This document shows, piece by piece, positions 1 through 64,000 of a stretch of DNA of 64,000 nucleotides. The stretch's first letter is position 1, and each line of letters begins with the position of its first letter. The DNA is taken from contig CP175956.1 of the NCBI GenBank assembly GCA_046116545.1, positions 77,219 to 141,218 of the forward strand, given 5' to 3'. Position numbers and translations under genes: made by a program. Origin of the DNA: Candidatus Moraniibacteriota bacterium (GTDB lineage Bacteria; Patescibacteriota; Minisyncoccia; Moranbacterales; GCA-2747515). The notes beneath the pieces are model-generated. The model was not told the origin of the DNA and searched no databases. It worked only from the letters and a program-made list of their open reading frames with translations.

Positions 1-128
1 TCGAGGCAAAAGGTCATTCTGACGTTCAATGTATTGGATCGAGTTGTCAAATAATTGGTGGTCACTCCGATTCAAATTCCTTCTTAACTATCCTGACTAA
101 GGATATAAATGAGGTAATAGTAGTTACT

Positions 129-776
129 GTGACTGCAAGAAATTCGAATGGTAATTATACTGGTGTTAGAAAAACTTTTCTTATTGGTATTGAATGGAAA
201 GATAACATCCCATTTATTGATAATAGCCGTAACTTCGTATCATTTGCCACTGATCGTCACATTGCAATTTCTGGGGATGACTTAGATGCTCTCATCGACG
301 GGAAAATTTATACATCCCGCACAGATAACCAAGGTGACTATGTCATAGACGCTGATACTCTATGCAAATATGCTGCTCTCAAAATTGATGCTGATAAAGT
401 AAAATTAGTGGCAAAAGAGATTGCAGAAGAACAATCTCTTGTTGACAAACTCAAGCAGGAGCTGACAGATCAAACTACTGCAGCAAAAGGCAGAGCTTCC
501 GTGGCACAAAATCTTGTTGATAGACTTCAACGAGAAATTCACGCACGTGAGATTGAAGTGGATGAAGTAAATCTCAGTCTTACCACTACCGCTCATGAAA
601 TAGATGACTTACAAAATGATCTCAATAATAGCTTATCTAAAAGAGATACTTGGAGAACAGCTGCTCAAAAGTTGTTAGTAGTTTGCACAGATAATTGGAA
701 AGTTTTCCCCATTCCAAATAAAATTGCTATTGAAATGAAAAACATTAACGATCTAAGCAACGACTTGCCTAAATAA
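129..776 (+). CDS. Hypothetical coiled-coil protein. The N-terminus may lie upstream; the first in-frame start is GTG at 129 after a TAA at 96-98. The region is noticeably GC-richer than the rest of the window.
   Basis: 215-aa ORF. The central part is charged and heptad-like (KEIAEEQSLVDKLKQELTDQ...). I recognise no family motif. The composition differs from neighbouring genes. Confidence 0.35.
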   Translation: MTARNSNGNYTGVRKTFLIGIEWKDNIPFIDNSRNFVSFATDRHIAISGDDLDALIDGKIYTSRTDNQGDYVIDADTLCKYAALKIDADKVKLVAKEIAEEQSLVDKLKQELTDQTTAAKGRASVAQNLVDRLQREIHAREIEVDEVNLSLTTTAHEIDDLQNDLNNSLSKRDTWRTAAQKLLVVCTDNWKVFPIPNKIAIEMKNINDLSNDLPK

Positions 777-910
777 TTTAGGATGAACCACTACTCAATG
801 ACTCCAGAAGGAATTTATATTCCCTCTGGAGTTTTTTTATTTATTTTGTATATCACTTTTGTTTCTGTAGTGGTAGAACACTGTTCTACCACTACTTGAC
901 TAATGAACAT

Positions 911-2638
911 TTACCTCACAAAACAACCATTTGGAATTTGTATATCCATGTTATTTATCTTTTTTGGACTCATTCTATACAACATCAATGTTCCAAAATT
1001 CTTTTTATCAACAACATTATGAATTTCCAACATTTCATCAGCAATATGCACCTTTGATTTTGTTCGCACTAGTACGTAATATCCTTTTCCATCAACTTGC
1101 TCCGTTTCAAAACTACTTCTTTTTATATAACATTGTGCATTATCAATTCCATTTTCAATATTTGTCAAAAAATATAATGTACGTGCATAACGGTTATCAC
1201 CAACAATTAGAAATTTAGACTCATTCTGCTCTTCACTAATATACCGAGATACTTCACGCAATTGTCCAAGTGTAATATAATCTGCACGTTTCATTATTAA
1301 ATCACGCCATTGTAGAGACGCGATTAATCGCGTCTCTACGTTATTTAAAATTGTAAAATATTGCCATGAACTCACGAGGTTGAAAATAAGCAAACAACTT
1401 ACAATGACAATGCTTACGCCAATCCCAACTCTACCAAATTTCTTTTGTAATACTTGTAATACTGTTCCAAACATAATTAAAAATACCGGAACAATCAAAA
1501 GATAAAATCGTGGAGAAATTTGATATGCCATCAATACCAAAAATATATTTACAATACCAAGCCAGAGTACGATAAGTAACTGCCTTTGATACAAATTAAG
1601 TTCAATCTGACTCTCTTTCCGTTTTTTATAACTCACAATAAATGGATATAAGAATACAATACTAATAAGTATTAAGCTACTCATTGCAACTACATGTACT
1701 GGCAATCGTTCCTTACAATCCTTATCACACAAGAAATATCCTGTTGTCGTTTTTTTTGTGCGAATATTATCTCCACCAGACTGATTTCCGGTTAATACTA
1801 CAAAATTATATGTACTTGTTTCTTGTGCACTTCTAAATATTTTTTCAGCAATGTTATGTTTATCGTCTTTGTTGCCTTTTTCAAAGATGACATTTACCAA
1901 TGACTTTGCATTTGCACCACTAGTTTGTATTTCACTAAATATCACAGGAGCATATAACAAGCAAAAAAGTCCTACTGACATAAGCATAACTCTCCAGTCT
2001 ACTTTCATCTTTGTAAATAGGATGTAAGAAATTACTATCAATGGCAGTGTCAAAAATGCTATAAAATGCAATTGCATCGCTACTGCACTAGCTCCCACCA
2101 TCACTAAGAACCAACTTTTTGAAAAAACCTTATTATCCCATGCTCGTAAAAGTCCGTACATCGACAAAGTCATCCAAAAAGGTAACGCATTAGGATTCCA
2201 AGCAAAACGACCGTATGTAATCAAAAAAAGCGATGTCGCAGCCACAGCAACTAACATTACACTTATTGAACGAGAAAAATACAATCGAGCAAATAAATAA
2301 AATAACGGTAAAAATAAAATAGAAAATAATAAATCTGGCAATGCAACAATGCTCGGACCGACTCCAAAAAAGATAGCTGGAATTGCTTGAAAATAATAAA
2401 AAATTGGACCTAAATATAATTCACTTCCCCGTGCATATGGACCAAGTAATGGAATACTACCCCCATTCAACATATCATATACAACAAATACATCTCTAGC
2501 CTGATCTAACTCAAAGTGTAATAAATCTGCATAGTTATAAACACGCAAAAAAATACCCAGTAGAATAAAAATACCAAGCAAAATATATATCACTTTATTA
2601 GATTTGATTTCTGCTAATAAGTCTTTTATTTTCAACAT
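911..2638 (-). CDS. GT-C fold polytopic membrane glycosyltransferase (ArnT/PMT-like, GT39/GT83-type)
   Basis: 575 aa with more than 10 predicted TM helices. An early extracytoplasmic loop carries an acidic motif (ELDQARDVFVVYD) resembling the DE motif of polyprenol-P-sugar-dependent GT-C enzymes. It sits next to three further GT-C paralogs. Confidence 0.55.
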   Translation of the reverse strand: MLKIKDLLAEIKSNKVIYILLGIFILLGIFLRVYNYADLLHFELDQARDVFVVYDMLNGGSIPLLGPYARGSELYLGPIFYYFQAIPAIFFGVGPSIVALPDLLFSILFLPLFYLFARLYFSRSISVMLVAVAATSLFLITYGRFAWNPNALPFWMTLSMYGLLRAWDNKVFSKSWFLVMVGASAVAMQLHFIAFLTLPLIVISYILFTKMKVDWRVMLMSVGLFCLLYAPVIFSEIQTSGANAKSLVNVIFEKGNKDDKHNIAEKIFRSAQETSTYNFVVLTGNQSGGDNIRTKKTTTGYFLCDKDCKERLPVHVVAMSSLILISIVFLYPFIVSYKKRKESQIELNLYQRQLLIVLWLGIVNIFLVLMAYQISPRFYLLIVPVFLIMFGTVLQVLQKKFGRVGIGVSIVIVSCLLIFNLVSSWQYFTILNNVETRLIASLQWRDLIMKRADYITLGQLREVSRYISEEQNESKFLIVGDNRYARTLYFLTNIENGIDNAQCYIKRSSFETEQVDGKGYYVLVRTKSKVHIADEMLEIHNVVDKKNFGTLMLYRMSPKKINNMDIQIPNGCFVR

Positions 2639-2688
2639 TTTTTCGCTATACTCTATTTATATAGTAATTATAGTTTTTTTTATCATTT

Positions 2689-4932
2689 ATGCAAAGATTC
2701 ACATTAAAAGAATATATTTCTTCTCTCATAATTTTTCTTAGCACTTGTGGAATTATTATATATAAAGTGCATTTCTTCACATCATTGCGCATTGGCACAT
2801 CTCCACGCATATTATATGCGTTTTTTATAATTGCTCTTATATCTCTAATATTTTTTCTATACAAAAACAAGAACTCAGAATTTATCAAAAATTTCCTGAT
2901 ACTCACACTACCCACTGAATTAATTCTCTTGTTAGTAAATAATTTAACTCATAAACTTCACTGGACGTTTGATGTTCTTAGTGGCCTATGGCTATTGCTT
3001 CTTGGTTTTTTCATCATTCAAAAATATACAAAAAATCACAAGAGCACAGAAAACACTGAGACTACTGCAAAACTATATACACCTGTTATCATTACGATGC
3101 TTTTAATCATATCTGTTATTCATATTTTTTTTGGTGCTTATAATTTGGGTAAAGCAGCTTATATTGACGAACGCCTCTGGACTTATAGCAATGAAAAGCG
3201 TATCGAAAAATACTGGAATAATATTTTAGAACATGATTGGAGAAATACACGTCCTAGCGATAAACCTGGTGTCACTCTAGCAATACTTTCTGGTCCATCA
3301 CTCTTATCAGTAACACCTTCTGACTTCAAAGATGACATCAACGATAAAAATGCTTTTGCTCACATGCTTTTTACAATGCGTTTGCCTATAATTATCTTTA
3401 GCACATTGGCTCTATTCTTTTTTTATCATGTACTTGGAAAACTTTTTAACCCCACAATAGGAATGCTCTCTACTGCGTTCATTGGACTCTCCCCAATACT
3501 GCTTGGCGTTAGTCGCATCATTAATCCAGATGCTTTGACATGGATTTTTATACCCTTAACACTATATGCCTATTTCACATATCAAAAAACACAAAATATT
3601 AATTGGATTTATACAACCGGTATTTTACTAGGACTTGGATTGCTTACAAAATACATTGCAAATCTTATATTTCCATTCTTTTTCATTTTACTTTTCACAC
3701 ATACGCTATTTGGTAAATATACAAAAGATCAACTACGCACCCATCTGCGCAATACACTGTCAGGAATTGGAATAATTACACTTATTGCAATAATGACATT
3801 CTATATACTTTATCCTGGAACTTGGGTGAAACTTGATCGCATATTTATCGGTACACTTTGGAGTCAACCATTTGAACCAATTTGGCAATATTTTGTTATT
3901 TTTGTCGCACTTATTGTTATCGACTTTTTCTTTAACAACTCAACAGTAATCCTATGGATATCACTGCAACTACGCAAATTCAAATCTATTATTATTGCAA
4001 TAATTCCAATTATTTTTTTGATTGTGATTTCATTTACTCTATATCATACATATCTTGCCCCACAACCAATCAACTTTGAACAAATTTTAACATCACCAAA
4101 AATAACAGCTAATGAGACTGATAGCGCTACAACATTAGAGGCCTTTGCTACAAGTTTTTATGCTCTTATATTTGGCATATCTCCAATAGCACTACTAGGT
4201 ATATTATTTACATTAATTTTTATTACTTTAAATAAATGGTCTATACCGAACATTCAACGTTCTACAATATGGAATATTTTATTATTTATTCTTATCTTTT
4301 ATTTTGGATCTATATTTAGTTCTACAATACCCACTGTACGTTATCAAATAATTTTATATCCACTGATACTTACTGTATCTGCATTTGGTTGGTACTATTT
4401 ATCTAAAATACTATTTCCACGTAATAAAACCATCTTCTTTTATGTACTTTTTGCTATTATCATTGCCACCTCCACCTATACATTTCTCACATTCAAACCT
4501 TTTTACTTTAGCTATAACAGTCCCATCCTACCCAATGGACAACTTATAAATCCTAAAGACATGGGTGATGGTAATTATGAAGCAGCACAATTTCTCAATT
4601 CACTTCCAAATGCAAAAAATCTAAATGTTTGGTCTGACAAGAGAGGTGTTTGTACATTTTTCATTGGAGATTGTGTTAGTGTCATCCGTAAATCAGATTT
4701 TATAAAGAATGGACCACATTATGATTATTTTGTAATATCTAAAGGCCGTGAAACTCGCACAGTCAATATGTCTCGTGGTTATTCACAAGGACGAATTGAT
4801 TATCCTGTACGTCTAGATTTACTATATACTGAAAATCCTGAATCTATCTTTGAATTAAATCCTGGAAATATAAGTGCAAATTACATAAAGGTAATACCAA
4901 AAGAAAATGTAAATGTCTGGCGCGGTAATTAA
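2689..4932 (+). CDS. GT-C fold membrane glycosyltransferase paralog with a C-terminal soluble domain
   Basis: 747 aa and multi-TM. It has the motifs YIDERLW (DE motif), DKPGVT, RIINPDAL and GLLTKY. The C-terminal non-TM domain motif LNSLPNAKNLNVWSD...C.FF.GDC is conserved in the next two genes. Confidence 0.5.
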   Translation: MQRFTLKEYISSLIIFLSTCGIIIYKVHFFTSLRIGTSPRILYAFFIIALISLIFFLYKNKNSEFIKNFLILTLPTELILLLVNNLTHKLHWTFDVLSGLWLLLLGFFIIQKYTKNHKSTENTETTAKLYTPVIITMLLIISVIHIFFGAYNLGKAAYIDERLWTYSNEKRIEKYWNNILEHDWRNTRPSDKPGVTLAILSGPSLLSVTPSDFKDDINDKNAFAHMLFTMRLPIIIFSTLALFFFYHVLGKLFNPTIGMLSTAFIGLSPILLGVSRIINPDALTWIFIPLTLYAYFTYQKTQNINWIYTTGILLGLGLLTKYIANLIFPFFFILLFTHTLFGKYTKDQLRTHLRNTLSGIGIITLIAIMTFYILYPGTWVKLDRIFIGTLWSQPFEPIWQYFVIFVALIVIDFFFNNSTVILWISLQLRKFKSIIIAIIPIIFLIVISFTLYHTYLAPQPINFEQILTSPKITANETDSATTLEAFATSFYALIFGISPIALLGILFTLIFITLNKWSIPNIQRSTIWNILLFILIFYFGSIFSSTIPTVRYQIILYPLILTVSAFGWYYLSKILFPRNKTIFFYVLFAIIIATSTYTFLTFKPFYFSYNSPILPNGQLINPKDMGDGNYEAAQFLNSLPNAKNLNVWSDKRGVCTFFIGDCVSVIRKSDFIKNGPHYDYFVISKGRETRTVNMSRGYSQGRIDYPVRLDLLYTENPESIFELNPGNISANYIKVIPKENVNVWRGN

Positions 4933-4985
4933 TATTAATTGTAGAGACGCGATTAATCGCGTCTCTACGTAACCATACTATTAAA

Positions 4986-6818
4986 ATGTCACTAATAAAA
5001 AATAATCTAAAATCAATAGTCTTAATTATCGCTGTTGTTTTTGTATTTGTTGGAAGTGGCTTGTATCATCTAAATCAATTTGAAACAAGTGATGAACACT
5101 TTTGGAGACTAGAACGCATCCCACAATACTGGACTGCTATAACAACACTTGACCCAGCACAAACATATATAAATGATAAACCTGGAGTCAGCGTAGCACT
5201 TGTATCTGGGATGAGTCTACCATTTACATCATTAGAACGATCATCCTATCCAGATGTACAAGAATATACAATGACACTAAATTATGCTCTCCGCCTCCCT
5301 ATCCTTTTATTCAATGGACTTGTAATGTTGCCTTTGCTCTTTTGGTTAATGACACGAGCGTTTGATAGACGTGTTGCATCTATTGGTATTATCTTAATTG
5401 GAGTAAATCCAATTCTTATTGGAATATCTCAAATTATAAATCCTGATGCTCTCCTGTGGAGTTTTAGTGCTAGTGCACTTTTTAGTTTCTTTGCACTACT
5501 GAAAACTAATGAAAAGAAGTTTATTATACTAACTGGAGTCCTTACTGGATTCGCATTACTTTCTAAATATACCGCAAACCTTTTATTTGTTTTTTATATT
5601 ATGATTGCTGGACTATGGATTATTTACACAGACATCTCTAATATAAAAAAATGGCTACGCACATTTCTTTTAAATTATTTGTTTATCTTTCTGATTTCTG
5701 TTAGCATTTTTGCACTATTTTTACCTGCTACAATTTTAGATTTATCACTGTTTTTATATGGCACAATCCTATCTCCACCCATTAAACCAATTATCATTCC
5801 ATTATTTATAAGTATTATATTACTTACTATTGATGCGTATTTTATCAAAGCTCAAGTCACTGCATCTATTACAAATCTACTCAAAAAAATAAAACTTCCA
5901 ATTTTATATATTTCTGTACTACCATTATTACTTATAATTTTATTTTCACTATTAAATGCTTGGACAGACACACAATTTATTACATTGGATAATTTAAAAG
6001 AAGTAGTTGCAGACAAACAAGAATTGAGGTTTCCTATGCTCGAGGGACTTCCTGCACCTATTTATTTTGCTGGAGAAATAGCTATACAATCTTTTAATAT
6101 ATTATTTTCTCTCACTCCAATCGTTCTTATTTTCACTCTCACAACTTTACTACTTGTTTTTTTCAAAAAAATACCAACTAAATATTATGTGCTACTTATT
6201 TTTTGCGCAATTACCCCACTTTTATTTTTTGTAGGCGGTCTTTTATCTGAAACATTTGTCAACATCCGTTACGCTATAATACTGCAACCATTATTTGCAC
6301 TTATCGCAAGTATTGGATTATCGATCATCATTCCACAAAGAAAATATTTTTTCACATTCTCTTTGATATTTATATTTTTCATTCAAAGTTTGTCAGTGTA
6401 TTATGCTGCTCCATATTATTTCAATTACCAAAATATCTTTTTACCTCAAAAATTTATACTCACAGATTCCTGGAGTTATGGGATATTTGAAGCTACTCAA
6501 TACTTAAATTCCCTACCAAATGCCCAAGATCTAACTATCTGGTCAGATCGCAAAGCTGCTTGTTATTATTTTGATGGCAAGTGCATAATGAGACGAAAAT
6601 TAGATGGCAAAAATCAATTACCTGATTATTTCATAGTTACCAGAAGAGGTGTATTGCGACATCATTTCAAATGGCAAGATGCCGAAATAGCTCCCTTCCC
6701 TGTGGAAACTATCTATACTGAATCAGTTCTAAATAATCCTCATTGGCGTTATGATATATTGAATAGACCACAAAATTATATTAAAATAATTAAAACGCAA
6801 GACATACTTAATAAATAA
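4986..6818 (+). CDS. GT-C fold membrane glycosyltransferase paralog
   Basis: 610 aa and multi-TM. It has SDEHFW, NDKPGVSVA, QIINPDAL and the C-terminal motif YLNSLPNAQDLTIWSD. A ~320-bp stretch is almost identical to the next gene. Confidence 0.5.
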   Translation: MSLIKNNLKSIVLIIAVVFVFVGSGLYHLNQFETSDEHFWRLERIPQYWTAITTLDPAQTYINDKPGVSVALVSGMSLPFTSLERSSYPDVQEYTMTLNYALRLPILLFNGLVMLPLLFWLMTRAFDRRVASIGIILIGVNPILIGISQIINPDALLWSFSASALFSFFALLKTNEKKFIILTGVLTGFALLSKYTANLLFVFYIMIAGLWIIYTDISNIKKWLRTFLLNYLFIFLISVSIFALFLPATILDLSLFLYGTILSPPIKPIIIPLFISIILLTIDAYFIKAQVTASITNLLKKIKLPILYISVLPLLLIILFSLLNAWTDTQFITLDNLKEVVADKQELRFPMLEGLPAPIYFAGEIAIQSFNILFSLTPIVLIFTLTTLLLVFFKKIPTKYYVLLIFCAITPLLFFVGGLLSETFVNIRYAIILQPLFALIASIGLSIIIPQRKYFFTFSLIFIFFIQSLSVYYAAPYYFNYQNIFLPQKFILTDSWSYGIFEATQYLNSLPNAQDLTIWSDRKAACYYFDGKCIMRRKLDGKNQLPDYFIVTRRGVLRHHFKWQDAEIAPFPVETIYTESVLNNPHWRYDILNRPQNYIKIIKTQDILNK

Positions 6819-6828
6819 TCAAAATTAT

Positions 6829-8781
6829 ATGAAAAAATTCATGAAAAAATATTTTCCACTATTATTAGCGATGTTAATCTTTGTTGGATTTGGACTTTAT
6901 CACATCAGCAAATTTGAAACAATTGATGAACACTTTTGGAAATATGATCGCATAGAAAAATATTACAACGGTCTAAGTGAACATAATCTCAAGAAAACAC
7001 GTATAAATGACAAACCTGGTGTAACAGTTGCTCTACTTACAGGAATTGGTTTACCATTCTCTCCATCATTATCAGAACATCAAATTGTAACACAAAGACA
7101 ACAATACACCATGACAAAAGATAATGGTAAAGAACGTGTTTTATATAATTTATTCAACACAAATCAAACACAACAGATAAACTACTCTCTCCGACTTCCA
7201 ATTCTTCTATTCAATGGGCTTGTCATGCTACCTTTACTCTTTTGGTTAATGACACGTGCATTTGATAGACGTGTTGCATCTATTGGTATTATCTTAATTG
7301 GAGTTAATCCGATTCTTATTGGAATATCTCAAATTATAAATCCTGATGCTCTTTTATGGAGTTTTAGTGCTGGTGCTCTTTTTAGTTTCTTTGCACTACT
7401 CAAAACAAATGAAAAAAAGTTCATTGTTCTGACTGGAGTTCTTACAGGATTTGCACTTTTATCTAAATATACTGCAAACCTTTTATTTGTTTTTTATTTG
7501 ATTTCTTATATTTTTTATACAGTACTCAACCAAAATAATGCAGAGTCTTTCAAAAATATGCTTTTGTCATTTGCAAAAAAGATGGTCGGTATCTCTATTG
7601 TTGCATGGATAACCCTTTCAGTATTCATGCCAGCTGTCATTATAACTCCAAAACATTTTCTTTATGCAACATTATACTCTCCTGTTTTTGAGCCCATAGT
7701 AAATATTTTTGCATCATTATTACATATTAAAAATTATATTATCTTTAGCAATGGCACTTATAATACATTGCCATTGGCACTTTTTTCTATGTTAATCTTT
7801 GGTTTTTTATTTATAGCGCTTCCACCATTTATTGCATTTTTATTACAAAAAAAACCAATTATAATTCTTATCATTGGTAAAATATTTATTATAATTCTTG
7901 TGCTTATTTTCGTTTTATCATTTATCAATGCCTGGTTTAATACGCCTTTCTTCTCACTTGAAAATCTCAAAGAAGTTTCTCGCTCTGAAGGGAGTGTAAC
8001 ATTTCCACAATTAGCTAATGAACCCACCCCACTATTTTGGACTAAGGCATTACTAATACAAGCACAAAATTTTATATTCTCCATCCATTCTATTGTAATA
8101 TTTTTCATATTCACAGTATTTATATTTACATTTCGCACAAAACAAATTAAATATGAATGGTTTATATACTTTGCAGCATTCATGCCGTTTGTCTTTCTTG
8201 GAGGAGCTTTAATGTCCAATGTATTTGTGAATGTCCGATATAGTCTTATGCTATATCCAATGTTCATGGCACTTGGTGCAATTGGGATTATAACTCTTTG
8301 CGACGTAATTAATTGGAAATTTAAACGCCCCCTCTTTTTAGGATTATTACTCATCACAAGTATTTATTCGCTATGGATTATCAAGCCTTTCTACTTCAAT
8401 TATACAAACTTCCTATTACCTCATAAATATGTTGTTACAGATGCTTGGGGATATGGATTTTATGAAACAGCACAATATCTAAATCAACTAGATAATTCTA
8501 AAGATATTATCGTTTGGGTTGATCGTGAAGGTCTTTGTCAGTTTTTTGAAGGCAAATGTATCACATCACGTGAAGTATATCTTGATCACACTACAGTAGA
8601 CTATCTAGTTGTCACGCGACGTGGATCTCTCATACGAGAACCAATCCCCATTACCAAAAATGAAAACTCTATGACTTTCAAAAAATACTATACGCCCCAA
8701 TATTTCAATAACCCAATTTGGGAATTAAATATTGATAATCGTCCTGGAAACTTCATAAAGATTATAAAAATTGAAAAATAA
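6829..8781 (+). CDS. GT-C fold membrane glycosyltransferase paralog
   Basis: 650 aa and multi-TM. It has IDEHFW, NDKPGVTVA, QIINPDAL and the C-terminal motif YLNQLDNSKDIIVWVD...C.FFEGKC. Confidence 0.5.
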   Translation: MKKFMKKYFPLLLAMLIFVGFGLYHISKFETIDEHFWKYDRIEKYYNGLSEHNLKKTRINDKPGVTVALLTGIGLPFSPSLSEHQIVTQRQQYTMTKDNGKERVLYNLFNTNQTQQINYSLRLPILLFNGLVMLPLLFWLMTRAFDRRVASIGIILIGVNPILIGISQIINPDALLWSFSAGALFSFFALLKTNEKKFIVLTGVLTGFALLSKYTANLLFVFYLISYIFYTVLNQNNAESFKNMLLSFAKKMVGISIVAWITLSVFMPAVIITPKHFLYATLYSPVFEPIVNIFASLLHIKNYIIFSNGTYNTLPLALFSMLIFGFLFIALPPFIAFLLQKKPIIILIIGKIFIIILVLIFVLSFINAWFNTPFFSLENLKEVSRSEGSVTFPQLANEPTPLFWTKALLIQAQNFIFSIHSIVIFFIFTVFIFTFRTKQIKYEWFIYFAAFMPFVFLGGALMSNVFVNVRYSLMLYPMFMALGAIGIITLCDVINWKFKRPLFLGLLLITSIYSLWIIKPFYFNYTNFLLPHKYVVTDAWGYGFYETAQYLNQLDNSKDIIVWVDREGLCQFFEGKCITSREVYLDHTTVDYLVVTRRGSLIREPIPITKNENSMTFKKYYTPQYFNNPIWELNIDNRPGNFIKIIKIEK

Positions 8782-8798
8782 AAAAGGCACCGCAAACT

Positions 8799-9143
8799 TC
8801 ACGGTACCTCTTCAGTAAAAATAAGATTGTATAAGTTTATACAAAATTTTACTGCATCACTCAAATGCTCACTATTACTTATTTTTTTACAAAACTCATT
8901 ATATTCCTTTTTTGATAAATTTTCCTTCAAAATAAGCATATGTCTTTCCGAAAAAGATGTGACCACAAAATTATCATAAACTAGCTTACTAGCAAAGATT
9001 ATTTGATCACCAACAAACTTTTGTTTAATGCCTTCCCTCCGCAACGATTGAACTTCCGCAGCTGTAAAAATTTGACTTGCTTTGAAAGTATGTTTTTTGT
9101 GAATACCTTCATAAATCTTTTGCGCTAACTTTTCATAATCCAT
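8799..9143 (-). CDS. Hypothetical protein
   Basis: 114-aa ORF with no recognisable motif. A plausible AT-rich upstream region is present. Confidence 0.35.
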   Translation of the reverse strand: MDYEKLAQKIYEGIHKKHTFKASQIFTAAEVQSLRREGIKQKFVGDQIIFASKLVYDNFVVTSFSERHMLILKENLSKKEYNEFCKKISNSEHLSDAVKFCINLYNLIFTEEVP

Positions 9144-9273
9144 AATGACCTCCCAGTCTCAGACTTCAATATATAAAGAACTTGTTTTTGACTAAATATA
9201 TTATCATAAATTACATCATTCGTCAACTTAAAATATTGTAAGCTCTCACACATCTAAACAAAATACACAACCA

Positions 9274-9490
9274 GTCTTTGCGAACAGAAGTGATGCTTAC
9301 TGTGTTATGTGAAGCAATCTCAAAAGTTTATAAATAATCTAACCGAGATTGCTTCGTCGTACCTCCTCCACCCAGGTGGTCCATCTACTACGCTTTAAAT
9401 TCAGAATAGTCGCTATACAGCTCCTTTCTTCATTTATCTTGAACAGAGTTCAATTTATTATGCCCTTGTGGTACACCTTGACGCAATGAC
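9274..9490. repeat. Palindromic element family A, long variant. It has unit I (gtctttgcgaaca...gtgaagcaatctc) and unit II (gagattgcttcgtcgtacctcctccacccaggtggtcc...), and extends to cttgaacagagttcaatt...caccttgacgcaatgac.
   Basis: Two-stem imperfect palindrome. gaagcaatctc pairs with gagattgcttc, and gtctttgcga pairs with tcgcaaagac. The sequence recurs at 12 or more further sites. Confidence 0.8.
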
Positions 9491-9571
9491 GCACTTTTTT
9501 GAGGCTTGTTTGAGAGTGTTAGGGATTACAAAATATTTAAATTCTATCATTTTCGTAAAACAAACTTTTTG

Positions 9572-9712
9572 GTAGGGACAGTGCCTTGTGCCTGTCCATT
9601 CAAATTTTAGAAATCCTTTATCCGGAATCTAAACTTTAATATTATAGTATAGATTCCGGACAGATTTATTTGTATTCTGATATCTCGGACAGGCACAAGG
9701 CACTGTCCCTAC
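9572..9712. repeat. Palindromic element family C. A 26-bp inverted-repeat pair (gtagggacagtgccttgtgcctgtcc / ggacaggcacaaggcactgtccctac) flanks about 90 bp that contain a nested palindrome (ccggaatctaaac...tagattccgg).
   Basis: The perfect 26-bp inverted repeats are read directly from the sequence. Single arms recur at 15751..15776 and, degenerate, at 45184..45241. Confidence 0.75.
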
Positions 9713-9856
9713 CAAATAATATCTTCCGGAATGGCACAGGCCTATGTTTATTTGTTAATTGAGATTGGGTGTAGTATGTAAAATTCTTGAATTCTAACCA
9801 ATTTAAAAAGACATGACTAACATCATGTCTTTTTATTAAAATTTCATTTTTGAAAT

Positions 9857-10810
9857 TTATTCTTTTTCTTCCAGCTCATCTTCATCATTATCCACATCAT
9901 CACTTTCGTCAGCGTCAGATTTATCACCTTCTAGAGCAAGCTCACCTCCGAAAGCTTCAATTAATTCTGCACGTGCAGCATCAACTGTTACTTTAAATGC
10001 ACTAATAGCATCTTTTACAGCTGCTTTCCGTACAGCAACTAATTCTTGTACTTCTGGACCAACTTGTTTCATTTCTTGTACTTCTTTACGAAATGTTGTA
10101 GCGATACCTTTTAATTCAGCATTAAGATCTTTTGCAATATTTTTCAAATCATCTGCTGTTGCATCTTCACTACACGCGCCTTCTGATGCAGCGATTGCTG
10201 TATTATACGATGCTTGATATTCACTATATGATGCTGTTACTGTAGCTTTTTTTTCTTCAACTAATGCATCTACAGCTTCTTGTAATGCCAATGTTGCAGC
10301 GTCAATTGCTTCACGACGAACTATTACAGCCTCCTCAACAGTTGCTTTAAATGTTGATACAGCAGCTATTTGCTCATCTGTTTGTGCCTTTTCTTCTAAA
10401 TTATTGTAGGATGTCTCACGCTGCCCATCTCGCTTCTGTCGTTGTTCTTGCAATTCTTTATTTTGCATAACTCGCTTGTCCTGTACCTGTACCAATCTAT
10501 CTTCAAGTTTAGATGAATTTATTTCTTCACGCTTCGCAGACCGGTCTTTAAGTCGCAAAATTGTTTTGTCAACACGTTCACATATTCTTTCAACTTTTTT
10601 TGCATCAAGTTCTTCTTTTTTATCTGCAATTGCAGCTTCACGTTCCACCTTTTTATCTTCAATTATAGTCTCACGTTCTGCTTTTTTTGCATCACGTTCT
10701 GCTATCATAGCATCTCTATCTGCTGGTGCTGCAAAAACAACACTACTAGACATTACCGTTACAATTGCTAGACCTCCAATAATTTGATATTTTTTCATAT
10801 TCTTATGCAT
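9857..10810 (-). CDS. Secreted coiled-coil protein with an acidic C-terminal tail
   Basis: Signal-peptide-like N-terminus (MKKYQIIGGLAIVTVMSSSVVFAAPA). The body is a long charged helical-repeat region. The C-terminus is DESDDVDNDEDELEEKE. Confidence 0.5.
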   Translation of the reverse strand: MHKNMKKYQIIGGLAIVTVMSSSVVFAAPADRDAMIAERDAKKAERETIIEDKKVEREAAIADKKEELDAKKVERICERVDKTILRLKDRSAKREEINSSKLEDRLVQVQDKRVMQNKELQEQRQKRDGQRETSYNNLEEKAQTDEQIAAVSTFKATVEEAVIVRREAIDAATLALQEAVDALVEEKKATVTASYSEYQASYNTAIAASEGACSEDATADDLKNIAKDLNAELKGIATTFRKEVQEMKQVGPEVQELVAVRKAAVKDAISAFKVTVDAARAELIEAFGGELALEGDKSDADESDDVDNDEDELEEKE

Positions 10811-10825
10811 ATTTTTTATATAAAT

Positions 10826-11113
10826 TTAAAATACTATAATTTCTTCATCTACAAAACCATTGACATCGTCAAAATCACTCATATCAATAACTTCTACAAA
10901 ATCAAGCTCATCCATCTCAAAATCCTCATCTGTGAGAATATTAATTTCTTTTTTTAGAATGACTGCATCTTCATCCTTTGTAATTGTTGTCTTTTTTACA
11001 ACTGTTTTTTCACTAGGAACTGCATCGTAAACAGTACTAGAATTATATAGTAAAGCTCCTCCTACGACCACAAACACAACAACTAAAATTGCAATGTAAT
11101 ATCCACTTTTCAT
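10826..11113 (-). CDS. Small membrane-anchored acidic protein
   Basis: 95 aa with an N-terminal TM helix and a D/E-rich C-terminus. Confidence 0.35.
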   Translation of the reverse strand: MKSGYYIAILVVVFVVVGGALLYNSSTVYDAVPSEKTVVKKTTITKDEDAVILKKEINILTDEDFEMDELDFVEVIDMSDFDDVNGFVDEEIIVF

Positions 11114-11170
11114 ATTTATTTTGATTTAATTATTATAACAATTTTATTATATCACAGATTTACCTTTCTA

Positions 11171-12112
11171 TCACCTAAATTTATCTTTATTTTGCAAATA
11201 AAATGGAATTGCTATTAAGCTAACTAGCATCTGTAAGACTCTCGATAAAATAACAACTGTCACTGCAGCACTAGCACTCACTCCAAATATTCCAAACAAA
11301 AATACATAAGCCCATTCTTTCACACCAATATTACCCATACTTATAGGAACAGCAGCAATTATACTTGATAAAAATATAACACTCATAAAATCTTCCACAG
11401 ATAAACAAATCCCTATCGACTTAAATAGTAAATAATTTGCGATGGCAACTCCTACAAAAGCAAATACAAAAGCATACAATAAAGACTTAGTCATTATTTC
11501 AATATTTCTAAATTTAGCAAGTTGCTTTATATATACTTGTATAAAATTTGGTAATAAATTTATAAAATACCTTATGAACCTACTGTTAAAAAATATTATA
11601 ACAATAACGAATGTAGTAATTGTAATGATCAGTCCATATACTATCCAGACTATTATTTCATGATCTATCAAAACTTTAAAATTATAAAATGCAAAAATGA
11701 TTGATAAAATCATAATACCAATAAGCCCACTAATCCTATCAACAACAATTGTTGTTGAGCTCTCACTCACTCTACCAACAGGCTTCCCTAGTGAATACGC
11801 TCTATACGTATCCCCACCAATAAAAGAAGGGAGAAAATTGTTCAAAAAAGTTCCAAGTAAATATGACTTGATGTAGAAAATAAATTTATTAGTAAATTTT
11901 TTAAATCTAGCTATAATTTGCCATTTACGAGCACTTATCACAATTCCCAAAATATAAAAAATCACAAATGCAATAATATAATAAATATTTGCACCTACTA
12001 TATATCCCCACACCTCCGTCCAATCAACATTGATTATCAATAAAAATACCAAAAAAGAAGATATGGCTATCTTCAAAAAAGTTTTACATTTACTATTATT
12101 TTTACAAATCAT
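11171..12112 (-). CDS. Polytopic membrane protein, flippase-like (UPF0104 / lysyl-PG synthase TM-domain-like)
   Basis: 313 aa with about 8 TM helices. The motif FLPSFIGGDTYRAYSLGKP is typical of this family. Confidence 0.45.
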   Translation of the reverse strand: MICKNNSKCKTFLKIAISSFLVFLLIINVDWTEVWGYIVGANIYYIIAFVIFYILGIVISARKWQIIARFKKFTNKFIFYIKSYLLGTFLNNFLPSFIGGDTYRAYSLGKPVGRVSESSTTIVVDRISGLIGIMILSIIFAFYNFKVLIDHEIIVWIVYGLIITITTFVIVIIFFNSRFIRYFINLLPNFIQVYIKQLAKFRNIEIMTKSLLYAFVFAFVGVAIANYLLFKSIGICLSVEDFMSVIFLSSIIAAVPISMGNIGVKEWAYVFLFGIFGVSASAAVTVVILSRVLQMLVSLIAIPFYLQNKDKFR

Positions 12113-12141
12113 TTTTTATTATTATGTCAGTTGTTTTACAT

Positions 12142-12229
12142 GAGATTGCTTCGTCGTACCTCCTCGCAAAGACGATATCTAGTCATTGCGAACAGAACCA
12201 AAATCATCTGTGACCTGTGAAGCAATCTC
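12142..12229. repeat. Palindromic element family A (unit II then unit I, opposite order to 9274)
   Basis: gagattgcttcgtcgtacctcctcgcaaagac ... gtcattgcgaacagaacc...gtgaagcaatctc. Confidence 0.8.
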
Positions 12230-12236
12230 GATCATT

Positions 12237-12539
12237 TTATCCATTTTCTATCATTTTACCATATAAATCAACCCACTCAATATTACTATTTTCAATCAAT
12301 GCAATTTTATTTTTACGCGAACCACTTTTTATTTGTTTTTCTCTAGAAATTGCAGACTCAATTGATGGACATACTTCATAATGTACTAACTTATGCAAAT
12401 TATATCTTTGAGTAAATCCCCTTACAATATTATTTTTGTGTTCCCAAATTCGTTTTTGCAAATTAGTAGTAACTCCAACGTACAAAGTACCATCTTTTTT
12501 ATTCGTTAAAATATACACGCACGAAATTTTTTCATTCAT
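12237..12539 (-). CDS. GIY-YIG domain nuclease family protein (UPF0213-like)
   Basis: Motifs VYILTNKKDGTLYVGVTTNLQKRIWEHK and RPW-like. It is flanked on both sides by family-A repeats. Confidence 0.75.
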   Translation of the reverse strand: MNEKISCVYILTNKKDGTLYVGVTTNLQKRIWEHKNNIVRGFTQRYNLHKLVHYEVCPSIESAISREKQIKSGSRKNKIALIENSNIEWVDLYGKMIENG

Positions 12540-12575
12540 AATTTTGTCATATAATAAATCTCATGTCTTCATCTC

Positions 12576-12680
12576 GTCTTTGCGAGCAACTGTGACTTTT
12601 ATTATGTCTAGCGAAGCAATCTCCACCAGGTTTATTAATATACTCACTAAGATTGCTTCGTCGTACCTCCTCGCAATGAC
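12576..12680. repeat. Palindromic element family A. Its unit II overlaps the 3' end and supplies the stop codon of the GT4 gene.
   Basis: gtctttgcgagcaactgtgac...gcgaagcaatctc / ctaagattgcttcgtcgtacctcctcgcaatgac. On the minus strand, unit II reads ...V S L R G G T T K Q S stop. Confidence 0.8.
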
Positions 12681-13831
12681 ACATTATTATATAGCTCAAC
12701 ATACTCATTTGCCACATTTTCCCAGTTCATTGTCTCCGCTATCAATCTACTTGCATGTCCCATACCATCACATATTTCTGGATTTTCTATTAATATTTTT
12801 AATTTTTCTACGATTGACTGTACATCATTCATTTTTATGAGATAACCATTTTCTCCATTTCTCACAAGCTCCTCCGCTCCACCTGTTGGTGTCATGAGCA
12901 CTGGAAGACCTGATGCCAATGCTTCTAATAAATTATTACTCATTCCTTCATTTAACGATGGCATCACAAATACATCCGCACTATTATAGATACCTGCAGA
13001 TTCTTCCTTTGTATACAATCCACTAAATGTTACTCGTCCATCTAATCTATATTTTTTCACCTGAGCTTTTAACTCTTCCATTGCATTTCCCTCTCCCCCA
13101 GCTATTTGCATTTTGATATGAGGATACATATCAAATAATTCCACAAAAGCATCTATCGCATAATTAAATCCCTTTCGCCTTGATATTCTAGAAGCTAACA
13201 AAATTTTAAATTCTTTTTTTCTATCTTCAACTGTCCTGCTGCTACTACTATAAAAATCTGTATCCACTCCATTAAATATTTGTACAAATTCTTGTTCTGG
13301 CATAGTACTACTAGCAAGCTCTGTAAGACCTTTACTATTTGTTACAACATAATGTGCATCTTTCCATACTTTGTGAATTGTTGGTGTAATGATTTTATAT
13401 AATTTTTTAAATCTTTCACTGTAACCTGGCACATCAGCACCTCGCAGAGATACAATATATGGAATACCATATTTCTTTTTTAATCTTCTTGATATCACAC
13501 CACTAGGCACAGCAAAAAAACTATGCGTCAAATCATAATCATTTCTAGCAATTAATTTTTTGGCAAATTGATATGCCCTAAACGTGTACTTCAATAATTC
13601 TCCTTTTGTTTGATAATTTAAATTATTTGCACTTTTGCCTATTGGAAGTCTATGTATTATTATATTTTCCCCAACTCTCTCTTGCACGTATTCATCTATA
13701 ATTGAAGATGTAACAAGATCAACAAAAACATCATCTCGACGAGAATACTCATCCAAGATGTATTTTGTAGCATTTGCAGCACCACCTCCAAGTGGAGGAT
13801 ATTCATAATTAAAAAATAATACTCTTTTCAT
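12647..13831 (-). CDS. GT4-family (GT-B fold) glycosyltransferase. Its C-terminal 10 aa and stop codon are encoded by a family-A repeat.
   Basis: N-terminal motif FFNYEYPPLGGGAANA, and a C-terminal domain with an E-x7-E-like segment (FVMPSLNEGMSNNLLEALASGLPVL). It ends ...SLRGGTTKQS. Confidence 0.8.
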   Translation of the reverse strand: MKRVLFFNYEYPPLGGGAANATKYILDEYSRRDDVFVDLVTSSIIDEYVQERVGENIIIHRLPIGKSANNLNYQTKGELLKYTFRAYQFAKKLIARNDYDLTHSFFAVPSGVISRRLKKKYGIPYIVSLRGADVPGYSERFKKLYKIITPTIHKVWKDAHYVVTNSKGLTELASSTMPEQEFVQIFNGVDTDFYSSSSRTVEDRKKEFKILLASRISRRKGFNYAIDAFVELFDMYPHIKMQIAGGEGNAMEELKAQVKKYRLDGRVTFSGLYTKEESAGIYNSADVFVMPSLNEGMSNNLLEALASGLPVLMTPTGGAEELVRNGENGYLIKMNDVQSIVEKLKILIENPEICDGMGHASRLIAETMNWENVANEYVELYNNVSLRGGTTKQS

Positions 13832-13858
13832 ACATACAATTATACAACAAAAGAAAAA

Positions 13859-13886
13859 ATACTGGAAACATTTGTGTTTCCAGTAT
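13859..13886 (-). terminator. Hairpin followed by a T-run on the minus strand, downstream of ugd
   Basis: atactggaaaca-tttgt-gtttccagtat, then TTTTTCTTTT on the transcribed (minus) strand. Confidence 0.55.
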
Positions 13887-13897
13887 TTTATTTTATT

Positions 13898-15211
13898 CTA
13901 AAGTTGACCGTGGCCAACATATTTAAATCCTGCCTCCTCCATCTTTTTTGTCCTATACACATTTCTAAAATCAACAAATGCTGGATCTTCATTCATAAGA
14001 TCTTTCAATCTATTTAAATCCAATGCACGAAATTGATTCCATTCAGTCATTAGAACAATACAATCAGCTCCATCGGCCGCATTATACGCATCTGTCGCAT
14101 AATAAGTTTCCTCTGGCAATGAGCTGCGAGCTTCATTCATACCTTTTGGATCATAGACTCTAACTATCGCACCTTTCTCAGCAAGTGTATTAACAATCAA
14201 CACTGCTGCAGAGGCCCGAGTATCATCTGTTTCTGGCTTAAATGTTAAACCTAAAACAGTGATTGTTTTTCCTGCTACATCACCGTCAACAATACTTTTG
14301 ATTTTTTTGATCATTGATGCTTTTTGAGCACTATTTGCCTCAACAGTTGCACTAACAATACGCAAATTACTACCATATTCCTGAGCAATTCGCAAAAGCG
14401 CTAACGTATCTTTGGGAAAGCAAGAGCCGCCATAGCCTGGACCAGGATGTAAAAATTTATCACCAATTCTCCCATCCATGCCCATACCTTTGGCAAGTTT
14501 TAGCACATCAGCACCAACACATTCACAAAGATTAGCCATCTCATTAATAAAGCTAATTTTCATTGCTAAAAAAGCGTTTGATGCATACTTGATTAGCTCT
14601 GCCGTCTCCAAAGTAGTTTCTAAAATTGGTGCCTCTCTGATATACAACGGCTCATAAACATCACACATAATATCAAATGCTTCTTTAGTTTCAGCACCAA
14701 TAACAATCCTGTCTGGCCTCATGAAATCATCAATAGCCGCACCCTCTCGCAAAAATTCTGGATTAGATACCATGTCAAAGTTTGCATTTGGATTTGTGCT
14801 ACTGATTATTCGCTTAACCTGCATTGCCGTCCCTGCTGGAACTGTACTTTTGTTAACTATGACAGTGTAATCCCTGAGATGCGGTGCTATATTCTTAGCT
14901 GCCGCATGTACATAAGACAAATCAGCATATCCATCTCCACGACGACTTGTGGGAGTGCCTACTGCTATAAATATAACATCAGCACCCAGAACTGCCTCTT
15001 CTAATTCAGTCGTGAAAATCAAGCTTTTACCTGCAGAAACTTTGGAAATCAAGACTTCTAACCCTGGCTCATAAATCGGAACTCCTCCACCCTTGAGAAG
15101 TGCCACCCTGTCTTCATCAATATCCACACATGTAACATAATGACCAAGATCAGCAAAACATGCCCCAGTAACAAGTCCAACATAACCAGCGCCTATCATT
15201 GTAATATTCAT
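13898..15211 (-). CDS. ugd: UDP-glucose 6-dehydrogenase
   Basis: N-terminal NAD fold IGAGYVGLVTGACFADLGH, catalytic-cysteine motif GGSCFPKD, and the family's C-terminal domain. Confidence 0.9.
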   Translation of the reverse strand: MNITMIGAGYVGLVTGACFADLGHYVTCVDIDEDRVALLKGGGVPIYEPGLEVLISKVSAGKSLIFTTELEEAVLGADVIFIAVGTPTSRRGDGYADLSYVHAAAKNIAPHLRDYTVIVNKSTVPAGTAMQVKRIISSTNPNANFDMVSNPEFLREGAAIDDFMRPDRIVIGAETKEAFDIMCDVYEPLYIREAPILETTLETAELIKYASNAFLAMKISFINEMANLCECVGADVLKLAKGMGMDGRIGDKFLHPGPGYGGSCFPKDTLALLRIAQEYGSNLRIVSATVEANSAQKASMIKKIKSIVDGDVAGKTITVLGLTFKPETDDTRASAAVLIVNTLAEKGAIVRVYDPKGMNEARSSLPEETYYATDAYNAADGADCIVLMTEWNQFRALDLNRLKDLMNEDPAFVDFRNVYRTKKMEEAGFKYVGHGQL

Positions 15212-15377
15212 TTTCTACTTTCTCCTTTTTTAAATTGAATAGTTACACTTTTAATAAATGCTAACTGTATAATTAAAGAACACATCTCAAAATAAAGATG
15301 TGTCAAAAGTATAACAAAATAGGGAAACTCGTCAATGAAAAATAATCATATATAACTCCGTTCCTTTCTGTGTTTAT

Positions 15378-15543
15378 GTCATTGCGAACAGAGCCCACAT
15401 CATTTGTAACATGTGAAGCAATCTCATTACAATATCTATGTCTTTGCGAACAGAGCCCATGTTCATTATGACATGTGAAGCAATCTCATTGGGTTTATTA
15501 GTTCACTTACTGAGATTGCTTCGTCGTACCTCCTCGCAAAGAC
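15378..15543. repeat. Palindromic element family A. Two tandem unit-I copies are followed by unit II.
   Basis: gtcattgcgaacagagcccacatcatttgtaacatgtgaagcaatctc, then gtctttgcgaacagagcccatgttcattatgacatgtgaagcaatctc, then gagattgcttcgtcgtacctcctcgcaaagac. Confidence 0.8.
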
Positions 15544-15590
15544 GATAGCCTGTGGATAAACTTGAACAGTTATAGAATTATATCCAACCA

Positions 15591-15632
15591 AAACCACCCC
15601 TCAGTCCCCTCCTTAAAAAGGAGGGGAGGTAA
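15591..15632. repeat. Hairpin element family B, part 1 (accacccctcagtcccctccttaaaaaggaggggagg)
   Basis: Near-identical copies lie at 41471..41510 and 45381..45420. A variant lies at 19851..19880. Confidence 0.7.
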
Positions 15633-15635
15633 AAA

Positions 15636-15672
15636 CTAAACTAAACTAAACTAAACTAAACTAAACTAAACA
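15636..15672. repeat. Pentanucleotide microsatellite (ctaaa), about 7 copies
   Basis: Direct tandem ctaaactaaactaaa..., read from the sequence. Confidence 0.85.
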
Positions 15673-15750
15673 GAATAAAACAGAACTAAGCTAAACATAC
15701 ATCATACGCTCCTACAGACTTGTCATTCCAGAAAATATTATTTGTATCCT

Positions 15751-15776
15751 GTAGGGACAGTGCCTTGTGCCTGTCC
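15751..15776. repeat. Family C arm, single copy
   Basis: gtagggacagtgccttgtgcctgtcc, identical to the 9572 arm. Confidence 0.7.
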
Positions 15777-15850
15777 GAGATATTACTTTACAAATAAATT
15801 CATCAGGAATTTACACTATACGATTATTTCAAATCTTTAGTAACATTCAA

Positions 15851-15905
15851 GCCTCTCCCCTTTTTTAAAGGGGGAGATGTCCTAAGGACAGAGGGGGTTC
15901 CACGC
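15851..15905. repeat. Hairpin element family B, part 2 (ctctcccctttttt aaagggggagatgtcctaaggacagagggggtt)
   Basis: Copies lie at 19931..19980 and 41373..41420. Confidence 0.7.
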
Positions 15906-15981
15906 CAACAACTAATAATAAAAAAAGCTACTGTACCTTTTAAAGATACAGTAACTTCAACAAATACAATAACTGATTATT

Positions 15982-16929
15982 CTATAGTTCTACAACATTC
16001 TTAACAGTATAATTCATTCTTTTCTGACCTTTATAATAATTTTTCATTACAATATCTGCAAGAAGTCCAAACACAAAGAACTGTACTCCCAACATTATGA
16101 AAAATGTACCCATAAGTGGCCAGATTCGCTCTGACAATGCAGCGTCAAAAAATACTTTCTCAACACTCATCCATGCAAGAATTGTCATGCCAAAAAATAT
16201 AAACACCATGCCTCCTCCGCCAAAGAAATGTAATGGTCTTGAAGCATACTTACGCCAAAACCAGATTGATATCATATCAACAAACCCCTTCACTGAACGT
16301 TTCCAATTATATTTAGTAACACCCGCAACTCTAGCGTGATGAGAAACCTTCACCTCTCCCACTGTATATCCATCTAATTCTAAAATAGCCGGTATAAAAC
16401 GATGCATTTCTCCAAACAAATCAATTCCTCGAAGTGCATCACCATCATACACCTTTAAACTACAACCAGAATCATGTATAGAATCTTTCAATAATAATTT
16501 TCGAAGCTTGTCAGCTGTTCTAGAAAAGAATTTTTTTGAAAAAGAATCTTTTCTATCAAATCTCCAGCCTGATACAATATCATACCCTTCAGCCTTTTTT
16601 TCTAGTAACTTTCCTATGTCAGCAGGATCATTTTGCAAATCACCATCCATCGTAACAATTACATCACCTACAGATGCCTTGAAGCCAGCATCAAACGCAG
16701 CTGTCTGACCAAAGTTCTTACGCAATTCAATCAATGTTAAATTAGATAAAGACTTACAAATTTCAACAGTCTTATCACAAGAACCATCATCCACAAAAAT
16801 AACCTCGTATGATTTATTCAATCCATCACATGCTTCAACAATTTTCCTGTGTAATTCTGCAACATTTCCTTCCTCATTATAAACAGGAACTACAACTGAT
16901 AACTGTACCTTTTTTTCTGAATTTTCCAT
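15982..16929 (-). CDS. GT2 polyprenol-phosphate glycosyltransferase (DPM1/ArnC/GtrB-like) with C-terminal TM helices
   Basis: Motifs VVVPVYNEEGNV, FVDDGS and MDGDLQND (DxD), plus two C-terminal TM helices. This is the expected partner enzyme for GT-C transferases. Confidence 0.85.
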   Translation of the reverse strand: MENSEKKVQLSVVVPVYNEEGNVAELHRKIVEACDGLNKSYEVIFVDDGSCDKTVEICKSLSNLTLIELRKNFGQTAAFDAGFKASVGDVIVTMDGDLQNDPADIGKLLEKKAEGYDIVSGWRFDRKDSFSKKFFSRTADKLRKLLLKDSIHDSGCSLKVYDGDALRGIDLFGEMHRFIPAILELDGYTVGEVKVSHHARVAGVTKYNWKRSVKGFVDMISIWFWRKYASRPLHFFGGGGMVFIFFGMTILAWMSVEKVFFDAALSERIWPLMGTFFIMLGVQFFVFGLLADIVMKNYYKGQKRMNYTVKNVVEL

Positions 16930-17043
16930 TCTAGCTTTTTTAATTTCTTAAATTCTTAACTAAATACTAACATACCAAATACACAGATTCAACTCTAAGT
17001 TGTATAAGTGCTCCCAAATTTCAGTCTTTGCGAGCAACTGTGC

Positions 17044-17186
17044 CATTTCATACGTCCTGCGAAGCAATCTCGTCAAAATATTTATGTCATTGCGAACAGA
17101 AACCACATCATTTGTAACATGTGAAGCAATCTCCGTAGGTTTATTAATGCACCCACTAAGATTGCTTCGTCGTACCTCCTCGCAAA
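17044..17186. repeat. Palindromic element family A. Two unit-I variants are followed by unit II.
   Basis: gtctttgcgagcaactgtgccatttcatacgtcctgcgaagcaatctc ... gtcattgcgaacagaaaccacatcatttgtaacatgtgaagcaatctc ... ctaagattgcttcgtcgtacctcctcgcaaaaac. Confidence 0.8.
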
Positions 17187-17238
17187 AACAAAATACTTTA
17201 TTGCCTCTCCTTGTAAAGACGTTGTTTTTTAAATGTTT

Positions 17239-18216
17239 TTATTTGTTATCTTCCTTGCTCTTCTTTCCAAAAATATGCTTTGCTGCAAAATATAGAAACC
17301 ATGCGCCAACTGCAAATATAATTATAAATGGAAGTGATGTTATCGTAAATCTTATAACAATATTTAGTAGGTTAGTTGCTTTTTTGATAAGTGTATTAAA
17401 CGAATCTGTCACAACTTGCATTGGTCGCCAAGAATCAGAAACTACAATACTTGAATCTTCTCTCAAAGATACATTAATTGTTGAATATTGTGTTTGATCT
17501 TTTAAATATTTCAACTGTCCTTCCATACTCTCAACTTCTGTACGCACCCGAGCAAGTTCACGCTCAACCTGTATTAGCTCATCTACATCATCAGCTTTTT
17601 TGAAAAAACTTCTCAATCTTTCTTCATGTTCTTTTTTGTTTTTTATACGAGATTCCAAATCTATAAATCGAGCTGTTACATCTTGTGATTGTGATGATTC
17701 ATCAATTACAAGCGGAGCAATTCTTTTAATAGCTGCAAAAGTTTCTGCATATTGATTTACTGGCACCTTCACTACTATAAAACCATTTTTATAAGTATCA
17801 CTTTTTGATATATCAGACGACACCTCATCTCCACCATGTGCGTTTGTAATCCATCTAATTTCATCCATGGAATCCTCAACTGAATTAACTCTCATATCTA
17901 TTGAACCTGTTTTGATAACTTTTTTGTCGACTGCAACTTCGCCACCAACATTGTCAGCCGTCACTACCGTTGTTGTTTGACTATTTCTTGCTTTAACTTC
18001 TGGCGCCACAGGACTTTCCATCATTGGCTCCATCATGTCCACCGGCATAACATCCCCCATAGGCATTCCAACAACACTTTCCATACCACCACCATAGCCC
18101 ACATCAGACATTGTTTTATTTGAAGTTCTATTTGACAAAAACACTATCAAAAGTGCAAATGCAACAAAAATTATAATATAAATTACAATTCTTTTTTTAC
18201 CAGGTTTTTCCGACAT
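17239..18216 (-). CDS. DUF4349-like membrane protein (N-terminal TM, central coiled coil, C-terminal TM)
   Basis: The architecture and a segment (RFIDLESRIKNKKEHEERL...ELARVRTEVESMEGQLKYLKDQ) resemble DUF4349. Confidence 0.4.
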   Translation of the reverse strand: MSEKPGKKRIVIYIIIFVAFALLIVFLSNRTSNKTMSDVGYGGGMESVVGMPMGDVMPVDMMEPMMESPVAPEVKARNSQTTTVVTADNVGGEVAVDKKVIKTGSIDMRVNSVEDSMDEIRWITNAHGGDEVSSDISKSDTYKNGFIVVKVPVNQYAETFAAIKRIAPLVIDESSQSQDVTARFIDLESRIKNKKEHEERLRSFFKKADDVDELIQVERELARVRTEVESMEGQLKYLKDQTQYSTINVSLREDSSIVVSDSWRPMQVVTDSFNTLIKKATNLLNIVIRFTITSLPFIIIFAVGAWFLYFAAKHIFGKKSKEDNK

Positions 18217-18333
18217 AATATTATTATTACTTTTTACTATATTTAATATTATAGCATAAATTATATTTTACTACTTATATTTTTATCTACATTAGTTTGA
18301 TGTGAAATATTTGATTGGTCTTATGCGTAATAT

Positions 18334-19842
18334 TTGATATACTGTTTATATATTCACATTGAAATAAATACTAAAATGTTACATAAAAAAAATATTACAA
18401 TTGCAAATTCAACAATATTCTTAACTATCCTGTGCTTATTATTTTTTGGCATGACTAAATTTTCTTTTGCTGCTGAGTGGCGCTATGAGGGGGTTGCCTA
18501 TTATGTACCAACCTCATCAAGTAATAACCTTCCTATATATCGATTTTATTCTCCGAAAAATAAATCTCATTTCTTTACAAAGTCAAAATCAGAAAAAGAT
18601 GCTATTATCAAAAAATATCCTACAACAGAGTGGAGATATGAAGGAGTTGCCTATTATGTGCCAAAGTCCTCAACAGGAAACCAGGCTGTTTATCGATTTT
18701 ATTCTCCTAGCAAAAAAACACATTTCTTTACAAAATCAAAATCAGAAAAAGATGCTATTATCAAAAAATATCCCACAACAGAGTGGCGATATGAAGGAGT
18801 CGCATATTATGTGCCAATAACTTCTACTAACAATAAACCTGTATATCGATTTTACAATACTATAAACAAGGCACATTTTTTTACAGCCTCAGAAAGTGAA
18901 AAGATTAGGTTAACTGCTAGTATTTATGGACCGTATATTTCTATTGGACTTCATGAATATTCACGTAGCACACTAAAAGACTCTGCATTCAAAATTGACT
19001 CAAAAAAAGATTATCTCATCAAAGACAAAAATGGTACAACAATTGCAAAAATTAAGGCTGGTGTACAAACAAAAGTTAAATATGATTCTGATGGAAATTT
19101 AAAAATATATAATTCCATATCAGAAAAAAAAGTTAATAAAGAGGTTAGATTTGAAGCAGCTGATGGAAACAATAGTGGTATGATATTTGATATACACAAA
19201 CCAGAATCTGATTTTGATGAATACCGTGGCAAAACAAAACTACGTTATAGTGATACAAGCAAAAATATTTGGGTTATCAATGAATTACCATTGGAATATT
19301 ATATTTGGGGTATGGGTGAAATCACTGGAACAGGTCCAATGGAATATAATAAAATGATGACCACAGCATATCGTACATATGGTTATTGGAAAATCCTCTA
19401 TTCCACCAAGTATGCTACTGAAGGATTTAAAGTAAATGCAACGCCTGGTAATCAAATTTATTATGGTTATGAATGGGAAAAAAGGTATCCTCGTATTAGA
19501 GAAGGAGCTGAATCAACACGTGGGAAAATTGCAAAACATGGTGATGATGTGGCATTAACTCCTTACTCAAGCTGGACTGATGGCAAGACACGTAGTTTTG
19601 AAGAACATTGGGGATCAACACTATATCCATGGTGTCAGTCTGTATCAGACCCTTATGGTGATTATAATGGTGACTATTGGGACAATTCATATAAAAGTAC
19701 ATCCGACCTTGTAGCAAGTGGCAATCATATGGTAGGTATCAGTGCACATGGAGCACTAACACTAGCAAATGATAAAAATTGGAATTGGGACAGAATTATG
19801 AAATACTATTTAGATGGAATTAATATTGTTTCAATTTATTAA
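18334..19842 (+). CDS. Secreted SpoIID/LytB-domain protein with three N-terminal 42-aa tandem repeats
   Basis: Signal peptide, then three copies of EWRYEGVAYYVP...PVYRFYSP.NK.HFFT.S.SEK. The C-terminal domain has SpoIID-like motifs INELPLEYYIWGMGEI...AYRTYGYW and YPWCQSVSDP. Confidence 0.65.
   Translation: MIYCLYIHIEINTKMLHKKNITIANSTIFLTILCLLFFGMTKFSFAAEWRYEGVAYYVPTSSSNNLPIYRFYSPKNKSHFFTKSKSEKDAIIKKYPTTEWRYEGVAYYVPKSSTGNQAVYRFYSPSKKTHFFTKSKSEKDAIIKKYPTTEWRYEGVAYYVPITSTNNKPVYRFYNTINKAHFFTASESEKIRLTASIYGPYISIGLHEYSRSTLKDSAFKIDSKKDYLIKDKNGTTIAKIKAGVQTKVKYDSDGNLKIYNSISEKKVNKEVRFEAADGNNSGMIFDIHKPESDFDEYRGKTKLRYSDTSKNIWVINELPLEYYIWGMGEITGTGPMEYNKMMTTAYRTYGYWKILYSTKYATEGFKVNATPGNQIYYGYEWEKRYPRIREGAESTRGKIAKHGDDVALTPYSSWTDGKTRSFEEHWGSTLYPWCQSVSDPYGDYNGDYWDNSYKSTSDLVASGNHMVGISAHGALTLANDKNWNWDRIMKYYLDGINIVSIY
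18475..18860 (+). repeat. Three 126-bp (42-aa) tandem coding repeats
   Basis: Periodicity is visible in the DNA and in the protein. The alternate-frame ORF 18467..18820 is an artefact of this periodicity. Confidence 0.8.
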
Positions 19843-19850
19843 TAACCACC

Positions 19851-19980
19851 ACTCAATCACCTCCTTTAAAAGGAGGTGAGATAAAAACTAAACTAAACAG
19901 AATTAAAGTTAAGTTAAATTAATCATACTATCCTCTCCCCTTTTTAAGGGGGAGATGTCCGAAGGACAGAGGGGGTTTTG
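19851..19980. repeat. Hairpin element family B (part 1 variant + ctaaa x2 + part 2)
   Basis: tcacctcctttaaaaggaggtga ... ctctcccctttttaagggggagatgtccgaaggacagagggggtt. Confidence 0.7.
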
Positions 19981-20024
19981 CAACAATTTTCTAGACATTT
20001 TCAAATCTATTTAATAACAATAAT

Positions 20025-20528
20025 ATGAAAAAAATATTGATAATAATTTATATACTAATATTTATTGCTCTTGCCTATTATGTTGTAACCATGTTTATAC
20101 GTAGAGACCATACTAAAGTGGATACAAAACAGGAAATTAAAATAGAGTCCTCTATAGAGTACTCCACAAAAGACTCTACAGAGAATTCTGCAGAAAATGA
20201 TTCAGCTGATAATGAAATAACTAATACTATTGAAACTACTCCAGAAAATACTGCCTATGATATAACAACTGAAGATTGTACTACTGAATGTATTAATATC
20301 GAAATTGATTCTAAAAAAGACTACTGTCTACAAGTTTGTGGCCTTATGGGCACCTCAAATGGCGAATCATGCAATGATTTAACTAAAATTGAAAGGGACT
20401 ACTGTTTAAGAAACGCTGCAATATCAGAAAAAAATATAGAAAAATGTAATGACATAAATGATGGTGGCATAAAGAAACAATGTGAAAATAGATTAAAAGA
20501 AGATCTTATTGATGAAATGATGCAATAA
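20025..20528 (+). CDS. Membrane-anchored Cys-rich hypothetical protein
   Basis: N-terminal TM helix, S/T/E-rich linker, and a C-terminal domain with 8 Cys. Confidence 0.4.
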   Translation: MKKILIIIYILIFIALAYYVVTMFIRRDHTKVDTKQEIKIESSIEYSTKDSTENSAENDSADNEITNTIETTPENTAYDITTEDCTTECINIEIDSKKDYCLQVCGLMGTSNGESCNDLTKIERDYCLRNAAISEKNIEKCNDINDGGIKKQCENRLKEDLIDEMMQ

Positions 20529-20604
20529 AAATAATTATCATTATTAAGAGAGATTAATAAAACATCCAGAGCTGAAAGCTACTTAAAATAACACTAGAAA
20601 AATC

Positions 20605-22467
20605 ATGAGAAACATCAAAAATATATATCTAATAATACTTGCATTATTTTTAATAGCATTTCCCACAGTAATTCATGCACAATCAAAATTGCCATCAATC
20701 CCCATACAATCAATCGCAGCTGAAAAAAACTATGTTGAAGGTGAAGTAATTGTAAAATATAAAATAAATACAAAAAAACAACAATTACTAAAAACATCTA
20801 CAGAAAAAAATGAATCACCAAGACTACTGCAATCTCTACAGGAAACACAATCCATGCATGATCTAAAAATAAAAAATACATTCAAAAATTTAAATATCAC
20901 AACATTACAATCAGATATACAATCAACCCAAGATTTAATAACTAAACTAGAACAAGATCCTGAAGTGGAATATGCGGAACCTAACTACAGAAAATATCCT
21001 ACATCAATACCAAATGATACTTATTTCAAAAGTACACAATGGGCACTATACAATACAGGACAGGAACTTTGTACACCTGACTGCACTACAGGAACAATCG
21101 ATGATGATATTGACGCAACAAATGCTTGGGATATAGAGATTAGTGCTGCCCAAAAAATAACCGTTGCAGTAATAGACAGTGGCTTAAATTATAATCACGA
21201 AGATTTATTACAAAATTTATGGAATGGTGCTAGTTGTGTAAATGAAAATGGAACAACTATACATGGTGGTTGTCCATATCATGGATGGGATTACGCCGAT
21301 AATGACAATAATCCTGCTGATACTACTGGAAGTGCGCAAGGACATGGAACAAGCGTTTCAAGTATATTTGGTGCAACAACAAATAATTCAAAAGGACTTG
21401 CAGGCATCAGTCTATATGGCAATGTAAAGGTTATGGCACTTCGATTTGATTTGGATACAATCTCTGAAATAAAAGCTATTGAATTTGCAAAAAATAATGG
21501 TGTCAAAATTATAAATGCAAGTTTTGCAGGAGATGCCTATTCACAATCAGAAAAAGATGCTATTGATGCATTTCCTGGAATATTTATAACAGCATCTGGC
21601 AACGGTGGCATTGATGGCTTACGTGATAACAATGACGTTACACCGCAATATCCATGTAATTATTCATCAAGTAATATAATATGTGTAGGTGCATCTGATC
21701 AAAATGATAATCTTGCTAGTTTTTCAAATTATGGACAAACAAGCGTTGATTTAGTGGCTCCTGGAGTAAATATATTAATTGCTTGTGATAATGTCTACTG
21801 TACTGGTGATGGTACTTCATTTTCTACACCCTACGTAACAGGTGTTGCTGCAATCTTGTCTAGCCACAATACAAAATTGTCTACATCACAAGTGAAAAGT
21901 TTAATACTTGATAATGTCGATAATGTTGGACTATCAACACAGATAAAAACGGGAGGTCGTCTTAATATGTATAAATCTCTTTACGATTTGAAAACTAGTT
22001 ACGGATATTCATACTCCACAAAACCAGTTTACAGATTCTATTCACCAAGCAATAAAGCACATTTCTTTACTGTATCCGAAACTGAAAAGAATCATATTGT
22101 TGCAACTTACCCAACCACTGAATGGCGATATGAAAATATTGCTTATTATGTACCAACAACATCTACTGGCAATAAGCCTGTGTATAGATTCTATTCACCA
22201 CGCAACAAAGCTCATTTTTTCACTGTATCAGAAACTGAAAAGAATCATATTGTTGCAACTTACCCAACCACTGAATGGCGATATGAAAATATTGCTTATT
22301 ATGTACCAACAACATCTACTGGCAATAAGCCTGTATATCGATTTTATTCTCCACGTAACAAAGCACATTTCTTTACTGTATCAGAAAGTGAAAAGAATCA
22401 TATTGTTGCAACTTACCCAACCACTGAATGGCGATATGAAAATATTGCTTATTATGTACCAAAATAA
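20605..22467 (+). CDS. Secreted subtilisin-like serine protease (peptidase S8) with three C-terminal 42-aa tandem repeats
   Basis: Signal peptide. Catalytic triad motifs VAVIDSG (Asp), HGTSVSS (His) and GTSFSTPYVTGVAA (Ser). The C-terminus has three near-identical repeats PVYRFYSPRNKAHFFTVSETEKNHIVATYPTTEWRYENIAYYVP. Confidence 0.85.
   Translation: MRNIKNIYLIILALFLIAFPTVIHAQSKLPSIPIQSIAAEKNYVEGEVIVKYKINTKKQQLLKTSTEKNESPRLLQSLQETQSMHDLKIKNTFKNLNITTLQSDIQSTQDLITKLEQDPEVEYAEPNYRKYPTSIPNDTYFKSTQWALYNTGQELCTPDCTTGTIDDDIDATNAWDIEISAAQKITVAVIDSGLNYNHEDLLQNLWNGASCVNENGTTIHGGCPYHGWDYADNDNNPADTTGSAQGHGTSVSSIFGATTNNSKGLAGISLYGNVKVMALRFDLDTISEIKAIEFAKNNGVKIINASFAGDAYSQSEKDAIDAFPGIFITASGNGGIDGLRDNNDVTPQYPCNYSSSNIICVGASDQNDNLASFSNYGQTSVDLVAPGVNILIACDNVYCTGDGTSFSTPYVTGVAAILSSHNTKLSTSQVKSLILDNVDNVGLSTQIKTGGRLNMYKSLYDLKTSYGYSYSTKPVYRFYSPSNKAHFFTVSETEKNHIVATYPTTEWRYENIAYYVPTTSTGNKPVYRFYSPRNKAHFFTVSETEKNHIVATYPTTEWRYENIAYYVPTTSTGNKPVYRFYSPRNKAHFFTVSESEKNHIVATYPTTEWRYENIAYYVPK
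22018..22464 (+). repeat. Three near-identical 126-bp tandem coding repeats
   Basis: The copies differ at only a few nucleotides. The alternate-frame ORF 22097..22525 is an artefact. Confidence 0.85.
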
Positions 22468-22540
22468 AATAATACCTACCAACTCATCGCCATTGCTAGG
22501 AAGTACAACGAAGCAATCTCAATAATAAACTCCAGCATTC

Positions 22541-22575
22541 AAAAAACACCATTAATATTTATAATGGTGTTTTTT
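22541..22575. terminator. Bidirectional hairpin terminator between convergent genes
   Basis: aaaaaacaccattaatatttataatggtgtttttt. The stem is perfect, with T-runs on both strands. Confidence 0.6.
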
Positions 22576-22588
22576 ATATAGACTTCTA

Positions 22589-23539
22589 TTATTTAAAATA
22601 CTCTCTACCATGCACAATAAAGTTTTTTATATCAGATATAAATTTCTTTATTCCTTGTTGCCTAAATGTTCTCCATCCTTTGCGAGATAATGTCAAAAAA
22701 TAATCAGTATCCATCTTGCCCAATTTGAAATATATACCTCGATGTTTCTTGCGAAAGGTTTTCATGTTTTCTTCCATCATCTCTTCAATTTCATCCTCAG
22801 TATATCGTTTTTTAAATGTTGTACGATGATTATGAAATATAAATACATCACATGCGAGTACTAACTTCCATCCAAATTTTCGTGAACGTTCTGCATAATC
22901 ATCATCATCACGAAATCCCACTCCATACTCTTCTGACAACATTCCTACCTGTTCTATAACTTCTCTCTTTAGCAATGTAGAAAAGAACGCCAATATTCCA
23001 TCTCCAACTTGATAAGTCATTCCGCTATATTGTTTATTTATGATTTTTGCATATGATTCAAAATCATCATTATAATCTGGTAAATTTTCAAATATACTCA
23101 TCTTACCTTGTAACCGTTCCACTGACTGCCAACTGTCACATGGTGATGTCAAAGGTCCTACAAGCCCGATTTCAGGATCACTTTCTGCTATTTCAATATA
23201 CCTTTCAAGCCAACTTTCCGTCACTTCAGTATCATTATTTTGAAAAATAGCATAATCAACATCCACATTTTCTAAAAATTTCTCAAGACCTTGATTTGTT
23301 CCCTGCACAAACCCAAGGTTTTCATCATTCAAAATTGCAATATGTGGAATATTATTATCATTCAAAAAATTTTGAACAATTTCCCTATCTTCTTTTTCAC
23401 TTGCATTATCAACCCAAACAATACAATAATCTTTTGTATGTTTTGCAATACTATCAAAGCAACGAATCGTATAATCCGCGTTATTCCATGTTGGTGTAAT
23501 AATATATGTCTGTACTTTTTTCATATTAAAATATTTCAT
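22589..23539 (-). CDS. GT2-family glycosyltransferase (rhamnosyl/WbbL-like), paralog group 1
   Basis: N-terminus IITPTWNNADYTIRCFDSI...VWVDNAS. DxD-like motifs. Paralogous to 28484..29419 and to the N-terminal domain of 26371..28464. Confidence 0.7.
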   Translation of the reverse strand: MKYFNMKKVQTYIITPTWNNADYTIRCFDSIAKHTKDYCIVWVDNASEKEDREIVQNFLNDNNIPHIAILNDENLGFVQGTNQGLEKFLENVDVDYAIFQNNDTEVTESWLERYIEIAESDPEIGLVGPLTSPCDSWQSVERLQGKMSIFENLPDYNDDFESYAKIINKQYSGMTYQVGDGILAFFSTLLKREVIEQVGMLSEEYGVGFRDDDDYAERSRKFGWKLVLACDVFIFHNHRTTFKKRYTEDEIEEMMEENMKTFRKKHRGIYFKLGKMDTDYFLTLSRKGWRTFRQQGIKKFISDIKNFIVHGREYFK

Positions 23540-23622
23540 AATTTTCCTATCATATTACCTGTCTTTGCGAGGAGCGTTTAGCGACGTGGCAATCTCGACA
23601 ATAATACCACTAAACTCTCTAA

Positions 23623-24765
23623 TTAAGGATTCAACAATTTCCTTATTCCTTTTTTATTAAAAATAATATAATCTATCTCATCAAAACTATCACATTGAGT
23701 CAATTCATTATCTGCACTATAACATGCATCACATCGTCTTTGTAATTTACAGATGACATCATCCTTAGCATCATTTATCACGACAAGATAGTTCATGCTA
23801 TATGCTGGCATGTACTCACTCATACGAAGTCCTTTAAGCACTATGTCAATACTATTTTGATGTATTACACGATATACAACATCCTTTTCCTGCAACACTT
23901 TTTTCATATTCATTAAACTACCTCTATCACCGATATCCATAATATAAACAAATATTTTTTTTATACGTTTTATATTCACAATTTGCTCTAATATCTTCTC
24001 ATTATCATTTTTTGCAACAATTATACATGCAATATTTCCTTTTACCTTCCTCAATATATCACCTCCATCAGAATTATCACAAATAGTCATGAGGTCGTGT
24101 TTTGTCATTACACGCATTCTTTCCATATACAATTGCACAGTAGACGTCTTAGATGTCCCATGCAATCGTTTAAACAATAGATGTTCTGATACCCTCTGTG
24201 CCTGTTTATCTTTCAAAAAAGTAAGCCAAGCATCCCAGTCCTGAAATCGTCGCACATTTTCATCAAAGCCTTTAAAATCTTTCTTCCGTATTAAAGATGT
24301 TGTGTCAATATAATTCATCTGTTGTAATGAATTATATTCAAAATTCTTTGACATCCAATACTTTCCTTGTGCTGTTGCAGCAATTAATTTCTCGTCACCA
24401 AAAACAAGATGATCCGTATACACTAAATCAATATCAGTATTTGCATCAAGCACTTTTTGAGTTTTTTCAAGAAACTTATCATCTAAATAATTGTCAGCAT
24501 CCATATTCAAAATATATTCTCCTTTTGACTTTTCCAAACCAAAATTACGAGCCTTTTGAACAGATTCAAAATCAGCAACAAAATACTGCACCAAATCATT
24601 ATCAGTGTATTTTTTCATAACATCCTCAGTATTATCTGAACTAGCATCATTTATAACAATAATTTCAACCGGTAATACACTTTGCGCAAGCAAAGAATCC
24701 ACACACTGTTCAAGATAACATGCGTAATTATGTGCTGTAACAATAATAGTTGTTTTTTGATTCAT
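23623..24765 (-). CDS. GT2-family glycosyltransferase with a C-terminal extension
   Basis: Motifs IIVTAHNYACYLEQCVDSLLAQS...IIVINDASSDNT and MDADNYLDD. Confidence 0.7.
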   Translation of the reverse strand: MNQKTTIIVTAHNYACYLEQCVDSLLAQSVLPVEIIVINDASSDNTEDVMKKYTDNDLVQYFVADFESVQKARNFGLEKSKGEYILNMDADNYLDDKFLEKTQKVLDANTDIDLVYTDHLVFGDEKLIAATAQGKYWMSKNFEYNSLQQMNYIDTTSLIRKKDFKGFDENVRRFQDWDAWLTFLKDKQAQRVSEHLLFKRLHGTSKTSTVQLYMERMRVMTKHDLMTICDNSDGGDILRKVKGNIACIIVAKNDNEKILEQIVNIKRIKKIFVYIMDIGDRGSLMNMKKVLQEKDVVYRVIHQNSIDIVLKGLRMSEYMPAYSMNYLVVINDAKDDVICKLQRRCDACYSADNELTQCDSFDEIDYIIFNKKGIRKLLNP

Positions 24766-24820
24766 TTATTTATAGTCACTAAAAATATATCTATATCCAA
24801 TAATACTACAATCAACTCCA

Positions 24821-24926
24821 CGAAGCAATCTCAAAAAGAACACTCCTCTGTCTTTGCGTCAAGGTGAATTGAGCTCTGCTCAAGAGAGGGACCACCTGGG
24901 TGGAGGAGGTACGACGAAGCAATCTC
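24821..24926. repeat. Palindromic element family A, long variant (intergenic)
   Basis: cgaagcaatctc ... gtctttgcgtcaaggtgaattgagctctgctcaagagagggaccacctgggtggaggaggtacgacgaagcaatctc. ORF 24854..25048 is a read-through of this element. Confidence 0.8.
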
Positions 24927-24933
24927 CACAAGA

Positions 24934-26346
24934 CTATACAAAACAACTCTCCTTATCAAATCCCTTTCTCTCCCCTCTACCACTCTGTTCAATGAAAAAT
25001 GCATCATCCTTTTTATACGTATGCTCACCATGTCGCACACGGATATAATTATATCTATGTGTCGAATAAGCAGAATCACCATTCTCAATGATACGCCCCA
25101 CTAACTCAGCATCAATTGACTTTTTTATACTGGCAAACTTATATTTTTTCATGTCATCTGTTCGTATCAATATAGTTCCACCAGGCAGATGTGACCACCA
25201 ACGATCCTCCGCCTGCTCTCCAAACTCTATCATGACATCACTTTGCTCCAGATACGTAAAATTACCAGTCTTACCCACAATAGTAGCTTGTGAATAATGC
25301 AAGGCAAGATAGATATCATCTAAATGATTTGGACCATAATAATCATCATCATCCATTTTTGTAATATAATCTCCTGTGGCATTATCAACTCCAATATTTA
25401 AATTGTCTCCAAAAATTGTTAATGCATCTTTTTGTATAATCCTCACATCATAAGCCAAGTTCAATGTTTTAGATTTTATTTCATCAACATCAAACTCATC
25501 TCCATGCAATATCAAAATCAATTCTTTATTTGGATAATTTTGCAAAGAAATATTTTCAAATAATTGATTAATGTTCTCTGGACGCATAGTCGAAACAATG
25601 ATTGAAATTTTTTCCAACTTCTTTTTTTCAGACATGTTTATTTGTCCAAACTCAGTCATAACATATCGCCTCAAAACAATACTAAGTTTTTCTCTATAAA
25701 ACAAATCTTCACACTTCATTACAAATTCATCGGCATCATCATATGAACCAATGAAATTCATATATTCTTTTGGTATATATTTTTCCAAAGATGCTTTATC
25801 TCCCACTATCAAAGGCGCTCCCATTGCCATCAATTTCAATACACACCTAGTATAAGCATATTTTGTCTCAAATAATTCATCATCACAAATAACTACACTA
25901 CATAACTTCAATTTTTCTTTATCATATTTATCAGAAAAATCAACAAAATATTTTTTAATTTCGCTATAATTACTAAAATGCTTATCAAAAATACCTGTTT
26001 TAAATAAACTTTTCAGTTTCTTATTATTTCGCCTCTCCCCCACAATACAAATTTTTTCATTAGGATTATTTTGCCAATTGATTGGATTGTATTTCAATAT
26101 ATCTACAATACATTTGGCATTCTTCACATCATTTTCATCACACCCGCACATCTCATCAATTTTCTTACTACCATTTGCTACAAATATCAATTCTTTATTT
26201 TTATTTTCAAATAATATTTTACAGCAATTAACTGGCAGAGTAATGATTTTTACAGAACTTTTTACAGAACGAAAAAATAGCGCCTTTAGCCGCTCTTTTT
26301 TCGTTTCAAAAGTTAAAATATTTTCGATAATATTTAGATTTTTCAT
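24934..26346 (-). CDS. Two-domain protein with a C-terminal GT2-like glycosyltransferase domain
   Basis: C-terminal half has SIIVSTMRPENINQLFENISLQNY...LILHGDEFD and a DDD motif. Confidence 0.5.
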   Translation of the reverse strand: MKNLNIIENILTFETKKERLKALFFRSVKSSVKIITLPVNCCKILFENKNKELIFVANGSKKIDEMCGCDENDVKNAKCIVDILKYNPINWQNNPNEKICIVGERRNNKKLKSLFKTGIFDKHFSNYSEIKKYFVDFSDKYDKEKLKLCSVVICDDELFETKYAYTRCVLKLMAMGAPLIVGDKASLEKYIPKEYMNFIGSYDDADEFVMKCEDLFYREKLSIVLRRYVMTEFGQINMSEKKKLEKISIIVSTMRPENINQLFENISLQNYPNKELILILHGDEFDVDEIKSKTLNLAYDVRIIQKDALTIFGDNLNIGVDNATGDYITKMDDDDYYGPNHLDDIYLALHYSQATIVGKTGNFTYLEQSDVMIEFGEQAEDRWWSHLPGGTILIRTDDMKKYKFASIKKSIDAELVGRIIENGDSAYSTHRYNYIRVRHGEHTYKKDDAFFIEQSGRGERKGFDKESCFV

Positions 26347-26370
26347 TAATTTTATCTAAAACTATAAAAA

Positions 26371-28464
26371 TTAATTTATATCATCTGTATCCACAATCAT
26401 ATCAGTTGGAGCAAAGAATTTTCTATTTTTTTGAGGAAAATCAATATAACAATTTGAAATATTTATACTTTCATGCCATTTTTTATGAGATTTACTATAT
26501 TTTTTTCTAATTTCTGATATGCCATTATTTGTATTTGTGCCAGTGTCAGGATGATTAGTTAATGAACCTGCTTCATTTAAACAAAACATTGATACAAAAT
26601 ATTGATCTATGAATTCATCCTTATCCACAACAGCTCTTAATCTTCCTATAAATTCACTATCTGCACCATATTTAATATTATCCCAATATCCTATATATTT
26701 CTCTAAAAATGTTCTTTCTATTAAACAAGATATTGATGCTACTCTCATAACACCATCTTTTGAAAATGGATCTTCTTCTTGAATTTGAAACTCTCCTTGG
26801 TATGTCAACCTCAACATTCTAGCTAGTACAACCTTAGCATTTGTGTCTATGATATCTTCCATTTGTCTTTCAATTCTTTGAGGATGTGCCCAATCATCAG
26901 CATCATGTCCTGTAATGTAATCACCAGACACTTGTTTTAAAGCAATATTTTTTGATACATAAGGGCCAACATTTTGCTTATTATTTATAATTTTTATACG
27001 TTCATCATTATTAGCAAGAGATTGAATGATATCCCATGTATTATCAGAACTTTTATCATTAATGATAATAAGTTCTATATTTTTCCATGTCTGTGACAAC
27101 ACTGAGTCTACAGCCATCTCTATCGTATCCTCTGCATTGTATACTGGCATAATAACACTAACAACTGGACCATCTACTATATTTTTTTCTATTTTGCAAT
27201 GAAATCGATCAAATAAAGTATTTTTATTTTTTTTCAAAAATACTGGAGCTAACCTAAAACCTTCCAAATAAGCGTTAATATGTTTAAGCCATTTTTCCTC
27301 ATTACCTATATTCATATTTGCACTCAAAATATCAATTGCATCCCTATTTTTTTTTGATACATTTTTTTTTGCATGCAACAAAGATTCTTCTTTATCGTTG
27401 TCAATTTTAAATAATTTATATGCCCTTAATAATGCATCTTTAGTAGAAGGTTTTTCCGTTATTATTTTAAATAAATTAAATGGGAATGTTAATAGCTTAT
27501 ATGGCTTTCGCAAACTTCGAAAAAATAAGTCTCCCAAACGAAAACTCCTTGATTCTTTTAATTCCAAAACTTGCCTATTATTTTCCTGGATTTGTTTATT
27601 ATTTTCTTTTTTTTGATCTCGTAGTATACACCGTAATTCATCAATGTCATTTATATTTTCGAGATTTTTATTTCTATATTTTCCCTTGCCAAATTTTTGA
27701 TCTAATATTTTTTTATTACTTTTCTGCAAATCAACTATTTCATTCTCTGAATAAATTGATTTGAATGTTGTTCTATGATTATGAAAAATAAATACATCTT
27801 TAGCAAGAGCAACTCTCCAGCCAGCATTCATGGCACGATGATTAAAATCATTATCATCTCCAAAGCCAATGCCATATTCTTCAGCCAATAGACCTATGTC
27901 TTCAAATACTTCACTACGTATTAACGCACAAAAAAATGCTATGTAACGATAATCAGCAAGCACTTGTCTGTCATATCTTTTTGCAACTTTCTTTGCATAA
28001 CCTTCATTATCTTTTTTATATTCAGGAAAATCTGCAAACCCATCAACTTTATTTTTCAAATTATTTACAGATTGCCAACTGCCCTCAGTAGGAGAAACAA
28101 CAGTTCCCACTATACCCATTTTCTCGTCACTATTTAAAACTCTCGCCATTCTTTCAAGCCATCCAGCATATACTTCAACATCATTATTCAATAAAACAAT
28201 TTTTTTAACTTTATCATTTAAAGCAAGTTTCACACCTTGATTTGTAGCCTTTACAAAACCAAGATTTTTTTCATTAGAAATTAGAATATATGGTATATCA
28301 TTATTCATCAAAAAATCCTTAACTTCCTTCTTATCTTTTATATTAGATCCATTGTCTACCCAGATGATTTTATAATTCTCTGTATTCTTTGCCACGCTTT
28401 TAAAACAACGAATTGTATAATCCGCATTGTTCCAAGTTGGTGTAATAATATATATTGTAGACAT
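26371..28464 (-). CDS. Dual-domain glycosyltransferase: an N-terminal GT2 (paralog group 1) plus a C-terminal second GT2 domain
   Basis: N-terminus IITPTWNNADYTIRCFKSV...WVDNGS. C-terminal domain VSVIMPVYNAEDTIEMAVDSVLSQT...IIINDKSSDNT...HDADDW. Confidence 0.7.
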   Translation of the reverse strand: MSTIYIITPTWNNADYTIRCFKSVAKNTENYKIIWVDNGSNIKDKKEVKDFLMNNDIPYILISNEKNLGFVKATNQGVKLALNDKVKKIVLLNNDVEVYAGWLERMARVLNSDEKMGIVGTVVSPTEGSWQSVNNLKNKVDGFADFPEYKKDNEGYAKKVAKRYDRQVLADYRYIAFFCALIRSEVFEDIGLLAEEYGIGFGDDNDFNHRAMNAGWRVALAKDVFIFHNHRTTFKSIYSENEIVDLQKSNKKILDQKFGKGKYRNKNLENINDIDELRCILRDQKKENNKQIQENNRQVLELKESRSFRLGDLFFRSLRKPYKLLTFPFNLFKIITEKPSTKDALLRAYKLFKIDNDKEESLLHAKKNVSKKNRDAIDILSANMNIGNEEKWLKHINAYLEGFRLAPVFLKKNKNTLFDRFHCKIEKNIVDGPVVSVIMPVYNAEDTIEMAVDSVLSQTWKNIELIIINDKSSDNTWDIIQSLANNDERIKIINNKQNVGPYVSKNIALKQVSGDYITGHDADDWAHPQRIERQMEDIIDTNAKVVLARMLRLTYQGEFQIQEEDPFSKDGVMRVASISCLIERTFLEKYIGYWDNIKYGADSEFIGRLRAVVDKDEFIDQYFVSMFCLNEAGSLTNHPDTGTNTNNGISEIRKKYSKSHKKWHESINISNCYIDFPQKNRKFFAPTDMIVDTDDIN

Positions 28465-28483
28465 TGATTTATATTTCTAAAAT

Positions 28484-29419
28484 TTAAAGCCAGCTTTTAC
28501 CCTTCTTAAAAAGAAAATATTTAACATATCTAAATGTAAATTTAATACTTTCAACTAAACCATCGTTTTTGTATGTCACTTTTAAAAATTTTAAAAATTC
28601 TTCTAAATTTTTTGGATTTTTATCAATAAGATCTTTATATCTACCATGTTTCTTCTTGAGAATTTCTTGATTTTTTTTCCCCATTTCTTTAATTTCTTCT
28701 TCGGAAAAATGCTTTTTAAATGTCGTTCTATGATTATGAAAAATAAATACATCTTTTGCAAGGTATATTTTGTATCCTTTATCCAATGTTCTTGAACAAT
28801 AATCGTCATCATCACTAAATCCTAATCCATAATCCTCCGAAAGTATGCCAACCGTATTTAACAATTCTTTTTTTATTAATGTACAAAAAAATGCCACATT
28901 TGGATAAACCTCTATTGATTCTCCATTATATTTGTCTTTTATAATTTCTGAATATTTTTCTGGATTATCATTATAATTTGGAAGATTATCAAATTCGTCT
29001 GGCCTTTTTTTACGAAGATTGTTTATATCCTGCCATCCATGACTAGGTGAAGCCAATGGTCCTACAATTCCAATTTTTCTATTTTTAGTAAAAATAGAAA
29101 TCATGCGATTAAGCCAACCCCCATAAACTTCTGTGTCATTATTAAGTAAAACAACATAATCAACATTATCTTCAATTGCTTTTTTCATCCCTTGATTCGT
29201 GCCCTTTACAAAGCCCAGATTTACATTATTTAAAATTGCAATATGCGGCACATTGTTCTCTTTAAGAAAATTTTCAACCATTTCCACTTCTTCTTTTTCT
29301 GAACCATTATCCACCCAAACAATTTTATAATTCTCAGTGTTCTTTAATACACTTTCAAAACAACGTACAGTATAATCTGCATTGTTCCATGTTGGTGTAA
29401 TTATATATGTTTGACTCAT
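28484..29419 (-). CDS. GT2-family glycosyltransferase, paralog group 1
   Basis: YIITPTWNNADYTVRCFESV...VWVDNGS. Same architecture as 22589..23539. Confidence 0.7.
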   Translation of the reverse strand: MSQTYIITPTWNNADYTVRCFESVLKNTENYKIVWVDNGSEKEEVEMVENFLKENNVPHIAILNNVNLGFVKGTNQGMKKAIEDNVDYVVLLNNDTEVYGGWLNRMISIFTKNRKIGIVGPLASPSHGWQDINNLRKKRPDEFDNLPNYNDNPEKYSEIIKDKYNGESIEVYPNVAFFCTLIKKELLNTVGILSEDYGLGFSDDDDYCSRTLDKGYKIYLAKDVFIFHNHRTTFKKHFSEEEIKEMGKKNQEILKKKHGRYKDLIDKNPKNLEEFLKFLKVTYKNDGLVESIKFTFRYVKYFLFKKGKSWL

Positions 29420-29438
29420 GATATAGATTATTAAATAA

Positions 29439-30188
29439 TTATTTTATGTGACTACTATCATAAAGTTTTTTATCCCATTGAAATTGACTTTCTAGAATAT
29501 CAAAATCAACATTATCATTAATGGTAACAAGTACACGTATTTCAAAAAATACATCAATTTCATCAGGAAATATTATCGACATATCTTTTGGAGGGTGCTT
29601 TTTTGAATCATAATCATGTTCATCTATGTTGGCCATCAATGGATGTATTTTTTCATTAGTTGAATCACAAACTGTCTTAAATCCATACAACGCATATCTA
29701 GAAATTTTATTTGTATACAACATTTTCATAAGTAATTGATGAAATTCTATCGCAAGCATATGATTTGGATGTCCTGTCCAAAAAGACCAATAAAACTTCA
29801 ATCCTTTTGAAAACAAAAAACCATCAGCATCAAAAAATGGTTGCTGAATATAGAAAAAATCACGTGAATTATCTGCTGTAACATCTAATATATTTGCAAC
29901 ATCATCCATATTTGATATATGTTCAAGAAAGTGAGACATAATAGTAAATCTAACTTTATTTTCCAATTGTAAATCAATAACATTCGCGTGAAAAGCATTA
30001 TACCCAGCTTTTTTCATTATAAGAATTTTTGATTGATCAATGTCAATACCAAGTCCATTACCCGAATCTATACAAAAATATTTTTGTGCAAAATCAATAC
30101 TGCCACCCTTACTTGCTCCCAAATCAAGAAACTCTATATTATTTTCTTCAATATATTGATCAATGTCTTTATTTAAATCCATGCCCAT
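29439..30188 (-). CDS. Putative SAM-dependent methyltransferase (FkbM-like)
   Basis: Glycine-rich motif FLDLGASKGGS near the N-terminus. The family call is weak. Confidence 0.4.
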   Translation of the reverse strand: MGMDLNKDIDQYIEENNIEFLDLGASKGGSIDFAQKYFCIDSGNGLGIDIDQSKILIMKKAGYNAFHANVIDLQLENKVRFTIMSHFLEHISNMDDVANILDVTADNSRDFFYIQQPFFDADGFLFSKGLKFYWSFWTGHPNHMLAIEFHQLLMKMLYTNKISRYALYGFKTVCDSTNEKIHPLMANIDEHDYDSKKHPPKDMSIIFPDEIDVFFEIRVLVTINDNVDFDILESQFQWDKKLYDSSHIK

Positions 30189-30193
30189 TTATA

Positions 30194-30973
30194 TTATTTT
30201 TTAAAAAAATTCTGAAGTTGTAAGTATCTTCCTCTGATTTTCCAAAATTTTGACTTTTCCATTGTTGTAATTTTTTGCTTTAACATATTAATCTCATGAT
30301 TTTCACGTTGTCCTTCATGATGTGCAACAAAAAAATTTTCATTATCTCGTGCATTGGCATTGATACGATAATAATCTAAATTATTTTTCCAAATTACATA
30401 ATCAAAACTTAATTGATCACGTCTGCTATGTTTTTCAATTTCTCTCCACCAATCTTCATTTATTTTTTTTGTATTTTCTGCTAAATTTCTTCGAAAAACT
30501 ATTGGTGTTTCTGCTAACCCGTTATTCGGTGGATAGCCCTCTTTAATATAAGAAATGATTTGTTTTAACATATCAGCAGGATCATCTTTTGCTCTATAAA
30601 AACATTCAAGCATCTCATCATAAATACAATTTCTTAGTGAGTGTTGGTGTATTGCAACATCATGTTTCTTTAAATACTTATCAATAAGATATTCGATATC
30701 TTCAGTTCGAATCACAACTGATCCATCAATCCACACCACATATTCATATTCTGGAAGGAATTTATGTGTCAATATTTTACGCATCCTAGCATCAAGTGTA
30801 GGATCTGAAAAATAACGATTTTCTAGTCTTACATCAAAAACATCTGAATGAACTGATGCATCATCTGTAAAACAAATAAAATCACAACCTTTTATTTTTT
30901 TAGATGGCTCTTTTATTTTGTCATATCCATCACCAAATACTGCTGTATATATTGCTATTTTATTTTTATTCAT
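30194..30973 (-). CDS. Putative glycosyltransferase of the DUF616-like type
   Basis: N-terminus IAIYTAVFGDGYD...CDFICFTDD resembles the DUF616/TOD1 motif. The C-terminal tail SKFWKIRGRY is shared with the next gene. Confidence 0.4.
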   Translation of the reverse strand: MNKNKIAIYTAVFGDGYDKIKEPSKKIKGCDFICFTDDASVHSDVFDVRLENRYFSDPTLDARMRKILTHKFLPEYEYVVWIDGSVVIRTEDIEYLIDKYLKKHDVAIHQHSLRNCIYDEMLECFYRAKDDPADMLKQIISYIKEGYPPNNGLAETPIVFRRNLAENTKKINEDWWREIEKHSRRDQLSFDYVIWKNNLDYYRINANARDNENFFVAHHEGQRENHEINMLKQKITTMEKSKFWKIRGRYLQLQNFFKK

Positions 30974-30976
30974 AGA

Positions 30977-31861
30977 CTATGCTTTAAACATCTTATTTTT
31001 ATACGCCACATAATGATTTCGTATCTTCCAAAACTTTGATTGTTTAATTATTTGTAATTGGTGATTTTTTTGTTTAATTTCTTGATTTTTTTGTTTAATT
31101 TCTTGATTTTTTTGTTTAATTTCTTGATTTGTTCGCTGTATTTGTGTATTTCTTTTTTTGTGGATCTTTTTTTCTATTTTCAGCATATTAAATGCAAAAC
31201 GATCAGCACGATTTGCATAATACCCTTTTATTTCATCTTGGTTATTAAAGAAAATATCTCGAGATCCATCTTTCATAAATAAAACTCCTAGACCATGCCA
31301 ATGATAAAATTCTATAGTATCATACCTTTCTTTTAATTCATTCCACAATTTATATACACCAAAATCATCTTTTTTTTCATGTATGTCATGAAATAATATA
31401 AGTCCATCTTCCCTAACTTTAGGTAACCATGACTCAAAGTCATGCTTCACTGCCTCATAAGTATGTAATCCATCAATATGTAATATATCTATACTACTAC
31501 TATCAAACTCTTTTAAAGCTTCATCAAAAAATTTACGATGCAACTTTACATCTATTTTGCTATAACTTGCTTTTACTTCTTTTTTAAACACATTAAATAC
31601 CTCATCTTTTTTTTCATATCCTGCTCTAGCATGTGCATCACCTTCCCAAGAATCTACTGCATGCATTTCTGTCCCAAAAGAGTCATCTTTAACTGCCTGA
31701 CACATTGCAAAAAAAGATGCTCCATAATGCGTTCCCAATTCAACAACTCTCTTAGGTTTTACATTTCTAATTAAATCATACGCAAAAAAAGTATGTCCCC
31801 ACCATGTACTTGGAGTTTTACTATCAAATTCAAACTTTGGTTTATAATATTTCCATTTCAT
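30977..31861 (-). CDS. Class I SAM-dependent methyltransferase (Methyltransf_24/CmcI-like) with a C-terminal coiled coil built from QEIKQKN heptad repeats
   Basis: Motifs VVELGTHYGASFFAMCQA, VDSWEGD and ILHIDGLHTYEAV...LILFHDI. The C-terminus has NQEIKQKNQEIKQKNQEIKQKN, then SKFWKIRNHY. Confidence 0.6.
   Translation of the reverse strand: MKWKYYKPKFEFDSKTPSTWWGHTFFAYDLIRNVKPKRVVELGTHYGASFFAMCQAVKDDSFGTEMHAVDSWEGDAHARAGYEKKDEVFNVFKKEVKASYSKIDVKLHRKFFDEALKEFDSSSIDILHIDGLHTYEAVKHDFESWLPKVREDGLILFHDIHEKKDDFGVYKLWNELKERYDTIEFYHWHGLGVLFMKDGSRDIFFNNQDEIKGYYANRADRFAFNMLKIEKKIHKKRNTQIQRTNQEIKQKNQEIKQKNQEIKQKNHQLQIIKQSKFWKIRNHYVAYKNKMFKA
31058..31141. repeat. 21-bp tandem repeat (ttgtttaatttcttgatt ttt), 3-4 copies. 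It encodes the QEIKQKN heptads on the minus strand.
   Basis: Exact direct repeats read from the sequence. The alternate-frame ORF 31058..31282 is an artefact. Confidence 0.85.
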
Positions 31862-31865
31862 AATG

Positions 31866-32744
31866 TTAGTTTACTATAATTATATCATATATTTCAGTAT
31901 GTCTAGGTAAAAAATTCAACTCTTTAATTAATTCATATTCTTTCAATAATTCATCTTTTCTATATAATAATACTCTACAATCTTCTTCAAGAACTCCAGG
32001 ATCAGCAGGATTATTAATTAAACCCGTACTATGAGATCTCTTCCTTCCGCTACTAGTTCCTAAAACTAAATAGTCTTTATTTAAACTCAACCCTCTAGTA
32101 TATCCAACTTTTAATTTTAGCACTTCTGTTTTATTAATTTTTACACTTCTAGACGATGACTCACAATAATACACATTTCTATTTTTAATAAAAACAGAAT
32201 GCGGATGATAAATTTTCTCTATTTTTTTTATTTTCTTGCTTATATTATAAATATACCCATCAGCTGCAGAACTCCATTTTTTTGACTTCTTCATCCCAAA
32301 AGCAGAAACATAAATATCATTATCATATAAAAATATTGAATTTATATGATGAGTATCAATTTCCCCCTTAGAGCCCTCTGGTGACCATTCCTTTCCAATT
32401 AAATCAACTTGCCTACCTTCCTTGTCAAAAGCATACTTAAAAACACTATCATTTCCAGTTGAGACAATATATATACTATCATCTTTTACAGCAATCGAAT
32501 GTGGTGCTAAAAGCTCTACTAACTTTTCATTAAAAATTATTTTTTTGGTTTTTTTGTCAATAATAAATAATCCTTCGTCAACATCTTTTGAAACTGCATA
32601 GAAAAAATCATTATCTTGAGTTATGCCAGTTATGCCTCCACTCTCACCAATAAGGTATTCTTCTTTGCCAGAATCTAAATCCACTAAAAGTAGATTTTTA
32701 CTAAAATTATTTGATTGTTTACAAAAGGATGTCAAAATCTTCAT
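31866..32744 (-). CDS. Hypothetical protein, possibly a beta-propeller-like fold
   Basis: 292 aa with repeated beta-rich segments. No family motif recognised. Confidence 0.35.
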   Translation of the reverse strand: MKILTSFCKQSNNFSKNLLLVDLDSGKEEYLIGESGGITGITQDNDFFYAVSKDVDEGLFIIDKKTKKIIFNEKLVELLAPHSIAVKDDSIYIVSTGNDSVFKYAFDKEGRQVDLIGKEWSPEGSKGEIDTHHINSIFLYDNDIYVSAFGMKKSKKWSSAADGYIYNISKKIKKIEKIYHPHSVFIKNRNVYYCESSSRSVKINKTEVLKLKVGYTRGLSLNKDYLVLGTSSGRKRSHSTGLINNPADPGVLEEDCRVLLYRKDELLKEYELIKELNFLPRHTEIYDIIIVN

Positions 32745-32764
32745 TTCAAAACTATGTTAAATTA

Positions 32765-33454
32765 TTACATCTTTATATTTTTTCTCTGTGCGCGTAATTC
32801 CAAAGCCTTCCTATAAATTTGCATATCTTTCGCATGAAATCTTTCCACATTCTTTCTAAACTCATCCGAAATATCCTCACTATTCTTTCTATTAACACGC
32901 TCATGATAAACTGACATTTCAACCTTTAAAAAAAATTTTGAAAAATATTTCACATCTTCTTCATAAAATTCAGTAATACCAATAAAATCAAAGTCTTCTA
33001 GCGGAAATTTCCATAAATATTTTGAATAAACATTTCTCAACTCATTGCTAAAGCAGAAATTCTCTAATGACCAATTTTCTTCAATTACTTTCTTGTGTAA
33101 ATTAAAGGATTCATTATAATTATAAGACTTCTGCCAATAATTATAATGTGAAATTAATCGATCTACTGGATTACGCATCCATGTTACAAATTTAACATCT
33201 TCTCCTTTTCTGAATTTAATGGGAAGATATTTAAATGGAAGAAAATGACCGTGAATACATTGAATATTCTGATATTTATTTGAAAAAATATAATTATTAA
33301 AATATGCAATATTTGTCATTCCATGTCTTATTAGTGAAGAGTGCTGCAATGGTGCATCTTTATGATCAATTAATAACTGATTACCAAAATAATCATGTAA
33401 AGATTTTCTAAAGCTACTTCCCGCAGTTTTTGGTAAGTGTAGTGATATTAACAT
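32765..33454 (-). CDS. PAPS-dependent sulfotransferase (Sulfotransfer_2 / HS2ST-like)
   Basis: N-terminal 5'-phosphosulfate-binding-like motif LHLPKTAGSSF (compare PKTASTSF in 2-O-sulfotransferases). An internal IHGHF is present. Immediately adjacent to cysQ and cysC. Confidence 0.6.
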   Translation of the reverse strand: MLISLHLPKTAGSSFRKSLHDYFGNQLLIDHKDAPLQHSSLIRHGMTNIAYFNNYIFSNKYQNIQCIHGHFLPFKYLPIKFRKGEDVKFVTWMRNPVDRLISHYNYWQKSYNYNESFNLHKKVIEENWSLENFCFSNELRNVYSKYLWKFPLEDFDFIGITEFYEEDVKYFSKFFLKVEMSVYHERVNRKNSEDISDEFRKNVERFHAKDMQIYRKALELRAQRKNIKM

Positions 33455-33482
33455 TATTTTTAAAAATTAAAAAATATAATTA

Positions 33483-34283
33483 TTATTTATTTATAAATAC
33501 TCTATTACTTACAATATACCCATTTAATAACATCGTTTCTTTGTTATTATATTTAATTGTACTATTCTGCATATCACAAACATATCCACCCGCTTCCTGT
33601 ATAATGATATCACTTGCGCAAATATCCCACAAGCCACTTTTATTACTTGAATTAATATACAATTCTGCATCACCTACTGCAACTTTACATATTTTAATAC
33701 CAGCTGAACCCATAGGAGCCTGTTTCATATTATTTTTCTCTGCAATTTCTTGTTCATAATCTCCCAAGTGATTTCGACTTACTAGAATTCTGCCATTTTT
33801 CATTGGTTTTTTGCTAGTTGAAATTCTTTTAGGAAGATTCCTGCCTTCGTAGGAATGACAATAGAAAAATGCGCCTTTATTTTTCTCGGCATAATATAAT
33901 TCATTTAATACTGGTGCATACACTATACCAAAAATTGACTCACCCTCCTTATTTACTAATCCAATCATTATTGAAAATTCTCCTGTTTTTTGTATGAAAT
34001 CAGATGTCCCATCTAGTGGATCAATAATCCACACAAAGTTTGCTTTTTTTCTATTTTCAAAATCATCCTCAATCTCTTCACTTAATATTGGATAATTATA
34101 TCTTGATAATTTATCCATCAAAAAATTATTCACTGCAATATCTGCCTCCGTTACAGGTGTTTTGTTTTGTTTTTGTTCTATGGTGTATTCTTTATCATAA
34201 AACTGCATGGCGATGTTACCTGCTTCAATTGCTATTTTTATTATTTCTTGGATATTTATATTGTAATTTTGCATGATTATCAT
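33483..34283 (-). CDS. cysQ: Inositol monophosphatase family protein, probably 3'(2'),5'-bisphosphate nucleotidase (CysQ-like PAP phosphatase)
   Basis: Motifs EEIEDDF...WIIDPLDGTSDF, IVYAPVLNELYYA and GSAGIKICKVAVGDAELY. Genomic context is cysC and a sulfotransferase. Confidence 0.7.
   Translation of the reverse strand: MIIMQNYNINIQEIIKIAIEAGNIAMQFYDKEYTIEQKQNKTPVTEADIAVNNFLMDKLSRYNYPILSEEIEDDFENRKKANFVWIIDPLDGTSDFIQKTGEFSIMIGLVNKEGESIFGIVYAPVLNELYYAEKNKGAFFYCHSYEGRNLPKRISTSKKPMKNGRILVSRNHLGDYEQEIAEKNNMKQAPMGSAGIKICKVAVGDAELYINSSNKSGLWDICASDIIIQEAGGYVCDMQNSTIKYNNKETMLLNGYIVSNRVFINK
33836..33860. repeat. Family-D hairpin (gattcctgccttcgtaggaatgaca) embedded in-frame in the cysQ-like CDS
   Basis: Differs by 1 nt from the copy at 45483..45508 downstream of another gene. 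Encodes HSYEGRN within the CDS. Confidence 0.6.
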
Positions 34284-34294
34284 TACTCAAACTA

Positions 34295-34320
34295 GATTCC
34301 CGCCTACGCGGGAATGACAC
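34295..34320. repeat. Family-D hairpin (gattcccgcctacgcgggaatgaca) in the 3' intergenic spacer
   Basis: Short palindrome ending in ggaatgaca. Terminator-like position downstream of cysC. Confidence 0.55.
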
Positions 34321-34328
34321 TAAAAAAA

Positions 34329-34853
34329 TTATAATTGTTTGTCTATGTAACTTACTATTTTTTGAACGCTTTCTTCTACTGTTTCCTTTTCCGTATTCAC
34401 TATTATTTCTGAATTAACTGGTTTTTCAAATGGGTCTTGTACTCCTGTGAAATCCATTATTTCTCCTTTTTCTGCTTTAGCATACATACCCTTCACATCC
34501 CTCCTTTTACATTCTTCTACACTACACTCTACATACACCTCTATAAAATTTTCACATAAACCTCTCGTAAAATTACGCATTTTTTGATATGGTGATACAA
34601 ATGCTGATACCACATTTACACCATTATCAGATAACATCTGTGCAATATATGATAATCGTTCTATATTTTTATTTCTATCCTCTTTGCTGAAATCTAAATC
34701 ATTACTAATTGTTTCACGTACAATATCACCATCTAATCTTTGAATTGATAAATACTTCTCTTGAAAATATTTTTCAATTTCTTTTGATAGTGTTGTTTTT
34801 CCGCTACAAGGTAATCCAGTAAACCAAATTACTAATCCTTTGTCTTTTTTCAT
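34329..34853 (-). CDS. cysC: Adenylylsulfate (APS) kinase
   Basis: GLVIWFTGLPCSGKTTLSKEI (P-loop), LDGDIVRETISNDLDFSKEDRNKNIERL, and VNVVSAFVSPY. Canonical APS kinase motifs. Confidence 0.9.
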   Translation of the reverse strand: MKKDKGLVIWFTGLPCSGKTTLSKEIEKYFQEKYLSIQRLDGDIVRETISNDLDFSKEDRNKNIERLSYIAQMLSDNGVNVVSAFVSPYQKMRNFTRGLCENFIEVYVECSVEECKRRDVKGMYAKAEKGEIMDFTGVQDPFEKPVNSEIIVNTEKETVEESVQKIVSYIDKQL

Positions 34854-34870
34854 ATTTATAAATATTTTCT

Positions 34871-34897
34871 AGATTCTCGCCTTCCACGAGAATTACA
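34871..34897. repeat. Family-D-like hairpin downstream of wzt
   Basis: agattctcgccttccacgagaattaca. Confidence 0.45.
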
Positions 34898-34902
34898 GCT
34901 GA

Positions 34903-36318
34903 TTATTTTTTGCTCCATTCGTGTTCAATGCGCATTATTCCTACTCCAGACCCTTTTTGTTTTTTAATTTTGATAATATGATTATTTAGTTCTTTTGTTG
35001 AATTAGAATCCACAATATCATTTTGTCCACTTTTATTTTCAAATAAAACAGCTTTTATATATATTTCCCCCGTGTTAAACATCGTGTTTTTAAAATAAAT
35101 TATAAATACATTTCTATCTTTTTGCCAACTGCAATTAAAATTATCTACATCTGTATTATTACCACACAAAAATACATTTGTTTCATTGTCAAAAATTTGC
35201 ACTGCTTGCACAAGATTATGCTTAATTTTTGAAACTTGCACTTCAATCTCTACAAAAAAATCATCACCCCATGTAATTTCAGTTAATTTATTTCTATCTA
35301 TATCAAAAACCTGTATATCTGTAATTATATTTTCATTTTTCACTTGTCTTTTCATACCACCTCTTAGTGATTTCTCATGTTCCTGCTCTTCTTTTTCAAT
35401 CCGTTCCTTTTTTTCTAATTCTTCACGTTGGTCTTCAGACATATTTTTAATAATATATTCATCACATACATCATTCACATCACCAGAACCAAGTAATTCA
35501 CCCTTATGTAATAATAAAGCTCTATCACAATATTCTCGCACTGTTGCCATACTGTGGGTTACTAATATTACAGTTTTTCCCCTCTCTTTATATCCTCTGA
35601 AAATATCAAGACACTTCTCTTGAAATCTACTATCCCCCACAGCCAATACCTCATCCATAATAAGTATTTCACGATCTGCATGAATTGACACACTGAAAGC
35701 GAGACGAGCCTTCATGCCACTTGAATAATTTTTTAATTGTTCGTCTATAAATTTTTCTAATTCTGCAAATGCGACTATTTCATCAAACTTTTCATCAATT
35801 TGTTTTTTTGTTAAACCTAGTACTGTCGCATTGAGATATATATTGTCTCGTCCTGATAATTCTGGATTAAAACCTATTCCTAGCTCAAGGAATGGTGATA
35901 TCATACCATTTACCTCAATTGATCCAGATGTTGGTTGATAAACACCTGCTAAAATCTTTAACAATGTAGACTTACCTGCCCCATTATGTCCTATAATTCC
36001 CAAAAATTCTCCTTTTTTTACTTCTACTGAAATATCTTTGAGAGCGTAGAATTCTTCATATGTATTTTTTTTCAAAGAATTCACAAAAGCACTTTTCATT
36101 GAATCAATTTTTTTGTGAGGAATTTTAAAGATTTTTGAGACGTTTTTTACTTTTACTGCTATTTCTTTATCTGGCTGAGATTGCTTCGTCGTACCTTCTC
36201 CACCCAGGTGGTCCCTCTCTTGAACAGAGTTCAATTCACCTTGACGCAAAGATGCATCTTTTTTTACTTTGATGCTTTTATCTTTTTTATTTGATTGTTG
36301 GTTATTTTTTTTATTCAT
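34903..36318 (-). CDS. wzt: ABC transporter ATP-binding protein of the Wzt/TagH/KpsT polysaccharide-export type, with a C-terminal substrate-binding (Wzt_C-like) domain. It carries an in-frame 84-nt family-A insertion near the N-terminus.
   Basis: Walker A GHNGAGKST, signature YSSGMKARLAF and Walker B ILIMDEVLAVGD. An extra ~180-aa beta-rich C-terminal domain is present. The N-terminal leader contains SLRQGELNSVQERDHLGGEGTTKQSQP, encoded by repeat A. Confidence 0.8.
   Translation of the reverse strand: MNKKNNQQSNKKDKSIKVKKDASLRQGELNSVQERDHLGGEGTTKQSQPDKEIAVKVKNVSKIFKIPHKKIDSMKSAFVNSLKKNTYEEFYALKDISVEVKKGEFLGIIGHNGAGKSTLLKILAGVYQPTSGSIEVNGMISPFLELGIGFNPELSGRDNIYLNATVLGLTKKQIDEKFDEIVAFAELEKFIDEQLKNYSSGMKARLAFSVSIHADREILIMDEVLAVGDSRFQEKCLDIFRGYKERGKTVILVTHSMATVREYCDRALLLHKGELLGSGDVNDVCDEYIIKNMSEDQREELEKKERIEKEEQEHEKSLRGGMKRQVKNENIITDIQVFDIDRNKLTEITWGDDFFVEIEVQVSKIKHNLVQAVQIFDNETNVFLCGNNTDVDNFNCSWQKDRNVFIIYFKNTMFNTGEIYIKAVLFENKSGQNDIVDSNSTKELNNHIIKIKKQKGSGVGIMRIEHEWSKK
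36177..36251. repeat. Palindromic element family A, long unit II, inserted in-frame in wzt
   Basis: gagattgcttcgtcgtaccttctccacccaggtggtccctctcttgaacagagttcaattcaccttgacgcaaagat. This is the reverse complement of the intergenic copy at 24850..24926. Confidence 0.85.
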
Positions 36319-36328
36319 TGCTTTATAA

Positions 36329-37156
36329 TTATATCTTTTCTGCTACATTTGTGATTAATTTCCTGTATGCCCAAATACTAAATATGAAAAATGCAATAAT
36401 TACACTTATAAACATTGCTATTTGACTCAAATCTGGATAATGATTGTTAAACATTGATTCTTTTGTGAAATGGATGATAAATGCCACTGGATTCAGAAGA
36501 ATAAACTTATGTGTCCACACTGGTAACATTGTCAATGGATATAGAATTGGCAATATATAAAACATAACTCTCAATGCAACTTGCCAGATCATTGCCACAT
36601 CACGAAGATACAAAAGTAATGGCGCTGTAATAAGTGAAAATGACAATATTAGTATATATAACGCTACTGCAAAAGTAATTGAAAGTATGATAGATGCAAT
36701 AGACGGCATAAATTGAAATCCTATGAAAAATGCAATGATGACAATTATATTCATCAGAAATACCATCCCTGTATTTATAGTTGATGCCAGAATAATTGAC
36801 CACCTTGGTACATAAATTTTTGTTACTAATTGTGCTTTACTCTTAAGCGCATTCATACCCGCATTAGTTCCTTCTGAAAAAAATGTAAAAAGCATCAATG
36901 CAACTAGTAATTGCAAAGAATAATTTTCTATTCCACCACCACGAGCACCTGTACCAAACACACCGGAAAAAACAGCTGCCAAAACCAAAAACAAAAGAAG
37001 TGGCTGTAATACCGCCCATACATAACCCAAAACAGATCCTTGATAACGAAGTTTAAAATCCGTTTTAGCAAGCATCCAGATTAGCTCTTTATAATTTTCG
37101 TGTTCTTGTAGTGATTCTTTAATTATTTTCATAAATAAATAGTACAATAAAAACAC
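36329..37156 (-). CDS. wzm: ABC-2 type transporter permease (Wzm/TagG-like)
   Basis: 275 aa with 6 TM helices. Sits immediately upstream of the Wzt ATPase, with overlapping or adjacent arrangement. Confidence 0.75.
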   Translation of the reverse strand: MFLLYYLFMKIIKESLQEHENYKELIWMLAKTDFKLRYQGSVLGYVWAVLQPLLLFLVLAAVFSGVFGTGARGGGIENYSLQLLVALMLFTFFSEGTNAGMNALKSKAQLVTKIYVPRWSIILASTINTGMVFLMNIIVIIAFFIGFQFMPSIASIILSITFAVALYILILSFSLITAPLLLYLRDVAMIWQVALRVMFYILPILYPLTMLPVWTHKFILLNPVAFIIHFTKESMFNNHYPDLSQIAMFISVIIAFFIFSIWAYRKLITNVAEKI

Positions 37157-37226
37157 CTATCCCAAGGCTTTTTCATTATATCACATGGTAGCATTGTTGC
37201 AATAATACAACAATGCCTGCCAAAAT

Positions 37227-37640
37227 TTACTTTGGCACATAGTATGATACTCCTTCATACCTCCATTCTGTTGTAGGATATGTTGCAATAATATGATCCT
37301 TTTCACTTTCTGAAACTGTGAAAAAATGTGCCTTATTACGTGATGAATAAAATCTATATACTGGTTTATTACCTGCTGCAACTGTTGGCACATAGTATGA
37401 TATACCTTCATATCTCCATTCTGTTGTAGGATATGTTGCAATAATATGATCCTTTTCACTTTCTGAAACTGTGAAAAAATGTGCCTTATTACGTGATGAA
37501 TAAAATCTATATACTGGTTTATTACCTGATGCAGATGTTGGCACATAGTATGATATTCCTTCATATCTCCATTCTGTTGTAGGATATGTTGCAATTATAT
37601 GATTCTTTTCACTTTCTGAAACTGTGAAAAAATGGGCCTT
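37227..37640 (-). repeat. Three near-identical 126-bp tandem coding repeats
   Basis: Visible DNA periodicity. The alternate-frame ORF 37181..37594 is an artefact. Confidence 0.85.
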
Positions 37641-40600
37641 ATTACGTGCTGAGTAAAATCTATATACAGCTTGTTTTTCTTGTCTATCTGCATTCTCTTC
37701 TTCTATACCGTCTACATCAAAACTTATTGGAAAATCTGTATCATTTGTATTTCCTGATTCTTCTGTACACCTTATATAATAATTGTACGTATTTCCGTCT
37801 GATAATCCTGTTATATCATGTCCATGATCCTCGCCTCCTGTAACATTTGTCATTGCTGACATATCTGCATAAACTGTATTTAGAGCATCAGAATATCTAC
37901 ATGTTGCATTTTCCCATGTATTTAAATATATTTCTACACTAGTTGTTCCACTTGGTTGTGTCCCATCTGGGCTACCATCAAATCTATCTGGCATTGTATT
38001 ATCTACTTCAAAAGAAGTAACACTTAATACATTACTGGTATTTGCAGAACCATCTGTCACACTAATTGTACAATTACTATGAGTTCCCTCCGATAAAAAA
38101 TTAAAAGTAATTGTGTTATTTCCAACAGTCGCTGTACTTGTAACACTAGAGCAATCACCTCCATAAGTAATAGTTCCTACTTCATCTGTGTTGAATGTAT
38201 AGTCTGGTGTATTATTATTTGTTGGAGTTGATACTGGTGTCACTTCCGTTACTATAGGCGCTACCACATCGCTAATTGATTCATCTTTTATTTTTGATAC
38301 AAAAATATCATAACATCCATATGATGTTAAAGTATTTCCAGTCATATTAATTGTATCTTTAAATCTTCCAACTAAATATCCTTTCCCATAGTCATTAAAA
38401 GCCATTGCTTCACCTGTGTCAGTGCTTGTATTGCCCCAAGACTCTAATGAACTAGCATCTCCAGTTACAACATCTAATATTCCATAAAATATATCATAAC
38501 CACCAGCAGAACTCACGGGCAATGCGTCTGCATATAATGTTCCATAAAATCCACCTGTTATATATATGTTATTATCATTTACTTTAATGTCTGTACTATT
38601 CGTTGATGACGCGTTAGTCCAATGCTTCATCCAATCTACATCTCCATCAGTATTCAATCTTGCAATATATATATTATCATTACTGATTCCTGCTAAGGCT
38701 TGTCCAAATACATCTGCATTATTTTGAAACGTGCCTGATGTATACACATTTCCACTATCATCTATATCAATTGTATATCCATAATCACGAGCATACTCTG
38801 CACTACCACCTCCCTGTTTGGACCATACACTATCTCCATTTACATCTAATTTTGCCAAAAATATATCATATCCTCCAGTTCCACCACCTTCCGTAAATAC
38901 ATTCCCAAAAATATTTGCAACATCACTAAAATAACCGGTAACAAATACATTTCCATTTGTGTCTGTGACAATATCATTGCCTTTATCTAGGCTAGAGCCA
39001 CCCGATCTTTTTGCCCAAATATTATTTCCATCACTATCTATCTTTGCTACAAAAATATCATCACTACCAGCTGATACTAGAGATACTCCTAAAATATCAG
39101 TAGTCCCCGCAAATGAACCAGTTATGTACAAATCATCATTATCATCTATATATATCGATTTAGGATATTCTGTACTTGTACCACCAAAATTATATGCCCA
39201 AATCACATTACCATCATTATCTAATTTTGAAAGATAACCATCATAACTTCCGTTTGATGTTAAATCTATTCCAAAAATATTTGCATCATTACTAAAATAG
39301 CCTGTTAGATATAAATTACCCATGCTATCAATTTCAATAGATGGACTAGTTACATAACCAGTACCGTAAGCATGTTTTGTCCAAACAGAATTCCCATCTA
39401 AATCCAACTTTGTAATGAACGTATCCCACGGTCCATCTGCCACTAAATTTGTACCAAATATATCAGCATCTGTGTTAATAATTCCAACAACATAAGCATT
39501 TCCAGAATCATCAATAACAACATCATAAGCACCTTCACTTCCGCCTGAGTACGTATATGAGTTACACAATCCTGCATAATCCCCACCAGCATGTTTTGTC
39601 CACTCTGTAGTTCCAATATTAATATTTTTCATCATCAATTTTGTACCATTTGAACCGTCTGGCATATTATCATTTGATTCAAATGCTATTTTACTTCTGT
39701 CGGGTGAGATTGATGGTGCTCCATCATATCCTGCAAAATTTGTAAGTCTCTCCACAGTACCGCCTGCAACTGGAATTTTATAAATTTGTGCTAAATTTGT
39801 TTCAAAATCACTACTGTAGATTATATAATGACCATATTCTGAAAATACAGCATCTGTCTTGTCACCTGCACCACTTGTAACTTTTGATTTGTCTGTTCCA
39901 TCTGTATTCATAGTCCATATATCCCACATACCTCCATCTAATTTTTGATATAAAATTTTATCTCCTTTTGGTGACCAATTTGGTTGTCTACAATCATCTC
40001 CCGTATCTGTTAGATTTATGTAACTACTACTTCCATCAATTTTATACTTTGTAATAATTCCATCAGTTGGCACATCTACATCATGAGTTTCAAAAACAAC
40101 CCACTGACCATCGTGACTAAATGACGGTTCATATGACATTTTAGCACTCCCGCCTATTCTATCTGTAATTTTAACTTCTGCTCCTGTTGTAGCACTATCA
40201 CCTATACGAAATACTTCATCATGTGGATCTTTAGATGAAGAAAATGTTATTTCATTTCCAACCCATGAACTCCCAGGTAAATTCACATTATCATTTCCAT
40301 CACTCATGAGTTCTGTCACATTTTCTGATGCTATATCATAAATGTATAAATCAGCCGGACCTTCATTATATCCATTTCTCCACCGTGTAAAAAGAATTTT
40401 ACTTCCATCGGGAGAAAAAGCAGGGTTTTGCAAACTACCTGTTAAATTTATATTTAATACTGTCTCCCCATCATTTCTGACTATATAATCCTCGCATCCA
40501 AATCTGTATGCATCTAAATCAAGATTTTTCTTAAGCCAAGAATATCCACTAGAGTTTGCCTGTGAACAAAATTTATCTGTATCTACTCTGTACTCAACTC

Positions 40601-41255
40601 CAAAAACTGGCTTATCTGCATTTATAAAAGTTTGATATCCGTCACATTCATTATATTGATAGCATTGTTCATTTAATGCCCAATCAAAACTTCCAACCAA
40701 GTCATTGATTTGATCTACATCGTTTTTAAGTCCTATTGATAAATCCCGACTGTGCGCTTCTGTTGCTAACCAATTATTATACGTGAGTTGATCGCCTGCT
40801 GTAAGTGGAAATCCTGTTGTATTTGTATACCCATCTATATTATCTGGTTCTACTCCATCACAATTTTTTGAAACAGCCAAATCCAATCTTGCCTGCATAA
40901 TTGGTTGTAGTGATGCATCTCTAATATCTAACCATTTTTCACCAGCCCAACCATCCAAATCATCACCTTTCACAGATTCTGCAAAATCACCCGCATCACT
41001 ACGCCAATCTTCCCAGCTCCCAGCAGAAAAATAACAAATAACTATTCTACCATCTGCATGTAATTCATCTATCTTACTTTGTGGAGTATCAAACAAATCA
41101 ACATCATACATATCAACATCATATGAAGTATCCACATCTCCAGAATTCAATTGCCACTGCCAAGTTAAATCTTGCGCAGCAGTAGGTTGCCACCAAGCAT
41201 CCGTAAAGCTAACTGGTATCAATAATAGTGCTATGAATAATATTATTTTTTTCAT
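37227..41255 (-). CDS. Giant secreted multi-domain protein. Domains: signal peptide, GH114 (endo-alpha-1,4-polygalactosaminidase-like) glycoside hydrolase, TolB/PD40-type beta-propeller, SBBP-type beta-propeller repeats, and three C-terminal 42-aa repeats.
   Basis: GH114 hallmarks WQWQL, VDLFD, ICYFSAGSWEDWRSD, EKWLDIRD and CDGVEPDNIDGY. PD40-like repeats SPDGSKILFT, SHDGQWVVFE, SPKGDKILYQ and SPDRSKIAFES. SBBP-like GNAYVVG, GNLYLTGYF, DLYITGSF and GNVFVTGYF. C-terminus has three copies of PVYRFYSSRNKAHFFTVSESEKDHIIATYPTTEWRYEGISYYVP. Confidence 0.65.
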   Translation of the reverse strand: MKKIILFIALLLIPVSFTDAWWQPTAAQDLTWQWQLNSGDVDTSYDVDMYDVDLFDTPQSKIDELHADGRIVICYFSAGSWEDWRSDAGDFAESVKGDDLDGWAGEKWLDIRDASLQPIMQARLDLAVSKNCDGVEPDNIDGYTNTTGFPLTAGDQLTYNNWLATEAHSRDLSIGLKNDVDQINDLVGSFDWALNEQCYQYNECDGYQTFINADKPVFGVEYRVDTDKFCSQANSSGYSWLKKNLDLDAYRFGCEDYIVRNDGETVLNINLTGSLQNPAFSPDGSKILFTRWRNGYNEGPADLYIYDIASENVTELMSDGNDNVNLPGSSWVGNEITFSSSKDPHDEVFRIGDSATTGAEVKITDRIGGSAKMSYEPSFSHDGQWVVFETHDVDVPTDGIITKYKIDGSSSYINLTDTGDDCRQPNWSPKGDKILYQKLDGGMWDIWTMNTDGTDKSKVTSGAGDKTDAVFSEYGHYIIYSSDFETNLAQIYKIPVAGGTVERLTNFAGYDGAPSISPDRSKIAFESNDNMPDGSNGTKLMMKNINIGTTEWTKHAGGDYAGLCNSYTYSGGSEGAYDVVIDDSGNAYVVGIINTDADIFGTNLVADGPWDTFITKLDLDGNSVWTKHAYGTGYVTSPSIEIDSMGNLYLTGYFSNDANIFGIDLTSNGSYDGYLSKLDNDGNVIWAYNFGGTSTEYPKSIYIDDNDDLYITGSFAGTTDILGVSLVSAGSDDIFVAKIDSDGNNIWAKRSGGSSLDKGNDIVTDTNGNVFVTGYFSDVANIFGNVFTEGGGTGGYDIFLAKLDVNGDSVWSKQGGGSAEYARDYGYTIDIDDSGNVYTSGTFQNNADVFGQALAGISNDNIYIARLNTDGDVDWMKHWTNASSTNSTDIKVNDNNIYITGGFYGTLYADALPVSSAGGYDIFYGILDVVTGDASSLESWGNTSTDTGEAMAFNDYGKGYLVGRFKDTINMTGNTLTSYGCYDIFVSKIKDESISDVVAPIVTEVTPVSTPTNNNTPDYTFNTDEVGTITYGGDCSSVTSTATVGNNTITFNFLSEGTHSNCTISVTDGSANTSNVLSVTSFEVDNTMPDRFDGSPDGTQPSGTTSVEIYLNTWENATCRYSDALNTVYADMSAMTNVTGGEDHGHDITGLSDGNTYNYYIRCTEESGNTNDTDFPISFDVDGIEEENADRQEKQAVYRFYSARNKAHFFTVSESEKNHIIATYPTTEWRYEGISYYVPTSASGNKPVYRFYSSRNKAHFFTVSESEKDHIIATYPTTEWRYEGISYYVPTVAAGNKPVYRFYSSRNKAHFFTVSESEKDHIIATYPTTEWRYEGVSYYVPK

Positions 41256-41370
41256 ATATTTTTATATTCCTGAACACTCAGTATACCATAATTATAAAAC
41301 TAATTTTGATTGATTTTTCGCTCTCTACTGTATGATTTTTGAAATTTCTTTGTTATTAAATCAATGATCT

Positions 41371-41512
41371 ACCTTCTCCCCTTTTTAAAAGGGAAGATGT
41401 CCGATAGGACAGAGAGGGGTTTGTTATAGTAGCTTTTTAATCTTTGTATTATTTAGTTCTTATTTTTACCAAAACCACCCCTCAGTCCCCTCCTTAAAAA
41501 GAAGGGGAGGCT
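41371..41512. repeat. Hairpin element family B (part 2 then part 1)
   Basis: ccttctcccctttttaaaagggaagatgtccgataggacagagaggggtt ... accacccctcagtcccctccttaaaaagaaggggagg. Confidence 0.7.
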
Positions 41513-41920
41513 TTATTTATTTTTCTTTTCTTTGATTGTCAGCCAAATGAACATTATAAGACTAATTATCACAAACATTATACTTGCAAATGTTGATACT
41601 TGCTCTTTTGTATCTAATATCTCTATAAAACTCCCTGAACTTTCAGATGAAATCATAATCCAAATTACTGATATAAAAAAATACCAAAAGGTAAACTTTA
41701 ACCATTTTTTGAATATTTTGTCTGAGATGAAAAATGTAAAAATTGCGGTTATTAATAATCCTAATGACATCCATGCTATCGGATCCACATACCAATTATA
41801 TTCAAAAATTATTTCAAACAAATTATTTTTAATATCTAAATATGCTGCAATATAACTGTACGTAAAAAAAGTTATGGCAATTACTAATACTTCGACTCTT
41901 TTAATATATTTTTTTTTCAT
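41513..41920 (-). CDS. Small integral membrane protein
   Basis: 135 aa with 4 predicted TM helices. Confidence 0.4.
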   Translation of the reverse strand: MKKKYIKRVEVLVIAITFFTYSYIAAYLDIKNNLFEIIFEYNWYVDPIAWMSLGLLITAIFTFFISDKIFKKWLKFTFWYFFISVIWIMISSESSGSFIEILDTKEQVSTFASIMFVIISLIMFIWLTIKEKKNK

Positions 41921-41934
41921 AATTTAATTTAATT

Positions 41935-44900
41935 TTATTTAATTAACTTTTTAAAAATAAACACACTAACAATCATCAAAAATAATAGGAATATTCCAAT
42001 CAAAATATCTTTGATTGATTTTTTGTTTTCGGAATTATTATCATCTTTTATTTCCTTATTTTCATTTTCTACTGTATTGTTTTGAGATTTCTCTACTTCG
42101 GTCGAAATAACGTCCTTTTCATTTGCCACATCATCCCCCAGAGATTGCTTCGTCGTACCTCCTCGCAAAGACTCATTATTAAAAATATTTTCCGTAATAT
42201 TATTTTTTTCGTCATCGTCATCATCATTGTCTTTGTCATCATCTTTATTTTCATTGCTTTCACTACTACTAAATACTGTACTTCCATCATTTCCATCCTC
42301 TAATGTAGTAGTTCCATTGATTTGTGGTACAACTTCATAATCATTACTTCCATCACCATCATAATCAGCTGTGAGTCTTGTAATATTTTCCAATCCAGTT
42401 CTTGGAATTGCAAAACTTACTTTTGTATTTTCTGATGTTGGTAGATTTTCCATTGTTAGATATGAGGTTACTTCTTCTCCTGCCTCCGTGATACTCACTT
42501 CCTCTAATTTGATAGTATATGAACCTGTATTATAACCATCCAACTCCACGATTATATCACTACCACCCCATCCTACAAATTTATGTTCTCCAAATACATC
42601 GTAATAACTATTTGGCATATTTTCTTCTATAATTTGATTTCCATTTTCATCTATTATGGGTCCTGTGTGATTTCCTTGATTGTCGTATAAATGAATGTCT
42701 AGTGGTGAATATAATGCCATTCTAAGTCTTTTTGCACTGTGTTTACTATGCTTTATTGCGTCAGTGTCATCTGGTCTATTTTTCGTGATATAATCAGACA
42801 ATTCTTCTTGAATTTCATGTTTACTGATGATATTTGAGATTAAATTTCGTAACGACTTAACTTCTAAAATATCTTTGTGCTTTCTATCTTTCGCAAAACC
42901 CTTATTTTCTTCATACATATCCAAAAAATATTTCTCAACATTCTCAGATTCTGACATCATAAGTGAACTTGGTGTTACTACAACATTATCTCCATCTACT
43001 GTATATTTTGGTATATATGATTCTACTGTTACATCTTTGCATTTCGTTCTTTTTATTCCTTCTTTTGTTACTTTATCTTCACATTCTACTTTTGTGATAC
43101 TTTCATAATCTATTTCACTTATTGTATCAAGCCCCCAGCCTCCTATTTGTATTAGATTTACATTTTCTGGTGGTGTCCAGTTATTTAACTCTTCGTGCAA
43201 TTCTTTATTTTCATCAAATAATTTCTCATTTAATATATTTGCTCTTTTTGTATCATTCTTATTTGGTTTGTGTCTATTATCTTTTTTTGCCAATAGAAAA
43301 TCCTTGAATTCATCATAACTATTTATTGTATCTCCATATGCTTTTTTGTATTTCTTGTATTCTGATTTTTCTGATTTAAAATTTATTATTGGTTTATCTA
43401 TTCTTCTGAAATATTCTTCTGTTGGTAAAAGTCCATAAGCAGATGGCATATTTCGTACTACCTCCCTAGCTTCTGCGTCACTGATAACTGAATTTAATTC
43501 TATTTTTTCATCAAATCCATACAACATTGTCAAGATTGCCTTTGATGTTCCCATTTGTGGTGAACTTACCATGACAATATTATCAACTTTATCTGTCATG
43601 TTCAATATTTCAAGTTGTTGCATTATGGATTTTGCTAGTAATCCACCATTTGAATGAGCTACAATTGTAACTTTTCCACTAACTGATGAGTCAGATAATC
43701 TCATCACTTCACTTATTGGATTTTTTATAGAACTCATTTCATAATTTGTTCCATTTATTGCAATATCGTCTACACTTTTTCTCCAATCATATGCATATAA
43801 AGAATAATCATTTATTATTCTATCATCTTTTAAGTTTTTTAAATCTCCAAAAAATCTTTTGTAAATATTTGGAGCTAATACACTAGGAAGTCCTGCTTCA
43901 TAAATTGGCTCTTCAGTGAAAATATCATTTATACTATTTCCATCTTCATCTAATAATATATTTTTGTAATCATCTCCACCTGGAGTAGGTGGCCATACTT
44001 GATTTGTACCGTCATATAATCTGCTAGCTTTTGCACCTGGTAAAAACAATACATTTGATGCAAAATCCGATGATCCTCTCCAATCGTATTCTAATACATT
44101 TGTATCTCCGCTTACTTTTTCACCTGCTGCTAATATTGCATAATCGTCTCCATTTTCATTAACAAAGTTACCTGTTGGACCGTTTGTATGTCCGTACCAA
44201 TTATTTTCTAAAATAACCTTGCTACTGTCATGAGTCATTGCATCATTTTCACATGTTTCACAACATGCATCATAAATAGCATCATTTTGATTATTGTTAT
44301 ATTCATCATCACAGTTATCATAACAAATATCTTCTCCTTCAAAGTCATAAACTACAACATTTGAAATTACTGCTATATTTTGTCCACTTTCTTCAAAATT
44401 AGAATTTTTAATATGTACATAACTATTTTCATTGTAATCTTCTTCAAGTTCCATCTCTACTTGAATATCTGCATACTTGCTATTTTTGAAAATAACATTT
44501 TCCATATCTAATTGTCCTGACATATGTAGTATTGCTGGTGCTTTTCGAATAGCTTCTTCATCTGCATAAACATTATTTGTTATGATGTCATGTATTGCTA
44601 TCCCTGGACAATGTAATTCATTGTAATCAAAATATTCTCCCAATCCATCAAATTCTACAAATTTAAAAAATGATGGTTCAAATATATAACCATCAATTTC
44701 ATACGTATCAAATTTAAATGCTGAAACTCCACCTAAATCACACTGCTCATCAAACTCATTTCCTTCATTAAATGGAGTTTTTGTAAAAACTATTTTATTA
44801 TCAATATCGCCAACTGCAACAATACGTCCAGCATCTTGTACTACGATATGCTTTATTGATATATGTGATCCAGCTTCAATAGTTACTGTTGCACCATCAA

Positions 44901-45090
44901 TGATATATACCGCACCATACTCACTCAAATCTGTATCACTGTTCCATGTTACATCTGTAGTAATATATAAGTCATCACCATACCAAGCGTTTATATATTT
45001 GTGTATATATAAAAAATCAAATCGCAATGGTGCGAGAATGATTATTAGGATTAGAATTGTATTGATCGACTTTAAGATAAAGTTTTTCAT
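41935..45090 (-). CDS. Large secreted alpha/beta-hydrolase (lipase/esterase, LCAT/PGAP1-like) with an acidic low-complexity region, an in-frame family-A insertion and a C-terminal TM anchor
   Basis: Signal/TM N-terminus. Nucleophile-elbow-like VTIVAHSNGGLLAKS. Acidic tract DDDKDNDDDDDEKNN. Insertion NESLRGGTTKQSLGDD. C-terminal TM ILIGIFLLFLMIVSVFIF. Confidence 0.55.
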   Translation of the reverse strand: MKNFILKSINTILILIIILAPLRFDFLYIHKYINAWYGDDLYITTDVTWNSDTDLSEYGAVYIIDGATVTIEAGSHISIKHIVVQDAGRIVAVGDIDNKIVFTKTPFNEGNEFDEQCDLGGVSAFKFDTYEIDGYIFEPSFFKFVEFDGLGEYFDYNELHCPGIAIHDIITNNVYADEEAIRKAPAILHMSGQLDMENVIFKNSKYADIQVEMELEEDYNENSYVHIKNSNFEESGQNIAVISNVVVYDFEGEDICYDNCDDEYNNNQNDAIYDACCETCENDAMTHDSSKVILENNWYGHTNGPTGNFVNENGDDYAILAAGEKVSGDTNVLEYDWRGSSDFASNVLFLPGAKASRLYDGTNQVWPPTPGGDDYKNILLDEDGNSINDIFTEEPIYEAGLPSVLAPNIYKRFFGDLKNLKDDRIINDYSLYAYDWRKSVDDIAINGTNYEMSSIKNPISEVMRLSDSSVSGKVTIVAHSNGGLLAKSIMQQLEILNMTDKVDNIVMVSSPQMGTSKAILTMLYGFDEKIELNSVISDAEAREVVRNMPSAYGLLPTEEYFRRIDKPIINFKSEKSEYKKYKKAYGDTINSYDEFKDFLLAKKDNRHKPNKNDTKRANILNEKLFDENKELHEELNNWTPPENVNLIQIGGWGLDTISEIDYESITKVECEDKVTKEGIKRTKCKDVTVESYIPKYTVDGDNVVVTPSSLMMSESENVEKYFLDMYEENKGFAKDRKHKDILEVKSLRNLISNIISKHEIQEELSDYITKNRPDDTDAIKHSKHSAKRLRMALYSPLDIHLYDNQGNHTGPIIDENGNQIIEENMPNSYYDVFGEHKFVGWGGSDIIVELDGYNTGSYTIKLEEVSITEAGEEVTSYLTMENLPTSENTKVSFAIPRTGLENITRLTADYDGDGSNDYEVVPQINGTTTLEDGNDGSTVFSSSESNENKDDDKDNDDDDDEKNNITENIFNNESLRGGTTKQSLGDDVANEKDVISTEVEKSQNNTVENENKEIKDDNNSENKKSIKDILIGIFLLFLMIVSVFIFKKLIK
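42141..42172. repeat. Palindromic element family A, unit II, inserted in-frame (encodes SLRGGTTKQS)
   Basis: gagattgcttcgtcgtacctcctcgcaaagac. Exact match to intergenic copies. Confidence 0.85.
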
Positions 45091-45183
45091 GTCTTTATTT
45101 TAGCATGCTTTATTTGTTGTGGTCTAGTTTTTTTGATATATAAACCATTTCTAACTAACGAGCACTACTCATTGTAGTGGCGT

Positions 45184-45241
45184 GGCCTTGTGCCCGCCAT
45201 GTAGATCTAATGCGAGGACAGCCACAAGGGCATGTCCCTAC
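45184..45241. repeat. Family C, degenerate copy
   Basis: ggccttgtgcccg...gacagccacaagggcatgtccctac. Confidence 0.5.
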
Positions 45242-45273
45242 AAAAAATAGATGTCACTCTTAAATGGCGAATC

Positions 45274-45321
45274 GAGATTGCTTCACATATCACAAATAAT
45301 GTCACTTCAGTTCGCAAAGAC
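45274..45321. repeat. Palindromic element family A, unit I in reverse orientation
   Basis: gagattgcttcacatatcacaaataatgtcacttcagttcgcaaagac. Confidence 0.75.
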
Positions 45322-45380
45322 GCTACACAAATGATACTGATTTTTCATTTAAAATTTGTTTTATACTTACGTTATATACA

Positions 45381-45420
45381 AAAACACCTCTCAGTCCCCT
45401 CCTTAAAAAGGATGGGAGGT
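45381..45420. repeat. Hairpin element family B, part 1
   Basis: aaaacacctctcagtcccctccttaaaaaggatgggagg. Confidence 0.7.
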
Positions 45421-45482
45421 TATTAAACTTACACAAAATAGATATTACATAATATTATAGGATTTTCTCAAACTTTTCGAAA

Positions 45483-45508
45483 GATTCCTGCCTTCGCAGG
45501 AATGACAT
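45483..45508. repeat. Family-D hairpin immediately downstream of the GT gene (terminator-like)
   Basis: gattcctgccttcgcaggaatgaca. Confidence 0.6.
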
Positions 45509-45514
45509 TGATTT

Positions 45515-46714
45515 TTATTTTAACTTACTTTTTAAATACTCATAATATTCCGCATTCTTTGTATTTTGTGTTGTATATTCTTTTATTGTTTTTTGATATG
45601 CTTTTTGTCCCATTTTGATTCTTAGATCTTTATTTTCTATTAACTGTGCTAGTTTGTCTGTCCATTCTTCTGAGTTTTTTGCTGTGAATCCATCCACTCC
45701 ATCTTCAATAGCATCTTGATATGTTTGATTGTCTATTGCTATTGTTGGAACTTTTACTATTCCTGCCTCAAAAAACTTTAATTCTGACTTTGCTTCACAA
45801 AATGGATTATTATATTCTAATGGCGCAAGATTAATATCACATTGTGCTATATTTGCAAAATGTTTACTACGCTTCACGTAGGGTAATTGTTTAATTCTAT
45901 CTCCAAACTTTTTCACTAAATCATTTTCAACATCCAATGGACCGACTAATAATAACTCTACATTTTTATACTTTTCCATTATTGTCATCAATGGTTCTGT
46001 GATTGTTGCAAAATCTTTGTTGTGGCTTATTGTTCCACTGAAGTAGCCTAGTTTTACTATATCCTCTCGAGATTGCTTCGTCGTCGTACCTCCTCCTCGC
46101 AATGACAATAAAGCTTTTTTTGCACCATCAATATCTTTTTTTGATAATTTATTTTGTACTATGAAAACTTCTTTATTTTCTTGTCTTAATTTGTTTGCAA
46201 GAAATTTTGTGGTTGTGGTTGCGACTTTCACATATTCATCTTTTAATATTTCTCCACCCACTCCATTTTCATAAAGCTTCTTTTCCAGACTATTCATTTT
46301 TTTATAATAATCCATATGTTCTAAATATTTTGGATCATATACCAAATCATCTGTTTCAAAAATGATTATCTTATTTTGTTTTTTTATTTCTTCTACTAGC
46401 TTTGCTATTTTTTTTGTATTTAAAGTTCTATGAAAAATAAATATTGAAAATTTATTTACATAACTAACTAGTCTTGGATTATCTTGTACTGTAACTGAGC
46501 ATTTGAATCCATTAAATTCTAATTCTTCGGCTATATGAGTTGTCCTGTGTAACGCACTATCACCTACTCCACCTGAAATAAATAAAATGTCTCCACTGCC
46601 AACCTTGCGAAATAATGCAAAGAACGCACTTAAAACACGTTTTGAACCATTGATGAGTCCATCTCGTTTTATTACTTGCCACGACTTTCCTATTTTAATT
46701 AAGAATGTATTCAT
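45515..46714 (-). CDS. GT-B fold glycosyltransferase (GT1/GT4-like) with an in-frame family-A insertion in the inter-domain linker
   Basis: C-terminal Rossmann domain with an E-x7-E-like segment (CEAKSELKFFEAGIVKVPTIA). Linker contains LSLRGGGTTTKQSRED. Confidence 0.55.
   Translation of the reverse strand: MNTFLIKIGKSWQVIKRDGLINGSKRVLSAFFALFRKVGSGDILFISGGVGDSALHRTTHIAEELEFNGFKCSVTVQDNPRLVSYVNKFSIFIFHRTLNTKKIAKLVEEIKKQNKIIIFETDDLVYDPKYLEHMDYYKKMNSLEKKLYENGVGGEILKDEYVKVATTTTKFLANKLRQENKEVFIVQNKLSKKDIDGAKKALLSLRGGGTTTKQSREDIVKLGYFSGTISHNKDFATITEPLMTIMEKYKNVELLLVGPLDVENDLVKKFGDRIKQLPYVKRSKHFANIAQCDINLAPLEYNNPFCEAKSELKFFEAGIVKVPTIAIDNQTYQDAIEDGVDGFTAKNSEEWTDKLAQLIENKDLRIKMGQKAYQKTIKEYTTQNTKNAEYYEYLKSKLK
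46068..46106. repeat. Palindromic element family A, unit II, with internal triplet duplications, inserted in-frame
   Basis: gagattgcttcgtcgtcgtacctcctcctcgcaatgac. The tcg and cct triplets are duplicated relative to the canonical unit. Confidence 0.85.
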
Positions 46715-46738
46715 ATTAACTTAAAAAATATTAATATT

Positions 46739-47989
46739 CTACTTATAAAGTATATTTGCTATATTCCTATAATCAATATAATTAACATTATCAATTTTAT
46801 TTAATTGATTTAGGCTGAGCACAAACATTTCTTTCTTTTTATTATTTTTCCCTTCAAAACCTCGTAATACACGAGAATCAATTTGTTTTTTTAGACTTTT
46901 GTATTTAACTTCAACAAGTTTAATTGTTTTTGCACGATCTACAATGAAATCAATTTCAGATTTTGATATCGTTCTATAAAAGAATATTTTATTTTTCACA
47001 TCACTACTTAATTCCAAAAATACAAAATTTTCAAATAACATTCCATTATCTTGCCTATCCTCAATTTCCAAAAAATTGTTCAATATTGCATTACGTAGAC
47101 CTAAATCAGAAAAATATATTTTTGGCATCTTTATAATTTCTTTTCTAATATTATTTTGAAAAGAGCTTACTTTATTCAAAATGAATGTGTATTCCAATAG
47201 CTCTATATATTTTTCAACATTTCTTCTAGAAATATCAGCTGTATTTGATAATTCTGAAATATTCAACAAATTACCAATTTGAGATGCTAATAATTTAATA
47301 ATTATATTAAATTGTGAGATATTATCAATTCTTCCTATGTAACGAATATCTTTATTTATATAAGTATTTACATATTCATACAGCATTTTTTGTTTCAATG
47401 CAAAATCAGACTGCAATACGACAGCGGGCATGCCTCCATATATCAAATATTCATTCAAGTCATTATCAAATTTATTCTTTACTTCATTTGGAATTTCTTT
47501 TTTATCTAAATATTTTATATATTCAACTTGTTTGAATTGTAAAAACTCCTCGAAACAAAGTGGATTTACCAAAAAAGAAACTTTTCTACCCACCAAAGAG
47601 TCCTGTAACTGAGCTTTCAATTCTAAACTTGAAGAACCCGTTGTGATTATTTTTAATTGATCAGAATATTTATCATACAAATGTTTTAAAAAATTTGATG
47701 GATTATCTAAATATTGTATCTCATCTATAAAAAAATAATTTTTCTGACTATCCTTTGTTATATATTTTAATAAATTTTCCGGATCATTATTTAAATCTTC
47801 TAAAATATTTATTTCTTCCAAATTTAAATAAAATATATTATCCTCAGACACTTGTTGTTCTAAGAGTCTCTTTCTTATTAACTTCAACAAAGACGTTTTA
47901 CCCACCTGTCTGGGACCATTTAAAATAATTATTTCTTTCTCAAATAACCATTTATCAATATCTTCTTGTATTTTTCGTGAAAACAACAT
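46739..47989 (-). CDS. AAA-family ATPase with a C-terminal DUF4143-like domain
   Basis: Walker A ILNGPRQVGKTSLLK. Walker B-like FFIDEIQ. About 416 aa, matching the AAA_14+DUF4143 architecture. Confidence 0.65.
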   Translation of the reverse strand: MLFSRKIQEDIDKWLFEKEIIILNGPRQVGKTSLLKLIRKRLLEQQVSEDNIFYLNLEEINILEDLNNDPENLLKYITKDSQKNYFFIDEIQYLDNPSNFLKHLYDKYSDQLKIITTGSSSLELKAQLQDSLVGRKVSFLVNPLCFEEFLQFKQVEYIKYLDKKEIPNEVKNKFDNDLNEYLIYGGMPAVVLQSDFALKQKMLYEYVNTYINKDIRYIGRIDNISQFNIIIKLLASQIGNLLNISELSNTADISRRNVEKYIELLEYTFILNKVSSFQNNIRKEIIKMPKIYFSDLGLRNAILNNFLEIEDRQDNGMLFENFVFLELSSDVKNKIFFYRTISKSEIDFIVDRAKTIKLVEVKYKSLKKQIDSRVLRGFEGKNNKKKEMFVLSLNQLNKIDNVNYIDYRNIANILYK

Positions 47990-48092
47990 ATTTTTTATAA
48001 TAATTGTAAAAACTTATACTATAATATTAACATAATGTGTGAAAAATATCAATAAATCCATTTATACCAAGTTGAACTATTTGACTATACCA

Positions 48093-49214
48093 TTATGAAC
48101 AAAAAATATCATCTTGTTTGTTTAAGTATTCAACTATTTCTGGTCGCATAAATTTACCTGATATTTCTTTTTTATCTTGTAATAATCCTCGCATCTTCGT
48201 ACCTGACAATGAAACCTTGCAATTGTCATCGCATTCACATCCACTTATAAATACATTGTCATCACAGTTATCACAAAAAATTGCATTTTCATATTTCAAA
48301 ATATCTACACCTATATCACCATCCGTAAATCCATCAAAAATATCATGAGCTGCCTGTGGCTCATAATAATCACCTACACCTGCATGATCTCTACCGATTA
48401 TCATATGAGTACAGCCAAAGTTTTGTCTAACTTGCGCGTGAAAAACGGCTTCCCTCGGACCAGCATAGCGCATATATGTGTGAAATGTATTTAAGAAAAC
48501 AGAGTTTTTTGGAAAATACTTTTCAATTAAAATTTCATATGTACCGATAATATACTCGTCTTTTATGTCACCTTCTTTTTTCATACCAATTACTGGTTGA
48601 ATCATTATACCATTTGCATGTTCCAGTGATTGCTTTTGCAAAAATTCATGTGAGCGATGTGGTGGGTTCCGTGTTTGAAAAGCTGATATATATTCCCAAT
48701 TGTTTTTACGAAAAATTTCCTTTGTATCTTCAGGTTTTGTGTAAGCTTCATCATCCATTATAAATTCTTTTCCCTCTACGGTCTTCACATCCCCACTTAC
48801 AAAATATCTTCCATATCCCATAAATCTTTTTACACCTGGATGAATAATGTCATCTGTACCAAAAATAGTTTTTACATATTTATTCTTATTGATTTCATAT
48901 ATTGTAATATTTGTAAGCACAAATTCAGATTCACCATTATAAATAATGATTTCAGATGTAGTAACCAGGTTGCTATTTTCAATCTCTCTTTTCATTACAT
49001 CATCAATATCAAGAATTATAGGCATAGCCCATACCTGCCCATTAACAAGTTTCATTCTGTCACATACACTTTTGAAATCATCTTCACCCACAAAGCCTGT
49101 AAGTGGTGCATATACACCATCTACAATATTTTGTGCTTCTTGCATAATCTCATCAGATACAATTATTTTTTTCATCTTTATTATACTTAAAAATATATTT
49201 ATTACCTCAACCAA
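48093..49214 (-). CDS. sat: Sulfate adenylyltransferase (ATP sulfurylase, Sat type). The true start is probably the internal Met at MKKIIVSDEI.
   Basis: Motifs QTRNPPHRSHEFL and GRDHAGVGDYY. N-terminal PUA-like domain. A Cys-rich insert CDNCDDNVFISGCECDDNC lies near the C-terminus. Confidence 0.85.
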   Translation of the reverse strand: MVEVINIFLSIIKMKKIIVSDEIMQEAQNIVDGVYAPLTGFVGEDDFKSVCDRMKLVNGQVWAMPIILDIDDVMKREIENSNLVTTSEIIIYNGESEFVLTNITIYEINKNKYVKTIFGTDDIIHPGVKRFMGYGRYFVSGDVKTVEGKEFIMDDEAYTKPEDTKEIFRKNNWEYISAFQTRNPPHRSHEFLQKQSLEHANGIMIQPVIGMKKEGDIKDEYIIGTYEILIEKYFPKNSVFLNTFHTYMRYAGPREAVFHAQVRQNFGCTHMIIGRDHAGVGDYYEPQAAHDIFDGFTDGDIGVDILKYENAIFCDNCDDNVFISGCECDDNCKVSLSGTKMRGLLQDKKEISGKFMRPEIVEYLNKQDDIFCS

Positions 49215-49235
49215 ACAAATGCGAATAAAGAGACA

Positions 49236-49284
49236 TTGTCATTCCGGAAGTGAAAAATTAGAATTTTAACTTCCGGAATGACAA
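49236..49284. repeat. Family-D-like palindrome (ttgtcattccggaagtg ... cacttccggaatgacaa)
   Basis: Perfect 17-bp inverted arms around a 15-bp loop, read from the sequence. Confidence 0.7.
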
Positions 49285-49298
49285 CTTTCGTAAAGCCC

Positions 49299-50927
49299 TT
49301 ATTCTGCAACAACTAACTCCTTGCCATTTTCTGTATCCTGTAGCTCAAATATTGTATCTCCTTCAAATTCTAATTCTTTTGTATGTACTTTTCCATCTGA
49401 TGTTATGACTGTGACTTTAAGTGGGATATTTCCAATTCCTGATTGTTTTTGAATTTTTAATTTATAATTTTCTTCTGTAATTGTATTTGGAAGCGTATAT
49501 TGAAGCATTGTTGGTATTGTATCTCCAAGTAATACATCAAACTTATATGTATAGACCTGCTTGTCACCAAATACACCTTGTTCTGACCCAGGTGGTTCAA
49601 ACCATTCTCTTACATACCATTTACTTCCATTTGGCACATACAATCTTGTAAGTGAATGATAATCCATATTGAAATAACTAGGCTGGGTTGCTGTATTTTC
49701 ATATGTCATACGTGCAGTTGCCAATGGCTTAGTAGTAACAAATGTTCCATTCATAACTTGTTCTTTTATGTCTTCACCAATATATCGTACCATTCTACCT
49801 GCCGCTACATCATTTGCCTCTGCGCTCTTCCCTGTGAAATCAACTTTGTATTCCATCGCCCGTTTCATATAATAATCAGACTTCAGAGCTCCTACATTTG
49901 CATCAGATATCATAACGTAATCACCATTCCAATTTGTATCCACTTCACCTGCCCAATTTGCACTACTAGCTAATTGTTGTAACCCTTCATTTTTGAACCA
50001 TAGCTGAATATCTTTTTCGTTTAAACTAGTAGTGACCATCTTTATCATTGGTTCAATATTTTCTAATTTTGCAAGCTTCGGCACAATCGCTTTTGCAATC
50101 ACATCTATCACATACTTTCTTGCAGCTCTTTGACCATGGTTCATTTTTTTCATCTTCTTACCACCTTCATCATATTGACAATCTTCCCATCTATCGTCAT
50201 CATCTGAAACATTTAATTTTTTCAATGCTTTTTCACAAGCCTTTCTTTCATCAGCTCGAAAAACTGGTTCCTCTACTATTTTTTGTAATTTCATCAAACC
50301 TCCATCACTTGTAAATTCACCATATTTTTCATAATCCTTTTCTGTCAATGATATCGGACCAGTAATCGCTAAGATATCTTCAAAAATAGAAGCATTCATC
50401 GCTATGACACCATCAAAATCATTTTCTTGTCCTGAAAGTCCATAGAAATGTTTCGCATTTGAAACATTAGTTGGATAATCTGGAGAGTAATTACTATCTC
50501 TAAACTTCCACTTCTTCGTATCACTTAAATATTTCTGTAAAGCTTCTGGCAAAAACTTGTCTGATTTATATGTATTATCCAGATTATTTGAATCTTCAAC
50601 TTCATACGAAACTATCTCACCATTTTTCACTTCTACAACCGCAAATTGCCCTAAAAAACCTCCTCCAGGACGAAGTTCTAAGTTATTTTGAAGCAATATC
50701 AAATATCTCCTAGTTATATCATCTTGAGCTAACATCTGATTTGCAATATCTTGAATTACACCAAATTGTTCTCTAGTATTTTCATCGAGTTGATCAAATT
50801 TCAAAACATTATCAACAGACTGAATAGTCTTTTGTAATACAGCTCCTTTTTTATATTTAGCGACATACCAAATAATTCCTCCTCCTATCAGTGATATTAT
50901 TAATAAGACAGCAATAAACTTTTTCAT
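49299..50927 (-). CDS. DUF4012-like secreted/membrane-anchored protein
   Basis: N-terminal TM helix. Motifs LILLQNNLELRPGGGFLGQFAVVEV resemble the DUF4012 signature. Confidence 0.45.
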   Translation of the reverse strand: MKKFIAVLLIISLIGGGIIWYVAKYKKGAVLQKTIQSVDNVLKFDQLDENTREQFGVIQDIANQMLAQDDITRRYLILLQNNLELRPGGGFLGQFAVVEVKNGEIVSYEVEDSNNLDNTYKSDKFLPEALQKYLSDTKKWKFRDSNYSPDYPTNVSNAKHFYGLSGQENDFDGVIAMNASIFEDILAITGPISLTEKDYEKYGEFTSDGGLMKLQKIVEEPVFRADERKACEKALKKLNVSDDDDRWEDCQYDEGGKKMKKMNHGQRAARKYVIDVIAKAIVPKLAKLENIEPMIKMVTTSLNEKDIQLWFKNEGLQQLASSANWAGEVDTNWNGDYVMISDANVGALKSDYYMKRAMEYKVDFTGKSAEANDVAAGRMVRYIGEDIKEQVMNGTFVTTKPLATARMTYENTATQPSYFNMDYHSLTRLYVPNGSKWYVREWFEPPGSEQGVFGDKQVYTYKFDVLLGDTIPTMLQYTLPNTITEENYKLKIQKQSGIGNIPLKVTVITSDGKVHTKELEFEGDTIFELQDTENGKELVVAE

Positions 50928-50947
50928 AATGTATGTATTAATATTTT

Positions 50948-51154
50948 TTATTTAATCTCATGATCCTCCCTGACCAACTTTTCATTATTTTTTTGAATCC
51001 CTTTCAAAACATACTCATCTACCACGTCTTCTCCTGATCTTTCTTGTTCACTTTTCTCAAGTTCTCGAGCATTCTTTATAATTTCTTGCTTTTCTTCATT
51101 TGTTATAGGTTCTCTCTTTTTTTTCTCTATTTCATCTGGTGTAAACATTTCCAT
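50948..51154 (-). CDS. Small charged hypothetical protein
   Basis: 68-aa ORF, K/E-rich. Confidence 0.3.
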   Translation of the reverse strand: MEMFTPDEIEKKKREPITNEEKQEIIKNARELEKSEQERSGEDVVDEYVLKGIQKNNEKLVREDHEIK

Positions 51155-51164
51155 AATTATTTCA

Positions 51165-51815
51165 TTATCTTTTTACAATAAATTGTGGCAATATACCAAC
51201 CTCTTTATTTATATCCGAAAATTTATTTCTATCAACTTCATTTGTTAACAACAAAAATTGTTCTAATCTTTGACTTTCTTTCATTGATTGCTCATTTTTA
51301 CAAATTTTCCCTTCGTTTTCTTGAGCTTGTTTTTTTTGAGCTATAAACGGATTTACTTTTATAGGACTTCTCCGACCAACAACTTTTACAGTATTAGTTG
51401 ATGCATCAAAAATTAAAGTGTTTTCTTCTCCTGGTCTAGCAACTATAGTTATTGAAGCAACCTTCTTATCTTTGCTACGAATTTTTTCTTTATTATCATA
51501 TTTATGTTTCATACAATCTTTACATTTGTAAAAATTTATTAAATATGTTCCATTTTTTGCATCGTCAAATGTTGCATGTTTACCAAATTCAACTTCTATA
51601 TATTTTCCGTCCCGAAACATCATCGCTTTATACTTGTCAGTATTACTAGTTCCTTTCACCGTATAGCTAATTGTTGTACCACCGTTTTTGCGTACCCATT
51701 CTGGTGAACGATATCCTTCACCCCACCAAGCATCTGCACTCACAAATTCAAAAGACATTGCAAAAAATAACATCGCTACTAATAAAAATTTTAAATTATA
51801 AGTAATTTTATTCAT
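51165..51815 (-). CDS. Secreted hypothetical protein
   Basis: Signal peptide MNKITYNLKFLLVAMLFFAMSFEFVSA. No family motif recognised. Confidence 0.4.
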   Translation of the reverse strand: MNKITYNLKFLLVAMLFFAMSFEFVSADAWWGEGYRSPEWVRKNGGTTISYTVKGTSNTDKYKAMMFRDGKYIEVEFGKHATFDDAKNGTYLINFYKCKDCMKHKYDNKEKIRSKDKKVASITIVARPGEENTLIFDASTNTVKVVGRRSPIKVNPFIAQKKQAQENEGKICKNEQSMKESQRLEQFLLLTNEVDRNKFSDINKEVGILPQFIVKR

Positions 51816-51817
51816 AA

Positions 51818-54130
51818 TTAATCTTTCTTATATTTGCCACTAAGTGATTCATCCCACAATTTCATCATTGGATCCCTAAAGTTTGGCTTTGCACTTTCAT
51901 CCAATGGCATATCTTTATTTATAAAATGTAATATGCTCTGTCCTCCATATGATGATTTATACCTCTTTTCTAATTTTTCTGGATCCATCTTTCTTGCTTT
52001 TTCTGCTGAAATTTGCTTTCCTGTCCCTTTGTGATAATACTTCATTTCTCCACTTTCGCCCATACCATCTGGACGATTTCCAGTGACCATCATATTACTT
52101 GATGATACTGCCGTATATGGCTTAAATTTTGTATCTGGTAAACTTTCTAATTCTCTTGAAATAAACGTATTCCACAACGGTGCAGCAACCCTTGAGCCGA
52201 TACTCCCAGCTCGCATAAGTTTACCATCATTATTTCCAATCCATACCCCGACAGCTATCTCTGGTGTATAACCAATTGTAAGTGCGTCTCTGTAATCTTG
52301 TGTTGTACCAGTTTTTGCTGCAACAGTTTTACCTGGTACATAAACTGGAGCACTCGGACCAAATACATATGTTCTAGCTTTATTGTCTGACAATATACTA
52401 TTCATCTTTCTGGCAACATCTTCATTTATTACTCTTTCTGATCCTGGGGCAGACCCAATTTCTTTACCATTAGAATCTATGACTTTATGTATCCCATGAA
52501 CTGGAGTCCTTACACCATCATTTGCAAATACAGAAAATGCTCCAACATGCTCAAGTAGCTTTACTTCTCCACCACCTAGCACAAGTGACAAGCCATATCT
52601 ATCTCTCTGGGTAAGAGTTGAGAAACCAAGTGTTTCTGCAAAATCAATAGCATTATCAATTCCAGTCAAATAAAGCATCTTTACTGCTGGTACATTAAGT
52701 GAACCCTGAATTGCTTTTCTTACTGATACAAGTCCATGATTTTGTCCATCAAAATTTTGTGGTATATAATTTTTACCACTTCCATCTGCACCAAAATTTG
52801 TAGGCACATCGTATAATAATGTCTCTGGTTGATATCCCTTATCAAATCCTGCTGCATACACAATAGGTTTAAATGATGAACCTGGTTGCCTCAAACTTGT
52901 CGTAACATTTACCTCTCCATCATTTTCTTTATCAAAATAATCAACACTTCCAACCATCACTTTTATTTCTCCGCTACTTGGTTCAATCGCTACCATAGCT
53001 GCATTTGATGCTCCAAATCCTGGCAATTTTTCTGCATACGCACTAACGTCGTCCTCTGCTCGTCCTTGCATATCATAATCAAGTGTTGTGTATATCCTCA
53101 GACCTCCTCTTCTGAGTACATCTTCTCCATACATTTTTTCTAATTGCTCTCTTACATAAAAAACAAAATGTGGTGCATCAATTTCCTCCTGAAAATTAAC
53201 TAATTTTTCCAATGTGTTTGTATTTAATGCTTCTTGCACTTCCTCATCGCTATACATTTCTAATTCTCCCATCCTCTCTAAAATACTTGTTTGCCTATCT
53301 TCTAATTTTTTTATATTACTTCCATATGGAGAATAATATGTTGTAGCTTTTGGAAGTGATGCCAGCAGAGCTGCTTCATCTATGGTCAAATCTTTTGCAT
53401 CTTTATCAAAAAATACATTAGCTGCTACTTGTGCACCATACGCGTTTGAACCATACGGCACTTCATTTAAATAAAAATCTAAAATTTCATCTTTACCATA
53501 GTGTCGTTCCATTTTTATAGCCAAGACCATCTCCGTAAACTTACGCTTAATAGTTTTATCTCTAGTTAAGAATGTATTACGTACTAATTGTTGAGTTATT
53601 GTACTACCTCCTTGAGCTGCACTACCAGCTATAAAGTTTTTATGCATTGCTCGCATAATTCCAAATGGATCAATTCCTTTGTGGTTATAAAAATTATCAT
53701 CTTCAGCTGCAATTGTTGCATTTCTTAATGTATCTGGTATTTCATTATGTGAAACTACTTTTCTATTTTCTTCTCCATGCATTTTATATAATTCATGTTC
53801 ACCTGTTTTGTCATATATTATAGAAGTCTCTACAATAGCTCTATTTATAAGAGCCTCGGGACTCACAGTTGTATAATAAACATACAAAAATATAACAGCG
53901 ATAGCTAACGCAGTTATAAAACCAAGGTCAAAAATGCTTTTGAAAATTATTGCAAAAAAAGATTTTATCCCTAGCCAAATTTTCTTACCTACTGACTTTT
54001 CTTCTGGAGAAATATCTTTCTCAATTTGCTTTTCAACTTTCGGCTGCTTTTTCTCTACAGCCTTAACAGAAGAAGATTGCTTCTTCTTTTTTTTCTTAGT
54101 TTTCTTCTTTTTTGCATTCTTTTTTCCCAT
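51818..54130 (-). CDS. Class A penicillin-binding protein (PBP1A; glycosyltransferase GT51 + transpeptidase) with a poly-lysine N-terminal tail
   Basis: GT51 motifs EDDNFYNHKGID and RKFTEM. Transpeptidase motifs SSFKP (SxxK), SLN and KTGT. N-terminus MGKKNAKKKKTKKKKKKQ, then a TM helix. Confidence 0.9.
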   Translation of the reverse strand: MGKKNAKKKKTKKKKKKQSSSVKAVEKKQPKVEKQIEKDISPEEKSVGKKIWLGIKSFFAIIFKSIFDLGFITALAIAVIFLYVYYTTVSPEALINRAIVETSIIYDKTGEHELYKMHGEENRKVVSHNEIPDTLRNATIAAEDDNFYNHKGIDPFGIMRAMHKNFIAGSAAQGGSTITQQLVRNTFLTRDKTIKRKFTEMVLAIKMERHYGKDEILDFYLNEVPYGSNAYGAQVAANVFFDKDAKDLTIDEAALLASLPKATTYYSPYGSNIKKLEDRQTSILERMGELEMYSDEEVQEALNTNTLEKLVNFQEEIDAPHFVFYVREQLEKMYGEDVLRRGGLRIYTTLDYDMQGRAEDDVSAYAEKLPGFGASNAAMVAIEPSSGEIKVMVGSVDYFDKENDGEVNVTTSLRQPGSSFKPIVYAAGFDKGYQPETLLYDVPTNFGADGSGKNYIPQNFDGQNHGLVSVRKAIQGSLNVPAVKMLYLTGIDNAIDFAETLGFSTLTQRDRYGLSLVLGGGEVKLLEHVGAFSVFANDGVRTPVHGIHKVIDSNGKEIGSAPGSERVINEDVARKMNSILSDNKARTYVFGPSAPVYVPGKTVAAKTGTTQDYRDALTIGYTPEIAVGVWIGNNDGKLMRAGSIGSRVAAPLWNTFISRELESLPDTKFKPYTAVSSSNMMVTGNRPDGMGESGEMKYYHKGTGKQISAEKARKMDPEKLEKRYKSSYGGQSILHFINKDMPLDESAKPNFRDPMMKLWDESLSGKYKKD

Positions 54131-54132
54131 AC

Positions 54133-55323
54133 CTACACAGAACTAACTAATTGTTTATAAATATCATCTAATTTTTTACCAATTTGATTCCAATCAAACT
54201 TCTCAACATCCAGTCTGGCACCATTTGCACACTTATCTAAAAGCCCTCTATCATTATAAAAATTCTCAATCGCAACACTTAACGAACTAGCATCTACAGC
54301 GTCTATAAATTGTGCACTACTATTTGATAAATATTTGTGATTTGTTGGTCTATTTACACAAATTATTCCTACGCCTGCAGCCATGTATTGCAATAATTTT
54401 CCACTTGCCTGATTTACCGTGGCATCCTTTGGGTCAATAGCTATATCTGCCACACTATTTACTTGGGCTAATGTGAAATAATTAAGTGGTGATATTACCT
54501 TCACGTTTTTTTCCAACTTTCTTGTTTTTATATATTTTTTAACCCAACTAGCTGGATAACCACCCAACACAAATTGCACATCTTCATGTTTTTTTATAAC
54601 AAATGGAATTGACTCTAAGATATGATTAATTCCTTTATTTTCTATGAAAGCACCCGTATAAACAATTACAAATTTATTTTTTGCAATTTCATATTTTTTC
54701 CTCATAGCAAATTTATCTAGATCCTCGTCATAATCAGAAATATTTACACCATCCCATAAATAAGTTGCTTTTTTGTCATCTCTTGCATTTTCTATCGTAG
54801 CTACATTCTCTTCCCCACTCACTACAGCCACATCGCCCATACTACTTATCCATTTTTCTAATGAACGAAAAATAGTTCCAATTGGTGGAACTCCCAAATA
54901 TCCATGAGACCGCATTTCACCAACCAAACTTCCATGAAAATCTGAAACTAATGGTAACTTTCTGCCAAAAAATAAAATTTGCATCAATCGCCCAATCAAA
55001 ATACCTTCATGCAAATGTGAATGTACAACATCAGGTTTCCAAGAACGTATCATATTAAATGATTTCACTATGAGAAAAATATTCAAAAGTACCTTTTGCC
55101 AATCAGGTCCTGCCTCTGTTTTTTTATACCAAAAAAGCCACCTACGGATACGCCGTACGTCAATATTTGTATCTATAAAATCAGTAATATCATCACCATT
55201 GTGATAAGTCACAATCATGATTTTGTGCCCTAATCGTTCCAATGCCCGAGCTTCTTCTAAAATTCGAATATGTGTCCCCCGATGCGAAAAAAACGGTGTC
55301 GGTGCAATCATTAAAATCTTCAC
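54133..55323 (-). CDS. GT4-family glycosyltransferase
   Basis: N-terminus ILMIAPTPFFSHRGTHIRILEEARAL. GT-B two-domain layout of about 396 aa. Confidence 0.65.
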   Translation of the reverse strand: MKILMIAPTPFFSHRGTHIRILEEARALERLGHKIMIVTYHNGDDITDFIDTNIDVRRIRRWLFWYKKTEAGPDWQKVLLNIFLIVKSFNMIRSWKPDVVHSHLHEGILIGRLMQILFFGRKLPLVSDFHGSLVGEMRSHGYLGVPPIGTIFRSLEKWISSMGDVAVVSGEENVATIENARDDKKATYLWDGVNISDYDEDLDKFAMRKKYEIAKNKFVIVYTGAFIENKGINHILESIPFVIKKHEDVQFVLGGYPASWVKKYIKTRKLEKNVKVISPLNYFTLAQVNSVADIAIDPKDATVNQASGKLLQYMAAGVGIICVNRPTNHKYLSNSSAQFIDAVDASSLSVAIENFYNDRGLLDKCANGARLDVEKFDWNQIGKKLDDIYKQLVSSV

Positions 55324-55399
55324 GAAACCGACTGTTTACAAGTAATTTCTATACTAAAAATAACACATTTTTTTAGTTCTGACAAACTATTTGCAAATA

Positions 55400-57859
55400 C
55401 TAATCATCCAAGTCATCTACAGTAAAATTCAATGTTTCTCCCCTGTTTATATTTCCTGTTATTAACTTTTTTGCAAGTGCATCTGCTACTGTTTCATCTA
55501 TATAATGAATTAGTGATCTAGCACCAAAAATTGGATCAAATCCTTTTTCTATTATGTTTTGAAGCACTTCATCGTCAAATGTTACTGTTATGTGTTGTTC
55601 CTCATCCATCCTAGCCGCAAATTTATCCAATAACATCTTACCTACACGTACTACATGATCATCTCCCAATGGATGAAATATTACAACATCATCAAAACGA
55701 TTCAGAAATTCAGGCCGAAACTCTCCACTATTTATTACAACATCAATAACTTTCTTTTTCATTTTATCATCTTTAATTCCATTTTCTATCATTTTTTTAA
55801 TAGTGATTGCAGCAGCATTGGATGTTGCAATTATTATCATTGTTGTAAAATTCACTTTTCTACCAAAGGCATCATGCAAAAACCCCTCATCCAAAACCTG
55901 CAAGAAAATATCTAATACTCTAGGATTAGCTTTTTCAACTTCATCCAATAGAAGTAATGCATATGGATTTTCACGTGCTGCTGTTGTAAGAATACCTTGT
56001 TGATTTAATGCTCTTGATCCAATGAGTCTATCTAGTGCACTATCACCTTGGAATTCACTCATATCCAATCTAATAACTTTTTTTCTAGAGCCAAAATATT
56101 GATCAGCTAATACCTTTGCCATCTCAGTTTTACCTACACCAGTCGGACCAAGAAATAGAAAACTTCCTGCTGGCTTATTTGGACTTGCCATACCAGATCT
56201 CATCCGTCTTACAGCAGAAGCAACATTTCTCACAGCATATTCCTGACCTACTATATATTTATGAAAACTATCTTCTAGAGATAATAATTTATCAGATTCT
56301 TCTGCATCAATTTTTCCAACAGGCACTCCGGTTTTCTTTGTTATAAATTCATCTACTGTTTGAGCTACTATAAATCCAGAACCATTTGACTGCCAATTTA
56401 TAAAAACTTCCATTGCCAAATCGATTGCTCGAGATGGGAGTGGCGATGTATTTGTATATTTACTAGAATCTATTAGTATTTGCCTAAGAGCTTGATATGT
56501 AAACGGTGTATGATCTTTTCCATAAAATCTAGAAAATAAAACTCTCATAGCATGTTCATCATCCATTTCTTCAATATCTACAACGTCAAAATGTCTCATC
56601 AAAATTTGATTGTTATTTACATCAGTATAGAAATTCTCTTCTGTTGTTATTGCTATCATTCTAAATGTTTCCAATGATGCGTATTGATCTATTATTGTTG
56701 TAAATGAAAATCCATGACTTTCATTGGTGTTCATGTAATTTTTAAAGTTATCCACAACCAATATTACATTTCCAGCATGTGCCGCCTCATGAAATAAATT
56801 ATTTATAACAAGTTCAGCATCACCACCCTCACTCCTAACTTGTGCCATTATTCCAGAAAAATCACATTTGAGTACACGCATGTATTTCATGAAACTGTTT
56901 TCAAAATATCCATTTCTAATTCTACGTGATAGTTCTTCTACTATCATATGTCTACCTGTACCTGGTTCACCTGTTAAAATAACACTATTTTCACTAGGTC
57001 TGGATAAAACTACATTTATCAAATCCATTTCCCTTTCAAATCCATGAAATGCATCGAAGGCAATATTGCTCGTGTTAAACTTAGTTAAATCTTGTGCGTA
57101 TTTATCTAAATTCACAGTATACCCAAAATGCCAACTCAATCCTATTGGACGTTTTTTCAAAAACTTTTTTGCAGAAAATATTCTAGCATCTTCTTCCCTC
57201 TTTTTTTGTTTATCTATTTCCCATGCTACAATCTTTTCAAATTCTTCTATGGTTATATTCTTTTGAATTAAGAATTTTTTAAATTCTTCAAAGTCCTTCA
57301 AGATTGATGCTGGTATATTTTCTTTACTAACTCCAATTCTTTCATAAACACGATAAAACCACTTCTGATTATTCAATTCCATTATATCCATCTTGTGATA
57401 TGACTTATGTCCACTTATTTTATAAATTCTATATGCAAATAACGTGATCATCACAGATAATACAAAGAAAGCTACTGCTATTTGCCAATAAGTAGTAAAG
57501 AAAAATACAAATGTCACAATCCACAGAGCAGGCAATGTGATGTAAATTGATACAATAATTCCACCAACTACAACTGTTATGCTCCATATCATTATTGCGA
57601 CAGCAATCACACACAACCTAACAACCGCACCTATGATTCTAGAAAATATATTCCATAATATTCTTTCTGAGGATCTCACCAAACTAAACCCTCTCCAATT
57701 TTTTGCACTAACATCTTTGTGCCATGGAGATAATAATGTTCGTAATAATAATACAATTGAAAAATATCTTGGTATAAATAACACAAGCCTTTTCCATATT
57801 CCAAAAAACTCGCTAACGCCATCTGAAATATACCATTTTATAAAACTTTTTTTATTCAT
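55400..57859 (-). CDS. Membrane-anchored ClpA/ClpC-like double AAA+ ATPase lacking a long M-domain. Its D1 P-loop is non-canonical.
   Basis: About 150 aa of N-terminal TM helices. D1 Walker A GEPGTGRHM (Lys->Arg, Thr->His). D2 Walker A GPTGVGKTEMAK with Walker B LLLDEVEKA, sensor FRPEFLNRFDDVV. Confidence 0.65.
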   Translation of the reverse strand: MNKKSFIKWYISDGVSEFFGIWKRLVLFIPRYFSIVLLLRTLLSPWHKDVSAKNWRGFSLVRSSERILWNIFSRIIGAVVRLCVIAVAIMIWSITVVVGGIIVSIYITLPALWIVTFVFFFTTYWQIAVAFFVLSVMITLFAYRIYKISGHKSYHKMDIMELNNQKWFYRVYERIGVSKENIPASILKDFEEFKKFLIQKNITIEEFEKIVAWEIDKQKKREEDARIFSAKKFLKKRPIGLSWHFGYTVNLDKYAQDLTKFNTSNIAFDAFHGFEREMDLINVVLSRPSENSVILTGEPGTGRHMIVEELSRRIRNGYFENSFMKYMRVLKCDFSGIMAQVRSEGGDAELVINNLFHEAAHAGNVILVVDNFKNYMNTNESHGFSFTTIIDQYASLETFRMIAITTEENFYTDVNNNQILMRHFDVVDIEEMDDEHAMRVLFSRFYGKDHTPFTYQALRQILIDSSKYTNTSPLPSRAIDLAMEVFINWQSNGSGFIVAQTVDEFITKKTGVPVGKIDAEESDKLLSLEDSFHKYIVGQEYAVRNVASAVRRMRSGMASPNKPAGSFLFLGPTGVGKTEMAKVLADQYFGSRKKVIRLDMSEFQGDSALDRLIGSRALNQQGILTTAARENPYALLLLDEVEKANPRVLDIFLQVLDEGFLHDAFGRKVNFTTMIIIATSNAAAITIKKMIENGIKDDKMKKKVIDVVINSGEFRPEFLNRFDDVVIFHPLGDDHVVRVGKMLLDKFAARMDEEQHITVTFDDEVLQNIIEKGFDPIFGARSLIHYIDETVADALAKKLITGNINRGETLNFTVDDLDD

Positions 57860-57931
57860 TTATCGCTTATCTGCCACAGTTCCATGAACTAAGGAAGATT
57901 TTTTATTTTATTAATTTTTTTAGAACAATCT

Positions 57932-58957
57932 CTATAATACTATAACTTCAGCATCTCTTTGTGTTTTTATTACTTTTACAATTTTAAATTCTCTAAAAAG
58001 CATAAAAATAAATCTAGTAGTTAAAACTGTAATAAATCTAATTATAGCCGCTAATGAAAATATTATTATAAAAAACACTACAGCAAATATTTCTGATTTA
58101 TATTCTTTCAAAAATACATTTTCATTTACTACACTTTCTATTTGAGCAGATATTATTTCACCCATTACATCTGAAACCATCTCACTCCCATTTATTTCTC
58201 TACCAACTATTTCTGATATGTTTTCACGCATTGCATTTAATGTTGTTTCCTGTGCATCTACTTGAAGCGTCTCTATTTCTATGCCTGTACTCCCAGCTAA
58301 CCTCACAAGCATCTCCCTATCTTCATCCTTAACCCTTGGCCCCTGCGCAACTTCTTCTGACATATTTTCGATCATAAAGTTCAAAAAGTCATCAACCGAC
58401 ATGGTGTTTATTGATACAGCTTCAACTCCACTTTTTTGCAAAATATAATCAACTACCATATTTGAAAGTTCTACATTTTTGCTAGCATCAAATGCCAGTT
58501 CAGCATTATCCTTTATGAAGAAATAATACTGACTAGAAATAACTAGTATAAGTGAAAAAGTCAGATAAGCTATCCCACTCTTTACGATAGTGCCCATATT
58601 TATTTTCAATCCATTGAACAATGTTTCTCTCATTATCCACATCCCCTTAAGTGCCACAAGAATTGCCAACACCACCACTACCATATGAATTATCACTGGC
58701 ATAAAAATTACACTTGGTAAAAATGCGATTATAACTATAGGTATTATCATTTTTTTCTTTGCAACAGTTACTGCGAACACAGATAAAAATGTCAGAAATG
58801 CAACAGCACACATCATCGCAGAAAACCATGGATTCAAAATCGATTCGCCTGCTAATGATCTCGTTATACACAAAAAAAATAATGCTCCTAAAGTTGTGAC
58901 AATAAATGCCATTATTAAATCAAATGTCCTTATTTTATGTTTTTTATTTTCTTCCAT
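57932..58957 (-). CDS. Polytopic membrane protein, hypothetical
   Basis: 341 aa with several TM helices and a central soluble acidic region. Confidence 0.4.
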   Translation of the reverse strand: MEENKKHKIRTFDLIMAFIVTTLGALFFLCITRSLAGESILNPWFSAMMCAVAFLTFLSVFAVTVAKKKMIIPIVIIAFLPSVIFMPVIIHMVVVVLAILVALKGMWIMRETLFNGLKINMGTIVKSGIAYLTFSLILVISSQYYFFIKDNAELAFDASKNVELSNMVVDYILQKSGVEAVSINTMSVDDFLNFMIENMSEEVAQGPRVKDEDREMLVRLAGSTGIEIETLQVDAQETTLNAMRENISEIVGREINGSEMVSDVMGEIISAQIESVVNENVFLKEYKSEIFAVVFFIIIFSLAAIIRFITVLTTRFIFMLFREFKIVKVIKTQRDAEVIVL

Positions 58958-59070
58958 ATTTTATATATTTTTATATTTATTTCATTATATCACATTATAT
59001 TTACAATCACACGTTATTGTGCTAATTTACACTAAACTTCAATATTTACATAAATAAAGGAGGGGCTATA

Positions 59071-59421
59071 ATGGAGTTTTATTTATTTTATGATCGTCCA
59101 CAGCGACTGATTAGTGATGCAAAGATGATTCCAAATGGAATATTTTCAATCTATACAGCATTTAATCCAGAAAGTCTGATTTGTTTTGATGGTTTATTTT
59201 TAACCATCCACGCAACTGATTCATCACCTGCCGTGATACAATGCACACTTCTGGAAGAAACACCTCGTATATTAGATATTGAGTTGGATGAAACCACCTT
59301 ACAAACTTTTGATGAATTGATAGCTAATGAAGACTATCTACCAGCAACATTATCAGAGAAAATATCAAATATAGTAAAGAGTAGTGCGATGGATTTTGGT
59401 TCTCAACTTGTAACAAACTAG
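59071..59421 (+). CDS. Hypothetical protein
   Basis: 116-aa ORF with a strong RBS (aaggagg) 8 nt upstream of the ATG. Confidence 0.4.
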   Translation: MEFYLFYDRPQRLISDAKMIPNGIFSIYTAFNPESLICFDGLFLTIHATDSSPAVIQCTLLEETPRILDIELDETTLQTFDELIANEDYLPATLSEKISNIVKSSAMDFGSQLVTN

Positions 59422-59483
59422 GATATTTATTAAAATTTTATTAATAAATATCAAATCAACCACCTTAACAATAGGACTCTAAG

Positions 59484-59723
59484 ATGGAAAAGAAAGATTT
59501 AAAAATCATCAAAGAAAAACTCGAAACTGAATGGCCTGGAGAATCAGTGTATTTCTTTGATAGCAAGGACAATCCAAATAATGACGGTCACCGGACTATT
59601 GAATTATGGTCTCGACGACATGCAAGTCTTTCATCTGAACTATTTCGCTGTATTATATGTGAGCTTAATCATTCACATTCAACATGTCCAGAATGTGGAA
59701 TGACTGCAACGCAGGATGAGTGA
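59484..59723 (+). CDS. Small protein with a C-terminal Cys4/His zinc-ribbon-like motif
   Basis: CIICELNHSHSTCPECG. Followed by a hairpin terminator. Confidence 0.35.
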   Translation: MEKKDLKIIKEKLETEWPGESVYFFDSKDNPNNDGHRTIELWSRRHASLSSELFRCIICELNHSHSTCPECGMTATQDE

Positions 59724-59768
59724 GATTCCGTTGATTAACCTGGTTATCGTTTTTCCCACCACAAAACA

Positions 59769-59810
59769 AAAGGCACCTCACAAATGTGAAGTGCCTTTTT
59801 CTTTTTGAAT
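59769..59810 (+). terminator. Rho-independent terminator
   Basis: aaaggcacctcacaaatgtgaagtgcc, then tttttcttttt. Confidence 0.6.
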
Positions 59811-59827
59811 TTATACTAATATACTAC

Positions 59828-59947
59828 GTCTTTGCGAGCATTGCCATAACATATGTAATAAGCGAAGCAATCTCGTTTAATTTTTTAATATTCTAATTGA
59901 GATTACTTCGCCTTGTGGTAATAAATATCCCAATTGCTCGCAAAGAC
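59828..59947. repeat. Palindromic element family A, complete unit I + loop + unit II
   Basis: gtctttgcgagcattgccataacatatgtaataagcgaagcaatctc ... gagattacttcgccttgtggtaataaatatcccaattgctcgcaaagac. Confidence 0.8.
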
Positions 59948-59957
59948 ATTGAATTTA

Positions 59958-60320
59958 TTATGCTTTTTTATTCATAACAATTCCTTTGTTAAACCCACCC
60001 CGCTTTTGACGTTTTTCATCTTGTATCCGCAATACATCTTTCTTGTCGATATTCATCACTGCACACATAGCATCAATCACCTCAAGCACATCAGCCATTT
60101 CTTCAACAATGTGTTCTGTATTATTTGCATCCCTAAGCTCACTCGCCTCCTCAACAACTTTTTTCTTCAAATATTCTAAATGTTCATCCTTATCTTTAAC
60201 TAAAAACACATCAGCATCAATACCATCATTATCCTTAATGATTCGAGGAATCTCATCCCGCACAATCTTAGGATATTCATTTTCTTCTGGAATATTTGTT
60301 TGTGTATGTGTATATTTCAT
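59958..60320 (-). CDS. MazG-like nucleoside triphosphate pyrophosphohydrolase
   Basis: EExxE-type motifs KVVEEASELRDA...EEMADVLEVIDAM. Confidence 0.6.
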   Translation of the reverse strand: MKYTHTQTNIPEENEYPKIVRDEIPRIIKDNDGIDADVFLVKDKDEHLEYLKKKVVEEASELRDANNTEHIVEEMADVLEVIDAMCAVMNIDKKDVLRIQDEKRQKRGGFNKGIVMNKKA

Positions 60321-60336
60321 AAAATTATAGAAATAA

Positions 60337-60366
60337 AACCGAGAGATAAATCTCTCGGTTTTATTG
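60337..60366 (-). terminator. Perfect hairpin downstream of dnaK
   Basis: aaaccgagagat-ttat-atctctcggttt. The minus-strand transcript continues ATTTCTATAATTTT. Confidence 0.55.
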
Positions 60367-60375
60367 TTTTAAGAC

Positions 60376-62346
60376 TTATTTCTTGTCTTCGTCTTTTTTA
60401 TCATCCTCTTTTTTCTCTTCATCAGCTTTTTCATCTGATTCATCTTCTTTTTTATCTTCTTCTACTTCAGCTTCTTTTGTTCCGTCAGCATCACACGTTC
60501 CGCCTTCACAACCGTCTTTAGCTGCGTTAGCTTCTTGAGCTGCTTTGTACAATTTTTCTCCAATTGCTTGAGCTGCTGTTGAAAGCTCTTCTGTTGCAGC
60601 TTTTACTTTTTCTGCATCAGCTTTTTCATCTTTCAATACTTCATTCAATGCTTCAACTTTTTCTTCAACAGGTTTCTTTTCTTCATCTGTCAATTTATCT
60701 CCAGCATCTTTAATTGCCTTTTCAGTTGTGAAAACAAGTGTTTCAGCTGCATTTCTGATTTCAACTGCTTCTTTCTTTTTCTTGTCTTCCTCAGCATGTG
60801 CTTCAGCATCTTTTTTCATATTCTCAACTTCTTCGTCTGACAATCCACTTGATCCTTCAATTTTAATTGATTGTTCTTTGCCAGAAGCTTTATCAACTGC
60901 CTTTACACTAAGAATTCCGTTTGCATCAATATCAAATGATACTTCAACTTGTGGAACGCCTCTTGGTGCTGGTGGAATTGAATCTAGGATAAATTTACCT
61001 AATGCCTTATTATCAGCTGCCATTTCACGTTCTCCTTGCAATACATTTATTTCAACACTTGGTTGATTGTCCATTGCAGTAGAAAATGTTTGTGATTTTG
61101 TAGCTGGAATTGTTGTATTTTTCTCAATAAGTGCCGTTCGTACACCACCCATTGTTTCGATTCCAAGTGTAAGAGGTGTTACATCTAATAGAAGAACATC
61201 TTTCACATCGCCTTGGAACACACCACCTTGGATTGCAGCACCCATTGCTACTACCTCATCAGGATTAACTGTCATATTTGGTTTTTTACCAAAGAACTCT
61301 TCAACAGTTTTTTGTACAATTGGCATACGAGTCATACCACCAACTAAGATTACCTCGTCAATATCATCTTTAGAAAATCCAGAATCCTTCAAAGCTTGTT
61401 CTGTAGGGATTAAAGTTTTCTTTACTAAATCATGTACAAGTTCCTCAAGTTTTGCACGAGTCAAAGTCATAACTAAATGTTTCGGACCTTCATCACTTGT
61501 TGTGATAAATGGTTGATTGATTTCACTTTGATCTGCAGTTGAAAGTTCGATCTTTGCTTTTTCAGCTGCTTCTTTTACTCTTTGAAGAGCAAGGTTGTCT
61601 TTTGAAATATCAATTCCTTCTGACTTTTTGAATTCATCAAGTATCCACTTAATAAGAACCTGATCAAAATCATCACCACCTAAATGTGTATCACCATGAG
61701 TTGCTTTTACTTCGATAGTATCATCACTCACTTCCAAGATTGAAACATCAAATGTTCCACCTCCAAGGTCATAAACTGCAATTTGCTCATCATTTTTCTT
61801 ATTAAATCCATAAGCAAGAGCTGCAGCTGTTGGCTCATTGATAACACGACGAACTTTCATTCCAGCAATTTCTCCAGCCTCTTTTGTTGCTTTTCTTTGA
61901 GCATCATCAAAATATGCAGGAACTGTAATTACAGTTTCTTCGATTGTTTCACCAAGCTTTTCTTCTGCATCAGCCTTAAGCTTTCCCAAAATCATAGCAC
62001 TCACTTCTTGTGGAGTATAATCTTTATCTCCCATTTTTACTTTAATGCTACCGTTATCACCTTTGACCAATTCATACGGTGATAATTTGATGTCTTCCTG
62101 CACTTCAGCATCATCAAACTTTTTACCTATAAAACGCTTGATACTGTACAAAGTATTTTCAGGATTTGTTACAGCCTGACGTTTTGCCAAAAGACCTGTA
62201 AGTCTTTCACCGTTTTTGTTTACTGCCACCATTGATGGAGTTGTTCGATTACCTTCTTTGTTTTCTACGATTTCTGGTTGACCACCTTCAACAACAGCCA
62301 TTGCTGAGTTTGTAGTTCCTAGATCGATTCCCAATATTTTTCCCAT
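60376..62346 (-). CDS. dnaK: Molecular chaperone DnaK (Hsp70)
   Basis: [30 protein letters not shown] and [18 protein letters not shown]. 656 aa. Acidic C-terminal tail. Confidence 0.95.
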
Positions 62347-62372
62347 ATTATTTTATTTAAATTAGTACCATC

Positions 62373-62400
62373 TTGTCATTCCTGCGTAGGCAGGAATCTT
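62373..62400. repeat. Family-D hairpin (gtcattcctgcgtaggcaggaatc) in the grpE-dnaK spacer
   Basis: Read from the sequence. A related tggaatgacaa lies at 62490..62510. Confidence 0.5.
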
Positions 62401-62640
62401 TCTGTAATTTCAAAGATATTTTATAATCTGTTCAAAAGATTCCGGACAATGATATTTTTTGCCAATCACTTTGTTCTTGGAAAAATATACATTTCTGGAA
62501 TGACAATTTATATATGTTACTAACTTGATTGATTAAACTAGTTATAAATTGAATATTTATCATTCTCATGAACATAGAATCCTCGCGATTAAATTCTATA
62601 TTCATTTTGAATGACAATATTCTCAATGTTTGATTATTAA

Positions 62641-63537
62641 TTATTTAAGTACAACACGTGCTGGACGTAAAACTTTTTCTCCTATTTTGTATCCAGGTTG
62701 CGCAACCTTTTCTACTTTAGGATCTTCACTTAATTCTTCTTCATCATCATGCTTCACTGCCTCCATTGTAAGTGGATCAAATTCATCTCCAACCTTGATT
62801 TCAATTCTAGTAACATTATGTTCTTCAAAAACTTTTTCCATTTGTTGTTGTATAAACATTATTCCTGTCACCCATGGATTATCCGATTCACCCTCTGGAA
62901 TATGTCCTGTAGCTGCATGAAAATTATCTAGTACTGGTAACATGTCATTTATTACTCCTTCTGCTGCATATTTTGTAAATTCTTTTTGATTTTCTGTCTG
63001 CCTTTTTTTATAGTTATCAAAATCTGCCATACATCTGTGCCAACTATCAACTGAACTTTGTGATTCTAATTTCTCAACTGCTTTTTGCACAGCATCCTTT
63101 ATCCATGACTTCACATCCTTCATCTCAAGGATTTCTTCTGCGCTTAGCCATTTATATTCTTCATGCTCCTCAGAAAGAATAACAGCACCTGCATATTTCA
63201 CTAGATAAATAGTTGTTATTCCTGTATTTGGATTTTTACTATTAGCCATAAATTCTATACCGCACAATTCTCTTCCTAGATTTTCTAAATTTATTTCAGA
63301 CTCCTCTTTTATTTCTCTATCCATTGATATAGTAAAATCAGTTTCACCAATTTCTACATGTCCACCTGGCAAATCCCATGGCCCATATTTCTTAAACCAT
63401 TCTTTATGTGCCTCAATATCATCCTTTATTTTTGAAGCTTTCATTATTAAAAATTGATTTTTATCTTCATCAAAAAATAATACTTTTTGAGATAATCTAA
63501 ATAATTGCTTTTGATTTGTTATTTTTTCTTGTGTCAT
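62641..63537 (-). CDS. grpE: Nudix hydrolase domain fused to the nucleotide-exchange factor GrpE
   Basis: N-terminal Nudix box GGHVEIGETDFTISMDREIKEESEI (G-x5-E-x7-REUxEExGU). C-terminal GrpE motifs ADFDNYKKRQ, DNF..A...H and KVLRPARVVL. One continuous 298-aa ORF. Confidence 0.75.
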   Translation of the reverse strand: MTQEKITNQKQLFRLSQKVLFFDEDKNQFLIMKASKIKDDIEAHKEWFKKYGPWDLPGGHVEIGETDFTISMDREIKEESEINLENLGRELCGIEFMANSKNPNTGITTIYLVKYAGAVILSEEHEEYKWLSAEEILEMKDVKSWIKDAVQKAVEKLESQSSVDSWHRCMADFDNYKKRQTENQKEFTKYAAEGVINDMLPVLDNFHAATGHIPEGESDNPWVTGIMFIQQQMEKVFEEHNVTRIEIKVGDEFDPLTMEAVKHDDEEELSEDPKVEKVAQPGYKIGEKVLRPARVVLK

Positions 63538-63547
63538 TTATTTTTTA

Positions 63548-64000
63548 TTAAATTATTATGAGTACAATCACTACAATTCCTCCCAATGTTTTTTTCACAA
63601 GATCTATAAGTGATTTATTTTTTTCATATTCCATATTTTTTGGACCGATGAGTGCTACTATTCCCTTTTCTCCATTTTGTTCATATTGACTCACAATCAT
63701 TGAATAATTTTCTGTCTTACTGATAGGATTTTCATCTCCTATAAATATCTTTGTCTCTCCGTCTGATAATTCGGCCATGAGATCATCACATCTTTCATCT
63801 ATATAATCCAAACCTTCAGCTAATGCACAAATTTCATCCATATTGTCTGCATCAACATTTGAAAGTAATGACTTGAGTCCACACTCTGAGAAATCATTAT
63901 TACAAGGAACTCCGCTTATTGCCACATATCCACTTAATGTTGAAAGTAATTTTGCAGTAGTACGAGTCAATCTAGAATTTTGGGCTCTCAGCTGTAATAG
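63548..64000 (-). CDS. hrcA: Heat-inducible transcription repressor HrcA, C-terminal part. The gene continues beyond the window edge.
   Basis: C-terminal motif GIVALIGPKNMEYEKNKSLIDLVKKTL, compare HrcA GVIGPTRMDYERVIPLVD. The reading frame is open through to position 64000. Confidence 0.65.
   Translation of the reverse strand, partial: LLQLRAQNSRLTRTTAKLLSTLSGYVAISGVPCNNDFSECGLKSLLSNVDADNMDEICALAEGLDYIDERCDDLMAELSDGETKIFIGDENPISKTENYSMIVSQYEQNGEKGIVALIGPKNMEYEKNKSLIDLVKKTLGGIVVIVLIII

Follow-up and report, generated by a model that had tools for sequence, protein, structure and literature searches.

A 28-bp palindrome in a glycosyltransferase gene of a CPR bacterium as a probable double-foot REP

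Two identical palindromes in the window

In the 64-kb stretch of DNA analysed here (the window), the perfect 28-bp palindrome GTAGAGACGCGATTAATCGCGTCTCTAC is found at 1312-1339 inside a coding sequence and at 4941-4968 in an intergenic spacer, which raises the question of what kind of element it is and how it came to lie in both places. Exact searches confirmed both positions, which the first-pass annotation had assigned to CDS 911-2638, with VETRLIASL as the encoded peptide, and to a site between plus-strand GT-C genes. Even with up to three mismatches tolerated the window contains no third match to the 28-mer, and as none of 100 dinucleotide-preserving shuffles contained any match, the earlier view that two such copies are not due to chance was borne out. 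The sequence common to both copies is ATT, the 28-mer and GT (33 nt in total). Due to its 5' GTAG and 3' CTAC feet the 28-mer reads identically on both strands, and neither copy is assigned a strand. Each folds into a 12-bp stem with a 4-nt loop, with calculated hairpin energies of -19.8 kcal/mol as RNA (z -7.1) and -13.1 kcal/mol as DNA, and each has a G+C content of 50%, compared to about 31% for the window.

The host of copy 1 (1312-1339) is the minus-strand ORF 911-2638, which encodes a GT-C/PMT_2-type glycosyltransferase of 575 aa as judged from homologues carrying PF13231, an alignment and an AlphaFold2 model. Here the palindrome is read as ...NNVETRLIASLQWRD... and covers residues 434-442 (V434-L442) plus the first base of codon 443, VETRLIASL being encoded by one of its two stop-free frames and RDAINRVST by the other. 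Copy 2 (4941-4968) is located in a 53-nt spacer flanked by GT-C genes, both of them on the plus strand. It begins 9 nt past the stop of the upstream gene (2689-4932, 747 aa), whose orthologue on contig L141 is annotated with PF13231, and its end is 17 nt away from the ATG of a GT-C paralogue (4986-6818, 610 aa). A third palindrome, GTAGTGGTAGAACACTGTTCTACCACTAC (29 bp, 867-895, no strand assigned), belongs to another double-foot REP subfamily and lies between genes that converge with their 3' ends, 15 nt beyond the GT-C stop codon. A decayed orthologous copy of it is present on contig L143, and no clean filled/empty pair was found for the 867-895 region. The 64 kb contain two identical copies and one copy of another subfamily, and this density of three double-foot REPs is far below that of REP-rich genomes.

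The core of the 28-mer contains two inverted BsmBI sites, GAGACG...CGTCTC, around an AseI site and in this resembles a Golden Gate drop-out cassette, as would be expected for contamination with a synthetic stuffer. Such a contamination, or a chimera of the assembly, is hardly credible, as the palindrome occurs in finished genomes (Calothrix PCC 7716 and Nostoc NIES strains), stands in frame in many genes and exists in nested and decayed forms, and as other double-foot families lack these restriction sites. An independent JGI contig of the same organism (P0003) encodes a 100% identical protein fragment including VETRLIASL, showing that the palindrome is not an assembly artefact.

Some known element types could be excluded from the properties of the repeat. 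A MITE (70-300 bp, terminal inverted repeats with a non-palindromic core between them, and target-site duplication) does not apply to a unit of 28 bp that is wholly palindromic, and a CRISPR repeat does not apply to two copies spaced 3.6 kb apart without an array.

The palindrome in the linker of the GT-C protein

Homologues of the protein encoded by ORF 911-2638 are PMT_2/GT39-type (GT-C) glycosyltransferases, and the names of their sources are mostly Moranbacteria or Parcubacteria. Among about 120 of these homologues a palindrome is present at the linker in only three, namely in the window organism and its two closest relatives. An alignment of 18 sequences shows it as the most variable segment, just ahead of an almost invariant WRD. 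Orthologues with 61% identity or less have a plain linker of 9 aa without a palindrome, compared to 10 aa in the window protein. The closest orthologue (L143, 71% identical) has a linker of 16 aa with a different perfect 28-mer, GTAGAGACGCATTGCAATGCGTCTCTAC, which encodes VETHCNASL at the same place and in the same reading frame as copy 1, and the linker of L141 contains a decayed copy of the L143 palindrome. Thus, the history of this linker is not one simple insertion. No palindrome-free ("empty") linker was found in metagenome contigs with a degenerate pattern, and a protein-guided scan for the empty site gave at best a 36% relative.

In the AlphaFold2 model of the 575-aa host protein (pLDDT 84, pTM 0.88) residues 433-456 form a low-confidence coil, with pLDDT below 50 for residues 439-441, that joins the last membrane helix (376-432) to the C-terminal alpha/beta domain. 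According to this model copy 1 occupies a tolerated position in a variable surface linker. A different explanation would be that the GT-C protein conserves VETRLIASL for its function and that the palindromic DNA is a coincidence, for which one can name the intact frame and the two closest orthologues, in which a palindrome encodes the same segment. We give this virtually no chance, as 117 of 120 homologues do without it, the segment is the most variable of the alignment and is modelled with low confidence, and the same DNA is found in an intergenic spacer and, in both open frames, in unrelated genes. The alignment of orthologues around VETRLIASL hence did not reveal a motif present in all of them, which had been named beforehand as the contrary outcome, and the proposal of a dispersed repeat instead of a conserved protein motif stands.

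Occurrence in other genomes and association with RAYT genes

Among GTDB species genomes, at least 120 loci match the 22-nt core GAGACGCGATTAATCGCGTCTC exactly, as do 20 IMG/VR virus-like contigs. By record title these loci cover about eight phylum-level groups, with the attribution of some matches depending on MAG binning, errors of which could inflate the list. The titles include many Nostocales and other Cyanobacteria, Bacteroidota, Methylococcales/Crenothrix, Myxococcota, Spirochaetia, Abditibacteriaceae and FCPU426, and for the Patescibacteria (CPR) Moranbacteria, Parcubacteria, Peribacteria, Beckwithbacteria, Torokbacteria and Altimarinota. GenBank phages gave no match, and plasmid matches were restricted to Calothrix and Kovacikia. 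In most of the 152 copies outside the window GTA and TAC directly border the core. The flanks are unrelated between loci and conservation ends sharply at 28 bp, the only exception being a T bias at position -1, beyond which neither a conserved flank nor a duplication was detected. In 10 of 119 copies (about 8%) the palindrome caps a longer hairpin that is specific to the locus. Copies that partly repeat themselves, in tandem or nested, occur frequently (L002, L022, L053, L066, L067, L098 and L102), and in the Nostocales loci L007, L017, L026, L050 and L077 heptamer tandem repeats surround the 28-mer.

The loci contain a whole superfamily of perfect palindromes of 28 or 29 bp (the only forms found in our census of the loci) with GTAG...CTAC ends. 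On viral contigs the pattern GTAGAGACG-N10-CGTCTCTAC occurs with 47 different centres, 34 of which keep at least three outer Watson-Crick pairs, compared to about 1.6% expected by chance. Judged from these sequences, it is the foot and the hairpin shape that are conserved and not the apex. Stop-free frames of at least 150 aa surround 47 of the 152 copies elsewhere, and CPR genes carrying coding copies include those for RecG, MnmA, UvrC, TsaD and RNase H.

This distribution also bears on whether the palindrome is a regulatory hairpin that evolved locally as a terminator, attenuator or mRNA stabiliser, its coding location being coincidental or used for pausing translation or transcription. The fold is indeed very stable, copy 2 and the 867-895 element are both located just 3' of stop codons, as is typical for REPs, and REPs are described to stabilise mRNA 3' ends (PMC3733652). 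Nevertheless we regard this as very improbable. As about eight phylum-level groups share the identical 28-mer with unrelated flanks, it did not evolve in place. The sense strand right after copy 2 reads GTAACCATAC, a T-run after the hairpin is absent from the sense strand for either gene, and no Rfam family matched anywhere in the window. T-rich, terminator-like tails are found on the antisense strands only, ruling out an intrinsic terminator. Copy 2 may still have a secondary RNA role: as mRNA, both it and the 867-895 element could form hairpins, that of copy 2 within the spacer, where it might influence the transcript.

In order to find recurrent neighbours of the palindrome, all ORFs of the 140 loci were clustered. 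One recurrent ORF family was obtained, from eight Bacteroidota loci, and in all eight the palindrome lies inside the gene itself. The encoded proteins are RAYT-like HUH-Y1 proteins with PNH[IV]H, WQ and YIxNNP motifs. Their scores against NCBIfam REP_Tyr_transpos (NF047646), 53.7 and 52.9 bits with E 2e-14, are under the curated cut-off of 80, and Pfam Y1_Tnp is matched weakly (20.1 vs a cut-off of 23). As these scores are below the cut-offs, the proteins are related to RAYTs and not equivalogs of the NF047646 seed clade. On a Moraniibacteriota contig (L029) the 28-mer is located 19 nt upstream of the start of a RAYT, which is an N-terminal fragment at the contig end (E 3e-12). A protein search with a padded 42-aa query gave no match to a full-length CPR RAYT.

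Using one of the eight proteins as query, with the palindrome peptide deleted, we identified more than 5,900 homologues, several of them annotated as RayT. Among the best 120 of these more than 5,900 homologues, exact RDAINRVST or VETRLIASL is present in 49 and close variants are encoded in a further 31, giving 80 of 120 in total. Wherever the palindrome peptides could be located, they are in the loop after the HuH motif (PNHxH), and other homologues encode sister palindromes with the same foot, as in VETPKLGVST or VETQNFASL. The RAYT clade and the GTAGAGACG-foot family therefore co-occur far beyond chance.

A system with these features has been described. According to Quentin et al. 2018 (BMC Genomics 19:475, PMC6006769), TnpA_REP subclass 2.4 corresponds to RAYT Group 4 of Bertels, possesses NH[IFV]H, WQ and YIxNNP motifs and has a patchy range including Cyanobacteria, Bacteroidetes and "various phyla". 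"Double foot" REPs are described there with 5' GT[AG]G and 3' C[TC]AC, the tnpA_REP gene itself is reported to carry in-frame REPs in the stretch from HuH to Y, and the GTAG foot is the feature recognised by TnpA_REP. Table S1 of this article lists GTAGAGACGCACGGCCGTGCGTCTCTAC, GTAGAGACGTTGCATGCAACGTCTCTAC and GTAGAGACGCGATTTATCGCGTCT as 28-nt entries with the GTAGAGACG foot. Both copies in the window show GTAG...CTAC ends and share the length of 28 nt, the 12-bp stem, the 4-nt loop and the GTAGAGACG foot with these REPs, an in-frame REP within the RAYT gene is found in other genomes, and the motifs of the palindrome-bearing proteins fit subclass 2.4. The exact variant of the window with its GATTAATC centre is missing from Table S1, and we found no mention of CPR/Patescibacteria or of virus-like contigs in the accessible parts of the article (PMC6006769). 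Taken together, we consider it likely that the 28-mer is a double-foot REP of the GTAGAGACG-foot family, that it is the cognate repeat of TnpA_REP subclass 2.4 (RAYT Group 4), and that its copies persist where they are harmless. What had appeared as an unexplained novelty in the first-pass annotation would then belong to an element class that is already described (PMC6006769).

Other REP-like systems are less similar. The GTAG REPs of Di Nocera et al. 2013 (BMC Genomics 14:522, PMC3733652) favour sites just 3' of coding regions and are occasionally found in frame inside ORFs, notably in replication and repair genes, a habit shared by the CPR copies in RecG, UvrC and RNase H. Those REPs carry the tag as an unpaired tail on a single end, whereas the window 28-mer has a paired tag at both ends, and neither the 28-mer nor its peptides are present in the supplements of that article. 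With the REP/REPIN-RAYT systems of E. coli and Pseudomonas, which consist of GC-rich hairpins with a GTAG foot and a single-copy HUH-Y1 gene (Bertels and Rainey 2011, PMC3116915), the 28-mer has in common the short GC-rich hairpin, the GTAG foot, the HUH-Y1 link and a presumed non-autonomous mobility. Those REPs, however, are imperfect palindromes replicating as inverted doublets (REPINs), are extragenic and are largely found in related species, whereas the unit described here is a single perfect palindrome that is often coding and has the same sequence across phyla. The palindrome does not keep to the extragenic location of classical REPs, with copy 1 lying within a CDS and 47 of 152 copies elsewhere in long frames. 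Rickettsia palindromic elements are about 100-150 bp long and restricted to Rickettsia, and we know of no transposase associated with them. Palindromic repeats in frame in functional protein genes are also described for this class, as cited in PMC3733652. This habit is all that they have in common with the 28-mer, and with its 28-bp unit and unrelated sequence the palindrome can be excluded from the class.

For Nostoc, Elhai and co-workers reportedly described in 2008 small dispersed repeats (SDR1-8) of 21-27 nt, which are hairpins with compensatory changes, are said to be nested within their own copies and embedded in heptamer repeats, and were reportedly proposed to have a separate mobility, for example by an RNA intermediate. 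Size class, hairpin with compensatory changes, nesting and heptamer embedding are also seen for the 28-mer in Nostocales, a likeness of context. The 28-mer ranges far beyond Nostocaceae, to which SDRs are reported to be confined (PMC5861425). A very small mobile element on a pathway of its own, with RAYT genes being merely favoured targets, would agree with this SDR-like embedding and nested self-duplication in Nostocales. It would also agree with the outcome of our searches for RAYT-like genes (tblastn and an HMM from the 120 homologues), which found none in the 64-kb window or on the orthologous contigs L141-L143, a result that speaks against the RAYT reading, and with the lack of any RAYT on 122 virus-like loci with such palindromes (1.05 Mb). 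On the other hand, the RAYT clade and the foot family co-occur as described above, the GTAG foot is known as the feature read by TnpA_REP (PMC6006769), and the ORF clustering of the 140 loci revealed neither a reverse transcriptase nor any other candidate recurring near the copies. We therefore consider a separate pathway improbable.

For a REP mobilised by RAYT, the literature and the association found here suggest the following model. The 28-mer would be non-autonomous, with its mobility supplied by a subclass 2.4 HUH-Y1 enzyme. This transposase would recognise the hairpin and the GTAG foot on single-stranded DNA and cut and rejoin at the foot, whereby copies would spread through the genome, and a RAYT would also have placed the two copies in the window. 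Copies would survive at harmless sites, such as the GT-C linker for copy 1 and the short intergenic spacer for copy 2. To our knowledge, RAYT-driven spread of REPs has been demonstrated in vivo for no system.

Reading frame, mode of entry and implications

As 28 nt are 27 + 1, the unit cannot be a frame-neutral insertion, and a simple insertion leaves the intact frame unexplained. Of the in-frame coding insertion claimed in the first-pass annotation, the dispersed palindrome tolerated in frame was confirmed, but the insertion itself was not, as the unit is not frame-neutral and the linker is only 1 aa longer than in palindrome-free orthologues (10 vs 9 aa). This small difference suggests, from the sequences at hand, that the linker was replaced or remodelled rather than extended by nine codons. 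For a Moranbacteria RecG, the alignment with solved homologues places every residue of RDAINRVST on a conserved helix, and this segment is 2-3 aa longer in REP-free RecG. Compared to PDB homologues MnmA is longer by 7 aa, RNase H by 7 aa and TsaD by about 14-17 aa. With such inconsistent length changes some copies look like loop additions and others like replacements.

We also considered a model in which 24 nt are gained at a GTAC. If 24 nt (GTA[24]C) are taken out of L143, a plausible linker of 8 aa remains, but the model does not fit the nested copy of L067 and leaves the window linker with only 2 aa. The intact frames could be due either to selection for rare events that restored the frame or to a mechanism that overwrites existing sequence, and these data fit both alike. 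The fit of RecG, the linker of 10 instead of 9 aa in the GT-C protein and the different 28-mer at the same place and in the same frame in L143 are what led us to propose, as a speculative and rather doubtful idea, that 28-nt REPs overwrite stretches of similar length and are swapped in place with sister REPs of the same foot. If true, such overwriting and exchange together with the palindrome inside the RAYT gene would make up a compact, self-contained unit, and this unit could seed the same 28-mer in about eight phylum-level groups including CPR, as well as in phage-like contigs.

In summary, the element class is one already described, and what is new are the CPR host lineage, the GT-C host gene, the wide range over which the sequence is exactly conserved and the hints of turnover in place. 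In literature text searches we found no papers on the DNA sequence of the 28-mer or on its peptides.

CPR genomes are tiny and usually thought to be poor in mobile DNA. With the likely assignment made above, the double-foot REP/RAYT subclass 2.4 system would be extended to Moranbacteria-like CPR genomes, with hairpins written into the housekeeping genes for RecG, MnmA, UvrC, TsaD and RNase H and into the GT-C gene of the window. For annotation, it would explain why VETRLIASL and RDAINRVST recur as peptides of proteins, hypothetical as well as real, from different phyla. A possible route to something new may lie in two points alone, the exact conservation of the 28-mer across distant phyla and the way in which the reading frame is kept.

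The 28-mer in RecG and on virus-like contigs

A copy identical to the 28-mer, the perfectly palindromic double-foot REP, is found within RecG of Moranbacteria UBA4824 (L012 6071-6098). Its reading RDAINRVST aligns position by position with EEAMERLRFF, a conserved helix in the RecG of T. maritima, and compared with RecG free of the REP this stretch is short by 2-3 aa, so that the 28-mer looks like a replacement here and not an insertion. A larger repeated unit whose flanks are conserved (cgttaatcgccgcacc...GTAG...CTACaaccaaacgggcagacaat) contains the 28-mer on some of the virus-like contigs, at a spacing of 120-440 nt, as observed on L124 (6-33, 791-818 and 911-938), L139 (12947-13656) and L137 (6092-6119).

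Further palindromes and repeats in the window

Another double-foot palindrome, 29 bp long and belonging to a different subfamily (GTAGTGGTAGAACACTGTTCTACCACTAC, 867-895), is located where ORF 129..776 and the glycosyltransferase (GT-C) gene hosting the first 28-mer copy converge, between their 3' ends, and the interior of this palindrome is a mini GTAG...CTAC palindrome in its own right. A decayed orthologous copy is present in L143, and both L143 and L141, the orthologous contigs of the two closest relatives, carry a sister element nearby, GTAGTGACAG(G/A)TTT(C/A)AAACCTGTCACTAC. The sequence GTAGGGACAGTGCCTTGTGCCTGTCCGAG at 15744-15773, which retains an intact left foot and arm and has lost the right foot, resembles a double-foot palindrome that has decayed. 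Possibly, the AT-rich GTAGCATTGTTGCAATAATACAACAATGCCTG with its 8-bp stem (37188-37219) is a single-foot GTAG hairpin.

Family A of the first-pass annotation, having the form GTC(A/T)TTGCGA-variable-GAAGCAATCTC, is present in both orientations at 9269-9391, 12141-12250, 12576-12695, 15373-15558, 17019-17204, 36169-36218, 42120-42187 and 46061-46110. A small GIY-YIG-like ORF on the minus strand (12237..12539) has family A copies on either side, and from one copy of the family comes the C-terminal tail ...SLRGGTTKQS of ORF 12647..13831. Two more intergenic families, both GC-rich, are AACCACCCCTCAGTCCCCTCCTTAAAAAGGAGGGGAGG (15589-15630, 19841-19882, 41470-41511 and 45379-45420) and CTCCCCTTTTTTAAAGGGGGAGATGTCCTAAGGACAGAGGGGGTT (15855-15899, 19933-19977 and 41376-41420), with a (CTAAA)n pentamer tandem (15632-15670) following the former. 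Tandem 153-nt (51-codon) repeats at 18389-18994, 22034-22486 and 37232-37690, reaching 96% identity in the last of these, are probably repeated protein domains.

Strand composition and the GT-C paralogues

All 4-kb bins of the window show a strongly negative GC skew (-0.16 to -0.32), and therefore the entire 64 kb lie on one replichore strand. The adjacent GT-C paralogues ORF 4986..6818 and ORF 6829..8781 have a 300-nt block in common that is 88% identical (5278-5577 versus 7178-7477). As L141 and L143 possess one gene fewer at this position, a recent tandem duplication in the window lineage is suggested.

Follow-up and report, generated by a model that had tools for sequence, protein, structure and literature searches.

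Probable recurrent gene conversion in the conserved core of tandem GT-C glycosyltransferase genes from a Moraniibacteriota lineage

The glycosyltransferase locus and its shared tract

The window, the whole 64,000-nucleotide stretch of Candidatus Moraniibacteriota DNA analyzed here, opens with four genes for membrane glycosyltransferases of the GT-C type (Pfam PMT_2), termed D, A, B, and C. Genes B and C each contain one copy of a closely matching tract.

911-2638, minus strand: gene D, 575 aa, PMT_2; divergently oriented and outside the exchange
2689-4932, plus strand: gene A, 747 aa, PMT_2 paralog; outside the exchange
4986-6818, plus strand: gene B, 610 aa, predicted GT-C (PMT_2) glycosyltransferase
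6829-8781, plus strand: gene C, 650 aa, predicted GT-C (PMT_2) glycosyltransferase from ORF and Pfam match; tandem paralog of B
5278-5597, plus strand: tract copy in B, residues 99-204; 88.4% nucleotide and 97% amino acid identity to 7178-7497
7178-7497, plus strand: tract copy in C, matching 5278-5597 without gaps at an offset of 1900

All four proteins score above the curated PMT_2 cut-off of 26.1 bits (B, 36.8; C, 43.5; A, 53.1; D, 26.6), and the multi-helix membrane organization of the GT-C fold is present. The Pfam family is shared with GT-C enzymes of the PMT/ArnT/STT3 type, but identity to any of the solved GT-C structures (5f15, ArnT; 6p2r, Pmt1-Pmt2; 3waj, AglB; 9s6t, ALG12) is only 8-14%, and a sequence search of the PDB gave no match for the tract-bearing proteins. 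No family exceeded its cut-off in an NCBIfam scan, where Agl23 was sub-threshold (24.5 bits against a cut-off of 126). NCBI names P0001 as ArnT, the L-Ara4N transferase; this assignment was rejected in the strict sense, as no curated ArnT equivalog or subfamily model in NCBIfam is matched, and "ArnT family" is best taken here as a fold-level label. Public gene calls start gene C four codons further on (P0012). A 199-aa ORF lying antisense within gene C (7758-8357, minus strand) is AT-rich, lacks support, and is most likely spurious.

A repeat search of the window returned 5278-5577 against 7178-7477 at 88% identity, and the full ungapped match extends to 320 nt, of which 283 are identical. The sequence-only reading had ended the tract at 5607 in B and 7497 in C and had put its DNA identity at about 90% or more; the C end is exact, the B end lay about 10 nt too far, and the identity falls slightly short of that figure. 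Chance is excluded as an explanation of the match (blastn E = 6e-116). At the protein level 103 of 106 residues agree. The encoded peptide had been quoted correctly with two of its differences, S/G at 5472 and I/V at 5526, while a third, A/S at 5286, had been missed; these three are the only nonsynonymous changes among the 37 nucleotide differences. Outside the tract, B and C are far more diverged, as had been claimed (41% protein and 58% DNA identity in the N-terminal flank, 34% and 50% in the C-terminal flank), and a sliding-window profile of 30 codons, the check that had been proposed, falls in a sharp step at both tract ends. The homogenized part thus amounts to about 17% of the gene. Its left edge lies 2 nt ahead of an Asn codon, in the window as in the related contig L049, with random similarity upstream, and adjoins a 20-codon insertion specific to C-type genes. 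The other two paralogs are uninvolved: the identity of A to the tract peptide is only about 38%, A has no DNA repeat in common with B or C, and a tblastn search with the tract found no match in D at E <= 1e-5.

Every sequence in this study is a metagenome assembly, in which near-identical repeats can be mis-joined, and the similarity might in principle have arisen from collapsed or mis-joined repeats. One such event is apparent in contig L048, and contig L049 ends within the repeat. The protein P0006 (L048 1-2030) would be a hybrid, C-type at its N-terminus and B-type at its C-terminus. It was rejected as a real fusion because L048 begins and ends with the same 141 nt, implying a cycle of 1889 nt, in agreement with the spacing of the B and C repeats; most probably an assembler cycled through identical tract copies, 141 being a common maximum k-mer size in assemblers. 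The two copies in the window, by contrast, differ at 37 positions, in frame and almost all synonymous, which collapse would not give. Over 2961 nt spanning B and the start of C, an independent JGI contig obtained from a different sample (L001) matches at 100% identity, and protein B is present on five contigs. The likelihood of an assembly artefact in the window is therefore close to negligible.

Conservation of the tract and its functional reading

Residues 99-204 form the most conserved block of the family, even among homologs of 35-45% identity. Across 74 homologs, identity to B averages 0.62 in the tract but only 0.40 and 0.33 in the flanks, with abrupt drops at residues 81-100 and 201-220. 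Part of the amino acid mosaic is thus the ordinary conservation profile of the family. This profile, together with the scarcity of amino acid changes between the two copies, is what would be seen if purifying selection alone had frozen the tract in both paralogs since their duplication, with no exchange of DNA. One feature of the protein is at odds with that account: residues 121-140 are identical in B and C of the window, yet only 31% conserved family-wide. Because the amino acid mosaic in part reflects family conservation, selection and exchange have to be told apart at silent sites and in other genomes.

In an AF2 model the tract runs from TM2 to the first half of TM6, comprising helices 91-125, 128-139, 142-147, 154-174, and 178-193 and the start of helix 195-214. 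Arg103, Asn152-Pro153-Asp154, Trp158, and Lys194-Tyr195 are invariant within it. The first extracytoplasmic loop carries an acidic motif, Asp36 and Glu37, that is invariant in 79 homologs; both this motif and the invariant Lys65-Pro66-Gly67 of the same loop belong to the N-terminal flank and lie outside the tract. In ArnT, Asp55 and Glu56 form the catalytic acidic motif, Asp158, which precedes TM4, is paired with Lys203 and in contact with the acceptor, and the donor site is placed mainly at EL1 and EL4 (PMC7801869). By position only, Asp36/Glu37 would be equivalent to ArnT Asp55/Glu56, and Asp154 and Lys194, judged from their placement relative to the modeled helices, may correspond to ArnT Asp158 and Lys203. 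It had been suggested that homogenization preserves a donor-binding core while the termini diverge for acceptor specificity. That division finds no support, because the catalytic Asp-Glu motif is outside the tract; moreover, Asp154 within it would match an acceptor-contacting residue.

Silent sites and phylogeny in related lineages

The comparison set comprises five or six related lineages with the B-C locus or parts of it. A scan of genome contigs gave 6 loci, one of them close, and a metagenome scan gave 33, few of them close; most of the informative loci were obtained by exact-protein look-ups. L002 is a 91-kb contig with the D-A-B-C order of the window. Lineage J has its C gene on L045 and its B gene on L046/L047, with L045 overlapping L046 and L047 at 99.3-99.6% nucleotide identity, and L003 is a more distant relative. 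L042/L010 and L043 carry a B gene fused to a GH28 domain, and L044, L048, and L049 were also recovered. The genomes compared are far apart, with neighboring proteins 54-85% identical and orthologs saturated at silent sites (pS about 0.6-0.75, as Nei-Gojobori estimates near saturation). Other retrieved tandem GT-C arrays (L015, L024, L026, L027, L030, and others) gave only weak short matches of 65-82%, so tract exchange appears confined to B and C in this clade.

Several of these loci have features of their own. The fused B-type genes (L042 1931-5185 and L043 1659-4940) encode proteins of 1084-1093 aa with a C-terminal Glyco_hydro_28 domain, an extension that B of the window lacks, and L042 has an extra 607-aa gene downstream of C. 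In B-like genes on L009 (956-1435) and L031 (2038-2472), about 40-55 codons are inserted in frame within the tract, following ...FFALLK; their sequence is repetitive, of CHPELDS type, and looks like a palindromic repeat element that has entered a coding region.

Silent sites were compared at codons for the same degenerate amino acid in both genes, tract against flanks, by Fisher's test, with the following results for B/C pairs.

Window B and C: silent identity 0.71 in the tract, 0.49 in the flanks; p = 5e-4
L043 B and C: 0.79 in the tract, 0.53 in the flanks; p = 5e-5
L003 B and L045 C: 0.83 in the tract, 0.53 in the flanks; p = 1e-6
L042 B and C: 0.60 in the tract, 0.49 in the flanks; p = 0.08
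L002 B and C: 0.54 in the tract, 0.50 in the flanks; not significant

Eight of nine cross-genome control pairs lacked a significant silent excess. The exception, B of the window with C of L043 (p = 0.005), hints at a tract of common descent or at some transfer from one lineage to another. Silent codons were also scanned in the manner of GENECONV, with 5000 permutations. The scan was significant for L043 and lineage J (each p = 2e-4), for L042 (p = 0.03), and for the window (p = 0.002), whose best segment, 5361-5450 / 7261-7350, matches at 28 of 30 silent codons; neither the L002 pair nor the controls contained a significant segment. The L002 pair serves as an internal control, in which the tract protein is conserved (pN 0.11) and the silent sites are saturated, the pattern that selection alone would produce. 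The first 27 tract codons of the window, likewise silent-saturated, are also what that account expects; the synonymous excess indicative of conversion is present in the rest of the window tract.

Phylogenies (NJ/JC; tract alignment of 318 nt) are incongruent between tract and flanks. Each flank separates B-type from C-type genes as reciprocally monophyletic groups with 100% bootstrap support, and pN is 0.36-0.48 across types compared with 0.10-0.26 within types. In the tract, support for B-type monophyly is 0%, and genes group by genome: the window pair at 91-94%, the L043 pair at 92-97%, and B and C of lineage J at 100%. Third codon positions alone recover the same groups (76%, 84%, and 99%, respectively). 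Identity of B and C tracts from one genome is 96-97% in lineage J, 87.4% in L043, 83.3% in L042, and 75.2% in L002, and reaches 100% over the 119 nt available in L049; cross-genome tract pairs are mostly 72-84% identical. Genome-specific substitutions are common to both L049 copies (NRALRIPLV...YWLLW...SLGIVF), and lineage-specific ones to B and C of lineage J (STGAILAFF...VITGLLTGAALL). Purifying selection by itself leaves unexplained the silent excess confined to same-genome pairs, the clustering by genome, third positions included, and these shared substitutions. As a sole cause it is largely refuted by these comparisons and is now very unlikely.

Exchange between genomes, in which B and C each acquired the tract on its own from other strains or species, would fit some of the same observations, among them the silent excess of window B with L043 C. 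The C gene of L045 is a mosaic whose 5' part matches L047 B and whose 3' part matches L046 B. In the C-terminal flanks, L002 B is nearest to B of the window (pN 0.11), yet L002 C is nearest to L042 C (pN 0.11). Since these gene trees disagree and the neighbors A, D, and an LPG-synthase-like gene are only 54-65% identical between the window and L002, whole-gene alleles at this glycosylation locus may move between lineages, as the discordance suggests. In the window, L043, lineage J, and L049, however, each tract is most closely related to its paralogous copy in that genome or lineage, and two imports of one allele are less parsimonious than one internal copy. Import from elsewhere thus has a very small probability as the source of the shared tract.

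A single ancient segment swap in the ancestor of the clade, followed by ordinary divergence without recurrence, would account for B and C tracts that are about equally distant across genomes (pN 0.05-0.14), and the pS of 0.42 for the window pair is compatible with it. A single swap predicts B and C sub-clades within the tract, whereas same-genome pairs are sisters. Same-genome identity also ranges from 75% (L002) to 100% (L049), and the endpoints vary; in L043, for instance, tract codons 28-106 are homogenized and codons 1-27 are not. Because endpoints differ among lineages, the conversion events are taken to be separate, and a one-time swap is even less credible than either selection or import.

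Recurrent interlocus gene conversion between the tandem paralogs B and C, here and independently in relatives, is thus the reading that we hold highly probable from these sequence comparisons. The non-reciprocal recombination that had been proposed is borne out by the incongruence of tract and flanks, by the same-genome silent excess, and by the independent occurrences. A further point in favor of conversion is L011, C-type by its flanks, whose tract is more distant from both types (pN 0.16-0.21) than B and C tracts are from one another across genomes (0.05-0.14).

Age, mechanism, and significance of the proposed exchange

The window copies are not freshly converted, and purifying selection on them is strong, because only 3 of the 37 changes are nonsynonymous and the whole tract has pS 0.42 and pN 0.02 (Nei-Gojobori). 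Differences are unevenly distributed along it. Segment 5278-5360 has 15 differences in 83 nt with 10 of 23 silent codons identical, the same as the flanks (82 of 168; p = 0.66). Segment 5453-5597 has 20 differences in 145 nt with 32 of 45 silent codons identical (p = 0.011 against the flanks). Between them lies a core in which 28 of 31 silent codons are identical (0.90; p = 9e-6 against the flanks; Fisher p = 0.004 against the remainder of the tract).

5361-5452, plus strand: putative youngest detectable conversion segment, copy in B; 2 differences in 92 nt
7261-7352, plus strand: its counterpart in C

Given this uneven profile of differences and silent codons, we infer that the youngest detectable event is limited to the core, which encodes AFDRRVASIGIILIGVNPILIGISQIINPDA, and spanned about 92-100 nt (roughly 90-100 nt). 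The remainder of the window tract would reflect older events and strong purifying selection (dN/dS about 0.03-0.05): the 3' part appears to carry an older signal, and the 5' part is best read as ancient homogenization with purifying selection on the most conserved GT-C block. The description of the conversion as recent therefore applies to the core and not to the rest of the tract. The core is unlikely to conceal a nucleotide-level element, because across genomes its silent identity (0.55) is similar to that of the 3' part (0.60).

The following course of events is proposed. B and C would descend from an old tandem duplication of a GT-C gene, their flanks having settled long ago into two distinct orthologous types. 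The block of about 320 bp, encoding TM2-TM6 with the Asn-Pro-Asp and Lys-Tyr loops, would retain identity sufficient for RecA-type homologous recombination, which has a homology-length requirement, and short stretches would now and then be copied from gene to gene. Each conversion restores identity and therefore makes the next one easier. The tract would end at the limits of homology, where the 20-codon indel bounds it on the left and the sequence becomes type-specific on the right; exchange may stop at the flanks either since homology ends there or since converted flanks would abolish the functional difference between B and C. Such a homology-dependent, self-reinforcing process could also lapse, as in L002, and the longest exact runs shared by B and C fit this picture (lineage J, 175 nt; L043, 59; window, 44; L042, 33; L002, 20). 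Conversion appears to be episodic, because the L002 pair (75% nucleotide identity, saturated silent sites) is without detectable conversion. The events are most readily understood as intragenomic recombination rather than another copying process.

For the window, B is tentatively taken as the donor (B to C). The window pair groups with L002 B in the tract tree at only 64% (17% at third positions), and the diagnostic residues, IIL as opposed to I(V/I)F, are ambiguous for the donor, since IL-like states also occur in L044 C and in outgroups. The direction of conversion probably varies between lineages.

Concerted evolution of bacterial paralogs through gene conversion is long established, for example in tufA/tufB of Salmonella and babA/babB and homA/homB of Helicobacter pylori. 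The B/C pair resembles these systems in the non-reciprocal intragenomic copying, in within-genome paralogs being closer than between-genome orthologs, and in short, homology-limited tracts. In contrast to them, only a small part of the gene is homogenized between flanks whose protein identity stays at 34-41%, the genes belong to small-genome CPR bacteria that are uncultivated, and nothing ties the exchange to antigenic or phase variation. Region-specific interlocus conversion has been described in tandem HMA4 paralogs of Arabidopsis halleri, where "mosaic divergence" was modeled explicitly and conversion efficacy varies along the tandem copies, giving a patchwork of homogenized and diverged segments (bioRxiv 10.1101/2025.10.29.685298). 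HMA4 is, however, a eukaryotic and recent case with three copies, whereas the B/C duplication is ancient (silent-saturated flanks) and its homogenized patch coincides with the conserved catalytic-core helices of the family. Literature searches found no earlier description of such conversion for CPR GT-C genes. As an instance of conversion between tandem paralogs the B/C patch is clear yet unexceptional, and it reveals no new mechanism.

It is interesting to consider whether selection favors the exchange itself, although this seems unlikely. In CPR populations that are small and clonal, the exchange may let each gene correct errors in the essential catalytic core of the other, or B and C may form a heteromer, by analogy with Pmt1-Pmt2, whose contact helices in TM2-TM6 must stay matched. 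If either held, the same boundaries would recur in five or more lineages through function, and not merely where homology ends.

Gene conversion of this kind would mean that paralogs in a CPR (Moraniibacteriota) lineage actively and repeatedly undergo homologous recombination with each other, and would offer a natural example of a conserved enzyme core homogenized while the remainder of two paralogs stays distinct. In practice, phylogenies and ortholog assignments of these GT-C genes must leave out residues 99-204. The tract repeat causes assemblers to break or cycle, as in L048 and L049, and database "hybrid" proteins such as P0006 may be artefacts.

The window contains further repeats. A repeat whose core is GAGATTGCTTCGTCGTACCTCCTCGCAA is dispersed, for the most part between genes, at 9324-9391, 12628-12695, 15491-15558, 17137-17204, and 42120-42187, with a second motif, GTCATTGCGAACAGAGCC...GTGAAGCAATC, and a partner repeat at 12166, 15362, 15424, and 17070. 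One copy supplies the final codons of a GT4 ORF (12647-13831), and copies flank a small GIY-YIG-like ORF (12237-12539). Tandem units of 153 nt (51 codons), 62-96% identical to one another, are found at 18389-18994, 22034-22486, and 37232-37690, the last array being inverted relative to the other two; presumably they encode repeat domains of large surface proteins.

Follow-up and report, generated by a model that had tools for sequence, protein, structure and literature searches.

A repeat family fitting the Ssn-related motifs brackets a GIY-YIG nuclease gene and enters coding sequences in a Candidatus Moraniibacteriota genome

SsnA is a 94-aa single-domain GIY-YIG nuclease acting on single-stranded DNA; NTS/SRM repeats lie on either side of its gene (Chenal et al. 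2025, Nat Commun 16:2388, PMC11893778). It modulates transformation, and the Neisseria system has been interpreted as a host function (PMC11893778). In N. meningitidis 2% of the NTS lie inside genes, and SRMs exceed 300 in some genomes, those of Rickettsia and Wolbachia included (PMC11893778). The RPE and WPE are palindromic repeats that insert in frame into unrelated genes and add a conserved peptide, in places that are exposed or permissive (PMC10969869, PMC3767692); RPE-4, RPE-6, RPE-7 and the WPEs are marked by the motif ATGAC (PMC3767692). In the RPE literature examined, RPEs are without an assigned enzyme.

Here we describe a repeat family, family A, in a stretch of 64,000 nucleotides of a Candidatus Moraniibacteriota bacterium (contig CP175956.1), hereafter the window. 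As in the Ssn-NTS/SRM system, the window encodes a protein of about 100 aa with a single GIY-YIG domain, which shares 48% identity with its gonococcal counterpart and whose gene is bracketed by oriented repeats starting with GTCAT; many extra copies occur in the genome, both dispersed and in clusters, the repeats co-vary with the protein, and near-consensus NTS-like units (family B) are also present. Unlike NTS/SRM, family A combines an outer stem that is short (ATTGC/GCAAT) with a conserved GAG...CGAA shoulder and an interior that is long and variable, and its single units are unfolded and fall outside the published SRM search pattern, which matches none of them. Its host is a CPR bacterium, a group absent from PMC11893778, and four of its 22 units are coding, as is one family B unit, against the 2% of NTS in N. 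meningitidis. Family A fits among the 'Ssn-related motifs' (SRM), the repeat companions of single-domain GIY-YIG nucleases of the Ssn family: it is a divergent SRM version and not a new kind of element. The original prediction, made from the letters of the window, knew of no described equivalent, a view that gives way before units that bracket an Ssn-family gene and fit the Ssn/SRM system (PMC11893778).

Anatomy of the family A units

A motif search found 22 family A units across 15 sites in the window. The motif GAGATTGCTTCG, with at most one mismatch, occurs 21 times against 0.15 expected, and CTCGCAAAGAC 14 times against 0.27; no shuffled sequence matched the observed count of either. The predicted family is therefore real, and each block named for it holds at least one unit, although the unit at 12576-12623 had been omitted and the one starting at 17024 had been placed at 17044. 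The units share the ends L (GTCWTTGCGA) and R (GAAGCAATCTC) around a variable interior.

9274-9321, +, 48-nt unit, left half of a doublet
9345-9490, -, 146-nt unit, long variant with an extra internal insertion
12142-12173, -, 32-nt unit, tail-to-tail with the 12182-12229 unit
12182-12229, +, 48-nt unit, 7 nt past the ssn stop codon, inverted relative to the gene
12237-12539, -, ssn, intact gene of a 100-aa single-domain GIY-YIG nuclease (Pfam PF01541, E 1.3e-17)
12576-12623, +, 48-nt unit, 36 nt upstream of ssn
12649-12680, -, 32-nt unit upstream of ssn, co-directional with it, at the 3' end of the GT4 gene
15378-15425, +, 48-nt unit
15440-15487, +, 48-nt unit, left half of a doublet (doublet z = -6.0)
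15512-15543, -, 32-nt unit, right half of a doublet
17024-17071, +, 48-nt unit
17086-17133, +, 48-nt unit, left half of a doublet
17158-17189, -, 32-nt unit, right half of a doublet, one mismatch per end (L GTTTTTGCGA, R GAAGCAATCTT)
22489-22520, +, degenerate 32-nt relic (inverted-repeat pairs I23 and I25)
23561-23596, +, variant unit GTCTTTGCGAGGAGCGTTTAGCGACGTGGCAATCTC
24821-24832, +, R end alone (fragment)
24850-24926, +, 77-nt long unit, intergenic (inverted-repeat pair I8)
36177-36253, -, 77-nt long unit, in frame in the Wzt N-terminal leader (aa 22-48, ASLRQGELNSVQERDHLGGEGTTKQSQ)
42141-42172, -, 32-nt unit, in frame in the tail of a hydrolase-like protein (aa 973-984)
45274-45321, -, 48-nt unit, intergenic (inverted-repeat pairs I13 to I17)
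46069-46106, -, 38-nt unit, in frame in the linker of a two-domain glycosyltransferase (aa 203-216)
59828-59874, +, 47-nt unit, left half of a doublet (doublet z = -6.25)
59899-59947, -, 49-nt unit, right half of a doublet

The units fall into size classes of 32 nt (starts 12142, 12649, 15512, 17158 and 42141), 38 nt (46069 alone), 47-49 nt (9274, 12182, 12576, 15378, 15440, 17024, 17086, 45274, 59828 and 59899), 77 nt (24850 and 36177) and 146 nt (9345), with relics at 22489, 23561 and 24821. The long unit at 24850-24926 is a 32-nt unit plus a nested insert holding two small hairpins, and the 38-nt unit is a 32-nt unit with the triplet expansions GGA and CGA. Lengths of 30 and 84 nt, both multiples of three, had been proposed; the actual values of 32 and 77 nt are not divisible by three, and of the lengths only their difference, the 45-nt nested insert, is. 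The 32-nt unit is stop-free in all six frames.

The proposed two-stem palindrome is not a property of single units, which do not fold above shuffled sequence (z +0.5 to +0.9 as single-stranded DNA); only the inverted doublets fold (z -2.5 to -6.3, with -4.15 for the doublet formed by 12576-12623 and 12649-12680). Five doublets have a common spacer sequence, with a mean column identity of 71%.

The ssn gene and its repeat partners

The GIY-YIG gene at 12237-12539, lying between units in a part of the window that is rich in repeats, had been overlooked. Its product aligns without gaps over 92 aa with the NTS-flanked 94-aa gonococcal counterpart of SsnA (E 2e-34), and the residues Y9, Y20, R30, H34, E67 and N86 are invariant in the alignment. 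Family A units bracket the gene on either side, the usual layout being unit, gene, inverted unit; the unit at 12182-12229 takes the usual downstream position, and metagenomic ssn loci show an equal layout, which is also found in one Pacebacteria and one Planctomycetota genome.

This association extends well beyond the window. Among 80 metagenomic Ssn relatives, 69 have a GTC-stem unit within 200 nt of the gene, 43 of them on both sides, and units number 4.95 per kb close to the metagenomic ssn genes against 0.42 per kb farther off. Furthermore, Ssn protein subclades track the repeat class: nearest-neighbour proteins have equal flanking classes in 86% of cases against 50% when permuted, a value that none of 2000 permutations reached. 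The window Ssn is likely the protein partner of family A. Within the fetched stretches of about 8 kb, ssn was present at only two of 120 genome loci carrying such units, which would be expected if units far outnumber ssn genes and which alone gives no enrichment.

Unit termini identical to those of family A occur in Chloroflexota, Bacteroidota, Planctomycetota, Cyanobacteria, Proteobacteria, Omnitrophota and other phyla, so that the family is not, as had been supposed, peculiar to the lineage. It is the AT-rich form, in this genome, of a bacteria-wide repeat class bounded by GTCATTGCGAG and CGAAGCAATCTC.

The second, NTS-like family, also missed at first, has four units in the window:

33836-33859, -, family B unit in frame in an inositol-monophosphatase/CysQ-like gene (CHSYEGRNL)
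34292-34319, -, family B unit TGTCATTCCCGCGTAGGCGGGAATCTAG, folding z = -5.6, the sole match of the published SRM pattern in the window
45483-45506, -, family B unit, intergenic (inverted-repeat pair I12)
62375-62398, +, family B unit, intergenic

The last of these, including its 3' flank, is near-identical to a unit that precedes a second ssn gene (locus L184, 32% GC), which is flanked by family B and carries a family A unit; this locus comes from a metagenome assembly that also carries the window's glycosyltransferase gene.

Units inside genes

The four coding family A units are all in frame, as the original prediction had it, in one common orientation and frame reading xSLRGGTTKQSx. The GT4 gene takes its final 11 codons and its stop (VSLRGGTTKQS*) from the 12649-12680 unit, and the GT4 protein is homologous to its relatives only up to about residue 383, exactly where the unit starts. 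The 42141-42172 unit, judged by the sequence of the window, is an insertion in the acidic low-complexity tail of the 1051-aa hydrolase-like protein. In Wzt relatives the first ~10 residues and the ABC N-terminus are conserved, and between them lie variable segments derived from repeats. At the glycosyltransferase linker some relatives are insertion-free, and others carry an equal unit, a long variant or different repeat classes at that position. These linker, Wzt and GT4 comparisons agree with the predicted RPE-like placement at permissive sites, and the glycosyltransferase linker and the Wzt leader appear by sequence comparison to be recurrent insertion sites. The occurrence of 38-nt or 77-nt variants and of other repeat classes at orthologous sites points to turnover or to insertion more than once. 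Some coding insertions are old, since P0121 and P0125, relatives at about 80% identity, have them in common with the window.

We give virtually no credence to SLRGGTTKQS being an ancestral peptide motif instead of an insertion. It is also present in the closest glycosyltransferase relatives, but most relatives lack it and have a modal linker of 27-30 aa, the coding copies match the intergenic ones at the DNA level, and the four host proteins are mutually unrelated. The linker comparison, the Wzt N-termini and the end of GT4 homology refute this reading.

Spread of the units and rival explanations

Taken as a whole, it is probable that family A consists of SRM-type repeats of the Ssn GIY-YIG nuclease, that they spread in a nuclease-dependent manner, and that the coding copies are survivors. 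By analogy with the Neisseria and Wolbachia enzymes, the window Ssn would recognise the conserved unit ends in single-stranded DNA and would introduce a nick in one of the strands, a few bases 5' of GTC. Units and whole inverted doublets could then multiply by a nuclease-dependent route, through single-stranded DNA or through repair and gene conversion, in a spread that would resemble that of REP/REPIN repeats and not classical cut-and-paste transposition. Coding copies would be the insertions that survived. Since the 32-nt unit is stop-free and its hydrophilic frame SLRGGTTKQS, presumably translated, would be tolerated at termini, linkers and low-complexity tails, permissive sites may have been hit or retained repeatedly in related genomes. 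Counted against this explanation are the strong hairpin of the NTS, which single family A units do not form, the failure of the published SRM pattern to find family A, and the reading of the Neisseria system as a host function and not a mobile element.

That last reading leads to a rival that we regard as unlikely, though deserving of serious thought, in which the host has domesticated the Ssn/repeat pair, for example to restrict or shape incoming single-stranded DNA as proposed for Neisseria, with immobile repeats and old, fixed coding copies, spread between sites by recombination only. The effect of SsnA on transformation (PMC11893778), the coding insertions common to P0121 and P0125, and the concentration of units in the cell-surface glycan region of the window, an echo of NTS clustering near surface genes, all favour it. 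However, orthologous sites differ in variant (38 nt against 77 nt) and in repeat class, among close and distant relatives, and the window doublets are still alike. It is improbable that the doublets are ordinary MITEs of a lineage-specific insertion sequence moved by its DDE transposase. They are about 104-120 bp long, with terminal inverted repeats GTCTTTGCGA...TCGCAAAGAC and a common spacer, but no target-site duplication was found beside units or doublets and neither a transposase nor a RAYT gene in the window, single units and variable interiors are frequent, and identical termini in unrelated phyla are a misfit with such an origin. A role as RNA elements (terminators, stabilisers or small RNAs) rather than DNA-level repeats would explain the many copies directly downstream of genes and the RNA hairpins that doublets could form; its chances are slim, as Rfam gave no match at gathering thresholds, nor with E relaxed to 1, the units lack a T-tract and were missed by a terminator scan of the window, they lie in both orientations relative to neighbouring genes, and some are within ORFs. 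Very improbable, finally, is a REP/REPIN-type family served by a RAYT (an IS200/IS605-type tyrosine transposase) next to an incidental GIY-YIG gene. The inverted doublets do look like REPINs or BIMEs and fold strongly as single strands, but the Y1 domain is absent from every window ORF, the units have no GTAG head as REPs do, the bracketed gene encodes a GIY-YIG protein here and in 69 of 80 relatives, and the protein subclade follows the repeat class.

Family A bears partial likenesses to several known kinds of repeat. Like REP/BIME and REPIN-RAYT repeats, the units are short, oriented and single or in inverted doublets, and they surround and far outnumber the gene of a (here presumably) single-strand-specific nuclease; unlike in REPIN-RAYT the enzyme is a GIY-YIG protein and not a Y1 (HUH) transposase, and unlike the essentially extragenic REPs the units are found in coding DNA as well. 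As in bacterial MITEs that fuse in frame (e.g. ERIC, BOX), they are small, non-autonomous and readable through host ORFs, but no parent insertion sequence was found and their termini are conserved across phyla. They share with RPE/WPE the in-frame insertion into unrelated genes at permissive sites, although RPEs are 100-150 bp long, with other peptide families and in another host phylum. ATGAC, the mark of RPE-4, RPE-6, RPE-7 and the WPEs, corresponds on the opposite strand to GTCAT, the head of the window units, and, judged by this hallmark alone, the Rickettsia analogy may reflect common ancestry.

Anatomy of the repeat and the gene that it brackets

The repeat family announced by the original prediction is real, with corrections to its anatomy. 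In the window, GAGATTGCTTCG occurs 21 times with at most one mismatch, against 0.15 copies expected, and CTCGCAAAGAC 14 times against 0.27, and no shuffled sequence came near these counts. A search for repeats and for the two ends shows that a family A unit runs from GTCWTTGCGA (L end) to GAAGCAATCTC (R end), with a variable interior. The 22 units or fragments occupy 15 sites and fall into classes of 32, 38, 47-49, 77 and 146 nt, and not of 30 and 84 nt as had been announced. The 77-nt class corresponds to the 32-nt unit with a nested insert of 45 nt, which contains two small hairpins. A hairpin of this insert shows a compensatory change, TTGAGC...GCTCAA in an intergenic copy (24866-24885) and TTGAAC...GTTCAA in a coding one (36218-36237).

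Single units do not behave as the palindromes that they were said to be. Indeed, when folded as ssDNA they are no more stable than shuffled sequences (z +0.5 to +0.9), and it is solely the inverted pairs, or doublets, of family A that fold (z -2.5 to -6.3); family B, a second, NTS-like repeat family of the window, reaches z -5.5. Five doublets have a common spacer sequence, which argues that they were copied as wholes. The units matched no Rfam family, whether the whole window was scanned at gathering thresholds or 9200-17300 at E values up to 1, the window scan returned no tRNA, and the terminator scan did not pick up the units.

An intact ORF for a GIY-YIG nuclease, ssn, overlooked in the original prediction, lies at 12237-12539. 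The end scan places two family A units on each side of it.

12142-12173, family A unit downstream of ssn
12182-12229, family A unit downstream of ssn
12237-12539, minus strand, ssn, 100 aa, PF01541 at residues 7-79 (E 1.3e-17)
12576-12623, family A unit upstream of ssn
12649-12680, family A unit upstream of ssn

PF01541 is the one domain found in the window Ssn. NCBIfam and PDB sequence searches gave generic matches only (TIGR01453, below cut-off, and the UPF0213 structure 1zg2). The GIY-YIG catalytic residues Y9, Y20, R30, H34, E67 and N86 are invariant across 26 homologs. According to the domain scan of the window ORFs, the other genes around the repeats form a cell-envelope glycan set, in a Candidatus Moraniibacteriota (CPR) source genome of about 32% GC.

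The probable Ssn partner and identity of family A

The original prediction knew of no described equivalent of these repeats; one exists in the Ssn/SRM system. SsnA of Neisseria meningitidis is a single-domain GIY-YIG enzyme of 94 aa, which binds the hairpin repeat NTS (CGTCATTCCCGCGMAVGCGGGAATCYRG) solely as ssDNA and cuts one strand just upstream of it; NTS copies flank ssnA itself, and thousands of homologs have Ssn-related motifs, or SRMs, at their flanks (Chenal et al. 2025, PMC11893778). Against an N. gonorrhoeae record, the window Ssn gives a tblastn E value of 8e-24, the homology cut-off of that study being tblastn E < 1e-10. It is 48% identical to an NTS-flanked gonococcal ORF of 94 aa over 92 aa without gaps (BLASTP E 2e-34). 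In this counterpart, taken from a record in a plasmid collection, an NTS directly follows the stop codon and an inverted NTS lies upstream.

The same arrangement recurs in other genomes. A Pacebacteria genome encodes a homolog of 66% identity; 50 nt upstream of it lies a GTCATTGCGAG... unit, and its stop codon is overlapped by an inverted ...CTCGCAATGAC unit. On a metagenome contig of higher GC, a 72%-identical homolog lies amid GTCATTCTGAG...GAAGAATCC and GTCATCCTGAG...GAAGGATCC units, whose stem bases are altered in compensating fashion. Scanning metagenome contigs with an alignment of Ssn homologs gave 80 loci. At 69 of these a GTC-stem unit occurs no more than 200 nt from the gene, and at 43 there are units on either side. 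The usual layout has a unit 40-80 nt upstream and an inverted one 4-25 nt past the stop codon. Close to the gene there are 4.95 units per kb, versus 0.42 per kb farther off.

Two repeat classes dominate, A (GTCATTGCGAG...CGAAGCAATC) and B (GTCATTCCNGCGAAAGCNGGAAT). The nearest neighbour of a protein carries the same repeat class in 86% of cases versus 50% under permutation, a value that none of 2000 permutations attained; this is the pattern that would be expected of co-evolving nuclease-site pairs. A metagenomic contig of 32% GC (L184, SWBW01008490.1) encodes at 5001-5279 a second ssn, 55% identical and flanked by family B units that nearly match the window copy at 62375, 3' flank included. 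The contig also has a family A 32-nt unit, and it comes from a metagenome assembly that also carries the glycosyltransferase gene of the window, which suggests two nuclease-repeat pairs within one genome. The window itself has four NTS-like family B units (at 33836, 34292, 45483 and 62375).

Given the homology of Ssn, the flanking units and the pair of L184, the preferred reading of family A is that of an SRM-type repeat served by an Ssn of its own. Unlike the published SRMs, it has an outer stem of only 5 bp and an interior that is long and, in the AT-rich genome of the window, unstructured. It also escapes the published search pattern, HGTCWYN(0-2)YYVSBRHN(0-5)WNVSBRGN(0-2)RNCYNB, which misses every family A unit and finds in the window a single family B unit, at 34292-34319. 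Since this pattern was derived from 29 genomes as a means of searching, its failure points to a divergent class and not to non-membership. A system of the Ssn/SRM kind is thus present in a CPR host, with a divergent repeat class, which extends the system described in 2025 to CPR bacteria and to a class missed by the published pattern.

Units inside genes

Families A and B together have 5 of their 26 units and fragments in coding DNA, including a family B copy absent from the original list. All six frames of the 32-nt unit are free of stop codons, as are three frames of the 77-nt unit.

12649-12680, family A, 3' end of the GT4 gene
33836-33859, minus strand, family B, in frame in the inositol-monophosphatase/CysQ-like gene 33483-34283, read as CHSYEGRNL
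36177-36253, family A, Wzt leader
42141-42172, family A, in frame in the acidic low-complexity tail of the hydrolase (window sequence alone)
46069-46106, family A, glycosyltransferase linker

The four family A units are in one orientation and one frame, xSLRGGTTKQSx, and the insert-derived peptides read from the sequence are SLRGGTTKQS and ASLRQGELNSVQERDHLGGEGTTKQSQ. As predicted, they colonise unrelated ORFs in frame at permissive sites, and comparisons of the linker, the Wzt leader and GT4 bear this out. When 120 relatives of the glycosyltransferase were aligned, as the original prediction had proposed, most proved to have a linker of 27-30 aa, without the insert. The closest ones (P0121 and P0125) also have SLRGGTTKQS, and another (P0122) has the 77-nt variant at the identical DNA position. 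The linker reaches at least 36 aa in 32 of the 121 sequences, many of these being plainly repeat-derived. Two other CPR lineages have in it in-frame inverted doublets of other GTCAT classes, and one of the two contigs has a doublet of like kind in intergenic DNA as well.

Close relatives of Wzt share the MxKNNQQSNK start and the IAVKVxNVSK N-terminus of the ABC domain, with differing repeat-derived segments in between, which indicates that the leader is read through and is an insertion hotspot; distant relatives begin about 5 residues before IAIKV. For GT4, compared with 150 representative homologs, homology ends at residues ~379-388 and the homologs stop a few residues on, the unit supplying the final 11 codons together with the stop. 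The family B insertion in the inositol monophosphatase is not clearly delimited in an alignment with solved structures. The linker and the leader thus show recurrent in-frame occupation by different repeat classes across lineages.

At these two sites, other CPR genomes also have peptides derived from unlike repeats, e.g. IQNSKFKIQNS, MKHVTCNMKQ, SPLPKGEG and RDAINRVST (in P0164, P0173, P0196, P0242, P0245 and others), so that the sites accept many repeat families and not only those headed by GTCAT.

Coding copies extend to other phyla. The GMP synthase of a gammaproteobacterial MAG (L034, 4073-5743) has an in-frame inverted doublet of family A type, VIARPRSGAAIS...EIASEGAPRNDD, in its glutamine amidotransferase domain, and an HsdS subunit has a single family A-class unit between its two specificity domains; further copies of this class lie in a PD-(D/E)XK nuclease and a TrwB-like protein.

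Distribution, spread and the palindromes of Rickettsia and Wolbachia

Family A is not confined to one lineage. When one genome for each species was scanned for exact matches to GAGATTGCTTC-N(11-41)-TCGCAAWGAC, the same termini were found at 120 loci or more, in Chloroflexota, Bacteroidota, Planctomycetota, Cyanobacteria, Gamma- and Deltaproteobacteria, Omnitrophota, Nitrospirae, Atribacterota, Elusimicrobiota, Patescibacteria and others. In 149 units at the listed loci the ends are invariant, and the interiors are of two kinds, small hairpins with paired bases that vary between units, or the GAGGAGCGNAGCGACGAAG type. Among the distinct units with family A termini from other phyla, the outer stem is part of the minimum-energy fold in 100 of 134, and 25% of such units have a significantly stable interior. 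An ssn gene lies within about 8 kb at 2 of the 120 listed unit-bearing loci, a proportion uninformative on enrichment because units far outnumber genes; at one locus (L029), units directly flank ssn on both sides. The Ssn assignment gives a very common repeat a likely enzyme. This repeat gives rise to recurring spurious peptides in many phyla (VIARS..TKQS, EIAS..ARND), a matter of relevance to annotation and to repeat-aware gene calling.

How do the units spread? It is established that ssn is bracketed by oriented units, that many solo units and doublets lie nearby, and that protein subclade and repeat class co-vary. By analogy with the Neisseria and Wolbachia enzymes, Ssn would recognise the conserved unit ends on one ssDNA strand and would nick just 5' of GTC. 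The inverted units around the gene, the doublets copied as wholes, the differing variants at orthologous sites and the lack of target-site duplications around units and doublets favour a REP/REPIN-like route, or one of repair and gene conversion, rather than transposition of the classical kind. A REP/REPIN-RAYT system proper would share the repeat-flanked gene, but here that gene is a GIY-YIG nuclease, and no Y1 transposase (RAYT) or other transposase domain was found in the 44 ORFs that were scanned among the window's 64 of at least 100 aa. An IS-derived MITE would call for target-site duplications and a parent insertion sequence with matching ends; neither units nor doublets have direct repeats at their flanks, and the window scan gave no transposase gene. 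A domesticated Ssn/repeat system that is no longer mobile, as proposed for Neisseria, is a real alternative to the spread of units by an active Ssn. If the Ssn reading holds, each nuclease-repeat pair may be a candidate tool, as a putative sequence-specific cutter of single-stranded DNA.

The original analogy with Rickettsia palindromic elements (RPEs) is apt in that family A likewise lies in frame in unrelated ORFs at permissive sites, and it may go deeper. ATGAC, which is GTCAT reverse-complemented, is named in the R. japonica genome paper as the hallmark of RPE-4, -6 and -7 and of the Wolbachia palindromic elements (WPEs), which lie in frame within ORFs (PMC3767692); in-frame RPE insertions are summarised in a review of MITEs (PMC10969869). 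Rickettsia and Wolbachia are among the genomes with more than 300 SRMs in the survey of Chenal et al., where RPEs go unmentioned (PMC11893778). Going by the described hallmark, RPE-4, RPE-6, RPE-7 and the SRMs may have a common ancestry, and Ssn repeats and the coding palindromes of Rickettsia and Wolbachia may be one kind of element, a testable link. The broadest reading, that Ssn nucleases and GTCAT-headed repeats form one selfish, bacteria-wide and still active system, and that RPE-4, -6 and -7, the WPEs and the CPR repeats are the same phenomenon, spread by Ssn, appears to us rather unlikely. Were it true, the protein-coding palindromes of Rickettsia and Wolbachia, which have long lacked an explanation, would gain an enzyme, and in small genomes, those of CPR bacteria among them, the Ssn system would repeatedly give rise to in-frame peptide insertions at permissive protein sites.

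The window has other repeats. Two more intergenic families, CCCTCAGTCCCCTCCTTAAAAAGGAGGGGAGG and CTCCCCTTTTTTAAAGGGGGAGATGTCC...GGACAGAGGGGGTT, are unrelated to family A and lie close to each other at three sites; their copies, in two groups, are as follows.

15589-15630, 19841-19882, 41470-41511 and 45379-45420, additional intergenic families
15855-15899, 19933-19977 and 41376-41420, additional intergenic families

Another palindrome, GGACAGGCACAAGGCACTGTCCCTACC, occurs as an inverted pair of 39 nt (9559-9597 and 9687-9725), and the stretch 9637-9712 has a related copy 6 kb off (15751-15826). Tandem coding repeats of 153 nt (18389-18994, 22034-22486 and 37232-37690) are common to three secreted-enzyme genes, where they fall in DUF5648-matching stretches of a SpoIID-like protein, a subtilase and a GH114 protein.

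Follow-up and report, generated by a model that had tools for sequence, protein, structure and literature searches.

A single-domain GIY-YIG nuclease gene between GTC-tagged repeat dimers in a Moraniibacteriota genome probably represents an Ssn/SRM system

Ssn nucleases form a family of site-specific, single-domain GIY-YIG endonucleases (cd10448, GIY-YIG_unchar_3) that includes SsnA of Neisseria meningitidis (Chenal et al. 2025, Nat Commun, PMC11893778). According to the main text of that report, Ssn nucleases bind the hairpin repeats flanking their genes (NTS/SRM) only as single-stranded DNA (ssDNA) and cut a few nucleotides upstream of them. Neisseria SsnA does not cut duplex DNA, the 3′ C and the 5′ GTC of the repeat are critical, and a split hairpin is cleaved. 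About 29% of the Ssn homologs are described there as lacking repeats. Related repeats are found among the CGTC-tagged REPs, which include dRS3 of Neisseria and RPE-4 and RPE-6 of Rickettsia and were concluded to be without a dedicated enzyme (Di Nocera et al. 2013, PMC3733652). A further point of comparison are the REP/REPIN-RAYT systems (REPtrons). Like the locus described below, they comprise a single-copy enzyme gene between inverted tagged hairpins, dispersed dimers and hairpins that are recognised as ssDNA. In contrast to the hydrolytic GIY-YIG nucleases of the Ssn family and their GTC tag, however, REPtrons employ a tyrosine transposase of the HUH/Y1 IS200/IS605-like type and a GTAG tag, and the resemblance is an analogy of architecture only.

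In the window, i.e. the whole 64-kb stretch of Moraniibacteriota DNA that was analysed, the first-pass annotation had recorded a GIY-YIG ORF of 100 aa at 12237-12539. This was confirmed. The ORF list of the window places it on the minus strand with an ATG start, and the Pfam GIY-YIG model PF01541, which stands for the superfamily domain, matches residues 7-79 of the product with E=1.3e-17. Both Pfam and an AlphaFold model (pLDDT 89.9, one compact domain with a GIY-YIG fold) revealed a single GIY-YIG domain and no second domain. BLASTP against the 94-aa N. gonorrhoeae SsnA ortholog gave 48% identity over 92 aa without gaps (E=2e-34), the reference being this NTS-flanked gonococcal protein, taken from a chromosome mis-filed as a plasmid, and not the N. 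meningitidis protein itself. A tblastn search led to a single N. gonorrhoeae locus with E=8e-24, far below the E<1e-10 by which Chenal et al. define Ssn homologs. Residues Y9, Y20 and E67 align with the catalytic Y6, Y17 and E64 of N. meningitidis SsnA and are invariant in an alignment of 34 homologs. On sequence grounds, the window protein is a member of the Ssn family in which the residues aligned with the catalytic Tyr/Tyr/Glu are kept, and its gene, present in one copy in the 64 kb, is called ssn in the following. The earlier label 'UPF0213-like' is imprecise. The sole PDB sequence match is indeed the UPF0213 protein BH0048 (E=1.5e-5, 31% identity), and the best structural matches of the model are this UPF0213/YhbQ-type protein (PDB 1ZG2) and the Slx1 nuclease domain. 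These proteins share the minimal GIY-YIG fold with the window protein, but their sequence similarity is distant and no repeat association has been reported for them. The PADLOC defence models yielded noise-level matches only.

The gene had been described as bracketed by two copies of one palindromic element of a family A, 8 bp beyond its start and 37 bp beyond its stop. While the coordinates of the two elements (12142-12229 and 12576-12680) hold, start and stop had been interchanged and both distances were one too large. As the gene lies on the minus strand, the element at 12142-12229 is located 7 nt beyond the stop codon and that at 12576-12680 is located 36 nt upstream of the start codon. 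Moreover, the same element is not present twice: both are dimers that combine a short unit of 32 nt with a long unit of 48 nt, but they are arranged in opposite ways. The dimer at 12142-12229 has its GTC tags on the inside, 8 nt apart, and that at 12576-12680 has its tags on the outside, with 25 nt between the inward-facing tails. The basic repeat is a unit whose middle part varies between the conserved ends 5′-GTC[A/T]TTGCGA...GAAGCAATCTC-3′. About 20 family-A units are present at 12 sites of the window (Table 1), and a 26-mer core occurs in five exact copies with none expected. Inspection of all 20 units showed that the stem begins with ATT or TTT and that the tail reads CTC or CTT; the GTC tag is found in 17 of them, and the base preceding it varies. 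The units that flank ssn have the GTC tag, the stem starting with AT and the C 3′ of the stem. The short unit at 12649-12680 overlaps the 3′ end of a glycosyltransferase (GT) ORF (12647-13831), to which it contributes the last residues, SLRGGTTKQS, and the stop codon. In the unit at 46069-46106, both arms are 3 nt longer, by GGA and CGA, respectively, which are matching expansions.

Table 1. The ssn gene and the family-A units of the window. L085-L087 denotes an ssn locus of related Moraniibacteriota.
Feature	Position	Strand	Remarks
ssn gene	12237..12539	-	single-domain GIY-YIG nuclease, G-type Ssn subfamily; motif REKQIKSGSRKNK at residues 66-78
Solo dimer	9274..9382	.	long unit 9274-9321 and truncated unit of the 77-nt type 9345-9382
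Short 32-nt unit	12142..12173	-	tagged strand -; tag-to-tag dimer with 12182-12229
Long family-A unit (putative ATTGC-class SRM)	12182..12229	+	GTC-tagged strand +; inverted relative to ssn, the canonical downstream position
Long unit	12576..12623	+	tagged strand opposite to gene sense
Short 32-nt unit	12649..12680	-	tag on ssn sense strand, the canonical upstream orientation; second in line
Solo cluster	15378..15543	.	long units 15378-15425 and 15440-15487, inverted short unit 15512-15543
Solo cluster	17024..17189	.	two long units and an inverted short unit
Degenerate short unit	22489..22520	+	
36-nt unit	23561..23596	+	sequence type of the units flanking ssn in L085-L087
77-nt unit	24850..24926	+	short unit with 45-nt internal insert
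77-nt unit	36177..36253	-	in frame within 471-aa ORF
Short unit	42141..42172	-	in frame within 1051-aa ORF, peptide SLRGGTTKQS
Long unit	45274..45321	-	in spacer 45091-45514, whose L085-L087 ortholog holds ssn
38-nt unit	46069..46106	-	in frame within GT ORF 45515-46714
Solo dimer	59828..59947	.	two long units, tags outward

The locus shares with the Ssn/NTS-SRM systems a single-domain GIY-YIG protein of about 94-100 aa with the aligned catalytic residues, oriented hairpins on both sides of the gene, each with GTC as its 5′ tag, AT at the start of the stem and C behind it, and numerous scattered repeats that lie near surface-related genes and often form inverted dimers. It differs in its host, a member of the CPR/Patescibacteria, which do not appear in the main text of PMC11893778, and in the repeat itself. 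Family A has an ATTGC stem with a G.A module in place of ATTCCCGC in Neisseria, and its loops span 3 to about 55 nt as compared to 4-5 nt. In addition, residues 72-77 of the window protein read SGSRKN, with G-S in place of the W...W of Neisseria SsnA (KWNRAW), and the unit closest upstream has the rarer orientation. With the CGTC-tagged REPs, the repeats have in common a (C/T)GTC tag, stems starting with AT, a short (3-nt) 3′ tail, a mostly inverted dimeric arrangement and in-frame intragenic copies. The REPs, however, have stems of 8-9 bp and loops of 4-5 nt, a format that is matched by four ATTCC-class hairpins also present in the window but not by family A.

The published SRM motif, HGTCWYN(0-2)YYVSBRHN(0-5)WNVSBRGN(0-2)RNCYNB, which is a search tool and not a definition of the Ssn family, matches no family-A unit. 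In the window, it picks up only one hairpin, at 34292-34319, which is of the ATTCC class. Comparison of homologous loci uncovered a correspondence between the class of the repeat and a short protein signature. Enzymes of the G type (REKQIK-x-G-S-R) occurred with ATTGC-class units at 22 of 24 loci, whereas those of the W type (K-x-W-x-R-x-W-K), which go with NTS-like repeats, occurred with ATTCC-class units at all 34 loci (Fisher p=5e-14, with loci counted regardless of phylogeny). The window protein is of the G type and its flanking units are of the ATTGC class; flanking ATTGC units are also found with its nearest relatives (79% and 68% identity). Family A belongs to a widespread ATTGC repeat class with a G.A-containing stem that was overlooked by the published SRM motif, and this class may explain much of the fraction of Ssn homologs reported without repeats. 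In the main text of PMC11893778, the N. meningitidis and N. gonorrhoeae SsnA proteins are the only enzymes that can be typed, both being of the W type; a Wolbachia enzyme and its repeat appear there without a stated type, and the Neisseria repeats tested, NTS and NTSvar, are not of the ATTGC class. The covariation between G-S or W...W and the repeat class makes the short protein segment a candidate specificity determinant, which would matter for the application of Ssn enzymes as programmable cutters of ssDNA that has been proposed.

The first-pass annotation had raised the hypothesis of a functional link between the nuclease and the repeats that bracket it. From the window alone, evidence for such an association is weak. 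Among 49 ORF-genes, the GIY-YIG gene alone has a unit no more than 40 nt away at both ends, but units occupy 8 of about 13 spacers, i.e. most of those between 9 and 25 kb, and two glycosyltransferase genes are bracketed as well when the distance is set to 100 nt. Comparative data, in contrast, demonstrate that the association is highly non-random. A GTC-tagged hairpin unit was found within 150 nt of the gene at 69 of 80 homolog loci from many phyla, on both sides at 55 of them. Unit density was 8.35 per kb near homolog genes as compared to 0.34 per kb further off, corresponding to a 25-fold enrichment. The layout unit-gene-inverted unit with outward tags was observed at 44 of the 55 two-sided loci. 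The nearest downstream unit was in the canonical (inverted) orientation in 57 out of 62 cases; for the nearest upstream unit, 48 canonical cases stood against 14 with the minority orientation also seen in the unit 12576-12623. Reciprocally, an Ssn homolog was encoded at 12 of 120 random metagenomic occurrences (10%) of an exact 30-mer from the window, 8 times within 300 nt. Together with the published biochemistry of homologs, enrichment in both directions supports the proposed link. Co-occurrence of gene and repeats is strong but not absolute, as units are missing from the 150 nt around the gene at 11 of the 80 homolog loci and 19% of SRM-rich genomes are stated in the main text of PMC11893778 to have no Ssn homolog.

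Folded as ssDNA, the dimers at 12142-12229 and 12576-12680 reached −18.3 kcal/mol (z=−5.3) and −15.5 kcal/mol (z=−4.2), respectively. Corresponding values were −21.3 kcal/mol (z=−6.0) for the segment 15440-15543 and −23.1 kcal/mol (z=−6.3) for the dimer at 59828-59947. Single family-A units, on the other hand, are poor hairpins under standard DNA nearest-neighbour parameters (−1.5 to −3 kcal/mol, z about 0), as compared to −8.9 kcal/mol (z=−3.9) for the Neisseria NTS under nearest-neighbour parameters. Since folding of single units gave no signal, the stem was tested by covariation. Out of 130 distinct units of the ATTGC class, 121 enclose within the GA/GA(A) module a segment that begins and ends with a Watson-Crick pair, as compared to 29% in shuffled sequences. 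Family-A units contain 4-5 canonical pairs followed by the GA module and variable loops. Tandem G.A pairs, as proposed for the GA module, would confer extra stability on the hairpin. The dominant predicted ssDNA fold of a dimer is a long hairpin between the two units. In this fold, the boxes would be double-stranded, and as the Neisseria enzyme does not bind duplex DNA, this counts against an assignment to the Ssn systems. The poor folding of single units, the mismatch to the published SRM motif and the orientation of the unit closest upstream of ssn likewise speak against it.

On balance, we consider it likely that the locus is an Ssn/SRM system and that the family-A repeats are its cognate Ssn-related motifs. 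The tagged strand, 5′-GTC-[A/T]TTGC-GA-(helix II and loop)-GA(A)-GCAA[T/A]-C-3′, would fold as a hairpin in ssDNA and, by homology, would be bound by the monomer of about 100 aa. Key contacts would lie in the sequence of the stem and on either side of it, at the adjoining 3′ C and 5′ GTC; family A has conserved all three. The enzyme is expected to hydrolyse the same strand a few nucleotides 5′ of the GTC tag via Y9, Y20, E67 and Mg2+ and to leave duplex DNA, RNA and the complementary strand uncut. The initial idea that the palindrome is nicked needs to be adjusted, as the characterised homologs do not nick it as a duplex but, according to the main text of PMC11893778, act on ssDNA only, on one strand and a few nucleotides 5′ of the repeat. 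Specificity for an ATTGC stem rather than the Neisseria-type ATTCC stem appears to track the G-S signature after the catalytic Glu helix. Cutting of unit-bearing ssDNA might modulate recombination around unit-dense loci, in the window presumably the envelope-glycan gene cluster at about 11-25 kb. Imported transforming strands and replication or repair intermediates are conceivable substrates. A part in transformation is an extrapolation from a single species. In the order unit-ssn-inverted unit, gene and sites may have been packaged together ancestrally; the immediate upstream unit would then have been rearranged in this genome. If the assignment is correct, the link between nuclease and repeats is explained by a system described and biochemically characterised in 2025 and is hence no discovery.

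The same layout might be that of an autonomous mobile element, a GIY-YIG counterpart of REPtrons or insertion sequences in which unit-ssn-inverted unit moves as a whole and solo dimers are non-autonomous derivatives. We regard this as possible but unlikely. It would account for the inverted units with outward tags at the majority of two-sided loci, as the predicted cleavage 5′ of each tag would then fall just outside both ends of the cassette. It would also be in accordance with the in-frame units within ORFs, the many exact copies and the occurrence of the 30-mer in contigs with GC contents of 32-60%. Relatives whose Ssn proteins are 79% identical have different flanking units. At L085-L087, ssn lies between a GT gene and a gene for a large protein. 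The window orthologs of these two genes (77% and 56% identity) are adjacent without ssn and with solo units only, and an alignment of the two orthologous spacers revealed no ssn remnant in the window. Other close homologs likewise reside in differing contexts. These differing positions in two related genomes are compatible with mobility but no proof of it, because loss of a paralog or rearrangement would explain them as well. Pairing of the GT gene upstream of ssn in L085-L087 with the ORF 12647-13831 was rejected by alignment; its true ortholog is 45515-46714. The question of mobilisation was left open both in the main text of PMC11893778 and by Di Nocera et al. (2013, PMC3733652). Several observations argue against a mobile element. 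GIY-YIG enzymes work by hydrolysis and are not known to transfer or ligate strands. By eye, no target-site duplication or conserved insertion site was seen around six short units, no empty site free of any unit was recovered, and a single ssn copy is present in 64 kb. Furthermore, phages lack homologs almost entirely, and the only replicons found to carry them were megaplasmids or chromids that are not mobilisable. It seems rather improbable to us that the cassette still is, or was until recently, an ssDNA element that mobilises itself, with the dispersed dimers, including the in-frame copies, as its non-autonomous offspring. If true, Ssn would be the long-missing mobilising enzyme of the CGTC-tagged REPs and RPE-like elements, and the G-type/ATTGC and W-type/ATTCC pairs would be separately co-evolving enzyme-site lineages. 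Mobility and the assignment as Ssn/SRM system can both hold.

A classical free-standing GIY-YIG homing endonuclease, which would introduce a double-strand break at gene-less palindromes and be copied in by repair, is very unlikely. The catalytic domain is of the GIY-YIG type, gene-less dimers exist as possible targets, and there is weak, sub-threshold similarity to models of group I intron endonucleases and homing endonucleases. The match to the NCBIfam model TIGR01453, however, reaches only 27 bits with a cut-off of 56 and covers residues 6-39 only. Enzymes of the I-TevI type combine a catalytic with a DNA-binding domain, whereas the window protein with its approximately 100 aa is a bare catalytic domain. 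Neisseria SsnA leaves duplex DNA uncut, as described in the main text of PMC11893778, and Ssn homologs are rare in phages. Given this and their restriction to non-mobilisable replicons, the analogy to homing enzymes drawn earlier was misleading.

At the Rfam gathering thresholds, the window contained no match, and a promoter and terminator scan of the locus gave counts equal to those of shuffled sequences and no terminator-like site. Neither result points to a function of the units. Although these results and the density of units between 9 and 25 kb, with two bracketed glycosyltransferase genes, would agree with family A being generic intergenic palindromes (e.g. transcript-end stabilisers or structural sites) with a nuclease gene merely among them, such a coincidence is extremely unlikely in view of the 25-fold enrichment in unrelated phyla, the strong orientation bias, the reciprocal enrichment, the covariation of protein motif and repeat class and the direct biochemistry on homologs in the main text of PMC11893778.

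With about 25 units in a 64-kb window, the probable assignment to the Ssn/SRM systems places an Ssn system in a CPR bacterium with a small genome, a member of the Moraniibacteriota. A unit-rich CPR host agrees with the published tendency of Ssn hosts rich in repeats to be symbionts.

The GIY-YIG gene of the window is a member of the already published system of single-domain GIY-YIG nucleases (Ssn), in which a link between nuclease and repeat has been known since 2025. As reported, SsnA of N. meningitidis is a 94-aa GIY-YIG protein (CDD cd10448) that binds the Neisseria repeat NTS, CGTCATTCCCGCGMAVGCGGGAATCYRG, only as single-stranded DNA and cleaves one strand only, a few nucleotides upstream of NTS, leaving double-stranded DNA and RNA uncut (Chenal et al. 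2025, PMC11893778). Binding depends critically on the C that follows the stem, cutting on the three nucleotides that precede it, and the exchanges Y6A, Y17A and E64A abolish cleavage. The same text reports that three homologs besides SsnA, those of N. elongata and N. wadsworthii and that of Wolbachia pipientis, cleave their own repeats, that at least one Ssn-related motif (SRM) lies near 71% of homolog genes and on both sides in 42%, and that transformation with DNA carrying NTS is reduced by SsnA; the NTS-ssnA-NTS layout was likened to IS or REP-RAYT, with mobile-element domestication as a hypothesis (PMC11893778). 'CGTC-tagged REPs', including Neisseria dRS3 and Rickettsia RPE-4 and RPE-6, had been described in 2013 and were stated to be without a dedicated enzyme (Di Nocera et al. 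2013, PMC3733652).

The exact window protein, from a Candidatus Moraniibacteriota (CPR) genome, is on record at NCBI and JGI. In a plasmid collection, tblastn matched it to two N. gonorrhoeae chromosomes filed there (E=8e-24), where a 94-aa ORF amid canonical NTS repeats shares 48% identity with it over 92 aa, gap-free. Y9, Y20 and E67 are the aligned counterparts of Y6, Y17 and E64 of meningococcal SsnA, and these positions are invariant in 34 homologs. AlphaFold gives a confident model (pLDDT 89.9) of GIY-YIG topology, whose best matches among solved structures are UPF0213 BH0048, Slx1 and the N-terminal domain of UvrC; no Ssn structure was found among PDB entries. Comparison with defence-protein models did not recognise it as a defence protein. 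Ssn homologs are nearly absent from phages, and those in the plasmid collection occur only on non-mobilisable megaplasmids or chromids. Following the mechanism of the Ssn family, the window protein would most likely bind a family-A unit on its tagged strand when the DNA is single-stranded, and hydrolyse that strand a few nucleotides 5′ of GTC. In one homolog (P0074) the N-terminal extension of the annotation, MTRCTKRHCEE...RGNLF, seems to be an upstream repeat unit in translation and thus a gene-calling artefact, which is probably common in the family. Several metagenome assemblies with the identical protein (L001-L003) stop within a few hundred nucleotides of the gene, consistent with flanking repeats breaking short-read assemblies.

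Features of the ssn locus and of the repeat units in the window
Feature	Position	Strand	Description
ssn (GIY-YIG ORF)	12237-12539	minus	100 aa, ATG start, Pfam GIY-YIG E=1.3e-17
Dimer past ssn stop	12142-12229		short + long unit, tags inward, 8-nt spacer
Dimer before ssn start	12576-12680		short + long unit, tags outward, 25-nt spacer
Unit at glycosyltransferase end	12649-12680		last 10 residues and stop codon of glycosyltransferase 12647-13831
77-nt unit	24850-24926
77-nt unit	36177-36253		in-frame within ORF
77-nt unit, truncated copy	9345-9382
In-frame unit	42141-42172		within ORF
In-frame unit	46069-46106		within ORF; both arms expanded by 3 nt
Compact ATTCC-class hairpin	33836-33859
Compact ATTCC-class hairpin	34295-34318
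Compact ATTCC-class hairpin	45483-45506
Compact ATTCC-class hairpin	62375-62398
ATTCC-class hairpin with long loop	62438-62504

In the first-pass annotation, the ORF was bracketed by two family-A elements, which holds, whereas the assignment of its ends does not. Because the ORF lies on the minus strand, the left-hand element, placed there beyond the start, is found 7 nt past the stop, and the right-hand one, placed beyond the stop, 36 nt upstream of the start. Among the 49 ORF-genes in the window, the GIY-YIG gene alone has units no more than 40 nt from each of its ends. With the limit set at 100 nt, however, two GT2 genes are likewise bracketed, and most spacers of the glycan/envelope cluster at ~11-25 kb (LPG_synthase_TM, GT1/GT4, UDP-glucose dehydrogenase, three GT2 genes, DUF4349) hold units, so that the window alone is insufficient for a specific link. 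Between ~9 and 25 kb, units are present in about 8 of this cluster's 13 intergenic spacers, a pattern reminiscent of Neisseria, where NTS are reported to cluster around surface-structure genes. Our leading guess, by analogy, is that the system may control recombination of incoming or exposed single-stranded DNA around the unit-dense glycan cluster.

The functional link proposed in the first-pass annotation is supported by co-occurrence across genomes, although it had been published by then. A homolog-alignment scan of species-representative genomes gave 80 loci from Proteobacteria, Saccharibacteria, Doudnabacteria, Omnitrophota, Chloroflexi, Cyanobacteria, Planctomycetes and other groups. The commonest 8-mers shared by their 400-nt flanks come from two related repeats, GTCATTCC...GGAATCC and GTCATTGCGAG...GAAGCAATC. 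With a unit generically defined as GTC followed by the first 5 nt of a stem ([AT]T at their beginning), a stretch of 3-73 nt, those 5 nt in reverse complement and a C, 69 of the 80 loci carry a unit within 150 nt and 55 carry units on both sides. Near the gene 197 units were observed against 8 expected, a density of 8.35 per kb compared with 0.34 per kb in the remaining ~640 kb. Upstream, the unit closest to the gene carries its tag on the sense strand at 48 of 62 loci; downstream, the closest unit is inverted at 57 of 62. A unit-gene-inverted unit layout with outward tags is present at 44 loci. At the window ssn the nearest upstream unit has the minority orientation, and a unit in canonical orientation is second in line.

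Repeat class and protein signature covary. The published SRM search motif gave no match to the family-A units in the window and found a repeat within 300 nt at only 37 of the 80 homolog loci; the ATTGC class, which includes family A, supplies about 24-26 further loci and could explain a large part of the 29% of homologs for which no repeats were reported. At residues 72-77, the end of the catalytic-Glu helix plus the following turn, REKQIK[AGS]G[SNP]R (G-type) pairs with ATTGC units at 22 of 24 loci and REKxxKxWxRxWK (W-type, including Neisseria SsnA) with ATTCC units at 34 of 34 (Fisher p=5e-14, kinship ignored). The nearest-neighbour protein shares the repeat class in 55 of 58 cases. Since the window protein (REKQIKSGSRKNK) is G-type, its signature is consistent with family A as its cognate site. 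Metagenome stretches containing the exact 30-mer GTCWTTGCGAGGAGGTACGACGAAGCAATC number at least 120, and their G+C is 32-60% (32% in the window). An Ssn homolog is encoded at 12 of 120 such loci, in eight of them within 300 nt of the unit; adjacent homologs with a readable motif are G-type (7/7), and two of three homologs more than 2 kb away are W-type. Such cross-phylum conservation of the short unit (L004-L083, L091-L210; at least 120 metagenome contigs) is unusually strong for a non-coding repeat. A one-mismatch copy of the 30-nt short unit flanks ssn in a Nostoc MAG (L071). The compact ATTCC-class hairpins of the window, (T)GTCATTCC[CT]GC-NNNN-G[CT]GGAATC, are essentially identical in design to Neisseria NTS, and tblastn revealed no W-type ssn gene in the window. 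Given the covariation, these hairpins should have a different Ssn as partner, with its gene elsewhere in the genome, or else be relics. Three modest additions go beyond the main text of Chenal et al.: a CPR host, ATTGC as a repeat class, and the G-S/W covariation. A W-type homolog with 72% identity (L090) is flanked by another stem class (GTCATTCTGAG.../GTCATCC...) and has a gene of the AbiEii family and a UvrA-like ATPase as neighbours, perhaps within a defence island.

Family-A units are modular, with conserved ends, 5′-GTC[A/T]TTGCGA ... GAAGCAATCTC-3′, and a variable middle. They are short (32 nt, with a 26-nt core found five times exactly, 0 expected), intermediate (36-38 nt), long (47-49 nt) or, at the largest, 77 nt. 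About 20 units occupy 12 sites in 64 kb, in most cases as inverted dimers, and the two dimers flanking ssn combine the same two unit sizes in opposite arrangement. As single strands, dimers fold strongly (−15 to −23 kcal/mol, z −4 to −6); single units fold poorly under standard parameters (−1.5 to −3 kcal/mol, z ~0). DNA hairpins can be stabilised by tandem G·A pairs and GNA loops. ATTGC-class units share a 4-5-bp closing helix, (A/T)TTGC/GCAA(T/A), followed by a conserved GA / GA(A) module and a second helix with loop; the segment within the GA module opens and closes with a Watson-Crick pair in 121 of 130 distinct units, compared with 29% of shuffles. The 77-nt units are short units split after GTCTTTGCG by an identical 45-nt insert, which holds a palindrome, CCACCTGGGTGG, as well as a hairpin, TTGAGC...GCTCAA, and resembles another small element that has nested in one fixed place within the unit.

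Differing locations of ssn and in-frame units are compatible with movement of units and cassette, short of proof. In related Moraniibacteriota loci (L085-L087), ssn, whose product is 79% identical, has as neighbours the genes for a glycosyltransferase and for a large protein. The orthologs of these two in the window (45515-46714, 77% identity, and 41935-45090, 56% identity) are adjacent without ssn, their spacer holding only one ATTCC-class and one family-A unit, and homologs at 68% and 72% identity have yet other gene contexts. Neither target duplication around units nor a clean empty site was found, and for GIY-YIG enzymes no joining activity is known; a selfish or domesticated mobile element is a possible origin. 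Units within three ORFs of the window encode SLRGGTTKQS, in fuller form (L)SLRGG(G)TT(T)KQS, an RPE-like behaviour, and the intragenic site in the glycosyltransferase 45515-46714 is also occupied in its L085-L087 ortholog.
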